A DNA stretch of 61,688 bases, filler included, from Sphacelaria rigidula (GCA_964200075.2; 7 parts of 7 records of this genome joined end to end with filler, not necessarily neighbours in it), one strand, 5' to 3'; positions 1-61,688 are shown, numbered from the whole stretch's first letter. The notes: a model not told the origin generated them from the sequence alone. Numbers and translations are program-made.

Positions 1-519
1 ATTTTTTAAAAATTTCCTTTTTTTTCTTTTTTGTGCCCTTGGGGGGCCTTTTTCCGGTTTATGGGCTCCCCACAAGAGGCCCCCCCCCCCCCCCCCCCCT
101 GATATATCAAGCAAGGTCTGGCCGTGAACCTGAGCGACAGTACTGGACAGAGCTTGTACCTCCCGAGTTTTTACGGTAAATCTTTCTGCTGAGCTCTTCC
201 TGCCATAGGACCCCGTTACCTAGGGCACCAGATGTTCGCCTGTACAGGGGTGGGGGTGTCAGGGCCTCTACTCTTGTCACTGGCGGGCCAGTTGCCTGTG
301 ACGTCCTGTTCTCCGGTTGGCATGTGTATACCGCTGTTCATCATGCGCATTCATGGGTGTGGCTTCCACGTTTCCCTTTCTCTTTTTTTTTTCTCAACCG
401 TGTGTGTGTGCATGTGTGCGTATGTGTGTAAAGTATCGACATAAGAAGACAGGGTAGAAACGAGTTGGAGATCAAGCTACCACGAAAGGAAGGCCACATA
501 GAGCACACTAATCCCCTTC

Positions 520-1052
520 CTTTGGATACGTACTTCTAAGGCCACAACCATTCTCGGGCTGTTGTCTGCAAGCTGGTCAAGTACCTCTGGTAGCCTTCGT
601 CGGAAGCCTGCTTGCTCACACCGACGATTTGATACTTGAGACGGTTGGCCGTGCGCGACTTCAGCTCCACTCTGTAGGCGCCCTTGCGCGTCTTGAAATC
701 CGGCGACGTGATCTTGTGGTTGGTGTTCACAGCCACCGCTCCTCCCGCCGCCAAAAGCTCGGCGGCTGGGCTTTTTCTCCCCACCCGCGCAGTTTTCATA
801 GGTCAGATAACACTCGGTGATAGACCCCTCCTTGGCATTCCGCTTGTACGCACGCACCCGTACCTGGCACCCTCCGATCCCTTTCTCACCCGTCTTGGCT
901 ACGGGCGCAGAGCAACGGTATAACTTGTTCTTGCTGCCCTTGACTCCATGGTTGCACACTATTGTGCGGCCCTGCAAGAAGAGGAAACGCGCAGCTGCCG
1001 TTCTCAGATCAGCTACAGTGGCGAACAAGTCCTCTTCATTAAAAACGTCCAC
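520..1052 (-). pseudogene. Mutator/MULE-like transposase N-terminal remnant (frameshifted)
   Basis: Stitching ORFs 477..1052 and 536..799 gives 'F.TVADLRTAA...YRC...C.VRVRA...' followed by 'EGYQ..L.QLADNSP..VVALEV'. This resembles the MuDR N-terminal domain and the Y..L..L...NPG..V.LE motif that precedes the MULE DDE core. Confidence 0.5.
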
Positions 1053-3390
1053 CTGCAGGGATGGAGGGCCAGCGGAGGCGCCAGGCTACTGGGCGCGCGT
1101 GGTGGTGGTGCTTCAAGACTTTTCACACATACCCGGAACGTTTTGTTTCCCGCAGAGAAACCTTTCACACCCTTCACGAGTTATCAAATCTTTTGGGTTT
1201 GCGGTTTTTGGGGTCTGCGGAGCAAGCAGCAGCAGATCGCTCTCCCTTGCTTGTTGCGCTTTTTCGGCCTTTTCGGGTAGTGAAGATCGACAAGATGGAG
1301 TATGTGTCAGGCTGTTCGGAGTGTCCTCTGCACAGTCCGCAGGAGGGTCACGAGTGAGAAGACATGTTACGAACATCATGGGGTATTCAAGTGGACAAAA
1401 AGGGGTATTATAGTATATATATGTACATTGTTTGAGCTGACAGGGGTGTGTGCCCCACGGTATCGTTAACACAAGAGGGTGCTCCAATCAGCTCATATTT
1501 TCCACGCCCGAGTCAACCCTGTTCCCATGTGTCGAAAAAGCAAAGGTGACGTTACTACCCGAGTACCTTAGGCATGGGGCTGAGGCGCTGGAAGGCGTGC
1601 CGCGCTGCTCCCCACATCGAAGACTGCCCCCCCATTTTGTCGACTTCCCGATTTTTTTTGTAGCTCGTCTTTGTTTCATTCCTTTCACTTCACAGTTTGG
1701 TATTCTTTTGTTTTGTTTTTGTTATTTTTGTTGTCCACTTTACTCCTTGTGTTTAGTCTTTTTCCCTCCCCGCATTTTCTTTTTTTTTTCGAGCGTTTCC
1801 GTCTTGTTTGCCTTGGTTATTATGTCCATCTCGTGGATCATGACGAGGGCTCGAACCCTCGTGGATTAATTAGTGAAGTGCGATAATAAATTAACCAATG
1901 CTTGGAAAGGCAACAAAGCTTCCGACGCTTATCAGCACACGTCATTGAGTGTTTGGACACCTCGCATATATGCCGTGTTTATGCGAACTGCTGAATTACC
2001 GTGCGCCCTTCCTTTCGTTTTCCCTCTCCTCCCCGCCTGGACTCACTGAAATATGATCATCATTCTAGGCGAGGCGGGCAGGATTTTGCGGGGCGCGGCC
2101 CAGACGAAGACTGCGCCCGTTTCACATGAAAGAATACAAGGCAATCGAGATGAGAGTTCGCACTGATGGAAGGCTGTGAGTAAAATTTCGGCGTCGTCTC
2201 AAGGATCCTGGACACTGTTCGTTGATTCGTCTTTTTCTCTATGTGGGTAGAGTCTCTACGGGCTGAGCCAGCCCGGAAGCGGATGGGTGTGCAGGTTGAA
2301 TGCAGTCTAGCAGCTCAGTTTTGAGATTTGGATTTGAAATATGGTGTCGATAATCGCAAGGGCGTCATGAACGAAAAATCAGCTGGACATTATGTTTTTT
2401 TCTTCATGGTTGGGTGGAGTTGGACATGATCACACTACTCCACCCAAATGTCGGGTTTGTAATATCAGTAGCCGCCACCACTAGCTACGTGTCGTCACTT
2501 CACAAACCACCTCTTGAGGGCGGATGATGGCCACTAGCAAAAAAAACGTGTAGTTTCATCGCCCCGCGCGTGGTAGCTTCGAATTGTGGCCAGATTTCAG
2601 TTTTCAGCGCAGAGCGACCATCACATTTTTGCGTGTATTTGGATGGACGTTTAGAGAGCGTACGAAATGAGCGCCAACGCGGACCCCACGCTACCGACAT
2701 TGCTACAGTTAGTGCAGTCGTTACACTGAGGTGCTGCACAATATAGTACACTTTCTCTACATGATGCAAAGGTACGGCGGAGTAAGGTCAATCTCACGCA
2801 TATGTTGCACTGCTCGTACTTCTGTCTTGTCATATCCTGTGCTACAGTGTGTCTGATTGCACTGCCTGCACAGTTTATTGTAGCGTGTAGTGCCTAACAC
2901 GTATACTTGTGCACTAAAGAAGAGAAAACGATCACGAGAGATTCTCCTGGTGTTGTCAGCAGACAGTCTACTGAGCGGTGTGTAAGCTGGTGCAAAGTAT
3001 ACATACTGCAGGGTAGAGAAAGTGCACAATTAACTGCTCGCAGACAGCTTCTGGATGAAAAACGTGGAGCAGCTGGTCACCGGCTGACGACGGGAGGGGC
3101 AAAATGTTCCACAAATAGCTCCGTATAGACAAGTACTGCATTAGGAGCGCGTGCAACTAGTTGCCTGTAGGCAACTGCTAAATGAGAAAGGTGTGTGCCT
3201 CTTGTAGCTGTCTGTAGATAACTGTCGGTTATTAATGTTCAATTACTGACGCAGCGGCTAGTTGCCGCGGGATGCCGTTTCTAAAAACAACTCATTTTTT
3301 TTACCGGTTTACGCTTTACCCTTTGACTACCGGCTTCGTCACGGAACAGTTTTACCAACGGATAGATAATGTAGGGACGATCCCAGCGGT

Positions 3391-6300
3391 GGGGAGGGGG
3401 GGACTGGCGTACGTATTTGTTGCTTGCCTTAGTCGTGTGACCATTGACCACGAATCCCTTTCGACACGGAGCACCGTTTCTACGCCTGATAAAGACACCT
3501 CCGACATTTGGGTGCTCATTGCGTTTCTTTCATACATTACACAAAAAAACCTTTTACATATCTTATCCCTGTCCTGTTTCGCCGTCTGTGGTCGCCATCT
3601 ATCTCCAAGTATGGCCGTCGTTTTTTCGCTACTATCTAATGCATCAAAGAATTTCATGCCACCTTCGTTCAGGTCGCGCATTTCCCCCTTTAACACGTCC
3701 CGTTCCTCCTTGTAAAGTTCACATTCTGCCACTTTAGGAGTTGTGCTCTCTATTGCTTTGCCACAGGGCCGGTTCTGTGCGCCCACTTCCTCCTCCTCCC
3801 GACTACTGATACATATTTTTCTTCTTTCTGGCAGGTCCAGGTCCTTAAGCCGAAATCGCAGTTTCAGATTTTTCGCCGCGTCCATTGGGCCATGCAAATA
3901 TGCTTTTATCCCTATCCCCTCTCTCAACCCCAGTATATCTTCAGGTGATCTTCCTCGTCTACTTCGCGTCTGAGCGCTTATTATTTTCCTCTTATTTCTA
4001 TCATATCTCATACTCTTGTCTTGTACCCCGCATCTTCACCTACGGACAGTATTTTATCGTCGTTTCCTCCTATCTCCTTCTATACTCTGTCGACTTCTCT
4101 ATCCCACGTTATTCCAGCCTGCCCTTTCGTATTTTTCTTCCATACAGCCTTATCAAGTATAGCTGGCAATCTTTTTTTCTGCATGTTCTTCACGCTGAAT
4201 TGCCACCTCAATTTCCTCATGCCTCTGTTTTGAGTTGGTACATTCTCAACTCTGCTTACTCGTCGTTTGAGAGCATGTCAGTATTTTGCTAGCTGCTGCC
4301 ATCTGTACTGTGTCCAACTTCTTCACCAACTTCACGTTCCCCTCCCATACTTCTCCTGCATATTCCAGCTTTGGTACAATCACGTACATCAGGATACATA
4401 TCTTCACCCTACTGTCTAGATGCGAGTCTCTTGAGGATTACGTCCATACGTCCATACTGCCTATCTGTGGCTTACCCTTCTCTATTACTTTATTTATGTG
4501 TGCATCCCAAGAAAGAACAGTTGTTTTTAAATCTCTACGCCAAGGTATGTATACTGGTCCACGATCGGCAGTTCCTCTTCTCCCCACTTCCACTTGAACT
4601 CTACCGGATTTTTTTCATCTTTGTTACGGACAAGTACCGCGCATTTGTGAACGTTCGCTGTCACCCTCCATTTCCTAGTGTATTCTAGCGCCTCGTCTAC
4701 CTGTGTCTGCAATCCTTCCGGTGTTTCTTAAATCCCAACAAAATCATCTGCGAGCTTCAGACCTTATATTGCATCTTCACGCACTTTGACTCCTTGATTT
4801 TCTGTTTCTATTGCTAATATCAGGTCATCAATAAGTATAGTGGGAGGCTCTCAGTAGCATCGGTTGAATAGTGCCAACGACCTATATAATGCCGGTAAAA
4901 TCTCCGGGCACAGCCAGAGCTCGCAGTAGTGCCAACCAGCACTACTAACAGATAACCCTCAGTAGTGCCGGTTTGAACGGTTTTGCACCCTCAATAGTGC
5001 CGGTTCCGGACACACTCACGCACGCCTTACTCCCCACCAACCAAGCACCAGCAGGGGTGCAGCAGGGTACGTGCTGGTGCAGACCTTGCAACGTAGTGAC
5101 ACAACATGCCTTGTGCGGGAGGTGAACTGTGCCTCTCTCTACTTGTGTCGGTAGCCGGTAAGAAGTGAAAAGGGGCGTGGTTCATTCTTTCTCGCTCACT
5201 CCTTTTGGTGGGCGGTATACTCTTTTGTGAGTTTTTTTCCACACCAGATGCCGCACCTTCATAATTGTGTTGGGTGCAGATGTGTCCTTGTTTTTCTCAT
5301 CGGGAAGGTATTTTGGCATGAGCAACTTTTGTGGCCGTACTGCTGCTGTTGTGCTAGTAGGGAACGAAATGATCAACCTGTGGACAGGATCAATCAAGTT
5401 GAATGTGAAAAACAAAAAAACATCGGGTTTAGTTCTGCTATCCCGAAACCTTACGTGACGTATCCTATCGAAACCCCTCGAAACAGAATCCGCTTCCGTT
5501 TTGTGCTTCCGTTGGTCCCACGAAGGCCAAGCGCAGCACTGCACGAACGGACGGTCGTCAATAGTGCCAGAACCGGCACTACTGAGGTATTCAGAGCCCT
5601 CAATTGCACCTGTTTTGGCAATTTTCAGAGTAGTGCCGGTGTCCGTGGTGGGCACGCACCGGCACTACTCAGAGCCCCCCACTGTACCTTGGATAGAGTA
5701 GGTGATATCGTACATCCTTGTGCAACTCCTCGTAAGATATCAAAATATTTCGATATTTCCCCGTCTAGTTTCATGGCACTTTTGGCACATGCTGTCATCT
5801 TCTTCGCCACTCTCCACATATTTCCCCTGATTCCAGTTTCCGACAACTTTTTCTACAGCCCATTTATCCATACTGTGTCATACGCTTTTTGTACGTCCGG
5901 AAAGAAACAGTACGCTGTCAGCCCGGTGTCTTTCCTACCCTGAATAGTCTTACCTAGTGTGTATGCATGGTCTACGCAGCTGCGGTTTGGTCTAAATCCT
6001 GCTCGTCCCTCGCTGATTATCTCTTCCTTTTCTAGCATCGTTCCTACCCTATTGTTCAGAATCTTCAAGAATGTTTTCCCTACCGTGCTTCGCGTTATCC
6101 CTCTATAATTTCCTGCGTCAGCCTTGTCTCCGTTTTTGGAAAGGTTGACGACTACTTATTCTCTTCACCTTTTGGGTGTGTACTCGTTTTCCCATATCCA
6201 GTTGTACAGCATAACCATCATGGTGATCATTCCTTCCCCCCGTACTCCAGAAATTCTTTCACTTTTCCGTCTGCGGCTACTGATTTTCTATTTTTGAGTT

Positions 6301-8413
6301 TAGCTACGCACTCCTTTACTTCATCTCTGGTAAAGTCTCTCTGCAATTCTTTGGAGCCACTACCCTCCAGTTTTGACGTCTCTACATTTGCCTTTGCCCA
6401 CGTGTTTATTTCTTTTTCGAATCCTGTGTCGAACTTCATGTTAGGTTTTGGTGTTCCTAGTTTACGGTAGCGCTCGACTAGCACTTTTCTCTTTCCCTTC
6501 GAAATACTGGTCATTTTACCGTTCTCTGCCCGGAGTGTGGTTATCCCGTTGTCCATCTTTCCTGCCTGTTTTCCCGTTATCCTTTTTATTCCCTACCCAC
6601 ATTCGTTTCATCCCGCCATCGAAATCTTCATTTGTTTTATTCACTACAACTTCCCATACTCCCTTCTTTTTCTTCTGTATCATCTTCCTTACTTCCTTTC
6701 GAGCTTCAGTATACTCTTTCGATCCTGCCGCAGTTTGGCTCGATATGCATCTCGGGTGGGCCTCTCTCCTTACTCTCCCAGCCTCTTTTGCTTCCTCACC
6801 CCACCATTTTACTTACTGCTCTGTTGCATACGATCAGTTTCTTCCCTATGACTTTATTCTCAGTGTTCTGGACCAGCCGCTCCCATCCTTCTATGATCGT
6901 GGCTCCTGCCCGATTTCTTCCCATTTCGGTATTAACTGTACCTACGCGTTCCAACAGCTCGGAAAATTTCACTGCATTCTTGGCCATCTCTATTAGGAAT
7001 TCTTGCTGTTTTTCTTCCATATCTAGTTTATCGATTCTCCATAACTTTCTACCCCGCCTATGTTTTTCAGCTCTCTTCTGTTGGCTTTCTGTTTATATTA
7101 GGCAGTGATCTGTAGTTCTCACGTCCTCCGGGTTTACATGTACTTTCATTTCTTTACTATTCCCATGCTATACCACTATATAGTCATCAAGAGCGGAGCG
7201 TTCTCTTCCGTTTTCGCGGTTTCTGGTCCATGTCCAATGCCCCTCTGGCTCTACTACTCTACCGTTCAGCGTCTTCATCTCGTTATTCCCAGGAACTTCA
7301 GCATTCCTACCCCATTCGTGTTCCTCTTATCTTCCCCGTATTGCCCAATGATATCATCCGGTTGGCCTGCTTTTCCTATCGTTGCGTTCAGATCTCCCAC
7401 TAACATGACCTCCCCTTGCCTTTAATACTTTTGTACATATTTTGCTATCTCTCCAAACCTCCGCTGTATATCGTTCACCCTACTCTTCGATTCTGGCAGC
7501 ATGCAGATGTTCCCTACGCAAAACCCTTTCATTCCCCGCTCCCCTGGCACCCTTACCCATATGCTCTCATCGAATTTCGTGTCGTCGATCACATCGATGA
7601 TGTCACCCAGGTATTTCTTGACTAAAAATACTACTCCCCCCGCTCCCCTGCCTTGGAGGTTCTGTCCCCTCCGCTCTTTCTCTATCCATGCGTACTCTTT
7701 AACTTTGCGTTCGCCTCCTATTTCTCCAGTGACTCTTGAATTTCTACAATATCTAGGTCGCGCTTCCTTACTCGTTCGGCTATCTCCATTGTTCTGCGCT
7801 TGTCTGTGGCGAATCCACACACGTTCCACGATCCTATTCTCAACTTCCTTTCCGAATTATTATCTGCTCTCGTGCTGTCTACTGTTATCTCTCTGTCGCT
7901 TTTATTTCTTCTTTTCCTTGCTTGATAGTTTTTTCCGTTTCGGGTTTGGTCTCTGTCCATTTGCTCCGGGCCGCCCTGTCCCCTCCCCTCCCCCTTCCGG
8001 GCACTTACCTGTTCGTGCCTCTCTTTCCCGCCGTTTGCCCGTGCACTACGTCTTAGATTTGTTTTTCCGTCAGCAACGCACACTCTCCACCTTACCCCTC
8101 TAACCCATGCCGATACCTTACTTGTTTGTATCTTTTCCCATTTCTTGCTCGCGCTCTGTTCTAGTGTGACTCGGAAGTGCTCTCCTTCCCTTTCTACTTT
8201 TCCTGTTGCCAAGCAGTCTATTTCAACTCCATTGCATTTCCTTTCAAAGTCTATTCTCGTAATATCGCTACCGACTCCGAATACCAGCACTACTAGTACT
8301 TTACCCGTCCATTCTTTACTTCTCCATCCGCCCCTCGTCACCGTCTCTCTCTCTATCTCTTTCGAGAGTATCTCCGCTTGTTCGTTTTGACTATTGTGGG
8401 GGGATACAGTCAA
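3391..8413 (-). mobile_element. Near full-length degenerate LINE (APE endonuclease + RT + C-terminal CCHC-like knuckle; RTEX-like) with C-rich tail (family A)
   Basis: APE motif KLRIGSWNVCG...DIV.IQES (~7720-7850). RT motifs GFRPNRSCVDH, DVQKAYDTVW, RGVAQGCTISPTL and LADDFVG (~4735-6000). C-terminal PCG..E....C.LY (~3710-3780). The 3' end reads ...tacgtacgccagt followed by a C-rich run at ~3391-3402. Many stops and frameshifts. Confidence 0.9.
4838..5684. mobile_element. Tc1/mariner-type MITE inserted in the LINE RT domain
   Basis: TIRs (T/C)AGTGGG(A/G)GGCTCT(C/G)AGTAG. TA duplication at 4836-4837 and 5685-5686. Removing it restores RT 'SPTLSKV|LIDDLILAIE'. Subterminal AGTGCC(GGT) repeats at both ends. 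Confidence 0.9.
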
Positions 8414-8727
8414 GGTACTGGCATATCCGAATCCTAGTACTTGTTGGGGGTCAAGGGCCTTTCAGTTATTTTGCTGGCTCACCGACACTCAATAACGCCT
8501 CCAACACGGGCTCGTATCCTGAGGCCAACTTCAACACCCTTGACACAAGTACCCCACATTTGTACCAAGCGATCTTCATGGTAAAACCACCCAGGCGTCC
8601 CATGATCGTATCTTCTATCTTCTGCCCCGCTGCTGTACTAGTTACTTACCTCCAGGGGGGTCATTTTCACCGTGTAAGGTTCAAGGACGGCTTGCATAAC
8701 ACAAGGTCTTACTCATATCGGTATGTC

Positions 8728-8827
8728 NNNNNNNNNNNNNNNNNNNNNNNNNNNNNNNNNNNNNNNNNNNNTTAATTAATTAANNNNNNNNNNNNNNNNN
8801 NNNNNNNNNNNNNNNNNNNNNNNNNNN
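8728..8827. other. Artificial contig linker
   Basis: 100-bp N run containing TTAATTAATTAA (stops in all six frames). Confidence 0.98.
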
Positions 8828-9037
8828 TTGGATGATGACTTGGAATCTGTAGTGATGATGTGGATGATGACATGGACACAGGGGTGATACCCTGATGTGG
8901 TTTATGAAGCCGCCTGGGAGGCACTCCTGAATAATGAGTTGTTGTAAAGGCTGACAACTGAAACCTGAGGCCAGTGGAACTGGGGAGTCCCTCAACAGCA
9001 TAAGACGCTGCAGTGCTAGCAACCTGCTGTGGTCACA
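8828..9037 (+). repeat. 5' LTR (truncated by contig start)
   Basis: Matches 13232-13441 with about 8 differences in 210 bp by eye; ends GTCACA. Confidence 0.95.
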
Positions 9038-11283
9038 ATATCCATATTAGTGCTAGTGCTAGTCGTGCTAGTAGTGCTGTCGTTAGTGACTGCTGGAAAA
9101 TGTTCAGTAGAGAGGAGTCTGGACAGCTTGGGACATACCTTCACGGACGCGTGAGGAGGGTTCAAGCTGAGGTAGCTGCAAAGGTGGCTGGCCCGTGATT
9201 GATCCAGACTGGGGACTTGCTGGAGCTGCGTGCAGCGGGAGTTTATAGGACCCCACGGCTGTTGTGGTGCGGCGACGAAGGCCGGTATGAACTGTGGAGT
9301 TCGAGAAGGTTCAGAAGCCTTCGATTAGGTCCGCTGGGAAATGTCGACTACAGAGGTACCGGCAATAGAGCCAGCGGAGACGACTGTAACCCCAGTTGTC
9401 CTGAGAGAAGAGTTGCGGCCTTCCAGTTAAGGGAATTTGTATTCTGAGTGTGCATCTCGTTCGTTTTATACGAAATACGTGGAATACAAGAAGCGGGTGG
9501 AGCATGCGAATGGGGAGGGTGCGGTAAGGCATCAGGTGGTTTTCATGGCGCAACTCGTGCCTACTCCCCTCCAATACGCCGCCGCAACTGGTTGCGGCGA
9601 TCAGAAAGCATGCTGGGCATACGGCGGGCACTTGCCACTGCTGTGGCCAGGTCGGCCATCACGCGCGCGACTGCCCAACGTCTTCCGGTGGAAAGTCAGG
9701 TCAGTCTCATGCCGCGCGCCATCCGCATCGTTAGCACAATGGCAAAAGACGAGGTAATCGTGATGGCGGCGGCGGCGGCGGATCCTCCAGCGGTGGAGGT
9801 GCACAGTCGAGTTCCCAGTAGCAGCAGCAGCAGCAGGAGCAGCGGCGTCAGCAGGGGTCCGGTTCTGGATCCGGCTCAGCCGCAGGAGCTGCTGCTCCGC
9901 AACGGGCGGTGCAGGCGGGACCTACCACTCTAGTGTCGGGCTCAGTGCCGGCGCCGCCGGCAGCAGAGCAAGGCGAGGCGCCTGCTGCTGAGCCGGCTGA
10001 ATTTCAGCTGAAATTTGGATCCGCTGCTGCGTCGGCCGGAGTACCGCTGGAATTTGGATCTGCGGGCGGGGCTTCGTACCCGCCGGCAGTGCCGGTGATC
10101 CCAGCGGGGGCGTCTATGCCTGCGCCGCACGCGCAGCCGTGGCACCAAGTGGGGATCCCAAACAATCAGTCGGCGGAGCAGGTGCCGGTCGAAAATCAAG
10201 GCAAATATATTCCTGCAGACTTATATCTCCCAAATCAACGGGCGCGGGGAGCTATTGCGGTAGAGGCTAAGTGGGATTCTGGCGACCACTGGATGGGTCA
10301 TGTGAGTCTGTCGGTACAGATTGTAGAGATGTTGGAGCGTCTCCTCCCGGGTGTGCCGCTGCGCACTCTGGTTTCGCTCAGGGCGCGGCAGGCCGTCACC
10401 GCGTCGCGTCAGCATCTTTACGTCATAGAGCGTACTCTTCCGCTGCGACTGACCTTTGATGACTTCCTGGGGGCCGGCGCAGTTACCTCCGATCTCGTTT
10501 GCGATCATGTCGGGGTCGGATGGCGAGATTCTTCTGGGGTTGCCGATGGTTCACGATATTGGAGTCAACGCTCGGCGGTTGTGGGACTCCATGAAGACGC
10601 GGATGTCTCCGCCTGGTCCACGCTTGGAGACCCCACGCCGTTTCGGACAGTCGTCGCGTGAGCTTGTCGGCGGATGCTTTTCAGGAGGATGGAGGGCAGG
10701 TGGCCGAGGAGCGGGATACGGCAGTGGAACGCTTAGTAAAGCGCAGCCGGGAGATAATTATTGATCCGGCGGAAGAGGAGTCCACTCGGAAGCTCGCGCT
10801 GGAGAAGAGCGTGATGGATGCTGGGGCGAAAAGCCTCAGCGTCTCAAAAGCGGAGCGCCTGCGCGGCATATTGCATTGCTGATTCAACGCGTTTCGTCAT
10901 GCGCTGCGGAGTGATCTTCCTACGCGCGTGGAGCTCATGCGGGTTCAGCCAAAACCTGGGGCGTCCGCGGTAAGAACGAAGCCGCGGCGGTAAGATCCAG
11001 TGAAGTCGAGTTGGTTGGCATCGTGCATGGTGGCTCTTTTGGCGCTCGGGTTGGTGTTTCGGAATTCGCAAGCGGGGTGGTCCAGTCCGGATATGGCGTT
11101 TCCGAAGAAGGCTGCATCGTGGACGGAGGTCAGGCTGCAGGTGTGAGCGGCAGCGAAAGATCTGGTGGCTCATGCCGTGACGCTGCTCCATCCTCGTCCT
11201 GATTGTCAGGTGTCAATGTTTCCGGATGCATTTGAGTGCCATTGAGGTAGTTTGGTCATGCAGGTGCTATAGTTGAAATTCAA

Positions 11284-13174
11284 ATGCCTATGCGCGATGT
11301 GGCTGTGTATGGTCCGTGTGAACCTGATGACTCGATGCCGTCCAAATCTGTTGTCCGCCAAGCGCAACGAAAAGACCTTGGGGTCGAAGATGCGGATGTG
11401 CAATATTTCGAGTCGGACGTTGGTACTGCTATTTTGGACAATGAAGGTCTGTTTTGTGTGCATGTGCGTGGCCTAAACGTTTTGTGGATTCCAAGTTCTG
11501 ACAAGCAGCTGCAGGTACGTCTGATGATTTGCGCGCACATGCACGACGCTGGGCATCGTGGTGTGGCTGCGACGCTCGTGTGCTTGCAAGAGGTTTGTGT
11601 CTGGCAGGGGATAGAAACTCATGTGCGCGACTTCGTCCGCCAGTGTCTTCACTGTGCTGACTCGAGGACGGGCGATGTTGTTGCCCGCCCGCTCGGCGAA
11701 ATGGCCCATGGGACCACGCCGAATGAAGTCGTTCATATTGGCTTCTCTTACGTAGGCGAGACTGGCCCGCTAGCTTCCCAAGGTTTGTCGGAGCATGCGG
11801 GGTGTCGATATATTCTGGTAATCATGGATGATTTTAGCAACTTCGTGACTCTGGAACCAATAGCAGTGTGTACTGCTGAATCGACCGCTGCGTCTTTGCT
11901 GAATTGATGCAAAACTTTGGGGGTGCCGCATGTGTGGGTGAGTGATACTGCCACGCATTTTAAGAATGCGATCTTGGCCCGGACACTTTCTACGATAGCC
12001 CCCCCCCAAAACCAGCTAAAAGAAAAATAAAAAAAATGGCCATAAAGCGCCTGATGTTCGGGTTCAGGCTGCATGAANNNNNNNNNNTGGGAATTCCCAG
12101 CTTCTCGTTGTGCTCGGCTTTTCCCATTTTGACTTACGTGAAGATTTTTCTTCCGAAAACCGTGCACTTTTGGGGGGGGGCTATCATAGAAAGTATCCCC
12201 GATTGCGAGAGGCTTTGCGCGTTGATCACCAGTCTGCGGTAGCGTATTCTCCGTGGTCTAACGGTACGTGCGAACGCATGGTCAAGGAAGTAGTTCGTGC
12301 TCTTCGACTTCTTCTTCTCGAGCAGCGTCGAAAGGTGACCGAGTGGGTGGACGTGTTGCCCGCTGTGCAATGGGCGCTAAATACAGCAAATCGCCGTCGG
12401 TACAATAGTACGCCGTATCACGTGATGTTTGGTCGTGCACCTCGGACGTCTTTCTCGGTGTTGGCGTCCTCATCGGCGGGAGACTGGAACTGTGATGTCT
12501 CAGACGATGCGCAACTGAAGCGTGCGTTGCAAGGAGTTTTGGAGTTGCAGGAAAATTTCCACGTTGAAGTGCGGGAGCGTGTTGCCGCTGGACGTGCGCG
12601 TAGACGTGAGGGGCCTTCGTCGAGGCTGGAATTGCCGAATTTTGAGGTAGACGACTATGTCTTGTATGCACGCGTGCGTCGTCCGGGTTTTACGCCAAAA
12701 TTAATGGCGACGTGGACTGGTCCGTGGAGAGTGGTTGGTGCTCATCACCCGCATGTGTATGCGATCCAAAACATTGTTTCAGGTCGTGCTCAGACCGCCC
12801 ATGTAGCTCGTCTGCGTTCTTATGCAGACTCACAGCTGAATGTAACGGCAGACGTGAAGGATGTGTTTCAGCACGCTTCAAACCAGTTACAATTTCAGAT
12901 GGCTGGGAATGTTCGCGTGGCAGAGGCGGAGGATCGTCCGTTGATCGTATTGGTCGACAGGGTAGGTTTTGAAGTCGAGGAGCGTACGTGGGAACCTTTA
13001 AAAAATATTTTGGAGGCCGCTCCGGAATTTCTCAAAAAAGAGTCGCGTAAGGTGCGAGTGACTCGTCCCATTGCTGCTCGGATCACGCGTGAGTTTGAGA
13101 TTCAATTGTTACTTGCTCAATCGTTCTGGCGTTATTTTTCTGGGTGTCAAGCTTGTTGCTCGATTCTCGTCTAA
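11284..13174 (+). pseudogene. Gypsy integrase + chromodomain (interrupted by a stop and a MITE)
   Basis: ORFs 11284..11907 and 12110..13174 carry the integrase Zn-binding, rve core and chromo-like motifs. Confidence 0.88.
11982..12197. mobile_element. MITE with GACAC termini and 4-bp TSD (CCCG)
   Basis: TIR GACACTTTCTACGATAGCCCCCCCCCAAAA / TTTTGGGGGGGGCTATCATAGAAAGTATC. CCCG at 11978-11981 and 12198-12201. Removing it restores integrase 'AILA-RLREAL'. Confidence 0.9.
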
Positions 13175-13190
13175 CGAGCGTTTGGGGTGC

Positions 13191-13441
13191 TGTGACGAAA
13201 TCACGCCGTCACGTTGAGTATATGGTAATGATTGGATGATGACTTGAGGTCTGTAGTGATGATATGGATGATGACATGGACACAGGGGTGATACCCTGAT
13301 GTGGTTTATGAAGCCGCCTGGGAGGCACTCCTGAATAATGAGATGTTGTAAAGGCTGACAACTGAAACCTGAGGCCAGTGGAACTGGGGAGTCCCTCAAC
13401 AGCATTAGACGCTGCAGTGCTAACAACCTGCTGTCGTCACA
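13191..13441 (+). repeat. 3' LTR (251 bp)
   Basis: TGTGACGA...TCGTCACA terminal inverted repeat; G-rich degenerate polypurine tract just upstream. Confidence 0.95.
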
Positions 13442-13559
13442 GCCCGTATTCCGCCAATAATCCGTGATGAAAAGTTCAACAGGGCACTTTTCAGTCAGAG
13501 AGTTTTTTTTTTAGTTTATAAGAAGCGGCGTGAGACAAAGCGATTACCACCGAGGGTTA

Positions 13560-13590
<31 letters not shown>

Positions 13591-13675
13591 CTTCACATGA
13601 AAAACCGTTCCGATATCTGTGCAGTGCTCTGTACTGGGCATCTGATGCGGACGCCTTCCGTGGTCACAGATAGGG
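13560..13675 (-). mobile_element. RTE-like LINE 3' end with (CAA/CAG)n tail
   Basis: Closely matches 16816-16935 (catctgatgcggacgccttccgtggtcacag plus tail). Confidence 0.75.
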
Positions 13676-15467
13676 TAATTACCTCTAATTATCCCTAATA
13701 ATCTGGTGGGAAAAAAAAAAAAACGGATCCGGAATATTCAGACAAAAGCGATGCAAAAAAAGGGGGGAAACGAACGAATGAAAGGGGAGTGCATCAAGGA
13801 AAAGCGTTGCAGCCCAGTCCCTTTTGGATGTTATAGCCTGCACCGCGGGGATCGATGCGCCACGTCCATGTACGCCATCGTCAAAGTGTGAGATTCACAC
13901 AATGATCAGCGGGAAAGTTGTTCATAAATCGTTTCCTCCCCGCGGTCAGCCGAATGGAAGCGCCACATTTTCGCGTCTTTTTCTTAATGGTTGGTGGTGC
14001 AACACTAACCCTTTGAGCACGGTCATAGGTCACCTGTTTAGTCAGCATCAGTTTCACTTGAAGAACTACTGCAGGGCCAGATGGCCTACCCTTGCCGTCG
14101 AATTGGACCTTTCATTGTGGTTTTCCATATCTCAGGAAGATTATCTGGCTCACCTCCCACAGATAGAGGAAACTCAAACTGAATTCAAATATCTTCGCGC
14201 GAAGCGCGATTATGGCCGAGCGTTTGAAAATCGCCACTGGGCAAAAATCGACGACCCACCCGAAATAAAGGAAATAACTATAAAATGGGACATGTCCTGT
14301 ACCACTGTGCTGCAGCACGAACACGCTCATGCGCTGTCTTGTATGCTGTAGCTGTCGCTGCGGTGTGGCGTCTTCAGGCCTTCGTGGAGACGGTTCGATT
14401 TCCGCTGGGAGTGCCTGAGTTGCTTCGTATTGTCATTCCGTTCGTCTCTATGAAAAATAGTATTGTCGGCACGCAGTGCTCTCCACACACCGTTGAAACG
14501 TTCATGGTGTGTTGGTTATTTCGTCTCCAGTCAAAGGAATAAGGCGCTCCCCGAACCCATCATTTCTATGCTGTAGCTCTCGCTGTGCTGTTGGGAATCG
14601 AAGCACTCTACGATGATCACGGTGCGATGTGCACTGGAGAGTGCCTGAGCAGTTGTACTGCTGCATGCCGTGTTTCGGGCTGCACGGAATTGTGGTGGGA
14701 TCAAGGTGCTATCGAAACAAAGAAATGTTGAAACAATCGTCTTGCGACGGCTGTACAGCTGTCTGTTGAGTCTTCTCTGGTACCTATAGTCAGGTGCTAT
14801 GATCGGGAAGACACGCCAGGCGGGTGCGGGCAGGTTGGGACAAAGAAACTGAGCCAGCACGGAGCCGCTCTATCCTCGTTTATTGCCGGTAGCAGCTATC
14901 TGTGTCGCAGCGGCGCAATGTGTGGACTACTTTCCACTCACAATTCTTGCCTCTATCTGTGGGCCTAGTGCCTATTCTTTCTGGAGGAGAAACAAAAAGG
15001 AAAGAACAAAGAACGGATCTACCCCCCACCCACCCACCCACCACCCCGATCGGATCATGACATTCAGAGGGGAATTTGTTGTGATCATTAATTTTGTTGA
15101 CCACCAACTGGGGCCCTACCCTCTGTGCAGTTGAGTGACCACTAGGTGAGTGTAGTACTGTCCCGTTTACCGATTAGACGACGAGGAGCTTCACGTAGTA
15201 AACAGTATACGGTATGAGTACAGTTGTGGTAGAGAAGTGAAAAGGCCAGCGTAAATATATTATGATGAACAATGAACGCGACTGACTGTTTTATCAATAA
15301 CGAAGGTGTGTCGTCAGTGAACCGTCGTCGTTGTCCACATTGTAATTGTCGTCGTGAGATCCTCAAAATATTGCCGTACCCATCCAGCGGCACCCAACTT
15401 AGACAAGATAGCGAGGAGGGAGGCGAGGGGGCGCAAGGAAGTCAACAGCAAGTGTCATCCTATACTG

Positions 15468-15957
15468 AACACTATATTCGTGAGATTCAGAGTGTAGTTT
15501 CAGATTCAAAGTGACGATTTCAACTGAAGAACTGTTTTCTTTGTGGTCAATTCTTATGCGAAATAGTTTTCGTCACTAATCAACCAACCCGAGTGATGAA
15601 CGTGCGTGTTTTCACAGCCTCCAATTTCGGTTGATGTTGTACGCTTTTCCCCGATTCTCCCCAAATGAATGTGCCAAACACTATATTCGTGAGAATCAGA
15701 GTGTAGTTTCAGATTCAAAGTGACGATTTCAAACGGAAGAGCTGTTTTCTTTGTGGTCGATTCTTATGCGAAACAGTTCGCGTCACTAATCAACCAACAT
15801 TGGAGGCTGTGAAAACGCGCACGTTCATTACTCGGGTTGGTTGATTAGTGACGAAAACTGTTTCGCATAAGAGCTAACCACAGAGAAAACAATTATTTCG
15901 TTTAAAATCCTGACTCTGAATCTGAAACTACACTCTGAATCTCACGAATACAGTGTT
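15468..15957. mobile_element. Foldback MITE, AACAC termini, 4-bp TSD (ACTG), with internal duplication of the left arm
   Basis: The ~158-bp arm at 15468-15626 is inverted at 15799-15957, with a second direct partial copy at 15677-15798. ACTG at 15464-15467 and 15958-15961. Confidence 0.9.
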
Positions 15958-16135
15958 ACTGGTGTGTCGTGGGTTTCACCTTGCCGTCGTGCCACCGTCT
16001 TTTTAGGCATCAGTTCCACCTTGGATTGCGAAGACTGGACGCTCTCTGTCACGTTCCAACTTTTCGCGTTCCCCATGATGACGGTTCAGTCGTACGCGGA
16101 AACTATCGCCACAAGTCTGGAACAAACCTGTGACA

Positions 16136-16578
16136 AACACGGGATCTTACAAATTGAGGATGGATCTTTCATTGGGAAAGGCAAACCCGGGGAATTAAAA
16201 TCTTCGTATGCACACCAAATCTTCGAAACATGGTTCCATTTCTTCACCCACTGATAGCTATTGACAACTGCTACACGCCACAGAAAGTTGGACTTCGATA
16301 ACCGAAACGTTGGGGTCCTAGGTGGAAACCATTTTTGGGGAATTTTGGGTGTCCGAACGGACGCCAAAATGGTTCCGAAATTGTTTTTTGACCTAGGACC
16401 TCAACATTTCGGTGGTCGAAATCCAAATCTCTATGGCGTGTAGCAGTTGTCAATAGCAATCAGTAGGTGAAGAAGTGGAACCATATTTCGAAGATTTGGT
16501 GTGGATACAAAGATTTTAATTCTCCGGGTTTCTCATCCCCAATAAAAGATCCATCCCCAAGTTGTAAGATCCCGTGTT
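16136..16578. mobile_element. Fully palindromic foldback MITE, AACAC termini, 4-bp TSD (GACA)
   Basis: AACACGGGATCTTACAA...TTGTAAGATCCCGTGTT, palindromic across the whole length. GACA at 16132-16135 and 16579-16582. Confidence 0.92.
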
Positions 16579-16815
16579 GACACCGTTGATTATGCTGGCC
16601 TGTCGAAAAAAGCGAAACCACCGTTCACCTCATGGTCACGAGGTACTCTCACCTGTGCGTACCATGATGGTGAAGTACAGTGCGGTGCCGCCGTGATACT
16701 GTCACGATTTCCTCGTGAAAGCAGTGTTCGACCGGAGAAGTACGAGGATGTAACATGAAGCTGTAACTTGTGTGAGACATGAATGGCAAGGAAGTAATAC
16801 TGTCACGCATTTATT

Positions 16816-17554
16816 GCTGTTGTTGTTGTTGTTGTTGTTGTTGTTGCTGTCTTCACATTAAAAAACCGTTTCGATATCTGCGCGGTATATTCTTACTGGT
16901 CATCTGATGCGGACGCCTTCCGTGGTCACAGGCTAGCAAAAAAAACAAGAAAACAAAGTAGACCCAGATTAAAACTCACAAAACGCGATACAAGCAAAAC
17001 AGGGATAAAAACTAAAGAAGGAAGATAGTACATATGGCTAACCACAGAAGACCCGGTGCCGCAGGTGGCCATTTGGGCTTCAGAGGGTGGCACCCGGCTT
17101 TTCAACTCGACTCGCGACGCGAAGTAGAAATGAACACAGGGTTCGACTACGGGCGAGACTCAAGGCCCCAAATACGGCCAACCAAAGAACTAAGGATCGC
17201 AAGATTCCATCTTTCGGCCTCTCGAGGGACAGCCATACGTACAAGCATACCAGGTGTATCAAGACAAGCACTGCATGACATAACGACAGCCCTCATCGGT
17301 GGGGTTCACCCCCCACCCCTCCCTTCTCTGGACCGTCGTCATTGCTGTGCTATTTGGGCTTCGTTGGTCCCCCGCCTAATCGTACGCAGTCGGCTGGCCT
17401 CCTCTTCATTTCTGTGCCATGAGGTCATGAACCTCTCCGCTCCCTGCAGCACTCCCGCGTGCCACAGCAACCCCCCCCCTCCTTATTCGCTGCTGAAGGC
17501 CATAGGGCGCGATCACTTCCGAATGTCTGGTGGTTGTCGTCCGTAGAGCCGTCT
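16816..17554 (-). mobile_element. RTE-like LINE C-terminus + 3' UTR + (CAA)n tail
   Basis: Minus-strand translation 'ALWPSAANKEGGLLWHAGVLQGAERFMTSWHRNEEEASRLR' resembles RTE C-termini. T-rich UTR. (GTT)n on the plus strand at 16818-16846. Confidence 0.7.
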
Positions 17555-17654
17555 NNNNNNNNNNNNNNNNNNNNNNNNNNNNNNNNNNNNNNNNNNNNTT
17601 AATTAATTAANNNNNNNNNNNNNNNNNNNNNNNNNNNNNNNNNNNNNNNNNNNN
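17555..17654. other. Artificial contig linker
   Basis: 100-bp N run with TTAATTAATTAA. Confidence 0.98.
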
Positions 17655-18863
17655 CAGTTCGCAAGTCGGGTTGCCCGCTTTAGCCTCTATTCAGAGTTAA
17701 ACCTCAATTCGCACACTTTGCTGTTAGATGGGGTTTTCTTGGGGCATAGAGGGTGTGTATCCGCGGCCGTCTATCACAGGGCGTTGGCGAAGGCATATGC
17801 CATGTCGTTGACGTCTATTACTGCGGGGAGTTGGTGGCATTCGGTAGCTTAGCGACAATGACCTTTGGAACAGTCGCCCTCCAGCGTCGGTCGGATGCGA
17901 GGGCGTTGCGATGGAAGCGTACACCCCTATCCCCGCCTCTCGGTTTCGGTTGGCGGTTGGGGGCGTTCCGTTCGTGGAGACGGATGGTTGCTGAGACCAG
18001 ATGATGGTCTGACTTCATCTTGGGGTGCACGGCGACATCTCAGACGAGTCTGCGGTCTTTCTGACGTACATGTAGTCCAGGTGACAGCGGTGTTCGACTT
18101 TCGCCCCCGCATATGTGTATGCGGTCGAGCTTTCCCTGCGAATTGGTGTGCGAACAAATGTGTTGGTGATGGCCATATTTTGTCCCGCAGCGCATTTCAG
18201 TAGGCATCTACCGTTATCATTTCGAGTGTCTCTGCCATACTCTCCCAATTCCCGAACGTCGTCCATGCCTCCTCCTTCTCTCTTCCCGGTACGAGCATTG
18301 GCATCTATCATGAGTACTAGGTGCTCGTTGGTGGGCACTTCAGCGATACAACTACTGAGGGTTTTCCAGAACTTGTTCTTTTCATCATCTTGTACTGCCT
18401 CAGTAGAAGCATACGCTACGATGAAGGTTGCTGCAACTTTATGCGTGAGAGCTACTCGTGCCTTGAGGATCCTGGCACTCACGTGTTCAGGGGCGATGAC
18501 TTCTGGGTCCAGCGTGCTGGCGATAGACTCCTTAATGGCGAGGCCGACTCCGAGCGTTCCCGGTGTCCCCCCGTCCCCATGGCAGTGGCCGCTACAGTGA
18601 ATGATGTGTCCTGCTGCCAGTGCGTGGAAGATTGTTCGTCCATGTTGACGGTTTTCTCGAAGGGCGACGAAATCACAGTCGCATTTGGACGCAAAACGTA
18701 GCAGGTTCTCGGCGTGGCCTGTGCCCTTGTAACCCCTCTCGGTCATGGTGCATACGTTCCAAGTGGCCACAACCAGCTCTTTGGATCGAGACTCCGTCCT
18801 CGCGATGGTGCGACTAGCGCAAGCCTGAGGCTTGGCTGCTCGCCGAATTGGTATTTCCCTCAT
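17655..18863 (-). mobile_element. RTE-like LINE 5' part (APE endonuclease)
   Basis: ORF 18015..18863: VATWNV, GVGLAIK, IVAYAST, DANARTG, NDNGR.LL, ITNTF, LDYM. Confidence 0.9.
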
Positions 18864-19204
18864 TCTCTTCCTTCGTTCTGCTACGTCCTTTTCCTGTTGG
18901 AGATCCTCCAGTAGGGAGTTTCAAAACGGACGGGATGTTGGGACACGTTTGGAAGATCCTCTGGAGGGTTTCCGAGGCTAGCTGAATGGTCGCGTGTGCT
19001 GTCCTGTATTGCCAACATATAGGGTTTGTATAGCAGAGCCTGTTGGAAAGAAATCCTCGTTTTGCCCACTTTCCAAACGATAATTGTTTTAGCAGCCTTT
19101 GCTCTACAAGTCTCATATATTGTGCTGTATTGACAGCATATGGGATCTGTAGAGCAGAGGCTCTTCTTCGAAATAAATCCTCGCCAATTTTCAAAATGAC
19201 GCAA

Positions 19205-21685
19205 AACGATGCGATGAAGACCGGGTGGCTTGCCTCGTGCGTCGTAGCTTTGATGGCGTTTGGTTTAGTGGTGAGGAACATTCAGCCTGTGTGGGTGAGT
19301 CCGGCGATGGCGGTGCCGAAGAGGGACATATTCCGGTTGGTCAGCGACTGTCAGGCGGTGATCGCGCAAGTGGAGCAGTCTCCGGGTTGATGACGAGCCA
19401 AGAAGACATGCGGGAGTTGCTGGGAGTCCAATGCCTCGGTAACTCGGACCTGCTACAGGGGTATTGGCAAATGCTTCTGGCGCCGGGGGCTCAGGAAATC
19501 TTCACAATCGTCACGCCTGACGAGTTGTTCGCGCTTTCTCTTGTCCCTCAGGGCGTGTTGATCGTCACGGTGTATTTCCAAGGTGTGCTGACTGATATTT
19601 TGCGAGATCTAAGCTGTCGAGTGTGGATGGATGACGCTTCCTGTTCGATGAAATATTTGGCCGCTTGGAGAGGGTCGGTCTATTTGTCGCTGCGCATGAG
19701 TGCAACGGTTGCGAAGTCCGCAACCCCTCGGACAGGCAGGATCCGTGTCTGGTGCATTTCCTACTGCTGCGACGGCTGCAACAGCGCCGTCTGCACATTC
19801 GGCGCCGTGGTCTGGGTGTACCGCCGATTTTCAATTATCGATGCCCAGTACTGGAGCATAGCCCTGGCGTCAGGTGACTCTCGGTACCGTCCAGGGTTCT
19901 TGGGTAGGTGTGGTACCTGTCCATCGCAAGGTAGAATGTTTACGCGCAGATTTTCCCTCACCTGGTTCCGTAGGTATTTGACGAAATTCTTGGTAGCTTG
20001 GAGAGTGTTGGTCTGTTCGATTGGAGAGTGTTGGTCTGTTTGTCGCTGCGCATAAGTGCACCTTTTTGCGCGCCAAGTGGTTTTATGTGGTAAGGTGTAA
20101 TCCAAGGGTACCGTTTTGCATGAGCCCGTCCGCATCCAGGGTTTGAGCAATATGCGACGTCCTCAAAGAGCTAGTGAGCTGAGGCAGTTTTGCAGGCGGT
20201 GAATTAGTTGCGGACTTCGCTCCCGTACATGGCGGAAGTAGTTGCGCCGCTTCGTGTGTTTGTGAAACAACTTATGGTCGGGGCTTCGCGTCGGACCAAG
20301 CGGGTGGCGCGTAATCGTATCATTCCGGAAGGCGCTTGGACGGTGGGTCGTGTGCGGGCATGGCGTGCTGCGCAAGATTTGGTGCCGCGCGCGGTTCCGC
20401 TGTATCATCCTCGTCCAGGGTGCGTTGTTCTGATGTGTCCAGATGCTTCGGATTCCCACCGGGGTAGTTTTTTAACACAAGTACCTGTCGCCGAGTTCAG
20501 AAGTGACATTGCGCTCGAAAACATGTCACACGAACCGTTGGCTTTTCTGAGTGATAGCTTCAAGGGTTCACAGTTGCGGTGGGCGACAGTGGACAAAGAA
20601 GGTTTTGCTGTAGTCAATACATTCCGAAGACTAGAGCACTTGCGTCGGGGTGGCGTTCGCATTCACCGATCATCGCAATCCGAAATATATTTTCAACCCC
20701 GAAAAGTGTGTCACATCGATGACGAAGGCCATGGGACAACGGCTTGAACGTCGGAAAGGAGTGCTCGGCAAATATCGGTATGCCATTGAACACATCCCTG
20801 GAGAGCGTAATTGTTAGGGAGTTTTGTTGTCTCGCTGGGTGAAGGTTCCTACCGTGCCTGTTCGTCCTGTTGTCGTGTACAGCCCGTGTGATGCCAATGA
20901 TTCGCTGCCCTCGTTAGATGTCATTCGTACCGCGCAGCGCAAAATCAGTCGACGATGGTGTTCATTCTTTTCCTTCGACTTTAGGTCAAGCTGCGTTGGC
21001 TAACGATGGTTTGTTTCGCGTGCGTGTTGGCAGTAGAGATGTTCTGTGAATTCCGTCGGATGATAAGACTCTACAAACTTGCTTGATGGTGTACGCTCAC
21101 ATGCGATCGGCTGGTCACCGTGGGGGGGGGGCGTACTCCTTTGTTGCTTGCCTTAGTCGTGTGACCATTGACACCATGGGGGGGCGCCGACTCTGTTTCG
21201 TTTGAAAGAATACTGTGTGTGGCCTCACATGGATTCCAACTTTCGCGAGTTCGTTCGCCAGTGCTTGCATCGTGTAGACGCTCGTGCTGGTGCGATTGTA
21301 CCTCGTCCGTATGGCGATACTGTGCATGGTAGTGCGCCAGGGGAAGTTGTTAACTTTGAGTTTCTGTACGTCGGAAGTAGCGAACCTGAAAGTGCTAATA
21401 GTTTGCCCGATGATGAGGATGATTTTCGGTATGTTTTGGTTATCATGAATGATTTCTCCAATTTCGCCTTGTCGGAACCAACGGAGGCTTGCACCGCCGA
21501 GGTTACGGCTAAGCACTTGCTCCATTGATGCAAGACTTTGGGGGTGCCGCGTGTGCGGGTTAGTGATACCGCCACGCACTTCAAGAATCGAGTGATCGCG
21601 CAGCTGAGCGACGCGCTCAAGGTGCAACACCAACTTGCTGTTGCGTATACCCCTTGGTCGAATGGAACTTGTGAACGCATGATGA
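19205..21685 (+). mobile_element. Degenerate Ty3/Gypsy pol (RT, RNase H, integrase)
   Basis: DLLQGYWQM, VPQG, VWMDD, PDASD, WATVDKEGFAVV, and integrase AYTPWSNGTCERM. Related to the element at 8828-13441. Confidence 0.9.
21122..21171 (-). mobile_element. Extremely 5'-truncated family-A retrocopy with poly(C) tail and TSD
   Basis: Matches 3407-3449. Flanked by caccgtggggggg (21116-21128) and caccatggggggg (21172-21184) inside the integrase GHRG codons. Confidence 0.88.
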
Positions 21686-23000
21686 AATTTCACATCGCCT
21701 TTGATCACCAAATTACCTTGAATCGGATCTCCGTCGTCCAACCCACCATTTTCCAGGTGACAACTCGCTCCATCGCTGAGGAAATTGAATTTTATCACCT
21801 CCTCCGGGCGAGTACCATGCATCTTATCCCCACTATGCGCCATATCCTCGTGGGGAGGGGGAATGTGCGCCCCCACCTTGGATTCGCTCACCCGTCGGGA
21901 GGAGAACGTTTCCGGCATTCCCATCACCGCTCTCTCCAAGCTCGCATGCAAACTGCAGTATAGTAACCCAGACGCCACCAAAACTGCAATGCACGACGCT
22001 AACCACCCGGCTTTCATTGGATCGTTGCAATGGGGCTGGACCTTCGCAGCCGTCGCCTGTGGCTGGGGCGGCACCCTCATAGGCTGTACGGCTCCACTCT
22101 CAGGAGCTTCCTCTTCCCTTTCACCTGTATCCTTCTCGCTGTCACAATGAAACGACCACACAGGGATGGTCACCCGCCTAGCCGAAAGTAACTGGGGTTG
22201 TTCACACCGGTCTGCACCGGCACAGCACGCGGGTGTAATTTTTCCAAAGCCAGCGGATACAAATCTACCCCGAGTTCCTTCATAGTCGCCATGGTAAACA
22301 ACGCCACGTCATCGTTGTCAGGCCTGACCGCGAAAGTGATTGGCGACATCTCCATAGCCCCCCACGGCGTTCGCACGCTCACATCAATAGGCACCGTTTA
22401 ATGAGAAACAGTCACGGACGCACCCGTGGCGCTCTGTGCCATTTGCGGTCCATTTTCAAATAATGGTAGCTGGAGCTGGGCGCACCCGAACTGTGAAGAC
22501 ATCTGTTGTTGTAGCAACCCCCCACACTTACGGATGTGAGTGCTGATCCAGAGTCGAGAAAAACGCGAGCCATGAATGAACCAACAGAACCGGGTATAGA
22601 TAGATCGGCGTGTAAGCATTCTGCGCTGCGGTCAACAGGCACCACACCTGCCGAAGAAAAACTCTGGTTAGTGCCTAGAGTCACTTGACGCCGGGGCAGC
22701 ACTTCAGCACTTGACATCGGTGCTTTTATATTCGTCGCAACAGTGAAAGATACACCAGACACGAATCCTGCCGGGCCTATGGGTTGCGAGCCTTCCGCTC
22801 CCGCACTCCCCACCGAAGTATTACCTCCTCCCACATATGTTAGCCGCCCCGACACAGACGAACCTAGACATCTAGAGTCATCACTTGAGAACGCCCTTGA
22901 GGGTACAGTAGCGGCGGAATTACAATTCTCCGTCGCTTGATTTCGTTTTTGACCCCTGCCTTTGCACCCGCATCTCTGGTTGCTCCGACCTTGTCCGCCA
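21686..23000 (-). mobile_element. Degenerate, internally deleted Ty3/Gypsy (protease, RT start, integrase start) in opposite orientation
   Basis: VFLDSGSALT protease motif; 'DPMKAGWLASC' RT start shared with the other two copies; 'HGTRPEEVIKFNFL' integrase piece. Confidence 0.8.
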
Positions 23001-25115
23001 TGACGACCGCCTCGAGTTCCTGACAAATCTCGCTCATTTCCTTGCGCAGCGCCTTTAGCGCTAGGCTTGGGGCAACGTCTTCAAATATGCCCATGGTCTC
23101 CACAATTGTAACATAGGCGAGTGAACAACGCTCTCAAAGTCGGCAGCTGTTCCTGTTGCTTGCGCTCGCTATATTTTGATGTTTCTAACGGTTTATCCCA
23201 AACCAGCTAGGCTTCTGCTTCTTATGCGTTTTCCTTTTTTTTATGCGCGTTTCCCCATTTTTTTCATGTTCAAAACTAAGCATTATGCGCCGATTTGTGC
23301 GTTTTATGGTGAAATATGCGCGACTTATGCGCCTTTGTCGCGTCCTTCTTGAGGCGGTTCCTGTCGGGTTCCTCTGTTTGATGTGAAATATGACACATTT
23401 TTTTTCAATCAGTTTCACATGAACATAAAGTAGCTCAGACACAGCACCATAGCTCTAGTATGATAGGAAGTAAGAATAAGAAAACAAAAAAAGGGAGGGG
23501 AAAGAAGAGGAACAAATACAGAACATAACTATAATTGCAAATAAAAAGACAAAAATAGATGAAAAAAAAAAAAAGAAAAACATAGGAAGAAAAAAGAAAT
23601 TAAGTGAAGTAGGGATGAAAAAAAAAACAGTGACAACATGAAATACATGATAAATGTACAACACAAAAAGCCAAGGCTCACTTCGGCATGCTATTTTTGA
23701 AGTTGGTGACGCTCTCCAAGGTATCCGGCGATCACGGCAATGCACGGTAAAGCTCGGATGGTATGGATCACCCTAGCACTCCTCGGTGAAGGAACCAGCC
23801 ACCTCGATGAGATTGTTCACGAAACAAAGTCCACTGAATGTATTCCCTACAAAATTTATCTTGTTTCGAAACAAGTCGCATAGAGATTATTCGGAACACT
23901 GTGCACACTATCGCCGGTGTAGGCTTATCATCACGGGTCCCTTCCATTATTGCCGAGTTGCGCAAGCTTTTAGATGTAATATATTAAGTTGTGGTTGATA
24001 TTTGTAACGTTCATCAAAGTTTACCGTCGCAGGGGATAGTTCTGGCTGGGGATCGTCTCCAACCACGGCCATCGTATACACCCGAGCCAACCCACAGCAA
24101 CATGCAGGTGTTTCCACTAAGTAGGTATTTAGCAAGTGTTTGAGGGGTAATGTGTATTGATTGTACACACGAATTGAGAAGAGAAAGACAAAAGGGGGAA
24201 ATTATTACTAACAATAAAACGTGTCCGTCCTCCGGGGGGGGAAAGGAGTGTTAGGAAATGCGGCTGTGAAGCTTACTCTCGTCAACACTTGGTATGGTAT
24301 TGTATTTTTATGAAGGCAGTGTGTGGATCGCCGGTACTGCTCACGATAGTTTGGTCTAATATGGAGCGTAGCTGTAGTGCGGTTGCTCCCACTCTTCTCG
24401 ATTGACCGTTCAGCACGGTGGGTTGTTTGGACTGTCTTGCCCGCAAGCGGCACCTTCAACACCATCTTCTGTCTACCCTCCAAAGCAGCTTGTCTGCTTG
24501 CTTGGCTCAAGTACTATTGCGCCGACTCTAGCGATCACGTCAAAGGGGTCCTAGCGACACCTTTCCTAACAGGTTTATTGAGCCTCGGCGTTGGCGTCCA
24601 CGGATCGGACTTTGGAAGAGAGGAAGGCAGCAGCAAAAATCAAGTATATTTGCCGGGAAACAACGTGAGTTGAGTCAAAGTAAAGACGGCACTACACCTG
24701 TGTACGTCTGCAACAGTTTGTCACGAGGTAAGGACGACACTTTCTCCTGTGCGCACCCGGTAACATACATAATTATCGAACAGCGGGGGCAATCGTCGGA
24801 TCCTCCTGGGGGGAAATTGTACGCGTCTACTTTTCAAGTGCAGAGCCGTAGGGCTGTCCGCAACATCCTGCATACCCATATTTTGTCTGAAACTGTCCAA
24901 CAGTGGAAGCTGAACGGCACCTCCGGCGGACGCTGCTGTGGTGGGGGCCTATACCGTGTGCTATTCATCCACATATATAATCATTTTGAGGTACCGACGA
25001 GTCAAACGGCGGTGAGCGAAGCTGGCCGTGTGATGGGGAAGCTATACTTGGACACCTTGGAAACACCCTCCATCTTTACTCGTGAAGTTGGAGCAGAGCG
25101 ACGAACAAGATTCAC

Positions 25116-25702
25116 ATGGCGGACAATGAGGGTATTCGAGGGGTACTGACGCTCTGTTCAAACTTCGATAGCAAGGACAAATCGAGCTTCCGGAAATATG
25201 AAGACAAACTCTGGGTGATCCTGCCCCTCCACCACAATGAGCTACAGAAGGAAAGTAATGAGCGCCAGAATGTTGGAGGTGTCTCTATTAGGAGTAGGAA
25301 CGGTGCTCCGTCTCGAAAGGGATGCGTGGTCAATGGTCAAATGACTAAGGCAAGCAACAAATGAGTACGCCCCCCCCCCCCACCACAATGCAGCCGCAGA
25401 AATTCTGCTAGGGCAGCGAAGACCCAGATCCACCGTAATCAATGATGACCTAACCACCCTGTGGTACGACAACTTCAGTGGCGTGGGATCGTTTAGACAA
25501 TTATCTGTTTAGTGTTCTGTTTTATAGCACGAAAACATCAGCAAACAATACCGTCAGACATCATATGGGGAAAACTCAACAGGATGGGGTCGGGGACGGA
25601 CAAGCAGCGCGGGTAGCGCTCCACAACAGATATGACGGCAACAGCAATGAGGCACGAAGGGAGTTCCATGACAAACTTTACACTACACACGTGGGCAAAT
25701 AG
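25116..25702 (+). pseudogene. Copia-like gag remnant
   Basis: 'WDRLDNYLFSVLFYST...A...V.........DGQAA..AL.NRYD' resembles the Retrotran_gag_2 pattern. Interrupted by a C-tailed insertion. Confidence 0.65.
25240..25381 (+). mobile_element. 5'-truncated family-A retrocopy with poly(C) tail and TSD
   Basis: Ends gagtacg plus ~12 C. TSD ccaccacaatg at 25229-25239 and 25380-25390. Confidence 0.9.
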
Positions 25703-25879
25703 CACCCTGTAGGACGAGCTGCACAGGGTTCTCCACAGTCTTTGTGAAAACCCCTGTGCAGCGTTTGCAAATCCTAGTACCTGTAATAGCATTTTGCATA
25801 GTGTTTTTGTCGAGACCCTGCAAGCAACCCTGTGGAGAGGCCTTCCTACCTTCGAAAATTCCAAACTATTTTGGTATAA

Positions 25880-26381
25880 TTATGATTATTATTTTTATTA
25901 CTTTTATTTCCGTACATTAGTCTGATCTCGCGAACCCGTGGTCACAGACGTAGGCTCGCCTTTCCGAAACCGTCCCTGCTATTCCTTACCAGACACATTA
26001 CCAAAATAAAGAAGAAAAACAAAAAAAGAGCGACGCCACGAAAACCGGTGAGAAGTAGCTCCCCGAGTTCAACGGGGAGAGGGAAGAAAGAGAGAAAGAG
26101 AAACAAACAAACAAACAACTAACGCCAGATCTGTCAGAAGTGTACACCGAAAAAAAGGAAGAGAGAAGATAATGAAGGACAAAAACCAGAAAAAGACAGG
26201 TGACACAAGGAGAGTAGTATGGCCACCATGTTAGGGGTTCAGTTCAGAAACGAAAAGAAACAAAAACAACCCCAGACACCCTCATATACGACTACAACAG
26301 CTGTTCGGAGAAAAGCAGCAGCGAGTGTACTGCTCTAATGGACTACCGGTTACTTTTTAGAGGTCCTCGGTCGGCAGTGGG
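25880..26381 (-). mobile_element. Non-LTR element 3' end with (TAA)n-like tail
   Basis: T-rich UTR on the minus strand, GTGACCACGG motif shared with the RTE tail, degenerate (TTA)n at ~25880-25910. Confidence 0.5.
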
Positions 26382-26481
26382 NNNNNNNNNNNNNNNNNNN
26401 NNNNNNNNNNNNNNNNNNNNNNNNNTTAATTAATTAANNNNNNNNNNNNNNNNNNNNNNNNNNNNNNNNNNNNNNNNNNNN
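26382..26481. other. Artificial contig linker
   Basis: 100-bp N run with TTAATTAATTAA. Confidence 0.98.
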
Positions 26482-26689
26482 CTGAGGTCGTAAGAGGATA
26501 GTTGACGAGGTGCGGCAGTGCTGATCCAATCCGCATACCAAAATGTGAGGTGCGTACCGTATGGGAAGATGGGTTGATCCCTCAAGACCACGGACTCGTC
26601 CCGAGGACTGAGAGAAATCAGAAGCGATGAGCAAAAGAAATAATACCGGATTGGACTTGTGGCCAGCGATATTAGCCACACGGAGGGAA

Positions 26690-27250
26690 CCACAACGTAC
26701 CTACAGTGCTGTAACGAAATAAACACACGATACATGGTTCATCACCCCTTCTATATTCTCTGTCAGGGAGGTATGCACCGTGTTTCACGGTAGGAGACAG
26801 CATACCCCCCCCCCCCCCCCCCCCCCCACCCCCGGCCCCCCCTCTCCCCCGCGATGCGTGGCCAATGGTCAACCGCCTATTAGTNNNNNNNNNNCATGGT
26901 TTCTCCCCCCTTCTTTATTCTCTTTCAGGCGGGGATGCACCTTTGTTCAGTGTAGGACACAGCAACCCCCCCCCCCCCCCCCCCTCTCCGCCCTCCGCAC
27001 CTCCCCCTCTCGATAAGTGGAACCCACAACGTGCTTGGAGTATCGTAACAGGACAGATTCATGGTTCATTGACCCTTGTACGTTTCCCGTTAGGGAGGTA
27101 TGCATAATGTTTCACGGTAGGAGACAGGATACCCCTCCCCCCCCGGCGCGTACAACCGCCGGTGCTCCGTCTCGAAAGGGATGCGTGGTCAATGGTCAAA
27201 CGACTATTAGTAAGGCAAGCGACAGATGAGTACGCCGCCACCTCCCCCCG
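26690..27250 (+). mobile_element. Stack of poly(C)-tailed retroelement 3' ends (three family-C, two family-A pieces)
   Basis: Family C ends ...aggagacagcatac+Cn at ~26805, ~26965 and ~27131. Family-A pieces at ~26851-26884 and 27160-27250. Confidence 0.75.
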
Positions 27251-27866
27251 CGCGCACCCAGCAGCTTTCCATTTCGATAGGAGCGCGACTAGTATCCAAG
27301 ATCATCTCTGGCTTGCAACAGCTTCCCGCGAGGGTAGGTAGAGTCGAGTAACGAGCGTTCGAAAAACGTGAAAAAAAACTACTGCTGTGCACCGTGTTTT
27401 CATCTGGCGATGATGCAACCCACGACAACCCGAGTAAAAAAATACTTGAAACCCCCCACAAGTACATCAAATCTCACTACTGTATTACGAGTAAGAGAAG
27501 TAATGCACGAGTGAGGCCGAAGGTTGGAGGTCCCACCATAGCGTTTTGGGGTCGCCAGTCCGGCACGACCGCACTGTACAGGGACCCTGCAATACTAAAT
27601 TATACTAGTACCGTGGAATTACTTGATATTAACACAGCGAGTAGAACTGCTGTCAAGTGATTTTGACTGCGCTGTGATGGGATCTCGCACTTTGCATGGA
27701 AACAATAGCCAAATCCCCCCACCCCCCCTCGACAGATGACAACACTTCCTGTCATCACCATTCTCGATAACATTTTTATTACGTCATGTTATGTCATGTT
27801 GTGTTATTTATCATCATTATCATCATTATTTTTATTTATTATAAACAAAAAACTAAAAAAGCTAAC

Positions 27867-28052
27867 CTCGGGAAACTCTTCTTGTAGGTTATTCTCCTCG
27901 ATTAACGCCATGGCTACACTGAACGCGTGGGCATCCGCAGCCGCTGGTATCAAAGCGCGGGCCAGAGCTCTTCGTGGCTCTCCTTCCGCCGCGGCCGACA
28001 CCGCGCGTCTCGCCGCATCCCACTGCCCCGCCAGCATGGCCGCCGCGATTAG
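27867..28052 (-). CDS. Single internal exon (62 aa), possibly EXD3/mut-7-like 3'-5' exonuclease N-terminal region
   Basis: Pyrimidine tract + CAG acceptor, GTTAGC donor, phase 0-0. LIAAAMLAGQWDAARR...ALIEENNLQEEFPE recalls the 'NNL.QEFP(D/E)' motif of plant mut-7-like proteins. The exon call is strong; the product call is tentative. Confidence 0.6.
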
Positions 28053-28352
28053 CTGTTTCGGGAAAGGAAGAAGCAGCAGGAGAGGGGGGGGCGGGGTGAG
28101 GTAGAGAGATAGTGCAAGTGTAATTTTTTAGGGGTCGCGTATCGGTACGACTTGATTAGATCATGATATATATATATATATCGAAATAAAATGAGTAGGT
28201 TGGATACTACGTTGCACAAATATCGTCACCGGTGAATAGCTGGTGAATGAGGTTACCTCCTCTACAAACGTTTTCTCGTCAAAGAATGCATGAAGATACT
28301 CGCCAGGAGGAGGGGAGGGGAGGAGAGGAAAGAGGAGTGGAGGGGAGGGGTG

Positions 28353-28698
28353 CACGCGCGGCCATTCGGCTACCCCCAAAATTCCTTCAGGTCGGTCGGC
28401 TTTTCGAGCCTTCAGAGGAATTTCACGCCTCCGGGGGGGTGCACGGCCCTCCAGAGGATTTTTTGGTTTTGTCCAGAGGGGTTAAACACCTCCGGAGGCT
28501 TGTATTTGCCTTTGGAGGGCCGGGCATCTCTCCGACGGCATTTTGCTACCTCCAAATTCATGCGGAGGGGTGCGCGGCCCTCCAGGTCGGTAGGGTCTCC
28601 TCCAGAGGGATTGAAGGCCTCCGGAGGCTTATTCTGCCTCTGGAGGGTCGCGAACCCCTCCGGAGGCATTTTGGGGGGTAGCCAAATGGCCGCGTGTG
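28353..28698. mobile_element. MITE with CAC...GTG termini and 2-bp TSD (CMC/EnSpm-like)
   Basis: TIR CAC(G/A)CGCGGCCATT(C/T)GGCTACCCCC; TG on both flanks; internal CTCCRGAG repeats. Confidence 0.75.
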
Positions 28699-30409
28699 TG
28701 ATGTCACAGAAGGAACATCTTCCACAAATTTCCGTCAGGCACTCTATAATATTCACACCCTGGACAATAAACAACACTGACTGTCAAATAGTGTTCTGCA
28801 TACAGTATGAATTTTGTGTTTATTGAAGTAGATAACATTTTCCGTTGGTACATGGCACAATTTTCGAGAGTGTAATTTATTGTGCAGAGTGTGATAATAC
28901 CACCTGCTCACAAATACAAATATCTGCCGCAAAACGTCAACGCCTGACTCGTAGTACTTTCTTAATTGCTACAATATTCCACACTTCCGAGTGCCGTAAC
29001 TATCCTCTCGGCTGTGCGTTTTCACGTCTTGAATATCTACCTGTAGAGTTGCAGCTTTTCCTGCTGCGGTAGTTTCGTGTTATGTATGTATGTATGTATC
29101 GGTAGAGGGCGCAGGCGATATATATCCCACGAATGTTATCGGTGATTTGCGCCCGCAGGACAGTGTTGCGCCAAAAGAAGAAAACAGTCAAATGTGTGCC
29201 GATTTTCGCGAACAAGAGTCATCGTATAAAATATCAGCTTAGAGGATGCCTAAAGTAGGTCTAATCCACACGAGCCAGGAGCTCCTTGGGAAGGACCTAC
29301 GGCCCAGCACGCGGCATATCTGAAAAGCTATGTCTGAGGCTGAATCGTCAGCGCAAGTTGCAGGCTGAAAACGTGATCATGTGCCGCGTTTGGTCGTGTG
29401 CATGGTGTTGCCTGATACGGGGTGCCTTGCGCGCCCCATGGTGCGCCGATAGTTGGCGGCCATGCTTCGCGTTCCCACCCATCACCACGCCTAGGGTGTA
29501 GTACGTGGACTGTGCAATCCGCCTGAGAAAAAAGCATCTCAATTGCTTTCAGCACAAATGAGAACGACATGATCGTTTGCATGCATGTCTGACGGCGCAG
29601 CTGGTGGATTTCAAATTTGAAAACTCTGTCTCGATCATAAAAAAGTGCAGTATAATTGTGATGCAATGTACTGTCCGTACTGTCTGTACTGCATTTGACA
29701 GTACCGTAATACTGCGTAACCGGATCTGATATGCGGCGTAACCAGGGCGTAACCGATTCTCGAGTTTATTTGGATACTTCCCTGCGGTAAACTCCCAATT
29801 TGCAGAGCAACTTTCGGTGCGGGTTTCTCGCCTGCGACTCCGCGTTCCCTCATGAAACTTTGCGCACGAGTTGGACACAACACAGGCAACATATACGCCA
29901 AGCGCCCGCACGATCGGGCCCCGCACAAAGTACTAAGATGGTCAAAAGTAATTTCGGGGAATGCCGTCGATGCGCCCTAAAAACGGTTGTCCCGCAGTCC
30001 AGACATCGTGCACTAGAGATGAATGCATATATGCACGCGCACGTTCACTAACTTCGACATCTTGAGCGGCTGGGCGGCCGATATTGTAGCAAACTGACAC
30101 CGGTGACCCTCTCTGGATCATGACCATCGGTAGTGTACTGATCGACATATTGTCTGCAGAGGTGCGTAGCTCATGACGCACGGCCTTACGCGCGCTGTAG
30201 ACGGTAAAAGGTGCTGTAACTTCGGTCATATGTTATGAGAACCACAGTCAACAGTTCCACATCACTATCTCTGGTGCTGCGCGTTGCAGCAGTGCGCACA
30301 AGGGGGAAAAGCGGTCAAATCCTGTTCCGAAACAAAAAAAAATCTTCTTTCGGCGCAACACTGGGAACCAGGTTAGGGGGGGTGTCATATCCCGATCATT
30401 CTTCGATTA

Positions 30410-30620
30410 CATTGATTGGTTGATTGATATGATTGATTGGCGCACATTAACTGACACCCAGGGATCCAGGCGTGGTCATACGATGGACGTATCCAAGATG
30501 AGGAACAGAACGGAAACGTCTGCCTACGAAGAAAAGTAAAACAAAAAATAAAAGAAACATAGAACAAACAATGAACAAACGAACAAAAACAGAAACAAAC
30601 TACATCGAAGACAAAACATT
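30410..30620 (-). mobile_element. Non-LTR/SINE 3' end with (AATC)n tail
   Basis: tgaccacg.ctggatccctggg..tcagtt.a.gtgcg.caatcaatc. Other copies at ~42390-42480, 43153-43230, 47282-47335, 51343-51430 and 51654-51935. Confidence 0.7.
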
Positions 30621-30621
30621 T

Positions 30622-31609
30622 CATACCCTGTACAACTGCAACAGCAGTTGTTTCTCAAACAACTAGCTGTTCAGAATCGGGTGCAACTCGTTGTTTCCAA
30701 ACAACTAACTGTTCAGAATCGTGCGCAACTAGTTGTTTCCAAACAACTACCAGGTAGTTGGTCGACAAATAACTGACTTTGCTTGACTACAGTTGGAAAA
30801 AATGAACACGCCATGTAGTACTGGTGTGAACTCGTATCTGTGCTGGACAGGGAGTAGGCCAGTAAGATCAGGCCGACCTGTTCCTGGATAAAGGAAAAGA
30901 CACGAGTATGCGGTGTGATGCAAAGCAAAGGCATACGTCATTCGGGGCGCGAGCATGACACGTTCAAGCTTTGGGCTCTACTGCTGTTTCATGTACGCAT
31001 CATGTCCAACCGGCTTGATCAACCACGGTTCCCCTCCGACATCGAAACACAAACACGTTCGCTGGCCATCTGCTGCTGGTGCTGGTGTAGGGGCGGCTGG
31101 TGGCACAGCTGCCATTTGGTGCGCTTGGTATCTCGTGTGTGTTTGTGTGTGAGTGCATGGGGTGCTCACATGTTCATGCGTCAGCTCGATCTCAGCTAAC
31201 GGTCTAATTGTACTTGTTACAGGCTGGGCCGCCCAAAATTGAACCTGTACGCGATGTTGACAATTATCCGGGCCACCAAACAACTACTTGTTGAGAATCG
31301 TGTGCAACCAGTTGCTTCCAAACAACTAACTTTTCAGCATTGTGCGCAAATCGTTGCTTCCAAACAACTACTGTTCCGAAATGGTGCGCAACTAGTTGTT
31401 TCCAGACAACTACTGTTCCAACATTGTGCCCAACTACTTGTTTCCAAACAACTACTCTTTCAGAATCGTGTGCAACTATTATAGTTGTTTCCAAACAACC
31501 AATCTCTCAGAATCGTGCACAACTAGTTGGTTGCAAACAGCTATCCAGTACTTGGTCGACAAACAACTAATTTAGCTAGTTGTTAGTTATAGCAGTTGTA
31601 CAGGGTGTG
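30622..31609. mobile_element. Non-autonomous DNA transposon with 8-bp TSD (hAT- or P-like) and subterminal ~39-bp tandem repeats
   Basis: TIR CA(T/C)ACCCTGTACAACTGC; AAACATTT at 30614-30621 and 31610-31617; repeats of caactagttgtttccaaacaactactgttcagaatcgtgtg. Confidence 0.88.
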
Positions 31610-32249
31610 AAACATTTGCAGTGTATTGCTCAACAATGACCCCCTATTTTGTACTTGACAGAGGCGGTGACAGTAAAAGTGTTGTCGATATCGGTGCTTA
31701 GCTACTGATGCCATGCTTGAGTATACCATGTATCATAGTAGTATATCGTATCGTAGTGCTTCGATTTGTCCAAAATATCAAATACCAGTACGAAACCTTA
31801 CATGTTTTCGAGTTGTAGAGGCCGGCAGAGGATATGTGAGGGAAAAAAAACCCGGCTACTGTCGAGGTGAAAAGCGATCAAGTGACATATGTAGCTTGGT
31901 GATGCTTTGCAAAGCAACCGAGCGGAGAACTGGGGGTGACGAGCACCACCGCTCGACCCTGAGGGCTGAGCGAAAAAACACTTCCTGGTTTCCCGTGTTT
32001 TACGGACTTGACGCTCACACAACGCAACGACAGCCATACACAGCAAAGTTAGATGTTGACGTCTAAAATCTGGATTCAAAATCATCGGGGTTTATTTTTT
32101 CGCAGATATGTGGTCGGTTGAAATTTCAAGAACCGATACGTAGATGTTAGAGAAAGCAGCAGGTCGTTCACCGTGCATGTTCCCCAATTTTGAGTCGTCG
32201 GAGCATAACGGGGTGAACACACACAACATATATACATGTATATATAGTC

Positions 32250-32694
32250 GAGCTCGGAAATGGTACCAGTTATAAGTGGCCATTACCATAACAATGGTGA
32301 TAATGGTAATGGTTACATGAAAATGTGGATAATGGTTTCAAACCATTATTTACCGTGACCGGCTTTATAAGCCGTTACCGGCTACGTATGCTACATGAAG
32401 CCCTTGAAATTGGCCCAAGTTTGACGTATTTTTAGCTCTAGTGAAGTTGATTCGCGTACAAATATGCCTCCGGCACGGCGCCTCCAGCGCCCCCCCCCCT
32501 CTGCCGGGGGGGGGGGGGGGGGGTTTTTGGCGCCGGGCGGCCCCGGTGGGAGACCGCAACCGTGATAACACGTTGTGAGGGCGCGGCTGCGCCGCTGGAT
32601 AACCGAAACCATTATACACCATTTTACTGGTGAATGAGTGCGCTACGCGTAACCACTCAACTGGTTAATGGTTAGACAATCCACTTCCGAGCTC
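32250..32694. mobile_element. MITE in a TA-rich site
   Basis: TIR core GAGCTCGGAA(A/G)TGG / CCACTTCCGAGCTC, flanked by (TA)n; repeated AATGGT/ACCATT motifs. Confidence 0.6.
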
Positions 32695-32761
32695 TAATAT
32701 ATATGTGTATGTATGCATATATGTAGCTGCTGATGTTTTCTCGGATGGAGGGGAGAACATG

Positions 32762-32890
32762 GAGGGGTGTACTCATGATCTTGCGTGTCGTAGTCGTAAG
32801 ATCATTGACCTCGTATCCCTATAAAGCCAGGACGGAGCACGCCGGGCTTTCGCCGGACTAGGCTCGAAATCAATCACCAAGCGCGAAGCG
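32762..32890 (-). mobile_element. Family-B C-tailed retroelement 3' end
   Basis: gagcct.gtccggcgaaa.cccggcgtgctccgtcc...gagtacacccc. Copies at 35135-35208, 41654-41810, 45712-45809 and 52811-52862. Confidence 0.8.
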
Positions 32891-33280
32891 CCGTGATATG
32901 TTCGGCGAGTCGCATGAAGGGTGAACTGCATCCTGCTAAGATTATCTATAATTATCTTGCATATGATTGACAGCCTACAACGAGTAACTTCATTTTCTCG
33001 TATCGCCACTTCCAGAGACAGCCACGGGTTGCACACTGCCTCATGGGCGTCTCACCATATAAACACTACGCAATACGATCATCTCCCTTGCACGGACATG
33101 AGATTCTCCCACCGCACACACTATGATCTAGCTCGATCACCATCATGGTTACCGCAAAAAAAAAAACGAAAGCTGAAAAAGAGCCGGTAATCTGGTTGCC
33201 TACTGTAGCTTACGCAGTGAGTGACGTGTTCGACAGCGTCATCGCCAACCAACACCAACCCCCCGAAAGGGGGTGTTCTT

Positions 33281-33366
33281 TTGTTGTTGAGAAAGCCAAT
33301 CACCACCGAGCTACTTAGTCAGCGCTGACGGAGTAGCTCAGTGGTTATTGGCTTTCTCAACAAAAG
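33281..33366. repeat. Head-to-head palindrome of tRNA-like heads
   Basis: About 42-bp arms centred on AGCGCT (33321-33326); the arm contains A-box TAGCTCAGTGG. A related B-box-bearing fragment lies at 33535-33592 (-). Confidence 0.8.
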
Positions 33367-34369
33367 CTAATGTCCGAAGTCCGTCTAGCTGTTAAGGCAC
33401 GAACTTGGATTCCACCCCAGTGTTGAAACCCCTGTAATCAACGCTGCTCACTTGCCCGGAATAATATCCATAGGAACTCCGCAAGGAGGGTTATCGGTAA
33501 TTTTCTGGCCGTGATCAAGTGGCCAAGAAAATTGTGTCACGGGTGAGAATCGAACTCCGGACTTCAGCTTTTGTTGATGAAGGCTTTCTCAACATTATTC
33601 ACCATAGTTGGTCCAAAAATACGTCTTTTTCGCCTGAAGGGAATAAAAAGCGGGCAAAAAAAAGAGACCGACAAAATCATGTCATTTCTTCTTCATCATG
33701 ACGATCGGGATTGATTCGGTCGCTGCGAATTTATGAAAAGGCCAGAACCTGAAACCGTACACTTCAAGGACCCCTGACGACCGGTTACCCCGTGAGTCGT
33801 TCGAAGCCAACCGCAGACATGATCTTGCTCTCCGCAGCAACTTGTGCCAGGTACTAATACCTCTCGAATCCCAGCAGCTTCGGGGCTTAAGAAGTGTTTC
33901 ACCGTGATTAATCTTCGCAAACCGAAACAAAAGACTTGCAAAAATCGATTTTTTATCCGCCGCACTCCGGTGGTCCAATAGTCTAACCGGAGCCATCAGG
34001 TAGGTAAGAAGGATGCGGGTTCAACTCTTCGGCAGGTGCATTCGGGTTTTTACGTTTCCAAGTAATAGAGTATTATACCACGCGTTGAAGCGTGAGGACG
34101 TGAGAAAGCAAAACAGAGTACAGTACAGTACAGTTGTTGTTGTTGTTGTTGTTGTACAGTATATTTTACGAGAGTCGACGAAGTGCGGGAGTGCTAATCC
34201 CTCGCCGACTGCGGACTTCTCTCGACAAAGGGGAGAGATTCAAAGAGTGCCACCCCTTCCCCCTCCCCTCGAAAAAAAATCGTAACATTTTTCTTCAGAT
34301 GCTCCGGCCGCTTCTTATGTGTGAGAAAAATCCTGCTGAAAACTACCTATTTGGCCCTTCACTGTCGTA

Positions 34370-34725
34370 GTGTGTGTGTGCTGTGTTGTCGTTCCATCTA
34401 TTCTGGATGCCAGTCTACACCTTTTGGTACTTGTGAGTGCATCAGCCGGGGTCACACAGGAGGAAGGCCGACACAGGATTTTTTTTTCGTTCTCCACCTT
34501 CCTTGTGCGGTGCTTGCTTCGTTTATTATCGCGAGAAGGGTTCAGCGGGCCCTTTCCTTCGTCGACCGTGAAGCCGAATTTTGCGTACCCACGACATGGT
34601 TGCTCTCCACTGTTGCCATGGTGGGAGAAAAAAACCTAGATCGTGTGACTGCAGCGAGATCCGAACCCACGACCCAACCGTCAGGAGGTTTTGAGGCTAC
34701 CAACTGAGCCACCGGGGCGACCGGC
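34370..34725 (-). mobile_element. tRNA-derived SINE with (CA)n tail
   Basis: A-box TGGCTCAGTTGG and B-box GGTTCGGATCT; homologous to 52031-52400. Confidence 0.85.
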
Positions 34726-34779
34726 GTATGACGCCTGAAAAAAAGGGCTAGGTGGAATGACTTGCTCTACTCCCTGAGT

Positions 34780-35208
34780 CGTCGCAAGGAAGAGGAATAG
34801 ATGGACAGAACTGCCCCTGTGGCAAGGGAATAGAGAGCAAAAGTCATATAGTGGCAGAATGTGAACTATACAAGTGGGGACGGGACGTGCTAGAGGGGGA
34901 AATGCGGGACGTGAACGAAGATAACATGCAATCGTTTGATGCATTAGACAGTAGGGAGAAAACGATGGCTGTGCTAGGAGATAGATGGTGGCCACAGACG
35001 GCGAAATAGGACGGGGATAATATATGTGGAAGGCTTTCGTGCAATGTATGGAAGAAACGTAGTGAGCGCCGGAATGTTGAAGGTGGCTCTATTAGGAGTA
35101 AGAACGGTGATTCGTCTCGAAAGGGATGCGTGGTCGCGCTTGGTGGTTGAGTGCGAGCCTGGTCCGGTGAAAACCCGGCGTGCTCCGTCCCGGCTTTGTA
35201 GGGATGCG
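34780..35208 (+). mobile_element. Family-A LINE 3' fragment running into a family-B tail
   Basis: Homologous to 3445-3800 up to gggatgcgtggtc (~35135), then switches to family-B sequence. Confidence 0.8.
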
Positions 35209-35308
35209 NNNNNNNNNNNNNNNNNNNNNNNNNNNNNNNNNNNNNNNNNNNNTTAATTAATTAANNNNNNNNNNNNNNNNNNNNNNNNNNNNNNNNNNNN
35301 NNNNNNNN
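35209..35308. other. Artificial contig linker
   Basis: 100-bp N run with TTAATTAATTAA. Confidence 0.98.
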
Positions 35309-35469
35309 ATGCATATGCAGGACACGTCATTCCCAACCAGCCTCGTTGGTCGTTCTGGAGGCCCAGTCCCAAAAGGGTTAATATATCTTGGCCAAACATC
35401 ACGACGACAGAAAACGCGGGTCGATATGCGCCTTTTGGTACCCCTGGTCACCGGGGCTGTGTTGCTTTT

Positions 35470-35542
35470 ACCCTGGACAATACAATATGTTCCAATATGA
35501 TACCAATACTTTGTATCGGAGTCAGCGCAATTATTGTCATTT

Positions 35543-35576
<34 letters not shown>

Positions 35577-36426
35577 TGTGTTGAAATGACCTCGGAGACG
35601 TTGAAGCAACAACATTATTCCTCGTGTCATAATTGTGAAGTAATGCGTGCCAATATATGTTGGATATGTATTTGCTCCAGGAACAAAACTTCCAATGTAT
35701 ATTGTGCATGCCGGCCGTGTATATATTGAAGTGGCAATATATATATATATTGAGTCGAAGCGATGCGTGAACTATTGTTACCATAATATATGTTGAATAC
35801 AAACTATTTAAAATTATTGTTTTTTCAATATATATTGCGCACGCTCATCGCATAGAGCTATCGTGCAGCCAACATATATTGAACATGATCGCGGAGGAAT
35901 GTATTAAGCGTTCTTGGCATGTGGTGATACATCTTTCAATGGCGCCCGCGAACATAGAACTGTCCTTTATACTGATTCCAATACACTTTCCAATCTAGAT
36001 GTTGAAAATCAATATATATATATATATATATTGCTACACCAATATGTATTGTGACCGTCCCCTCCCTCGTGTCATGTCCGCCCAATATAAATTGGACGCA
36101 TCGACGCAAGACATAGTGGGGCGGCAATATATATTGGCGCTTCGCGTGTTGAGTACAGTGAATCATCAATATGTATTGACCTCGTGTGGCAGCCAATCTA
36201 TTACTCGGCCAATATATATTGAGGTGGCGCGTGTCGTGATATATTGTTCGGTCGATATATATTGCATGTCGCGAGCCTTGACACATTGATGGCACAATAT
36301 ATATATATTGACCCTCTCTCGTGCCATCACATGGCTCGACCAATATATGTTGACCACCTGATGCGTCGACATAACGAGCGGGCAATATATATATGTATAT
36401 ATATTACATGTTGTATTGTCCAGGGT
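35470..36426. mobile_element. Non-autonomous TIR element filled with CAATAT(AT)nATTG palindromes
   Basis: TIR ACCCTGGACAATACAA / TTGTATTGTCCAGGGT; no clear TSD. Confidence 0.75.
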
Positions 36427-37350
36427 TTGAACTATTGCAAAGACAAAAAACACCCGCGAAGTACAGAAGTATATACCGGAAGTAGAATATTCGAATATTC
36501 ACTGATGAACTAATAAACACCTATTCTGCCTGATCGCGGGTCTGACAGACGCGTTCAAGTAAACATGACACACAAACTAGCATTATAAGTGAGAAGGTAA
36601 ACCCTTCGTGCATGAACCCCTCCCGGTCTGTCGTGTCCATCTGTTGAATCAGTATCGCGTTCGACTTGAAAAATGGTGCTCAGACCCACTATCAGACTCT
36701 GGGCTCACCCCACTAGGCTTAAAAATCGAAATCAAATCATCAAACCATCACACCGACAACACCCTGGCTCACGGGGCAAGAATGACTGAAGTACCTTCGC
36801 AGTCAAAGGGCTGAACGAGCTGAACAAATAACCACACTTTGACCCCCCCTCCCCCTTCCCCCCTCCGTCCACGACACAGACGTCTTCCGCGTGACAAAAT
36901 GATATCTTCTTGTTTTCAATAAAAAAAACGTACAGCATGGAAGTATGTTTTGACGTAATTTCAATTTATTTATTTTTGGAAGAAATCGATTTTGCAGGAA
37001 AGGCTATCGGTGTGGATGCAGCAAGATGCGGAGCTTGGGGAGGCTCACTGCTACTCTATAATCGAGAAGAGAATTTTGATAAATGAACAAAAACACACAC
37101 ATATTATTATATATAAATATTTTGCGCCAACACGCTACCCACGCTACCTCGGATCTCAAGTTAGCCCGATACCCGGAGCAACCTGGACACACGCTTCAGA
37201 ATATGAAACACCTTGCTGTTTTGTGCCATGTACGCACACATTTTGTACTTCATAACCGTCATCTTCCAAGTCCCTCTTCCGCTCACGTTTTCCCCGCCAA
37301 CTTCACATGCAACGACCCCCCCTTGCCCCAACTAACACAAAAATACTCAC

Positions 37351-38738
37351 CAGGCATGCAGTGCGTGCCAAGCCTCCTGGGGAACCAGAACAAAGTGATA
37401 ACCCCGAACCAGGCGAAGCCTGAGGCGCCGCCCAGACCCAATGACGGTTCCCGGGGCCTTTTCCTCGAAGACCAGGGCGGAATTGTCTATAGGGCCGGGG
37501 TATGGATGTCGCTCGGCAACCACCGCGGCGGCGACAGCATCAGCGGTGTCGGCAATGGCCACACCGGGGCCCGACGCTTGCAGTATATTCTTCTCTTGCT
37601 CAGTCGACTGTTCTTCTTCCCGCCCTTCGCTAGCTGTATCCGCAGATTCATCACAGTGGTCTTCGGCACCGCTTCCGCTACCGCTGTCGCCGCTCCCGTT
37701 GCTACCGCCGCTGTTATCGGCGCTTTCGGCACGATCGCCGCAAAGTTCGACTTGCTTCGCTTTGTCTCGCCTCGTTCCCTCGTCTTTTGCAACACCTACT
37801 GCACCGTCACCATCCACAATGTTCCGCGCCGCTGCTGCAGCTTGGTTCCTCCGTTCCCCACAACCATCACCATCACCACCGCCTTCTTCCGGCACCAGTG
37901 TCGGCGGCAAGGATGGCGATAGCTCCTCGTCCTTAGCGGCAACCACCGTCGTGCCGTCCTCAGTATCAGGTAGCAACATAGATGAACATGACGTGGACGA
38001 CGTGCTACCAAATTTTCCCGTGCCACCGAAGTTATCAACTCCCTTGGCGTCGGGGTACCCGCTACCAGGGCAAGGGGCCACGAAGAGATCACTATTAGCG
38101 GTCGATGTAGCACCGTCGCTGGTGGCCCCAGCAGCAGCAGCTGCAGTAGTAGCACCATCGGCGGTGGGAGTTGGGAGAGGGGTGTCATGACCATAATCAT
38201 TGTCTGCTATCGTCGGCGCTGCCACCGCCCCCGTCGCTGTATCTTCGAACGTTTCGCCGCCGTTTCTGAAGGCTGTCTCCTCAGTGATCGCGACTTGATC
38301 CCCTTCTATGTGCTCCGTCTCAGGGATGACCGCAGGGGTGCCACCGCCGCTATCAGAAGGCGCACCAGCAACGACACCCACATGGCTACCGCTGTCGCCG
38401 CCGCCACCACCACCATCTCCACCGCTACTGGTACGTTCAGGGTTATCCCCGTCGCCGTTCGTAGCACTATTTTCTTCCCCTTCTGTTCCTCCTCCGCTAC
38501 CCCCTGCACTTTCGCTCCCGATCGTTGATCCTATTTTCTGTCCATCATCACCACTGCGACTGCCATCTCCAACACCACAGTCTGAGTCATCATTTTCAAC
38601 GGGTGAGTCGCTGCCGACGGAGGGGAAAACTCCAGTTGTGGCCGCGGTTGCGACGGCATTCTTGTCGCAGCCTGTGTACCTCTGCCACCGAAGCCACCAT
38701 GTGCTGTCTAGCACCGCCCAGACATCACCTTCTTCCGG
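37351..38738 (-). CDS. Exon encoding a DUSP domain (ubiquitin-specific protease type) split by a long low-complexity insert
   Basis: EEGDVWAVLDSTWWLRWQRYTG ... PGPIDNSAL...LVRGYHFVLVPQEAWHALHAW; GTGAGT donor at 37350; AAG acceptor inferred at 38739-38740. Confidence 0.85.
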
Positions 38739-39662
38739 CTTTAAATTTGGTACCCCCCCCCCAGCCCCGATAACCCGCGGCGTCGGCCACAAGCGCGTCG
38801 GCAGAAGAAACAAAGTAGACGAATGCGTCGAAGACAGCGGTGACGGGGCGGGGGAAGGAGGGAAGTGAGGTATGATCCACTCCTTCAGCGGGTGCGCAGG
38901 TTGACCACGGTTGGATTGAAAAAGCAGGTCGTTGATAGTTATATATGGAGCAATTCGATGCTGGGGGATGGCACGCGATTACTAGTTTGATCAATTCCAC
39001 ATCACCAATATATGCTTGATTCTTTTGATGGGTTGATTGTAGAATATTTTTTGATCCGCATGGACTCTGCACAAGGGAGACACAAGACACAAAAAAACGG
39101 CAAGTTTAGACGTGAAGAAAAAATGAATAGAAAAAAACTGGGAGGAGGAAGGGGTAAACAGTGTAGGGATCCTCACAGCGACATATGAGAGGGGAGGGGG
39201 GGGGGTCAATGGCGGTGTGAATTGCTGTAAATCATGCTTGGCTCCACCCACACCTGCAGATTACAGGCTAATATTTATTTAGTGCCAACGACAGCAGTAA
39301 ACACGGGGAATAGTGCATTGGTAGTGGTACTCGTCAGTGCAAGTGTACACGAGAACAGTCAGCCCCGAGCACGAGAGCCTCTCGCCAACAGAGCTCACAT
39401 GATGTAATAACAACGGCACTGAATGCCTGCGCAGTTGACAGTAGTACAACCTAATATACGAAAAAAAATGGTAGCACGAAAAAATTAGATGGGGCTCGGC
39501 TGGTGAGCAAAACAGGGAAGGGACGTAAGTCACGACGCACAACTTCCACGGGGATAGAATCAACCTACACGAAGTACGAAGAAAAAACAGAAGGATGATA
39601 CGAGCGAGAAGACGCCAACCCAAACTCGCGGACCGATCGCGGAGACAAAAAATCCACCGTAC

Positions 39663-41126
39663 ATTGGCGGTAGCCTGCGCCACCATCAAGCGAATATCCT
39701 GTGCCTGCCTCGCCGGAGGAGGCGCGCCGTGCTGTCCTTTGCGCATCACTGCACGCTCCCCACGCTTTTCCACAGCCATCACCGCTGCCCCCGCCGGCCG
39801 CCCCGGGCGCTCCTTGCTCTCTCTTCCGCTTCCCTCACGTCTATCATTTTCTCCCTTTTGGGATTTCGCATCGGCTGCGAGACCAAAATCACCATCTGCT
39901 CCGCCGGCGTCGGCGCCGCTTCCACCATCGCCATCATTGCAACCGACAACCGGTTTTGTTTGCTGTTCTCGCTCCTCCGTTTCTTCGCTGGTGGTCATCG
40001 CCCCACCACCGTCATTAGGATCGCTGTTCTCGAATCCGGAACAACCGCCATCACCATCACCACCGGGCCCGCCGCCGACTACGTCGCTGACGTCGCTGCC
40101 GTAGCCGTCGTCGCTGCCGTGACTGCCGCCCGCTACCACGGCGTCGGAGCCTACCGCCGCGTCGGCATCCTCCCACGCGAACCATCTCCTAACCGCGGGA
40201 TGACGAAACAAGGGGTGCGGAGGCGGGGGCTGAGGGGTCTCGGTAAACGTTGTAATTGCCACGATAGCGCTGTCGCCGTGCTCTTGGGCGGACGGCGACT
40301 GCCGGGTGGAAGATCTACCTTCACCGGACCGCGGCCGCGTACGGCGTTTCCGCGGGAGGCTTGCGACTCGCTCGAGCTGGCCTCTGGCATCTTCCCCCTC
40401 CCCCCCCCCGCCGACGCTGGCATCCTCCTTCCCAACGCTCCCTGCATGTTCGCCCTCAGTATTCTCGACTCCTGCCCCCCAAACGCCCTTTGACGGTGTT
40501 GTTGCTGCCTCTTCTCCCGACAAGCACTCCCGAGACTTCTCGGCGGCGGCGGCGGCGGCAGCAGCGGCAGCAGCAGCAGCAGCACTGACAGCTTCAATAT
40601 CGCCGTAGTCGGGCACTGAAGCACGCCGGGCCACCACAACATCAAAAGGATTTCTGGATACAACTGCGACAGGACCGCCAAACACTAGCTCCTCACCAGC
40701 GCTTGCCTCAAGTCGAGCTCGCAGCAGGAGCTGTTGTTGTTGTTGTTGTTGCTGCTGCTGTTGCTGCTGCCCATCTCTATTTTTGCTGCTCTTTTCCCCA
40801 ATCCTCCTCACGCCGGGGCGAGCGCCGCCGTTAGCGCCTCTCGCTCGTCCTTCACCGACAACACTAGCACCACCACCGGGACCGTTGCCCGGACTGCTCT
40901 GACCCACGGTCGGCGCCTCCAGCCCACCCGTTGCCACCGTTCCCGACGTCTCAGTACCTTGGCCTTGAGAGTTGGGAATCATATTTCCAGGAGGGCAGCT
41001 GCCCCCGATTTCGCCATCGCCGCCGCCGCTTTGGGTATCTGTATTAGCTGGGCTGCGGAGCAAGGATAACTCCTTCATGGCTGCCTTGTTCCCTAGTTGT
41101 GCTGACCACGTGAGATCTTGCAAGGC
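39663..41126 (-). CDS. Upstream exon (488 aa) of the same gene: TPR-like end, polyQ/polyA low-complexity region, start of DUSP
   Basis: CAG acceptor at 41127-41129, GT donor at 39661-39662, phase 0-0. Begins ALQDLTWSAQLGN and ends RQAQDIRLMVAQATAN, joining the next exon in frame. Confidence 0.8.
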
Positions 41127-41653
41127 CTGGTTTCATCGTACGGTTGCGTTTTTTTGAGGTGATCCAGCATCAATGGGAGTGGACCACACAGCGAAATTAC
41201 GTGGAGGTGAACGAGTCAAATGTATGTGGGGGGGGGGAGGGGGGGGAGGGGGTGAGGTAGTTCAACAGTAGACAGGCATCACACATGGAGTATGGGGGTC
41301 GATATTCATGCCTGCACTTTTACAGGTGACTTCATTATCACCACGTTGGGAACTACGAAGCCTTGGGGGGGGAAGTGTTTTCAGGAGTATCCGTTTTCTT
41401 TCGGGAAAAGCGAACGCCTTGACCGACTTCGAACAATACGCTGCGTAAATTTCCCAAATGCCCCGCTGGGTGAAAATGATTCCCCCAACGAAAGCTTGAA
41501 TTACCGCACAAGGAAAGTAGAAGAGATCGGAAGAAGATTTCGGCGAGAGGAGGAAAACGGATAAGTTCAGGATCAATCTTTCATCACCTCGCACAATCTT
41601 GCCCTCAATCCTTCAACCCTAGAGATGACGGTTAATCATAAGTCTTTTTTTTT

Positions 41654-41840
41654 GGGGGGGAGGGGTGTACTCATGATCATGCATGTCATAGTCACATGCA
41701 TAGGGGGGAAAGGGGGGGGCGGAGGGGGTGTACTCATGATCTTGCCCCGTAGTCATTAGACCGTCGACATCACATATCTCCAAAGCAGGGACGGAGCCCA
41801 CCGTAATTTTTAAGGACGCACGGGGGGGGGCGGAGGGGGG
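41654..41840 (-). mobile_element. Two stacked family-B C-tailed insertions; the longer one has a G-rich TSD
   Basis: gggtgtactcatgatc at ~41663 and ~41726; ggggggggcggaggggg at ~41712-41728 and ~41823-41839. Confidence 0.75.
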
Positions 41841-42258
41841 TCTCACTTTATAATCCCTCTTCTCTCTCGGCAGGAGTCCGTGGTCTCGAGCTATTAACCC
41901 ATCTCTCCCTCAATACATGCCTTAAATTCTGGTATACCGGATTGGATCATGACTACCACTTCCGCACCGCATCGACTATCGTCCAATAAAACTCAGACAA
42001 GCATGCATCTTTTTCAATCACGTCCTAACGCTTCCAATGGAGGAAATAAGGTACTTTTGAGCAAAAAAAAAAGGGAAAAACTCACACGCATCTAAATAGC
42101 AGAAATCGAACCTGCGTTTTTTCGGCCATAAAATGTACCCGTTGGAAACATCAGAAATACCACTATCGTACCGGGGTGCGGCACGCTTGCAAAAAGTATA
42201 GTTCTGGATAATGACAACATAAGGTCAGTAGATGCAGTAGATAAAAATGTAATGGGTA

Positions 42259-42318
42259 AAGTACAGGCCTGTTTGCAACTATTGTCGGCCGACACTAGTT
42301 GCAAACAGGCCTGTACTT
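42259..42318. repeat. Near-perfect 60-bp palindrome
   Basis: aagtacaggcctgtttgcaacta-ttgtcggccgacac-tagttgcaaacaggcctgtactt. Confidence 0.9.
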
Positions 42319-44035
42319 GATTGATTCGATTTTGATTGATTGATTGTCTCACTTCAACTGGCCAACAATAGTTGCAACAGACGTGGACTTTGATTTGATT
42401 TTGATTGATTGATTGTCGCACTTTAATTGACCTCCCAGGGATCCAACCGTGGTCACATATATGATGGACATACCCAAGACTTTACCCAGTACATTTTTCG
42501 TCTATTGCATTTACTGACCGTATATTGTGCAGCGCGTGGTATATTTTCATCTATACATACATATATATATATATATGTTTACATATACTGGACAAAATCG
42601 TTTGGGCCAGCGAACTCGAAAAAATAAGTATATATTTTGCGCAATATATTAATATGGATAACATGTCGTGTCGTTTTTGTGCCAGCTCTGTGTGACCTCA
42701 CACGCCGTCTACTCGGCAGATCGGCATCGATTTCAACCCCTTCACTGCAGGAGGTGGCCCATCTGTGGAATTGGCATCACCTTTCACTTGAAAAAGGACT
42801 GAAGATGGTGCCGATTCCACAAATGGATCACCCCCGGCAGTAAAAAAGTTCATGTCATATATTTTCCAAACCTTGGATAATATTCGTATAACATATATAT
42901 ATATATATATAGTTGATAGTTGCAATATACAAAACAGCCGACAACAAAGGGAGGGGGGGGATTTCGAAGAGGCGCGGCGACGCGAAGACCTGCGACAGTT
43001 GGCCCTACCCCCCACAAGCCAGAGGCCGTTGCAGCGAGATCTGCCAGAGGGAACGCCGCTATCGCTGGGACAACAGCAGAAGCCGCTCGCGAGGAATCCA
43101 ACATGTAAATGGTCGAGAGAGTCACACGCTTTGTACCCGACTACGGACGAGTCGATTGATTGATTAATTGGTTGATTGTCGCACTTGAACTGACCCCCCA
43201 GGGATCCAGCCGTGGTCACTCTGAGCGTAGATCCGTGGAAAATCGAGGTCCCCCCGAATCTGTAGCAAGCGATGTATGTATGTTGACGTAAAATGATGGG
43301 GCAACAACAGGCGTTTGGTATTTTTGCAACAACAGCAGCAGACAGTCTCGTGATAGCACAGACAGTCCTGCGAGCGCCGGCTGCTGGAGCATGATGGACG
43401 TACCAAAGAAAAAACAAAACTGAAAAACACTCGCTGAAGAAAAAAGAGGAACACAAAAGTCGAACAGAACGACGTATTATAGTGGACTAAAACATCAAAA
43501 TAAAATAAAATAAAATAAAGAACGAAAAAGTCGACGAAAAAAGTAAAGCACAGAAAAAAAGAAATCGCCAATCTAAAACAAAAAAAGGAAAAAATACTAG
43601 TGGGAGACAGTCACACAAAACTCATGTACCCCATGTTCTTTTCTCGAAGGATTTTGGCTTCTTTTCTCGGCTTGCAATTTCAGCGATGTTCCTAGCTGTG
43701 TTCGTACACATCAACCCTGTTGGAACCCTCCCCTCCTGTCCCCTGGCCAAACGCCTTATTATGAGAAGCCCTGACGAAGAGGAAACCATTTTTATATTGG
43801 AAGCCCGAAGAAGAATGTCCTCCATGGAGAATTTGGGTAAGGTTTGTCCAATCTTACCACGCAACGGATGAAGTGTGTCCAATTCTATCCATCGACAATA
43901 ATTAGCAAAACCACTTTGAAACATTCCATTAAAAAATTGCGATGGGCTCCAGGGTCCAACCTGGCACGTTTGTATATTAGCATTTGTACATAGCGCCGCT
44001 TTGACAGGCTGCAGCATCGGATGGCGAGTTTGCCA

Positions 44036-44135
44036 NNNNNNNNNNNNNNNNNNNNNNNNNNNNNNNNNNNNNNNNNNNNTTAATTAATTAANNNNNNNNN
44101 NNNNNNNNNNNNNNNNNNNNNNNNNNNNNNNNNNN
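44036..44135. other. Artificial contig linker
   Basis: 100-bp N run with TTAATTAATTAA. Confidence 0.98.
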
Positions 44136-44960
44136 CTCTATTACGAACAGCAGGGAAGGCAGAAGGGAAGGAAGGGGGACTGAGGGTGGGGGGGGGGGGG
44201 GGGGGGGGAGATAACCGCTACTCTGGTACTTGACCCGTATCATGTACGGGGGAGTCAAGGGCAAGAAACGGTTCGATAATTCCCAGCTTCTAGGTGATGA
44301 ATGACCACAAAGCTCACCAAAAGAAGGGACAAAGGCAACTGCCTCGAAAAGGGATGCGAAAGCATCATCAGAGATGCGTTATGCAAATGCAAAATTAGAT
44401 CCCAGCACGTGTCGACATATACTCACGCACACAGCGCTTACGCGTGGTCGTTGTTTCAATCGCTGCGTCTCGTTCTTTACCGCATGTGCACAAAACTCGA
44501 CACCGTATGACGTATCCGTACATAGATTTACCCCAACCAAAACAACGTATGCATCAAGTCCACTGGCTAAAGCTCTACGCCACATCGCGAGCATCGCGTG
44601 AAGTACGAACAGACGGCCGTTCTATGTATGCTCCAAATATTTCCCGGAGCTGCACATTTTCCGAGGGCAACACTACGGACGCACCTTGCCGACGTTTTCA
44701 CTACGCGCGACAGTCCTCGGCTTGTGCACCCGCAGCTTGGGGGTAACGACCAAGAAACAACGGAACTCTAGAGATTTCGCTTCAAACCCACGTTGCTTTC
44801 CATCCCGGGTACGAGTACTCATACGCCATTTTTTTTCCCCCGTTTTTTATTTTTGTGAACTCAGCGAACACGGTGCGCGGGCGGGCAAGAAATTGAGAAA
44901 GAAAAAAAAAAAGGACCTGCATTTCCCGTTTTGTTCAGTCTTCCCCCTCGTCAAACTCAC

Positions 44961-45141
44961 TTTTATGACCCTAGCGAACACGGGCCCGCGCGGAAGGTTG
45001 GGAAGCAGCTTCTGAATCTCCAACCCATCCAGCAACGGCTTGAGGTTCCATACACCCTCCAGCCCCATGTCCTCGATTGACTTGCCCATGGACACGTAGG
45101 CGCTAATTACTGCCGCATCTTCCTCGCTCTCGGTTCGACCG
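44961..45141 (-). CDS. CCA1: CCA-adding enzyme (tRNA nucleotidyltransferase), C-terminal exon
   Basis: IEDMGLEGVWNLKPLLDGLEIQKLLPNLPRGPVF matches the eukaryotic CCA-enzyme tail motif. CAG/GTGAGT splice sites; phase fits the upstream exon. Confidence 0.85.
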
Positions 45142-45485
45142 CTGCGACACAATTGAAAAAAAAAAACGGAACGCGCGCAACCACGTCGTGACAAGTGCGC
45201 GCGGGAGATATTGCGAATGAACGCCGGTAGGAAAACTAGAAACTGTATTTTGTCGCACACATTTACGTTTGAATTTGTCCACAGGACCGCAAAACGACAA
45301 CATTACGCACACGCGCAAAGCAAATGCCGCGGACAAAACTTTGAAGGAGTCAAGTTATCCGTGTAGAAAATGTGAAGACGCCGCGCACCCCCTTCATTAC
45401 TCGGATCGCCCCCTGATATCGAAAGGCGAACGCAAAAGAAATAGGAGGGGGGGGGGGGGAGAACTCCCACAGAGGTTCTTGCTTC

Positions 45486-45821
45486 GACACTTTCGACGAT
45501 AGCCCCCCCCCAAAAAGTGCATGGTTTTGGGAGGGAAAATCTTCACGTAAATCGAAATGGGAAAGACCGAGCACAACGAGCAGCTGGGAATTCCCACGTT
45601 AGGTTCGTTCTAGCCAATGTCGCCAATATGAGGCGCCTCATGCCGCCTGAACCCAAAAAGTAGGCGCTGTATGGCCATTTTTTTCGTGACACTCTTGAGC
45701 TGGTTTGGGGCTGTACTCATGATCATGCTTGCCATAGTCATAAGACCATTGACCTCGCATCCCTACAAAGCCGGGACGGAGCACGCCGGGTTTTCACCGG
45801 ACCAGGCTCGTAGAAAGTGTT
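45486..45821. mobile_element. Second copy of the GACAC MITE (4-bp TSD CTTC) with a family-B insertion in its right TIR
   Basis: Reverse-complement homolog of 11982-12197; CTTC at 45482-45485 and 45822-45825; insert ~45712-45809 at the TIR G-run. Confidence 0.88.
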
Positions 45822-46685
45822 CTTCGTTGCGCACCTTGAGCTTCCTACCCTGGCTAGTTTTGGCTAATTTCCAAGGGTCGGACAAATCAATGATTCGTCT
45901 GGAAATTACTTGATTTTAGTGCAATTGATTCGAATCGTACGAATCAATCCCTAGGCTTTGTTTCCAGCGATGCAACGCAGTTACACGCAGCTCAAACACG
46001 TGGAATGCCGCAAAAGTTGCGTGGATATCCCTTGGACCAGCGGTCAACTTTTTTTTTCTCTTTCGGGCAATCAGGCCGAAGAAATCGTGGATTTGGTGAT
46101 ATTGAGTCGTGATGATTCGTCCTCACCATGCCAATTTTCATGTGCTTTTTTCTTTTTTTTCTGACACGATCTCGGACCGAGCCACCGTTCCTTGCCTTGA
46201 CAGCATCGACGGTTAATGATTTCCCCAATTCTTCTCATCGGACGGTAGGATCTTTTGTGCCAAGAAATACGCTGCACTCGGACTTGACACGCCGAACCGC
46301 TATTGGTATGGCACAACCATTTGCCTCACTCTCCACCAGCATGTTGAACCTCATCGCTTGGATATGCATAGAGCGCCTCGTACAGTAAGTAGCACACCAC
46401 ACACCAACGTACAACAGAAAAGGAAGAAGAGAAAATAAACAAGAAGCGTCGAAGACCATAACAACCACAACGTGAAAAAAAAAAAGAAGCAAACATGTGA
46501 AGAAAAAAAGCATTCCATTAAACGGTATCAGTTAACCAACCCCCTGGCACGATTTTTTTATTATTATAACGTTGCACGGTTCCTCACTAAAAGACAGAAT
46601 ACTACGGGGTTATAACAAGACGTGAGCATAATATATGTGCATATATGTGAAGTAGGGGAAAGATACGAGGCAAAAGGAAACTCAC

Positions 46686-46768
46686 CGAAATGAGTTGGCG
46701 AGGATGTGCTTAGTCCCGAGGTCACCAGTCAGCCCAAGCACGAGGGCCACACGCCACAACGGTCCCAC
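46686..46768 (-). CDS. CCA1: CCA-adding enzyme exon
   Basis: VGPLWRVALVLGL...; TAG acceptor and GTGAG donor; 83 bp, phase 0-2. Confidence 0.8.
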
Positions 46769-47824
46769 CTAACACATTCATTAAATTTTATTTTTATTTT
46801 TGGAGGGGGGGGGGAGGGGGGTGTATTCACGGGGAAGCACAGTATACAAGTACAGCAGGAACAAGCGTGACAGGTCCATCCAAGAGCACGTGCCAACATA
46901 CCCATCGTGGTAAGGGAAAGTGTACGGTACAACAGTGGACACTTTGTGGATATCGATACTCTGGGGACTGACTCTGCGTAATTTTGGCTGTCAATACCGT
47001 GGGTACTCTGGATTTCTGAGAATGTTCGGGGGTCGATACCCTGAGTAACCTGGAATGCTGGATATTTTCGGTAGCCTATACTCTGCGTGCCCTACCCGTG
47101 TACGGTGCTGCACGGAGTATATCACCCGGAGTCGATTGAAAAAAGTTGAAGAACAAACAAACTCGGCATTCATGCCAAGTTTGACTGGCGACCACACCGT
47201 CAAAAGCCTGGTTGGAAAAAACATCTGGTCGAAATAGTTCTCAATGAACGTAATCTTCATTCAATATATATATATATCAAGAGACCACGGCTGGACCCCT
47301 GGGGGGTCAGTTAAAGTGCGGCAACCAATCAATCACTGCTGCACGATCCAATAAACCCTTGTTGAGCTTTGTTCTTGTCGCCACAGACTTATGATAATTA
47401 CATTTCGCTAGCTAGCTACGGGACAGAGAGGCGCTGATGTACGCAGATGGTCATATCTCGGCGAAACCGCGCCGCTTGTATTGTTCCCCCCACCGCCATC
47501 AAAGCCAAAACACCCCACGGCAGCAGATGTCGAAAAAACGGGGAGAGCGACTGCTGACATTGCGCGTTGCAGACAGGTGCTGCCTGGGCATGCTGTTCGG
47601 AGACACCTATAACGGTACCGCACAGCATAAATGTTCCGATTTGTTTCGGATATTCTCGGCACTATACCGGTGGGAGCTATACTGCTGCACCTGGATATGT
47701 TATAACTTACCCCCCCTCAAAAAAGTCACCTCCAGGTGATGACTTTTCGAACCCCCCCAAAACACTCCTCATCGGTAGATAGGTGGTACAAACCGTTCTC
47801 CAGCAATAGTACACACGCGCTCAC

Positions 47825-47939
47825 CGTTCGTAATGTCTTCCCCACGGCCAATCGTGATGGAACCACGCTTTTGCTGTTGGCTCTGGTCAAAGGCCCGCGA
47901 ACCGTTGTTCGAAGCACACGCTGGAAATCCAATGCCGCA
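47825..47939 (-). CDS. CCA1: CCA-adding enzyme exon
   Basis: AALDFQRVL...SRLAVGKTLRT; CAG/GTGAG; 115 bp, phase 2-0. Confidence 0.8.
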
Positions 47940-47969
47940 CTGTAGTTTAATATATCACGTGTTGGGATG

Positions 47970-48250
47970 GAGGGGAGGGGGACATGAGGGGGAGGGGGGG
48001 GGGGTACTCATTTGTTGCTTGCCTTAGCTCGTTTGATCATTGATCACGCATCCCTTCCGAGACGGAGAAAGGAATGAGGGGGGGGTACTCATTTGTTGCT
48101 TGCCTTAGCTCGTTTGACCACACGCATCCCTTCCGAGACGGGGAAAGGACACGAGGGGGGGGGTATTCATATCTTGCTTGCCTTAGCTCGTTTGACCATG
48201 GATCATGCATCCCTTTCGAGACGGAGAAAGGACACGAGGGGGGGGGGGGG
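47970..48250 (-). repeat. Three tandem ~80-bp copies of the family-A tail separated by G-runs
   Basis: Unit: gga(c)a(c/t)gag-Gn-tactcatttgttgcttgccttagctcgtttgacc...cgagacggagaaa. Confidence 0.85.
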
Positions 48251-48412
48251 GAAAAACAAGTTTTGCTTGCAAAAGTTGTTGAACAATTGACAACACAACC
48301 TTTTCAAAAAGAAAAACGCTTACTACTCCCNNNNNNNNNNTCGCTGTGTGTTGGGTGCTGTGTTGTCGTTCAGGGGGTGGTGGCGCGCGTGGCGGGAGGT
48401 GCGCGCGGAGAC

Positions 48413-49806
48413 GGGGTGGGGGGGGGGGGGGGGGGGGGGGGGGATAATCATGTCTTGCTTGCCATAGTTGTTCGACCATTGACCACGCATCCCTTTCGAG
48501 ACGGAGCATCGTTCCTACTCCCGATTGAGACACCTCCAACATTTGCGCGCTCTCCAACGTACGTTTTTTCCATACATTACACATCCCCTCCTGCTTCGCC
48601 GTCTGCGGCCACCATTCATCTCCTAGCATAGCGATCGTTCCACCCCATGTACCAAACGAATTCATTCCACCTTCGTTTACTTCCCGCGTGTCTCCCTCTC
48701 ACGCGCCCCATTCCCTTTTGTGAGTGATGCTACGGTAGGGGTGCACAAATATTTTCCGAGGTTAGAATTGTTGGGAGCCCTTCATCTCATCCAAAGCACG
48801 ACTCGTGAACTATGTGAAAGTTCGCCAGGATTAATATTTCAACGTGCTAGGGATATCCCCGACTGAATTTCCGAGCAGGGATGCCCTGATCTACATTCTT
48901 GTGCATCTAGAATCTTTAGAAGCCCCTGAACCAGACACTATTTCGCGCAAAAAGTGCACTCCTACCGTAGCATTGCTATTGTATAGTTCACATCCTGCCA
49001 CTATATGAGTTGTACTCCCCGTTGCTTCGCAAAAGGGGAAATTCTGTGCACCCACCTCCTCTACGCGACTACTGGTATACCTCCCTCTTTTTATCTGGCG
49101 GGTCCAGGTCACCCACCCGGAATCATCATTTCAATCTTGTCGCGTAGTCCATTGGGCCGTGCAGAGATGTTTTCATTAATATCTCTTATGTCAACCGTGT
49201 ATCCTCAGGTCTCCTTGTCGTCCACTTTCCGTTTTAGCGTTCGTTTCTCTTCATTTCCATCATGTCTCTTACTTCTGTCTTGTACCCCCCACATCCATGC
49301 ATTTGGTCTTGGTTTCTTCGTATTTCCTTCCATTCTCGACGACGCTATCCCACGTCATTACAGCTTGCTCTTACGTCACCTTTTCCCACACGGCCCCATC
49401 AACCATGGCTGGCATCTCTTTCTGAACATGTCCCTTGCGTTATATTGTCATTTCAATTTTCTCATGCCTAATTGCTTCTAGTGGGTAAGTTCCCAATTCT
49501 GCTCTCAATCCCGTAATACTCGTCATTTTTTAGCATCCAAGTGTTTCCTTAGTTAGCTGATGTCGCCTGTACTGTTTCCAGCTGCTTCGCCAGCTCCGCG
49601 TTCCCTTCCCATACTTCTCGTGTATATTCTAGCTTCGGCACAATCACATTCATCAGATTGCGTTGTTAATCGCAGTATCGAGGTGTCAGTCTTTTAAACA
49701 TCACGTCCATCTTGACTATCTGTACATTTCCCTTCCCAATCAACCTGATCACGTGTGCATCCCAAGAACAGCTCTTTCTTAAATCTCTACGCCAAGGTAT
49801 GTATAC
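48413..49806 (-). mobile_element. 5'-truncated family-A LINE (~1.1 kb) with long poly(C) tail
   Basis: Homologous to 3400-4552; G-run at 48418-48443; split by the MITE at 48722-48978. Confidence 0.85.
48722..48978. mobile_element. MITE with 4-bp TSD (TTGT), possibly Academ-like
   Basis: TIR ATGCTACGGTAGG(G/A)GTGCAC; TTGT at 48718-48721 and 48979-48982; LINE colinearity is restored on removal. Confidence 0.8.
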
Positions 49807-50141
49807 GAATCTAGGATCGGTGATTTTCGGCCAACAGGTAAAATATTTCTTCGGAGTCAAAAAGGGGCGGCTGGGGATGGAGAATTGCCGATCCTAGACT
49901 TTATTTTACCCCGAAGAAGACTTGCCTGTGTAATGGGCTACAGGAGTGATCGACAGTACATGGGCAAATGATTTCTTACTGCATGTCCCCTCAAGGGGTG
50001 CGGTGCGGTCTCCAGGAAACAAGAAAAAATAAGCCGCCCCGCTGGTGTTTTCATGAGGCACCGAGTCCATAGGTACGGGTCGTTATATAATAATTAAAAT
50101 GAAATCAGCTATTTTTTTTCGTTGTTTTCCGTGATCCTCGA

Positions 50142-50420
50142 ATGGATTTAGTTCGGGATTTTGGTGTTGGCGGGACACATGTGCGCTACTCAAGTCGCAT
50201 GTACCGCAGAGAGGTCAACAAGATTGAATTGTCTAGTGTACGTTGTTTTGGTCCAGGCCCGGTTTGGGCTTCATTTCCCTCCGCTAGCTGGCTACAGCCC
50301 GGAACAGTACTGTATATCGATGATATTTTCACAAGCACCACCATGCCATCATGAAGCAAGCTTATACGGTATACCTTCGAAAGGGGGCGGTGCTCTAGTA
50401 CACTGGGTCGCACACGCAAG
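50142..50420 (+). pseudogene. piggyBac-like transposase remnant
   Basis: WLQPGTVLYIDDIFTS ... STLGRTRK resembles the piggyBac (DDE_Tnp_1_7) Y.DNFFTS...GT.R motif. Confidence 0.55.
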
Positions 50421-51674
50421 AGAGATACATATTCACGTCAGCTGCCTGATGTTCCGTGTGTAGAGTGCTTGGTCATCTTCGCCATTGCATCTGTGAGCAA
50501 CTTCTGTCGCGGTACCAACTGTATCTTTACCGCAAGATGCGCCAACCCCGGCCAAGCGGTGGGCAGGCATCGCGCGAGTACTGTCTGTACGGCACCGATC
50601 AACACGAGCCATCCAGAACAAAATCACGACGGCCAACAATAGGGAGCTAGCAGCATTGATTCGGGTATAGTCCTTTTCTCGGGATATGTCCTGTCCGGGC
50701 AGCATGGGACAACGCAATACGACGACGATAGCACGGTCTCATCTCATGCCCCGTATCCAACACCATGCAGGATACAGGAGCAAGCTAAGCGCAAATAGAG
50801 ACTGCAACGCCAACCTCGGTCGCCACAACCACACCGCAGGCAGGACAACGCTCATAGCGGAAGTTGGGTACACCAACACGTATCCAGAAAGACAAAGCAC
50901 CCCTTGTGAGGCCGCTGTTGCCCTCGATACCAAATCTCCGCAGCACGGTCCTGTACTGCGGCTGCGCGCTGCAGAACGCCGCCAAACACAAGTGTGACGG
51001 AGTCTATACTAAAACCAAGTTTGCGTTACATAATGTAGAGGGACTGGTGATCATTTAAATTTAATTCCTTCAAAATTGTGTATGCGTTGTATAATTTGAC
51101 CCGACACGTACCTATGAACCCCCCGCCTTTTACGACCACTATTTTCGCTCGAACATTTCTGACTCGCGGTCCACTCGTGCCAAATCTCTCGAAGATCGGA
51201 CGAATCATCGCCGGTTCGAATAACCAAATCTACGATTTTTGAGGCTTGTTCGATCGAAAAAAAAAATGAGCACGGGTCGACAATATCTCTAGGCAAATGT
51301 TTGCACTCTCTTCCGCGTACCTGGGGTGAGCGTATTCGGGGTTGATTTGATTTTGATTGATTGACTGAATGTCGCACTTGAACTGACTCCCCGGGGATCC
51401 AGCCGTGGTCATATGACAGACGTACTCGAAGATACAATGTTGAAAAAAAAAAAACATCTCTGCGCAAAATTTAGCACTATTCCATATGCCTGGGGTGCGC
51501 GTACCAGGGGTGAAATGCCGAAAACAAAGTCCAAGGATTGATCCGTACGGTACGAATCAACTACACAAAAAGCAAGTCATTTTCAGACGATATCGTTATC
51601 CTCCGACCCTCGAAATTCATCTCTCGACAAGCGATATACACATGAAATATTCTGGACCCCTGGGGGTCAGTTAA

Positions 51675-51917
51675 CCCTTTTGGAACCGTTGATGGAAAAG
51701 TGACGGTTTACAGATTCCCATATGCGATCTTTCGTCACCGGGAAAACGTCACTTCGAGTCCGGTGCATGAATCTGCCACATTAGTATACTTCAAGTTGGA
51801 GTGGTACACCGTTTTGGTGGGCTGCATCATCAACAGTTGCAGAAAAACATCCATATCTTGCTCAAGAGAACGTCAAAATAGAATATCATCATTTTTACAT
51901 CAACGCTTCCAAAAGGG
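51675..51917. mobile_element. piggyBac-type MITE
   Basis: TTAA|CCCTTTTGGAA.CGTTGATG ... CATCAACG.TTCCAAAAGGG|TTGA; splits an (AATC)n-family repeat at its TTAA. Confidence 0.85.
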
Positions 51918-52030
51918 TTGAAGTGTGACAATCATGAATTAAATACTTCATCGTCACTCCGCGTCAAAGAACGTCTTCTCCAACACGTCAACCACCTTCA
52001 GTACACGAGGCCTGGCTACGCCTGTCTGGG

Positions 52031-52400
52031 TGTTGTGTGTGTGTGTGTGTTGTCGTCCCATCTGTTCTGGACGCTGGTCGATATATTTCGGTACATGTGG
52101 GCGCATCACCCGGGGTCACACAGGAGAAAGGTTAGCACAGGAGCTTTCTTTTCTTTGTTTGTTTTTGGTTCTTCGCCTTTTTTCTGCGGTGCTCGCCTTT
52201 ATTCCGCTATCGCGAGAGGGGTTCGACAGTCCTTTTCCCTCGTCGACCGTATAAGTCGAAATTTGTGTACCCACGGCATAGTCGCTGTCCACTATTGGGC
52301 ATGGTGTAAGAAAAAAATTCAGATCGCTCCGAGACTTGAACCCACGACCCAACCGTCACAAGGTTTCGAGGTCACCAACTGAGCCACGGGGGCGACCGGC
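52031..52400 (-). mobile_element. tRNA-derived SINE with (CA)n tail
   Basis: A-box TGGCTCAGTTGG and B-box GGTTCAAGTCT; homolog of 34370-34725. Confidence 0.85.
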
Positions 52401-52489
52401 TATATATGTTTTCTCTGGGCAACCTACTCGCTTGAATTTTACCTCCATGTCCTTACCCCCGTGACGCATACACACTAGAAAGGACGTAC

Positions 52490-52569
52490 CCGATGAGGAG
52501 CTGAACCCGCTCCGGATCTCTGGCCCTCAGCTTGAGACGGTCAGCCATCAACACGTTGATTATCGGTAC
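52490..52569 (-). CDS. CCA1: CCA-adding enzyme exon
   Basis: VPIINVLMADRLKLRARDPERVQLLIG; CAG/GTACGT; 80 bp, phase 0-2, splices in frame to 47939. Confidence 0.8.
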
Positions 52570-52862
52570 CTGGCGTACACGCATCGGGGAAGCGAGGAAA
52601 AACGAGTAAGCAAAGCAATCGGCCCTTGAAGCTGCTTTTGTTTGCTTGTGTACATACATACGGGCATGGTCTCTGCTGAGTATCCTTCGATGGCACTGTG
52701 CCAAAGAGATGTTTACAACTTCACCAAGGCAACACCCGTGTGAAGGGTTCATGAGCTTCTCGCCCTAGCCTTCACCATGGCGTGATCTACCCCCCCCCCC
52801 CCCTCCCCCTCGAGCCTGGTCCGGCGAAAACCCGGCGTGCTCCGTCCCGGCTTTGTAGGGAT

Positions 52863-52962
52863 NNNNNNNNNNNNNNNNNNNNNNNNNNNNNNNNNNNNNN
52901 NNNNNNTTAATTAATTAANNNNNNNNNNNNNNNNNNNNNNNNNNNNNNNNNNNNNNNNNNNN
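52863..52962. other. Artificial contig linker
   Basis: 100-bp N run with TTAATTAATTAA. Confidence 0.98.
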
Positions 52963-55829
52963 TGTAGAGTAAATAAAGAAATCAAACAACGACGACGACC
53001 ACATTGAACAAGTAAATGCCGCGCAGTTGCTGGCCATGCTGTTTGTTCCTGATCCATCCGGGACCCCCTCCTACTGTTGCTGTTGCTAGGAAGGAACACG
53101 TACACAGAATTATGCTCGTCGTAAACCTAACCTCGACGACACACCGGGCATCGTTCTCGACGACGCACCGGATTAATATCGCCGTGGTATATCGCCGTGG
53201 TGCTCCCTTCAACTACAAAATCATTTCCGAGGAAAAATACTTTTGCGCCTGCAGGATACAATTTCACGTGTCGTTCATCCTCAACAAAAAGCACCATCCT
53301 CAACATAGATGATCCGCTGTTAAAAGAGAAATGCGACTTCAGCCCCATGTTAGTGTTCAACCTCAAAATTTAAAATCGGCTGTTAAATTAACTTTGCGAA
53401 ATTGGATCAATCCGGAATCAAATACCAACATGCGATTGTTTGAAATAGCGGTGGTCTCATTTGCAACGCTGGCGTCCAACGCATAAACCAGCAAAACATT
53501 CGTGGATTGCAGTCTCGTCATTCTGCGCGAGGCAGATTTTGAGCGTGCTGAATGTACGAAGACACTCGTGGCACATTGTTACGAGTATCGCGGGTGATTT
53601 TGTAGCAGCCATTGTTCAGAGTCCGTTGAACAAACTTAGCGAGGGGCATAATGGTCGCAGAGCTGACGACTCCAAATCAGTGTTCCGCAACGTTACTCGT
53701 ATCAACCCTTCGACCGCTAGAGTAGGATTTGTGATGAATCGGCATCATTTACGCCAAGCAATGAGGTAAAATAATGCTGTTTCAATAGGTCACATACCCC
53801 GACGACGGAAGGATTAATATAATGGGCCCGTCGCAAAACGCAGCAGGCAAACACACGACACAGGAATAGGAGCATCGATACACACGCATCGTTTACCGAG
53901 CGACTGCTTGTGTTTCGTATATCAATAACAAAACAGAAGTGTTTTGATACACAGGACATCAGCATTTACTTGCTTCTTTTCTCCAACTCTTCGCACCAAA
54001 AACACTTGAAATATTCATAAAGGTCGTGCATAGATTTCGCACCAGTCCGACATGTTAGTGTTTTATCCATTGATGGGACATGACTGCTGCCGAGATAGCC
54101 CCCCCACAACCGGCCAAAAAAGTGCACGAGGGCGATTATAATAAATGCCGTGAGAGCTGGTTTTGTGCTGCACGACGCGACTCATTTGGGCGTTATGGCT
54201 GATTCCGGACTGCTACACCCCTTTCATACGAGCGAAATTGCTGCAACGAGCCCAATAGTGGGATCGCAGCCGGTTCGTCAGACGGTCTCCGATGCACTTT
54301 TTGTGGGGAGGCCATCTCGGCATCAGTCGCATATAAAATCAATGCCCTCCTATTAAAAGCCCACACTCAATTAAATCAAATGTCGTGTCATCTTACGACA
54401 CCGGGGTGTGTTATGGCTCATTTCAAAATACCCCTTCAAGTCGTCGTTGAAAACAGCAACTCTGTTCGAACGCGCTTGGTACCAGTACGATACACTCACT
54501 CAAACTGCTTGACCCTATATTCACCCGAATACAAGCGCACCTCGAGTGTGACACCCATAAGGTCCCTGTTTTTGGTGGAATCAAACAGCCCCACCCTATC
54601 GTAGAACCTCTCTGCTGGACACCCAATATGGCGAGAATGTTGATCGCTAGTTGTTGACATGTGTCCAGGCGATCGAACCTGTTACCGCGGGGGTGGAACA
54701 TCCGGGTCTTCAAATGATTAAACATGATCCTAAAGTCACCACCCCGCCGATCAATGAGTTGAGCCGAGCAAGAACACAAGCGGTCAACACGAAGCCCAGG
54801 GACCTGAAATAATAATAGTAAGACAAAGAACTGCCTGCGGTCAAAGTACAAACGAAAAAACAATGCACAAGAAGACAGAAAGATTCAACTTCAGCTCGAC
54901 ACTCCAACATGATGAGGCCTACACAGCTTATTTTTTCTGTTACTCATGATCCTCTACATACATGGCGGTCAAGTTCATCGACGAAATTCTTGCCAACATT
55001 GTCCGATGGGGGCCACGCGTGTCTTCCAACAGTCTATGGCGACACGGCTGCCCAAACAGAGGGGTTCGTAGCCCCGCACGTTAGTGGGTCGAAACGCGAA
55101 CTGAAAAACAAAAGTCCGTGGCCCCGCACGCTAGTAGGTCAAAACGCGAAACGATGCCTTCGTGCGGGAGGCATCCCGCACAGCCACGGACTCGTGGCAT
55201 TTTTCCCCAACGACACGCACTAAAGTATCGGGGAGGGGTCACCTTCAACGAATACCGAACCACCGAAAAACACAGCGACCATCCATGAACAGCAAATACA
55301 TGCGCGGTCACACGAACTGATCAAACCGACCAACCGCAAGTGCGATAAGTACATCCTTGCACAGTAACATCCTGCTACATGATACTCGCACTAGCTCGCA
55401 ACACAATCTGAAATCAAACAAACGGCATGGATGCCTCCATTACACCCGTTGAAATAAAAAGAGGGGAAAGTCCTGAGATTCCCCACGTAAAAAATAGATT
55501 GAGAAAAGACAAGAGGACGCAAGGGTTACTAACAACTAGGATACCGAAGACGGGGACACCCCTCTGCTTCGAATTACTGCCAAATAAAAAAAACATACAT
55601 GCGGGAAATCAGTTCACGCCACGACGCTACCGTAGTCACGCGGGTGGGGAAGAATAAAAAAAACAGAAGCAGAAAACAGCACTCCCTTGTAGGTGACAAG
55701 AAATTCGCCAGCTGATTCACAGGTCAGCGAGAAAGAGCTGCCACACACTTTTCCAATTGGTCGAAAAAAACTGTACCACTATTCCTCTCGTGGAAGAAAT
55801 CTTGGTCGTCGGCTGACGTTATCCGTGAT

Positions 55830-55898
55830 GAGAATGTATCCTCCTCATCCCCGAGAATGTATCCTCCTCATCCCTGAGAATGTATCCTCCTCATCCCC
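55830..55898. repeat. 23-bp tandem repeat x3
   Basis: gagaatgtatcctcctcatccc(c/t). Confidence 0.95.
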
Positions 55899-58800
55899 GC
55901 AACCCTCCTACCTCCCCCCACCCCCCAAGATCCTGGGTGATCAGCCGGCGACCAAGGTTGTTTCTAAAAACCAAAAAACGTTCCGAGTTTCTCGTACAAT
56001 CAATCAAAAAAACTGTGTGGTTGTCGCTCCCCCCCCAACCTCTTTCTCTGTCCCTCTCTAGGCGTCACGTTCAACAAATATTAATAGCGCCATGTCATCT
56101 TGCCCGGAACTTCTACTGAAACTGTTACATTTGCCTAATCCTATTGACCGAACCATCACAGCTGGTGAGCTAACTTCCCTTCCCCTCTTCGAAAAAACCA
56201 AATGCGAACATATCGACCACGCATCTCTCCACACTGCAACGCGTAACTCACGCCAAAATACACGAATCACCTCGTACTCCAGTAGCGCACGTTGCCGCAA
56301 TCCCTGGAAGAAGCGTGGGTCACGGTCAACTATCTACGGTATGCGACATACACCCACAATCCTTTATTTTACATCCAAGGGAAATCTACATGAGTAGCCA
56401 CATAAAATAGTCCTAGTGCCACAATTGCCGTTTCGTGGGGAGAAATTGATTACCCGCCGTCCTTAAACTCAACCCCCTATCCGCGCGACTAAAGCCAACT
56501 TGCTCCGATTCCAGCAACTCGTCGTGAAACGCGGACATAAGCTGGCGGAACCCTCCTCATCGACAGCTGTGTCATTCGACAAGATGGCAACGCCTCGATA
56601 CCACGAGTGCCAACGCCTGTTGGGCGGAACGGGTAGGACAGGATGGGATGGCGAATTTTTCTCGCAAGGTCATGATGACCCTTGTGTTGAGATTTTTAAA
56701 ATTCCCATTATATGGGAAACACTGGTACCTAAACAACATAAATCACGACAAAAACGAAGAATCGGAAAAATAGGAATATCAATCAAAAGACACCAAAAAC
56801 AGCGAACGCCCATCACAACCCTGACAAAGACAAAAAGAGTGCCAAAAATGATACCAGGTTTGTTCCAAGCAACGAAGCTTGAAACTGGCGCCGGATGTTT
56901 CCTCTGTGGCTTCACACATGCTTGCATAGCGCACGGATGGGTATGCGGCAAAGTGCGGCAGAGCACCCCGTCGGGATCCAATTCAAGTACTTTACCTTTG
57001 TTTTATTTTTCTCTTTTCCTTTTCAAAATGAAACAAATACACGTCACCAATAAAACTCGCGACCAATATCAGGCCGCGTAATTTACCTGTCGCCGGTGGG
57101 TTTCAGGTGTTTCTGTAACACTGCATGACTCCAACCCTGCTTGTCATGCCCGAAATTATCGTCGCTAAACATGTAAATTACTTACATCACCGCCGCCGTG
57201 GCCGAGCCATTCTTCTCTACATTTCATTAACCATAAAATGAAAATGACGAACTCCCAAAAACTTCTTGGTGTAAAAAGTCTTGCACAACATGGTAAACGA
57301 ACATGCCCGTGTGCAACGGCGGAACAATACAGAGCAGTAAAAATATCCAGACAGCACCAAATGCACGGGTATCTCCCTTCCCAACGCTTCCTACTGGTGA
57401 AGTCAACGCAGCAAGATCTCCGACAGCTCCCCCAGTTCAGCAAAGACTCTTCAAACAAATACACTTCGCTTGAACTGTGAACCAACCGGCCAAGGAACCG
57501 AAGCGTCTCCCGCGGGCCACGATACCCTCTGCTCACTAACCTGCACACGAAAAACTGCGATACAAAACAAACTGTACGAAACAAAAAGAACGCGTGCTAC
57601 AACCCTCGAAAGTCACGCGAAGCAATCAGGCACGCGACGGTATTGCAACAACACCTTTACTGTACATATTACATACCGTAGGGGCACGCACGCACACACA
57701 CCAACACGGAGGACGCGCCCGGTTGCCAAAACGAAGGACGGGGAATAGAATATAAAGACAGGGCGTCCAAACGCAACGCGCACCGACCAAACATGAAAAA
57801 ATACCCAACCATGTGTGCCTTCGACCCTGCCACGAACGACACACCATCGACGACTAAAACTTCATAGCATCGCACCAAGACCCGCGCGAGCTGTGCAATA
57901 CTCCTCGCTGATTAGCCTACTCACTCCAGAGGAGCGACAAACGACTCCGCTTGTGTCTGGCAAGCTGCTGGTTCAGACGGCGAGTCCTGTACGACCACCG
58001 CCACAGCGGCCTCCTCTGCCGCCGCTTCCACTGCAGACTGATTTACCATGCCCCCGATCGACGTATCGCCCATATCCGCAGAACTCAAGAAGGCGCTTTC
58101 ATCCACGAGCGCCCCTACCGACATCGTCATCGCCGACAATAGCGGCGGTGCTTCCTCCGATCTTATTGGAGGTGGTGATGCTACCGCCAACGGGGGGCAA
58201 GGAACCTCGCCATCAGGACCACCGTCGCCGCCGGCAAGGACCGGATCCTTCTCCCCCGGTACCTCCAGCGACGTCGAAGGCGGCACCACTGCGGGTGGTA
58301 CAGCCCCTGCCTTGGGAGCAACACGAGAGCTGGCATGAGTGTTTTTCCGAACCATCAGGAACTTCGATGCCGCCGAGGTTACCGCGTTCGCCGTCGCCGT
58401 GGTGCCGGGAGAGTAGGGGACCCCGAGCGTGTCGCTGGGAAAACCAATCGCTGGATTCACCACTGAGTACGATTCATCGTCTTCGAATTCCCCGTCGCTA
58501 GCTTGTCCTTGCTGCCCTCTTCGCCTCCTTGGTATCGCCAAGTCACCGCTGCCTCTGATGGGGCTGGCCATCGCTGTACGGCTGCCGCGTCTGTGATGGG
58601 AGCCCTCTCCTTGCCATAGGTGGTCGGGACTGTCGGCGATTGACACCACGGGACGCCCCTCTTCGAGATCGGCGGCGGCTCGACGGGCGGCGGCTTTGCG
58701 GGCGGCGGGGGATTGGCGGGCGGCCGCGCGGGGGACCCGTCGCCTGACTCGGTCGTCTGGAGCGACGCTGGCGGCACCATCGCGTCCCAATTCGTCAGGT

Positions 58801-59537
58801 CTTCTCGAGTTCGCAGCCTGCAAATCCCCGACCGCCCCCAATTTTGATATGTGTTAATTCGTGAGTGGACATTTTTTACGAGAAAACGAGGTTTACAGGG
58901 CAATCCGTGTCTGTCTTCGCTGCTGTTTGCGGTTGCCGTCGCTACGACAAACACGCGGTCACAAATGTCTGGTTACTGATGTGCTACTGTAATAAATAGG
59001 ATTGTTCGGATTGAAAAAAAAGAACAGCAAGAGCAGCGCAGCAGAGGCACATATTCATCGGATCTGTCTCCGTTCCTCAAAGATCTTTGTCTGTCTTTGC
59101 CTTTGTCCTTCTCTTCGTTGATGTCCTTGTCTTTTGGGCTGATTTATCTCCCAAAACTTGATATTGTCGTGACCAGTGTGCGCGTCAAAGTAAGAGAGGA
59201 AAGACCTTGGTTATCGCAACAGCATTCTTCCCGCACAATCGAAAATGGACGCCCGTGCCAGAGACACAAATCATTACACTTGCGCATTCCCAGCACACCC
59301 CCTCTTTTGTTTCTCGATGCGCGGTGCGATGGTATTTTGTTGTATACGGGCAGTTAGTTTGCGGAGGGTGACGCAAGCGTGGTCGTACACCCACGTACCT
59401 TCGTCTCTGCCAGCAGTTTCACGGCAGCCTCGAAGGCGAAGGATTTCTGTTGCCGTCGCGACAGTTTTGCGAACGTAGCAGTTACGTCTTCTTCCTCGTA
59501 CTGCTTGGGGTTGCGGAGGGTGAGACGGGGGGAAATA

Positions 59538-59590
59538 GGGAAGGGAAGGGAAGGGAAGGGAAGGGAAGAGAAGGGAAGAGAAGGGAAGGA
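59538..59590. repeat. (GGGAA)n microsatellite
   Basis: Direct reading. Confidence 0.9.
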
Positions 59591-61279
59591 GAGGGGGGGT
59601 GTCGCGGGGCAGGGCGGGTCGAGGGTAAGGTACTCGAATTACATGCGCAGACATGTGACGACATCATGATATGTGGAATACGTCCTGAGTATCATTCCCG
59701 TAACTCGAGCATCAACCCATACAACATTCCTCGGTGGTTGACGAAACCAACTTCTTCGTATGTTCCAAAACACGGGGGGACGGGGGACTGCAATGTAAGC
59801 CAACACACTGGTATTTACTAGCAACGAATTCATACACACCGCATACGTCACCCAAATGGGTTCGCAGGACAGCCTCTGCGACTGAGAGCGAGAGAGAGAG
59901 GTTGGAGCTCCGCTCGCTCTGATTGTACCACGTATAGAGACGTGTGAACAAGTATGGTGACTCGGATTGGCCACGCTGTTTCGTGCCACACTTTCTGGAA
60001 TAATCCAAGAAGAAGGGTTGACACGGGTGTTGGTATGGATCATAGGATTCGCGGGTCGTTGACCACTACTACTCAAACACGATCCCGAGATCTGAATAGA
60101 AATCTCCTTTTCTTGTCTTGTTGATGATAGCCGTGAAAAAACAGAGAAGAAAAAAAAAGGATATGGGATTAAGATTAATTTCGAAGAGGTGAGTTCAGCT
60201 GATCAAAAATATGCCCAGGTACCCAGCAGTGTTCCAACACCATCATAATGCACATGCACAAGATGTATCACCAACCCTCATGTGGCATGCCACAACCAAG
60301 GAGCACCAGGACCAAAAACCTTCCACACGGGGGAGTAGATATGTTGGAGAATAATCTGAATACGGTACATGGTGTCGCTGCAGGGACAAACGAAGTAACC
60401 CAAGGCTGAAATATCGGACAATATTCACATGCAAGTTGCGACAGAAATATATCTTCAGGCATCAACATTTTTCGATTTCTGGACGACTGGTGATGGTACC
60501 AACACTCTTCAAATGAAAGAAAAAGGAGAAATCGGGAAGTTGTCATCGACGGTTGTGGACAAGAAGAAATCAGTACACCCCACAGAGCAAAGCACTGTCG
60601 TGAAAGAGATGTCAAGAGCTCAGTACACATAAAAAAAAGTACTGTGTGGGTGGTGTATACGGGAAGTCTCTTCCACCACGCGGTGCAAAACACATGCAGT
60701 TTTTTTCGTCTCAAGTAGGTAGCTCGTAGAACGATGGCAGGGACAGCAACAGCAAAAACAACCCCAACTAAGTTTGAAAAAGAAAAACGTACAGGACAAG
60801 AGTCCAAGTACGAGACTAGTGCCACGAACGGGGGTCCAAAATACAGACTCGTGAGGGAGAAAGAGTTAGTGAAGCCACAATAGTGGCTTTTCGTACTGAA
60901 AAATGACTCATGTGTAGAAATGTCGATGCGTTGTGTACTGAACGATCGAACCGTCTAGGTTTCCATATAAACAAGTTATGGGTGGCAGCTTCTACCTACT
61001 GTATATCGATATTGGCGTCCCCGCGTACTGAAAAGTGTTTTTAAAATTACGTGTTGTTCCGAAAACCCTACTGGCGTTTCTCAGACGTACGTCAAAACCT
61101 CGTCTACTCTCCGCGACATTATACCTCGTACCGTGCACCTTCAGAGGTCACGGATCTCATGCAATGGTCTTTCTGAGGTGGAGTCCAAATGAAGTAAGGT
61201 AGACGTCATTCTGCAATCATTTTTTTCAATACTTGTAGTCACATGGCCGACAATTGAACAGAGAAGCCCCCCCCGCCGC

Positions 61280-61619
61280 CGAAAAGGGATAGAGAGCAGA
61301 AGTCATATAGTGGCACAATGTGAACTATACAAGGAGGAACGGGACGTGCTAGAGAGAGAAATGCCGAACGCGAACGAAGGTGGCATGAAATCGTTTGATG
61401 CCTTAGACAGTAGAGAGATAGATGGTGGCCAGAAACGGCGAAACAGGACGGGAATAAGAAATGTAAAAGTTGTTTGTGTAATGTATGGAAGAAACGTCAT
61501 GAGCGCCGGAATGTTGAAGGTGTCTCTATTAGGAAAGGAACGGTGCTCCGTCTCGGAAGGGATGCGTGGTCAATGGTCACACGACCAAAGCAAGCAAAAA
61601 TGAGTACACCCCCCCCCCC
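61280..61619 (+). mobile_element. 5'-truncated family-A LINE with poly(C) tail
   Basis: Homologous to 3400-3760; ends gagtaca plus ~12 C; preceded by a C8-gc run at 61267-61276 echoing the 3' flank. Confidence 0.85.
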
Positions 61620-61688
61620 GCTGGAAGCACAGACACCAGTAGAGTATAACACAAGCACGTACACACACGCACACACACCCCAGCTCCC

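Follow-up and report, generated by a model that had tools for sequence, protein, structure and literature searches.

C-run termini and insertion at G-runs in an abundant LINE family of Sphacelaria rigidula

Introduction

Pairing of the RNA 3' end with the nicked target is regarded as a requirement of LINE integration; to our knowledge, nearly all evidence for it concerns A/T pairing (L1) or short tandem repeats. The target nick of L1 is TTTT^A. The sections of PMC3747384 drawn on here describe (TAA)n and (TTG)n tails in LINEs as well as (TGTAA)n tails, the last with slippage on the template, and they present a group of "stringent" LINEs, such as UnaL2 with (TGTAA)n, the I factor with (TAA)n and members of the RTE clade with (TTG)n, which need a conserved 3' module in cis. 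Plant SINEs with poly(T) tails (p-SINE, Au-like) are, in the same sections, assumed to depend on a partner LINE able to recognise that tail (PMC3747384).

The family analyzed here resembles L1 in having an AP-type endonuclease (APE) and a reverse transcriptase (RT), 5' truncation and target site duplications (TSDs) of 10-19 bp, and differs from it in a tail of C instead of A. A LINE which ends in C and inserts at G-runs departs in an unusual way from a well-known mode of copying; no published description of a LINE ending in a C-run was found in the literature, Repbase and Dfam lying outside the search.

Results

Copies and 3' ends

The window, i.e., the whole stretch of 61,688 nt under analysis, consists of seven 8,727-base pieces with N spacers between them. 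A single non-LTR (LINE) family accounts for 14 3' ends in it. The ends at 47990, 48078, 48155 and 48238 share their 5' start and 11-12 extra bases and are therefore not independent insertions; counting this tandem array as one gives 11 independent loci. The first-pass annotation had placed the first three of these ends correctly, and their reading as units of one array corrects it. Copies are present on six of the seven pieces and absent from the second, as it had said. The features are as follows, with L001 (marine metagenome), L081 (a contig in a bacterial bin) and the L081 protein P0002 serving as references.

3396..8335, minus strand: near full-length, degenerate LINE copy (tblastn of P0002, aa 3-1360)
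21116..21184, minus strand: 5'-truncated copy of about 45 bases (21132-21172) plus flanks, with TSD and G10 tail
25229..25390, plus strand: young copy, truncated at its 5' end (about 25240-25369), with 96.8% identity to L001
27137..27260, plus strand: 5'-truncated copy (27160-27234) with TSD
32764..32886, minus strand: subtype-B unit of about 120 bases, ending GAGTACA + CCCCTCC
34787..35208, plus strand: LINE 3' fragment (34787-35135) joined to a subtype-B unit, cut by the piece end
41654..41839, minus strand: two subtype-B ends
45486..45830, minus strand: inverted-repeat (MITE-like) element with a subtype-B insertion (45708-45810)
11985..12200, plus strand: uninterrupted MITE-like paralogue, the empty site for the 45708 insertion
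47994..48305, minus strand: array of four tandem units (about 80 bases), each a terminal module plus C-run
48418..49825, minus strand: older 5'-truncated LINE copy of 1.4 kb, 74-77% identical to L001
61267..61621, plus strand: 5'-truncated copy (61283-61608) with C11 tail and TSD
Subtype A 3' ends, ...GGCAAGCAACAAATGAGTACG: 3406, 21128, 25373, 27238, 47999, 48080, 48157, 48240, 48440, 61612
Subtype B 3' ends, ...GCAAGCATGATCATGAGTACA: 32764, 41662, 41725, 45708

All 14 ends carry the conserved terminus ...ATGAGTAC G/A followed by C-rich sequence, which in 10 of the 14 opens with an unbroken run of 7-26 C, and no poly(A) or A-run directly follows the terminus in any of the 14, in L001 (C8 after the terminus) or in L081 (C13). 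This agrees with the original observation that copies finish in GAGTAC(G/A) and a C-run, never in poly(A), and every end then listed (3391, 21122, 32762, 41654, 41712, 47990/48078/48155 and 48418 on the minus strand; 25370, 27235 and 61608 on the plus strand) was found again. Across the window copies the C-run measures 4-26 bases, with no relation to copy age. The motif GAGTACRCCCC, with at most one mismatch, matches the window 14 times against 1.46 expected, while the largest count in a shuffle was 7 and none of 100 shuffles reached 14. Ten of these matches are true family 3' ends and the match at 46818 is an uncertain member; those at 6175, 17917 and 60571 are unrelated to the LINE family and were rejected. 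At the 11 ends caught by the regular expression, C occupies 6-12 of the 12 bases from the 2nd to the 13th past the terminus, against only 2-4 of 12 at its three false hits.

Copies begin at L001 positions 12, 2615, 3389, 3427, 3659, 3708 and 3736, i.e., with variable 5' truncation, and every copy that reaches the 3' end stops at about 3784, so that the 3' end is fixed. A fixed 3' end, variable 5' truncation, TSDs and the absence of terminal repeats, all of which the family shows, are the hallmarks of non-LTR elements. The near full-length copy at 3396..8335 (76% to L001 by blastn) has frameshifts, stops and about 850 extra bases between 4838 and 5685; its 5' UTR homology to L081 extends up to 8725, with the piece ending at 8727, and its tail, at the low-coordinate end, has decayed to GCCAGT + C7 + TCCCC. 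The longest tail of the window, C26 (G26 on the plus strand at 48418-48443), belongs to the copy at 48418..49825, and the array at 47994..48305 has C-runs of C11, C8, C9 and C14. The fragment at 34787-35135 stops 38 bases short of the normal end and continues as a subtype-B unit, inside which the reading frame stops early.

Encoded protein and terminal module

The window sequence 3403-8726(-), read with X at stops, matches RVT_1 (E 1.2e-16). Its relative P0002, an intact protein of 1,360 aa from locus L081, carries both RVT_1 (9.8e-31) and, N-terminal to it at aa 170-414, an endonuclease (Exo_endo_phos 3.4e-12, Exo_endo_phos_2 3.3e-07), in accordance with the earlier claim of a master element encoding APE and RT. 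The L081 reading frame is intact over aa 1-1360 in one HSP and starts 1,067 bases into the contig. The layout is a single ORF with an N-terminal region, AP-type endonuclease, reverse transcriptase and C-terminal Cys/His motif, and the element measures at least 4.46 kb. The best match among solved structures is human L1 ORF2p (E 6.6e-21), narrowly ahead of R2 (8.8e-20), scores which do not separate the two. Sequence comparison thus confirms the family as an endonuclease-type (AP-type) non-LTR LINE which is very abundant in Sphacelaria rigidula.

The L081 stop codon lies 5 nt before the C-run (AAC AAA TGA GTACG, then C) and the conserved 3' end is therefore coding; its translation forms the C-termini ...RNGAPSRKGCVVNGQMTKASNK of P0002, P0003, P0001 and P0042. 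The terminal module comprises the final 73 nt, which is the "78-nt unit" less its C-run. It is coding in subtype A, and the subtype-B units of about 120 bases retain it in non-coding form, their frame ending upstream of it. Units of 78 bases have also been amplified alone as tandem arrays, and joints of the array type, which go back 70-80 bases, occur genome-wide in public contigs. A closing stem GUGCUC/GAGUAC with two small hairpins was predicted in two of four module folds, whose energies are no better than those of shuffles (z -0.2 to -1.3) and for which few independent lineages are available for covariation. The terminal 73 nt seem to be what the enzyme recognises.

Target sites

Six insertions are readable, five with TSDs (10-19 bp) and one with a small target deletion, and two of the six have paralogous empty sites. 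On the priming strand the nick lies 3' of a G at all six (G^C, G^A, G^C, G^T or similar), and four of the six targets have a run of at least 7 G.

In the young copy at 25229..25390 an exact 11-bp TSD, CCACCACAATG, occupies 25229-25239 and 25380-25390, and the tail is C12 at 25370-25381. The target contributed just CC at the junction (CCCCTCC, interrupted by T), so that at least 10 of the 12 C are new. The copy at 21116..21184, which sits within an LTR-retroelement-like ORF, has a G10 tail on the plus strand (21122-21131) and a 13-bp TSD, CACC(G/A)T+G7; its empty paralogue has one CACCAT+G7, and contigs skipping 21116-21171 number 2, 2, 2 and 0 in the public runs X1, X2, X3 and X6. The copy at 61267..61621 is flanked by the TSD C8GC (61267-61276 and 61612-61621). 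The C-run therefore exceeds the target's own run at three sites: C12 vs CC, C10 vs C7 and C11 vs C8. The differences of +3 are weak, since homopolymer lengths are error-prone in assemblies, and only the copy at 25229-25390 (+10) is strong.

The 27160-27234 copy was inserted into the C-run ending another repeat unit; its TSD is approximately CCTCCCCCC(CC)G(G)CGCG, and only CCGCCA separates it from the terminus. The unit at 41725-41803 has a C-rich TSD of 17-19 bp (C5-6 TCCG C8-9) with no extra C, and beside it the copy at 41666-41700 (about 37 bases) has CCCCTC7 at its end, then A9. The 45708-45810 insertion lies exactly in the C9 arm of the MITE-like element, where C4 remains and about 8-11 target bases are lost; the arms of the empty paralogue read ...CTACGATAG C9 AAAA / TTTT G9 CTATCATAG... 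At 41725 and 45708 the C-rich stretch after the terminus is thus no longer than that of the target, and a tail is not needed to explain these two.

The three TSDs named in the first-pass annotation (21116/21172, 25229/25380, 41712/41823) are real, as are its run-length differences G10 vs G7 and C12 vs CCCCTCC. Of the two empty paralogues, that of 21116 has the shorter run (G7 against a G10 tail) and that of 45708 the longer (C9 when empty, C4 left). The first-pass proposal of G-run priming is supported in part: it fits the nick after G at every readable site and the long G-runs of four targets, and lacks a C excess at 41725 and 45708.

C-runs at genome scale

In public contigs of the same species (Logan contigs with at least 85% likeness), 1378 (X1), 1494 (X2), 703 (X3) and 95 (X6) extend past 25381. 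Their consensus continues with 13-20 further C in X1-X3 and 9 in X6 (a run only guessed to be RNA, and contigs cannot show RNA ends), after which it is lost (agreement 0.38-0.40), which shows that the run is the end of the unit and that each copy has its own flank. In summed contig depth the bin 25221-25511 surpasses most other bins 10- to 1000-fold. C/G runs of at least 7 are about 8 times over-represented in the window (49 vs 5.9 expected), 30 of the 49 being shorter than 10. Among the 19 runs of at least 10, the family terminus precedes just 6 and perhaps a seventh; long runs must therefore arise or persist without the terminal module as well.

Discussion

The sites described above give good support to reverse transcription primed by a G-run on a C-ended template, as far as sequence can speak to it. 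The endonuclease would cut the target strand immediately 3' of a G-run and so free a G end. This end would pair with a C-run that terminates the template RNA, and copying would start at the paired G/C end (target-primed reverse transcription), giving 5'-truncated copies and 10-19-bp duplications beginning with the C/G run. The C-run would most likely be the element's own tail, a templated simple repeat of one base that is copied from the source copy and changes length by slippage, and not one added like poly(A). As a whole, this explanation, in which an abundant APE LINE nicks 3' of G-runs and its templated C-tail pairs with the G for target-primed copying, is in our judgment probable; the tail on the RNA, the G:C pairing, the slippage and the recognition of the module are steps that we infer.

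The C-run could instead be nothing but duplicated target, with an RNA that ends in GAGUAC(G/A) and carries no C tail. The 41725 copy, where the C-rich stretch is TSD only and one or two C shorter than its 5' counterpart, the loss from C9 to C4 at 45708, the gap of just CCGCCA at 27160 and the abundance of C/G runs as targets (49 vs 5.9) all fit such G-run targeting, but the young copy at 25229-25390 has 12 uninterrupted C on a target of CC bounded by an exact 11-bp TSD, C10 vs C7 and C11 vs C8 point the same way, the contigs add 9-20 more C beyond that 12-C run, making it longer than most runs of the window, and the 48418 tail reaches C26; we consider targeting alone improbable. That the run is new yet untemplated, with the RT or a host enzyme adding G to the nicked DNA or with C added to the RNA after transcription, is an unlikely reading too. 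Several reverse transcriptases add untemplated bases, tail length varies from 4 to 26 independently of copy age, and at 25229-25390 at least 10 C are new on a target primer of only GG. Against this, runs of at least 7 G in four of six targets are expected with primer-template pairing and unneeded for untemplated addition, intact L081 has its own C13, and the (TC)n-ended relatives described below make tails in the group look templated. We know of no tailing enzyme that makes (TC)n and of no eukaryotic activity that adds poly(C) to such RNAs.

Sequencing or assembly error, e.g., poly-G from two-colour chemistry, has next to no chance of accounting for the runs, even though homopolymer lengths are unreliable in short-read assemblies and three N10 gaps of the window lie near C/G runs. 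They are located within contigs, in both orientations and without exception 3' of the ORF. They recur in three sequencing runs of two studies, each run with hundreds to thousands of contigs, and in two unrelated assemblies (L001 and L081), and they have counterparts in the TSD copies at the opposite end of the insertion.

The templated G-run-primed reading agrees with the distant metagenome relatives L005, L006, L034 and L016, which were found by protein search with P0002 and encode APE and RT. L005 and L006 have a (TC)n tail 8-11 nt after the stop, L034 a (CT)n tail directly after it and L016 a C-rich run directly after it; identity to P0002 is only 24-28% (27-28% for L005 and L006), with 32% for L034 over a shorter stretch, and the tails of L005, L006 and L034 are dinucleotide repeats whereas the tail here is a single C. 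Because relatives end in (TC)n directly after the stop, the tail is probably templated, unlike that of L1, which comes from polyadenylation. The first-pass picture of a mirror of L1 keeps its C-run terminus, TSDs and nick at G and would lose the added tail which it implies. As in L1, the homopolymers of the 3' end and of the nick are complementary (here G^N) and insertion occurs into the tails of earlier copies. In contrast to L1, intact relatives have no 3' UTR and stop 5 nt before the tail. Intact L081 shows a single ORF, and no separate ORF1 was seen in the stretch from its start codon on, which follows at least 385 bases of 5' UTR.

A conserved terminal module common to short elements is "stringent" behaviour, unlike L1 in the sections cited (PMC3747384). 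The family likewise has the variable-length simple-repeat tail, here with a one-base unit, and its module recurs in short non-autonomous units (subtype B, 78-nt units). The stringent-type tail can pair with the target, and slippage has been proposed for it (PMC3747384). The likeness is one of tail and module, and the family differs in a module that lies inside coding sequence, in a marked preference for a homopolymer target and in a repeat unit of a single C, for which no described LINE was found in the literature. The poly(T) plant SINEs share a non-A homopolymer tail, of T and not C; in the cited sections their partner LINE is unidentified, whereas here the autonomous element is in hand (PMC3747384).

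A more specialised version, in which the RNA has a true oligo(C) 3' end, the endonuclease and RT are specialised for nicking and priming at G-runs, and the element is self-seeding with cis-preference, is offered tentatively and is the less likely to hold in full. Each insertion would leave a new, often longer G/C run that serves as a preferred target, which, if true, would explain the roughly 8-fold excess of C/G homopolymers in the genome, the insertions into tails of earlier copies and the arrays of the 78-nt module. With the stop codon within the module, 5 nt from the tail, the new protein would be released on the very RNA end that it must bind, an arrangement which, if true, is a built-in device for cis-preference.

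The C/G family would provide a natural second test of how far primer-template pairing, as opposed to the endonuclease, determines the insertion site, and it would mean that neither poly(A) nor a 3' UTR is indispensable to a LINE. Annotation tools that search for poly(A) or A-rich 3' ends will overlook these very abundant elements and their short derivatives, or place their boundaries wrongly. The family also offers an explanation for the many G/C homopolymers of this genome, runs which matter for assembly quality and for the formation of G-quadruplexes or i-motifs.

Family termini and C/G runs

The motif GAGTACRCCCC, with at most one mismatch, matched the window 14 times against 1.46 expected, and these matches comprise ten 3' ends of the LINE family, three unrelated sites and one uncertain site (46818). 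Reading the sequence around every candidate gave 14 family 3' ends in the window, whose seven 8,727-base pieces, separated by N spacers, contain three internal N10 gaps; ten ends belong to subtype A, with the terminus ...GGTCAATGGTCAAAYGACTAAGGCAAGCAACAAATGAGTACG, and four to subtype B, with the terminus ...GGTCAATGGTCTTATGACTATGGCAAGCATGATCATGAGTACA. C-rich sequence follows all 14 termini and A follows none of them directly, which confirms the claim of the first-pass annotation that these copies finish in C-runs and never in poly(A). The C-run is unbroken and 7-26 bases long at ten of the 14, and at two termini (41662 and the uncertain 46818) an A-run comes after it. The ends at 47990, 48078 and 48155 are indeed family ends but are not independent insertions: together with a fourth they make up a single tandem array (47994-48305) whose units have a common 5' start. 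The independent loci thus number 11 and are spread over six pieces out of seven, as originally stated. No 3' end of a further LINE subfamily was found in the window.

Runs of at least seven C or G number 49 in the window against 5.9 expected (200 first-order Markov simulations, largest 13), and A/T runs 66 against 12.8. Only six, perhaps seven, of the 19 C/G runs of at least ten follow a family terminus; the others end different repeats, such as ...GGAGACAGCATA followed by C23 at 26805, or have no recognisable partner, so the genome makes or keeps long C/G runs apart from the terminal module. These other runs could be insertion targets, the tails of different elements, or insertions of a tail alone. 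The long runs for which no element was recognised are C20 at 80, G18 at 32506 (beside C10), G21 at 44188 and C14 at 52790. At 26729-27145 there are three copies of a repeat about 160 bases long, whose end, ...CACGGTAGGAGACAGSAWA, leads into C23, C19 or C8, with C-rich sequence after each copy and a LINE 3' fragment after two; a similar end, ...CACAGCAA plus C9, is found at 17471. The 26729-27145 units may represent a second C-tailed retroposon family.

Target sites

Family copies with their target sites or coding match
21116-21184: LINE insertion; target site duplication (TSD) CACC(G/A)T plus G7 on the plus strand; G10 on the tail side against G7
25229-25390: young copy, 96.8% identical to L001, a LINE copy from a marine metagenome; exact 11-bp TSD CCACCACAATG
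61267-61621: copy; TSD C8GC; C11 on the tail side
27137-27260: copy; TSD about CCTCCCCCC(CC)G(G)CGCG; CCGCCA alone between terminus and TSD
41725-41839: copy; C-rich TSD of 17-19 bp; no extra C
45708: subtype-B unit located precisely within the C9 arm of a MITE-like element; intact paralogue of that element at 11985-12200
3396-8335, minus strand: near full-length copy; aligns to aa 3-1360 of P0002, a 1,360-aa relative; frameshifts and some 850 extra bases present

Each of the six sites is nicked after a G on the priming strand, the target run has at least seven G in four of the six, and the duplications are of normal LINE size. The TSDs ending in a C/G run that had been reported for the copies at 21116, 25229 and 41712 were all recovered, as was the longer run on the tail side, with G10 against G7 at 21116-21184 and C12 against cccctcc at 25229-25390; it should be noted that three-base differences in homopolymers are within assembly error. 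In the target of the young copy CCCCT precedes the TSD, so that only CC can be common to target and tail, and since 12 uninterrupted C follow the terminus at least ten of them must be new. The copy at 27137-27260 sits in the C-run ending another repeat unit, and the insertion at 45708 has C4 left of the arm's C9, with about 8-11 bases lost. TSDs were searched for and not found at 48418-49825, 32764-32886 and 3396-8335, the 5' end of the last lying beyond its piece.

The proposed comparison with empty sites could be made on paralogues. The empty site of 21116-21171 has a single TSD copy with G7, and contigs skipping the insertion number 2, 2, 2 and 0 in the public sequencing runs X1, X2, X3 and X6 (counts are in this order throughout); the paralogue at 11985-12200 gives the C9 arm. 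The contig joints listed offered no empty site for the copy at 25229-25390.

The 21116-21171 insertion lies in an LTR-retroelement-like Gag-protease region (21115-23080, minus strand). This region has one long ORF of 397 aa and another of 222 aa, and both a zf-CCHC zinc knuckle (E 8e-4) and a protease-like DSGS motif were recognised in it; it is highly repeated in the public runs (depth 1e4-1e5), and no Pfam reverse transcriptase (RT) was found in its 397-aa ORF. The MITE-like element, of about 230-300 bases, occurs at 11985-12200 and 45486-45830 with inverted arms that include C9 and G9 (...CTACGATAG C9 AAAA / TTTT G9 CTATCRT...), and a third, partial arm lies at 54085-54110.

The element and its protein

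That the master element encodes an APE and an RT was borne out by the near full-length copy, which has an RVT_1 match (3396-8335, minus strand, E 1.2e-16), and by P0002, in which an AP-type endonuclease occupies aa 170-414 and an RT aa 740-989. Around aa 1243-1259 P0002 also carries a Cys/His motif, which is invariant across a 15-sequence alignment. In the near full-length copy the RT is broken by the roughly 850 extra bases (4839-5685, minus strand). Within them, 5208-5685 retains a weak alignment to the RT of P0120, a distant relative (27%), and the stretch may have arisen by internal duplication or may belong to a second fragment. Named relatives of the protein come from Ectocarpus sp. alone (42-74% identity), and the host is probably a brown alga. 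An uninterrupted ORF for aa 1-1360, 88% identical, is present in L081, a LINE copy on a contig in a bacterial bin, and homology to the window in its 5' UTR reaches at least 385 bases upstream, making the element at least 4.46 kb long. With regard to clade, scores against PDB structures do not discriminate, and the ESM Atlas matched only unnamed eukaryotic clusters.

The related proteins P0001, P0002, P0003 and P0042 end ...RNGAPSRKGCVVNGQMTKASNK, a sequence translated from the conserved 3' end. After the stop TGA come GTACG and the C-run, and the element is thus in effect without a 3' UTR.

Two further coding regions were seen in the window. At 17970-20055 there are weak matches to another LINE-like element on opposite strands, an endonuclease (18015-18920, minus, E 0.004) and an RT (19177-20055, plus, E 0.0055), both below Pfam cut-offs, in a region 22-23% identical to P0002/P0003. 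At 37347-41132 (minus) two long ORFs of 543 and 617 aa lie on the same strand; the first has a DUSP domain (E 4.6e-9) and is therefore probably a ubiquitin-specific protease gene, and no Pfam family was found in the second.

Copies outside the window

L001 ends in GAGTACG plus C8, followed by unique sequence, and L081 in GAGTACG plus C13; they are two independent copies with the same kind of end. An exact 22-mer scan gave one match in genome_contigs (L081) and none in viral_contigs, and the bacterial bin holding L081 has no other family copy. Upstream of the intact LINE in L081, at about 520-600 on the reverse strand and in opposite orientation, is a diverged terminal module ...GGTCAATGGCAAGGCATTTGTTTCATGAGTTC, with no C-run directly after it.

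Logan contigs of the four public runs were compared with 17655-26381 at a likeness of at least 85%; being contigs they cannot show RNA ends, none of the listed runs is recorded as RNA, and X6 is RNA by guess only. X2 has contigs identical to the window and is therefore the same species, perhaps even the source sample. For the bin with the 25240-25381 copy, depth summed to 3.9M, 7.4M, 1.3M and 0.2M; most other bins had about 1e2-1e5. Contigs running on beyond 25381 number 1378, 1494, 703 and 95, and their consensus has 13-20 further C (X1-X3) or nine (X6) and then no agreement (0.38-0.40), which indicates that the retrotransposed unit ends in the C-run with unique flanks and that many tails exceed about 25 C. 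No downstream sequence common to the contigs past the C-run, the sign of a longer unit, was found in the four runs.

In many contigs joints step back by 70-80 bases, from 25375-25381 to 25302-25306 (25381 to 25304 in 35, 45, 10 and 2 contigs), and a long C-run stands ahead of position 25304 in 349 (X1) and 383 (X2) contigs. Arrays of a 78-nt terminal module plus C-run, like that at 47994-48305, therefore occur across the genome.

Origin of the tail

Target-primed reverse transcription is the simplest reading of the family insertions; the G end exposed at the nick would pair with C bases at the template's 3' end. The runs at 21116-21184, 25229-25390 and 61267-61621 exceed the target, and C is therefore needed beyond what the target supplies; the insertions at 41725 and 45708 are as would be expected if the primer pairs right beside the terminus. 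The extra C could have been added without a template, which is possible, or the C-run could be templated, that is, read from the source copy's own run and altered by slippage. From the sequences compared we favor a templated tail, because distant relatives in the same alignment end in pyrimidine repeats directly after the stop ((TC)n in L005 and L006, (CT)n in L034, a C-rich run in L016), and (TC)n or (CT)n tails are impossible for a homopolymer-adding enzyme; because the intact L081 carries its own C-run; and because templated repeat tails with slippage are a known pattern in non-L1 LINEs (PMC3747384, in the portion available).

The earlier picture of a mirror of L1 was largely right on targets and tails, given the six nicks after G and the three runs longer than their targets, its C tail on the RNA is putative, and the L1-like added tail that it implied is probably wrong in view of the relatives' simple-repeat tails and the C-run of L081. 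The homopolymer match at the nick is a likeness to L1, whereas the poly(A) tail of L1 is absent from this family; with the "stringent" LINEs it shares a conserved terminal module common to short derivatives and a simple-repeat tail. No paper describing a C-tailed LINE came up in the literature searched, which did not extend to poly(C) spelled with brackets, to Repbase or Dfam, or to the supplements of the brown-alga genome papers; PMC3145265, in the portion available, states that Ectocarpus has LINEs and nothing further. A C-tailed LINE seems to be undescribed, with real uncertainty as to whether curators already have it.

The terminal module

Near 25303 the module boundary falls on the 5' half of a putative closing stem (GUGCUC/GAGUAC), which two of four folds predict. 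Folds of the terminal module did not outscore shuffled sequences (z -0.2 to -1.3), and those of distant relatives gave no common architecture; the putative stem is a lead only. A LINE 3' fragment at 34787-35208 (plus), cut by the piece end, is joined to a subtype-B unit 38 bases before the normal end; either a B unit inserted here, or a template switch left a chimera, or the fragment belongs to a LINE subfamily that has a second copy of the terminal module as its 3' UTR.

In that copy the reading frame stops just inside the subtype-B part, and subtype B keeps the terminal nucleotides where they are non-coding. In many distant relatives, down to about 33% identity, a variable linker leads to a ...G(C)VVNG..A.A motif right at the C-terminal end; in the LINE proteins P0005-P0063 the motif is a short G(C)VVNG..AMAA after a low-complexity linker, and the group sharing it numbers 515 proteins with E <= 1e-10. 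Because the present family has its stop right beside the 3' end, the C-terminal motif may be an RNA signal read as protein. Taken with the non-coding conservation in subtype B, it suggests that the terminal nucleotides have a role at the RNA or DNA level besides the one in the protein.

What the first reader, a model, noticed from the sequence alone, without database searches (positions are those of the whole stretch)
25310..25381. Conserved multibranch RNA fold closing directly onto the poly(C) tail
Seen: the family-A terminus folds as P1 GTGCTC/GAGTAC, P2 CGTCTC-GAAA-GGGATG and P3 TGGTC-NNNN-GAC(T/C)A. The P3 loop varies (aaat, acac, aaac, ttat) while the stem is kept. Family B keeps P1, P2 (CGTCCC/GGGATG with a different loop) and P3 despite different flanking sequence. 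Inference: this is a selected RT-recognition or processing structure. A closing helix followed by C residues resembles a tRNA acceptor end, so tailing by a CCA-type nucleotidyltransferase is a testable but speculative idea (compare tRNA-like 3' ends of retroplasmids and plant RNA viruses).
Basis: partly seen in the sequence, partly recalled or inferred. Interest (0 to 1): 0.75.

Follow-up and report, generated by a model that had tools for sequence, protein, structure and literature searches.

The report
Retrotransposon 3′ end with poly(C) tail
These are the last ~80 bases of an RTE-X-type LINE of brown algae that ends in a run of C's; the proposed small RNA fold is a plausible recognition handle for the element's enzyme, but it also encodes protein and is unproven, and the C tail was already catalogued.

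Summary
The three helices exist as described, with P1 starting at 25303 rather than 25310. The motif is a high-copy repeat.

It is the 3′ end of a non-LTR retrotransposon: a single EN–RT ORF, 5′-truncated copies and target-site duplications. It matches the RTE-X LINEs annotated in Ectocarpus in 2025 as "(C)n 3′, TSD C-rich". "Family B" matches their non-autonomous RTEX-N partners, which share the 3′ end.

The stop codon TGA (25362-25364) lies in the 3′ strand of P1, 5 nt before the C run.

Support for the fold is mixed.
- Against: folding energies are no better than shuffles, and the MFE usually picks a competing helix. Only one clean compensatory change was found.
- For: differences between the coding family A and the non-coding family B fall almost entirely outside the helices (1 of 34 paired vs 15 of 38 unpaired positions).

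The most likely role is a 3′ recognition module for target-primed reverse transcription, with the C tail pairing to G-ending nicked C-rich targets. CCA-enzyme tailing has no support. The finding is of modest interest and is largely a known kind of system.

The parts
25240..25381 (+). 5′-truncated copy of the LINE (last 41 codons, stop, G, C12 tail); 97% identical over 130 nt (25252-25381) to the intact element L098
25231..25239 (+). Upstream target-site duplication ACCACAATG, preceded by CC
   Evidence: exact 9-mer 151 nt upstream of the tail end
25382..25390 (+). Downstream target-site duplication ACCACAATG, directly after the C12 tail
25303..25308 (+). P1 5′ strand GTGCTC
25309..25324 (+). 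P2 hairpin CGTCTC-GAAA-GGGATG
   Evidence: kept with a 9-nt loop in family B
25325..25333 (+). J2/3 linker CGTGGTCAA. Invariant in the 8 family-A rows, and encodes part of the VVNG peptide. It is the 5′ strand of the competing MFE helix.
25334..25347 (+). P3 hairpin TGGTC-AAAT-GACTA with a hypervariable loop
   Evidence: 25342 reads C in about 77% of laid depth in X1 and X3
25348..25362 (+). J3/1 linker containing the conserved GGCAAGC
25362..25364 (+). Stop codon TGA of the EN–RT ORF, overlapping the first two bases of the P1 3′ strand
25363..25368 (+). P1 3′ strand GAGTAC
25369..25381 (+). One purine (G) followed by the (C)12 tail
3396..10096 (-). Long degenerate copy: APE endonuclease, RT, CCHC C-terminal region and tail. 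Putative 11-nt TSD CCGCTGGGATC at about 10097-10107 and 3379-3389.
61284..61619 (+). 5′-truncated family-A copy with a C11 tail
48418..49806 (-). Family-A copy with a C26 tail
47996..48246 (-). Tandem array of the fold plus C run; period 81, 3.1 copies
21122..21177 (-). Copy truncated inside the fold; C7 at its 5′ junction and C10 at its 3′ end
27159..27250 (+). Family-A tail copy lying just after the C-rich tail of another repeat
45704..45815 (-). Family-B (RTEX-N-like) copy inserted into the C run of another repeat
32762..33300 (-). Longer family-B copy; the body aligns with B-type copies from assembly G001
41659..41802 (-). Two degenerate family-B tails

Best explanation
The finding is the 3′ terminus of an RTE-X-clade LINE. 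The element has one EN–RT ORF of about 1,360-1,380 codons. The last ~66 nt before the tail are both the end of that ORF (…NGAPSRKGCVVNGQMTKASNK, stop TGA) and a cis-acting 3′ module, shared with a non-autonomous partner element (family B, RTEX-N-like).

Proposed mechanism:
1. The element RNA carries the module plus a genome-templated C run.
2. The ORF protein recognises the module.
3. The endonuclease nicks C-rich DNA, and the G-ending bottom-strand 3′ end pairs with the RNA C run.
4. Reverse transcription starts within the run. Slippage and variable register give tails of 4 to more than 26 C.
5. Old C tails are themselves good targets, which gives nested and tandem copies.

Shown here: element identity, ORF overlap, TSDs outside the C run, the 3′ end shared with a non-coding partner, differences that avoid the helices, and tandem and C-flanked units.

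Inferred: that the RT reads the fold, that the fold is exactly P1/P2/P3, that priming uses G:C microhomology, and that the tail is templated and slipped rather than added.
For: Retrotransposon identity
- Copies share the C-tail end and are truncated at the other end.
- TSDs: ACCACAATG at 25231-39 and 25382-90, and an 11-mer flanking the 6.7-kb copy.
- RVT_1 hits: E 4.4e-7 and 7.7e-14.
- The intact 1,382-codon frame in L098 has EN and RT and stops at TGA inside GAGTAC.
- Named homologues are from Ectocarpus sp..

Literature
- Supplement 1 of PMC12477816 lists RTEX-1_Ec32 as "single EN-RT ORF; (C)n 3′", TSD "C-rich".
- It lists RTEX-N1 as non-autonomous, with "60 bp 3′ end 83% RTEX-1/RTEX-2" and "can be present in tandem".

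Cis-module
- A vs B45: 1 of 34 paired positions differ against 15 of 38 unpaired (p=1.5e-4).
- A vs L110, from another assembly: 2 of 34 against 18 of 40 (p=1.6e-4).
- B45 vs L110: 1 of 34 against 11 of 40 (p=0.004).
- The B tail has indels of +5 and +1 relative to A. B copies have stops in all frames.
- Wobble-compatible changes occur in P2 (U·G to C-G in B, U-A in L096) and P3 (G·U to G-C in A61, U-A to U·G in L066). One change is compensatory: G-C to A-U in P1 of 48439-48512.

Tail
- Both TSDs begin just after C's.
- 5′ flanks are C-rich, for example C7 at the 21177 junction.
- Hundreds of contigs per run show poly(C) immediately upstream of 25304, and "goes back 70-80" joints.
- 19 of 32 fetched homologous ORF fragments read past the stop. 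18 of those 19 continue proline-rich, meaning CCN codons.
Against: - Folding energy is no better than shuffles in any of 8 copies (z -0.85 to +2.34).
- Within family A plus metagenome copies (8 rows), paired and unpaired columns vary equally: 0.44 vs 0.59 deviations per column, p=0.58.
- The "unpaired" J2/3 is invariant there.
- Only 3 cells show a change on both sides, and one or two of them come from misaligned or non-homologous rows. The alignment was fitted to the structure.
- Most copies are dead on arrival, so their changes are neutral noise.
- The helix partition was drawn after seeing the conserved blocks, so the test is partly circular.
- Copy L027 has GACTAC, which breaks P1 and perfects the competing helix.
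- Peptide blocks APS and VVNG persist at the C-terminus of a 55%-identical relative, and VNG-type ends at 32-36% identity. Coding constraint could explain this.
- The RTE-X assignment rests on matching features and named homologues. It does not rest on an RT phylogeny or on alignment to the published consensus, whose FASTA supplements could not be read.
Confidence: 0.6

Rival explanations
1. The conservation is only protein-coding. The blocks are kept because they encode the C-terminal peptide of the ORF protein, and there is no functional RNA structure.
For: - The ORF runs through the whole fold in intact copies.
- The APS and VVNG blocks are kept in P0004 at 55% identity.
- VVNG/VNG-type C-termini occur in relatives at 32-36% identity.
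- Within family A there is no excess conservation of paired columns.
- The tail window is not more conserved than several other ORF windows in comparisons of metagenome-derived copies.
Against: - Family B has no ORF and carries frame-breaking indels in the P2 loop and in J3/1. It still keeps both strands of P1, P2 and P3 nearly unchanged in two assemblies.
- The codons spanning the P3 loop change the amino acid between copies that keep the C-terminal frame: QMT, LMT, LMA.
Confidence: 0.1
2. There is a functional fold, but with a different closing helix. GCGTGGTCA (25324-25332) pairs with TGAGTACGC (25362-25370) around P3, and P2 is not formed.
For: - This helix, or part of it, is in the MFE of the family-A-type copies.
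- The G-to-C change in L027 makes it a perfect 9 bp.
- GAG to GAT in copy 48439-48512 turns its G·G mismatch into G·U.
Against: - In B45, 3 of its 8 pairs are broken, by my reading of the sequences.
- In L096, GGTCA becomes GGAAA with no compensation.
- Model R2 scores below R1 on 8 of 10 held-out copies.
Confidence: 0.15
3. The end is tRNA-like and the C's are added without a template. The fold would be processed at the base of P1, then C-tailed by a CCA-type nucleotidyltransferase or by the RT.
For: - A closing helix is followed by one purine and then C's in most copies.
- Tail length varies from 4 to more than 26.
- Many contigs show units that begin at 25303-25306 directly after a C run (tables 5 and 7).
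Against: - ARAGORN finds 0 genes in the window.
- There is no Rfam family at gathering score, and the best local E-value is 0.95.
- 15 unpaired nt precede the P1 3′ strand, so there is no acceptor/T-arm minihelix.
- The tail ends at the TSD with no terminal A.
- C-rich TSDs, and microsatellite tails in related RTE/RTEX LINEs, point to templated tails.
- From general knowledge, not tested here: CCA enzymes add CCA, not C10-30.
Confidence: 0.04
4. The C run is target DNA. The element inserts site-specifically into (C)n microsatellites and carries no tail of its own.
For: - C7 lies at the 5′ junction of copy 21122-21177.
- C-rich sequence lies upstream of B copies.
- B45 sits inside the C run of another repeat.
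- The paper notes "(C)n termini/TSD" for RTEX-2.
Against: - Copy 25240-25381 has C12 only at its 3′ side, inside a non-C TSD.
- The 6.7-kb copy likewise has its C-rich tail inside an 11-nt TSD.
- So at least part of the run travels with the element.
Confidence: 0.1

Closest known systems
RTEX-1_Ec32 / RTEX-2_Ec32 (RTE-X LINEs) and RTEX-N1/N2_Ec32 of Ectocarpus. Source: PMC12477816, Genome Biol 2025; I read passages of the main text and supplement 1, part 1.
   Same: - Single EN–RT ORF.
- (C)n 3′ tail.
- C-rich target duplications.
- Non-autonomous partners of about 600 bp sharing about 60-100 bp of 3′ end.
- Occurrence in tandem.
- The closest named proteins to the element are from Ectocarpus sp..
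   Different: - Not aligned to those consensus sequences, because the FASTA supplements were unreadable. Identity of family is therefore inferred.
- What I read of the paper says nothing about an RNA fold, or about the ORF ending inside the shared 3′ module.
Stringent-type LINE/SINE pairs such as eel UnaL2/UnaSINE1 and zebrafish L2-type LINEs. Sources: PMC1636434 and PMC4176376 (search listing and abstract starts only); review PMC3747384 (passages).
   Same: - LINE and partner share a 3′ tail.
- A stem-loop lies near the 3′ end, followed by short repeats where reverse transcription starts.
- The RTE and CR1 clades dominate such pairs.
   Different: - Here the module is a putative three-helix junction rather than one hairpin.
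- It lies inside the ORF instead of in a 3′ UTR.
- The repeat is a C homopolymer.
- There is no experimental evidence for this element.
RTEX and RTE LINEs with microsatellite tails, for example (CA)n, (CAA)n and (CCAT)n in green-algal RTEX, and (CAA)n in RTE-1_Ec32.
   Same: The 3′ end consists of a simple repeat rather than poly(A), and the element has the same single-ORF EN–RT layout.
   Different: The repeat unit is one base (C). The targets are correspondingly C-rich.
tRNA-like 3′ ends of the Mauriceville retroplasmid and of plant RNA viruses.
   Same: A helix closes next to 3′-terminal C residues, and a reverse transcriptase or replicase would start there.
   Different: - No tRNA-like detection.
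- No acceptor/T-arm stack.
- C10-26 instead of CCA.
- A chromosomal LINE with TSDs.

Membership tests
RTE-X clade LINE (RTEX-1/2_Ec32-like) | Single ORF with an N-terminal APE-type endonuclease followed by RT | tested here: met
   L098 has a 1,382-codon open frame. P0001 carries PF03372, PF14529 and PF00078. RVT_1 hits.
RTE-X clade LINE (RTEX-1/2_Ec32-like) | (C)n 3′ terminus | tested here: met
   C4-C26 follows GAGTAC(R) in window and external copies. 18 of 19 read-through ORF fragments continue proline-rich.
RTE-X clade LINE (RTEX-1/2_Ec32-like) | C-rich target-site duplications | tested here: inconclusive
   Only two TSDs were recovered, ACCACAATG and CCGCTGGGATC. Both are preceded by C's and are not themselves C runs. 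Flanks are often C-rich.
RTE-X clade LINE (RTEX-1/2_Ec32-like) | RT-domain phylogeny placing it in RTE-X, or alignment to the published consensus | not testable with these tools
   No reference RT set was available, and the consensus FASTA supplements were unreadable.
Stringent-type LINE with partner non-autonomous element | The 3′ end is shared between the autonomous LINE and a non-coding element with an unrelated body | tested here: met
   Family B in the window and 8 B-type copies in assembly G001 share the terminal ~66 nt and nothing upstream. B has stops in all frames.
Stringent-type LINE with partner non-autonomous element | A conserved RNA secondary structure in the shared tail, supported by covariation | tested here: inconclusive
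   91.3% of cells are paired, but there is 1 clean compensatory change and z is about 0. Differences avoid the helices.
Stringent-type LINE with partner non-autonomous element | The tail is required for retrotransposition | not testable with these tools
   Needs a retrotransposition or TPRT assay.
tRNA-like structure / CCA-adding-enzyme substrate | Recognisable tRNA-like fold | tested here: not met
   ARAGORN finds 0 genes in the window. There is no Rfam hit at gathering score, and the best local E is 0.95, to an unrelated lncRNA model.
tRNA-like structure / CCA-adding-enzyme substrate | A helix stacked directly 5′ of the acceptor 3′ strand (T-arm equivalent) | tested here: not met
   15 unpaired nt (25348-25362) precede GAGTAC.
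tRNA-like structure / CCA-adding-enzyme substrate | Untemplated 3′ C/CCA addition on the RNA | not testable with these tools
   No RNA holder was listed, and all runs were available only as contigs.

The most novel reading that the evidence does not exclude
The ~75-nt fold is a self-contained mobile module. Its RNA would be cut out at the base of P1, tRNA-like-processing style, and given an untemplated C tail by the RT or by a CCA-type enzyme. Such minimal RNAs would be reverse-transcribed head-to-tail, producing the abundant (C)n-fold-(C)n units and tandem arrays.

A milder variant: because the stop codon sits inside P1, the terminating ribosome hands the new ORF protein directly to its own 3′ module. 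That would be a built-in cis-preference.
Probability: 0.06. Interest if true: 0.75.

Novelty: new member of a known kind. Interest (0 to 1): 0.3.

Why it matters
If the fold is real, it would be the recognition handle of one of the most abundant mobile-element systems in brown algae. The Ectocarpus study reports RTE-X families in thousands of copies and a non-autonomous RTEX-N1 family as the single most abundant TE.

It would also be a compact case in which one 66-nt stretch serves three roles: the protein C-terminus, the stop codon and the RT-binding RNA. The C homopolymer tail with C-rich targets mirrors L1's poly(A)/T-rich logic with a different base pair. That makes it a useful natural comparison for how LINEs couple tail, primer and target choice.

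Practically, this repeat breaks assemblies: family-B copies are cut by scaffold gaps at about 35210 and 52870. It also seeds C/G homopolymer runs across the genome.

Tried and rejected
- No whole genome is held for the window.
- Earlier findings of this scan: none.
- The protein atlas search on a neighbouring ORF gave no usable hit.
- Sequencing runs: no RNA holder listed. All four laid runs were contigs, so RNA ends, strand and expression could not be read. No contig spanning an empty site of the 25240-25381 insertion was listed.
- The metagenome scan returned 91 stretches, of which only 3 were real copies. The rest matched only the pattern itself.
- The viral-contig scan gave 0.
- The genome-contig scan gave 2 algal contigs inside bacterial MAGs. 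Searching those two assemblies with the CM found no further copies.
- Divergent LINE fragments in G001 (L100-L109) had no tail hit at E up to 1. Many may simply lack their 3′ ends.
- Nucleotide sequences of the divergent protein relatives (P0004, P0006-P0009) could not be fetched, so synonymous-site conservation of the VVNG block is untested.
- Reading poly(G) on the other strand as a 5′ start was rejected. Truncation is at the other end, the ORF points toward the C run, and the TSD follows the C run.
- Literature searches found no description of an RNA fold for (C)n-tailed RTE-X elements. The search tool cannot match "poly(C)" literally, so a miss is possible.
- The consensus FASTA supplements of PMC12477816 could not be read.

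Full report
WHAT IS THERE

At 25303-25381 the sequence reads as follows:
- P1 5′ strand GTGCTC, 25303-25308.
- P2 CGTCTC-GAAA-GGGATG, 25309-25324.
- A 9-nt linker CGTGGTCAA, 25325-25333.
- P3 TGGTC-AAAT-GACTA, 25334-25347.
- A 15-nt linker, 25348-25362.
- P1 3′ strand GAGTAC, 25363-25368.
- One G at 25369, then C12 at 25370-25381.

The fold starts 7 nt before the stated start of 25310.

The motif is a repeat. Its first 22 nt occur 8 times at up to 3 mismatches, against 0 in 100 shuffles. A profile built from six copies finds 16 places in the window at E<0.01, on both strands. C or G runs of 10 or more are also far over-represented: 101 overlapping C10 matches against 0.05 expected.

IT IS THE 3′ END OF A LINE

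Copies share the end next to the C run and stop at different points on the other side. The copy at the finding has 135-142 nt, the one at 21122-21177(-) about 55 nt, and others more than 330 nt to several kb.

The copy at the finding is bounded by an exact 9-nt target-site duplication, ACCACAATG, at 25231-25239 and 25382-25390. The C12 run lies inside the duplication.

The long copy 3396-~10096(-) has these features:
- Degenerate APE-endonuclease, RT (Pfam RVT_1, E 4.4e-7) and CCHC-type C-terminal pieces.
- A putative 11-nt duplication, CCGCTGGGATC.

A pattern scan of metagenome contigs returned 91 stretches, of which 3 were true copies. A scan of prokaryote assemblies found 2 algal contigs inside MAGs. 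One of these, L098, holds a full element with an uninterrupted 1,382-codon frame.

The protein search found a 1,360-aa relative with endonuclease and RT domains. It also found three relatives named as Ectocarpus sp. proteins. The runs holding the window are labelled with one coded organism and "algae metagenome".

ALREADY CATALOGUED

The 2025 Ectocarpus TE survey is PMC12477816. I read passages of the main text and supplement 1, part 1. It lists:
- RTEX-1_Ec32: "single EN-RT ORF; (C)n 3′", TSD "C-rich", 5,867 bp.
- RTEX-2_Ec32: "(C)n termini/TSD".
- RTEX-N1_Ec32: 607 bp, non-autonomous, "60 bp 3′ end 83% RTEX-1_Ec32/RTEX-2_Ec32", "can be present in tandem".
- RTEX-N2_Ec32: 188 bp, with a similar 3′ tail.

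The main text calls RTEX-N1 the most abundant single TE family. Family A therefore fits RTEX-1/2 and family B fits RTEX-N.

I could not align to their consensus sequences because the FASTA supplements were unreadable. The assignment is by features and by named homologues.

In every copy whose C-terminal frame is intact (L017, L027, L098), the ORF runs through the entire fold. It ends …RSRNGAPSRKGCVVNG(Q/L)MTKASNK, stop. The TGA is the TGA of AAATGAGTAC.

The window copy translates identically: …NGAPSRKGCVVNGQMTKASNK*VRPPPP. There is effectively no 3′ UTR, and the stop codon (25362-25364) overlaps the P1 3′ strand.

Of 32 homologous ORF fragments fetched from the 2,072 hits to the last 200 residues:
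- 13 end at this stop.
- 19 read through it, and 18 of those 19 continue with a proline-rich stretch. That is the translated C tail.

IS THE FOLD REAL?

Evidence against:
- Folding energies of 8 copies are indistinguishable from dinucleotide shuffles: z = 0.02, 0.27, 2.34, -0.85, -0.66, -0.43, -0.75 and -0.71.
P3 appears in 5 of 8.
- In family-A-type copies the MFE prefers a competing helix, GCGTGGTCA with TGAGTACGC.
Only 3 cells change on both sides, and inspection leaves one clean case, G-C to A-U in P1 of copy 48439-48512. The others sit in a 5′-truncated or misaligned row.
- The shuffle controls look favourable (6 of 500 and 1 of 500), but the tool warns that related sequences and fitted alignments inflate them.
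- Among 8 family-A rows, paired and unpaired columns vary equally (p=0.58), and the J2/3 linker is invariant.
- Most copies are dead insertions, so their substitutions say little about selection.

Evidence for:
I scored copies not used in training.
- R1 beats R2 in 8 of 10. Scores (R1/R2/R3 bits): B45 57.8/46.3/47.8; B32 43.2/34.4/39.1; B41 26.0/23.1/18.0; L096 29.7/25.8/23.7.
- The exceptions are L097 and the degraded unit at 48247.
- The strongest result compares family A with the non-coding family B, segment by segment:
  - A vs B45: 1 of 34 helix positions differ against 15 of 38 loop or linker positions (Fisher p=1.5e-4).
  - B45 vs L110: 1 of 34 against 11 of 40 (p=0.004).
- B's changes include a +5 insertion in the P2 loop and a +1 in J3/1, which destroy the reading frame. 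B copies have stops in all frames.
- The codons across the P3 loop change the amino acid between copies that keep the C-terminal frame (QMT, LMT, LMA), while the stem is kept, including one U-A to U·G change.

Caveat: the helices were chosen from conserved blocks, so this test is partly circular. Discrete protein-binding sequence blocks would give the same pattern.

The persistence of the peptide blocks APS and VVNG in a 55%-identical Ectocarpus relative fits either RNA or protein constraint. So do the VNG-type ends in relatives at 32-36% identity. Without the DNA I could not tell which applies.

THE TAIL

Tails run from 4 to 26 C in the window. In many contigs they extend more than 16 C beyond position 25381 (table 7).

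A purine separates GAGTAC from the C run in most copies: G in family A, A in family B and in copy 61540. It is absent in the tandem units and in L095.

Both recovered duplications start right after C's in the target. A bottom-strand primer ending in G could therefore pair with the RNA's C run, as T-ending primers do on L1 poly(A).

Several observations point to C-rich targets:
- 5′ junctions often abut C runs (C7 at 21177; C-rich sequence before B copies).
- B45 sits inside the C run of another repeat.
- A tandem array of fold plus C run lies at 47996-48246, with period 81 and 3.1 copies.

Laying contigs of four runs on 25100-25520 placed 96,650, 72,896, 37,713 and 3,105 contigs on the stretch, with word depth thousands of times higher over the tail (25235-25384) than over its flanks. 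It showed many "goes back 70-80" joints from 25375-25381 to 25302-25308. It also showed hundreds of loose ends per run (383/350/318 in X1/X3/X4, 55 in X6) in which poly(C) directly precedes 25304.

So units bounded by C runs and starting at the base of P1 are common. Old C tails look like preferred targets, or the units spread as arrays. I cannot tell which.

Because the TSDs lie outside the C run, at least part of the run is carried by the element and is not target DNA.

THE CCA IDEA

ARAGORN finds nothing in the window. Rfam has no match at gathering score, and the best local match has E=0.95 to an unrelated model. The 3′ strand of P1 is preceded by 15 unpaired nt rather than a stacked T-arm-like helix.

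Related RTE and RTEX LINEs end in other simple repeats, such as (CAA)n and (CA)n. That makes a templated, slippage-prone C repeat the economical reading.

No RNA 3′ ends could be examined, so untemplated addition is unlikely but not excluded. The sharp unit boundary at the base of P1 is the one observation that keeps a processing model alive.

MECHANISM AND VERDICT

It is followed by a templated (C)n tail that pairs with G-ending nicked DNA at C-rich sites to start target-primed reverse transcription.

The element, its tail, its C-rich targets and its tail-sharing partner are known. What may be new is the specific fold and its complete overlap with the ORF end. I found no description of either in four literature searches, but neither is proven here.

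I rate interest as modest.

Noticed in passing
window 26715-27144 (+): A different repeat (…GGTAGGAGACAGCATA plus C8-C23) occurs three times in a row. It has a 6-bp hairpin (ACCGTG…CACGGT) about 18 nt before its C run. It is interleaved with truncated family-A tails (26853-26879, 27159-27250). This looks like nested insertions into poly(C) tails, and it shows that (C)n tails are not tied to the P1-P3 fold.
   Followed up: partly
window 80-99 (+), 44188-44208 (-), 52790-52803 (+), 32490-32523: Further long C runs (C20, C21, C14) follow unrelated sequences. A head-to-head pair, C10…G18, lies at 32490-32523. Only 6 of 19 loci with C/G runs of 10 or more belong to families A or B.
   Followed up: no
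window 11999-12007 (+), 12172-12180 (-), 45503-45511 (+), 54099-54105 (+): A repeated motif …TTCTACGATAG + C7-9 + AAAA belongs to another repeat family. Family-B copy 45704-45815(-) is inserted exactly in such a C run.
   Followed up: partly
window 45770-45800 (-), 32830-32860 (-); L110, L112: Family B has an extra hairpin just 5′ of P1, with a GAAA-type loop. Its inner pair is U-A in B45 and C-G in B32. The window stem CCGG/CCGG becomes UCGG/CCGA in the G001 copies. Both are compensatory changes.
   Followed up: partly
window 48247-48320 (-): The fourth tandem unit is strongly depleted of G and C (GC 0.36; many C-to-T-type differences from the consensus). It looks like deamination-type decay of one unit only.
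   Followed up: no
window about 34367-34729 and 52032-52403: Two copies (76% identical) of another repeat. On its minus strand it begins with a tRNA-like head (…GTGGCTCAGTTGG…), so it is possibly a tRNA-derived SINE.
   Followed up: no
window about 35210-35300 and 52870-52960: Scaffold gaps (runs of N around TTAATTAATTAA) cut family-B copies in the P2 region. The assembly breaks at this repeat.
   Followed up: no
window 18015-18920 (-), 19177-22308: There is a fragment of a different APE-type endonuclease ORF, plus RT/integrase-like fragments of LTR retrotransposons. The window is a TE graveyard.
   Followed up: no
L098 (reverse strand), about 560-640 nt from the upstream end of the contig: Upstream of the intact element lies a degenerate tail-like sequence in antisense orientation (GTGCTCCGTCTC…GGTCAATGG…CATGAGTTC). 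It lacks a recognisable P2 3′ strand and P3.
   Followed up: no
window 37347-38978 (-): A 543-codon open frame with a DUSP domain (Pfam E 4.6e-9). It is probably a host gene exon next to C-rich tracts.
   Followed up: no
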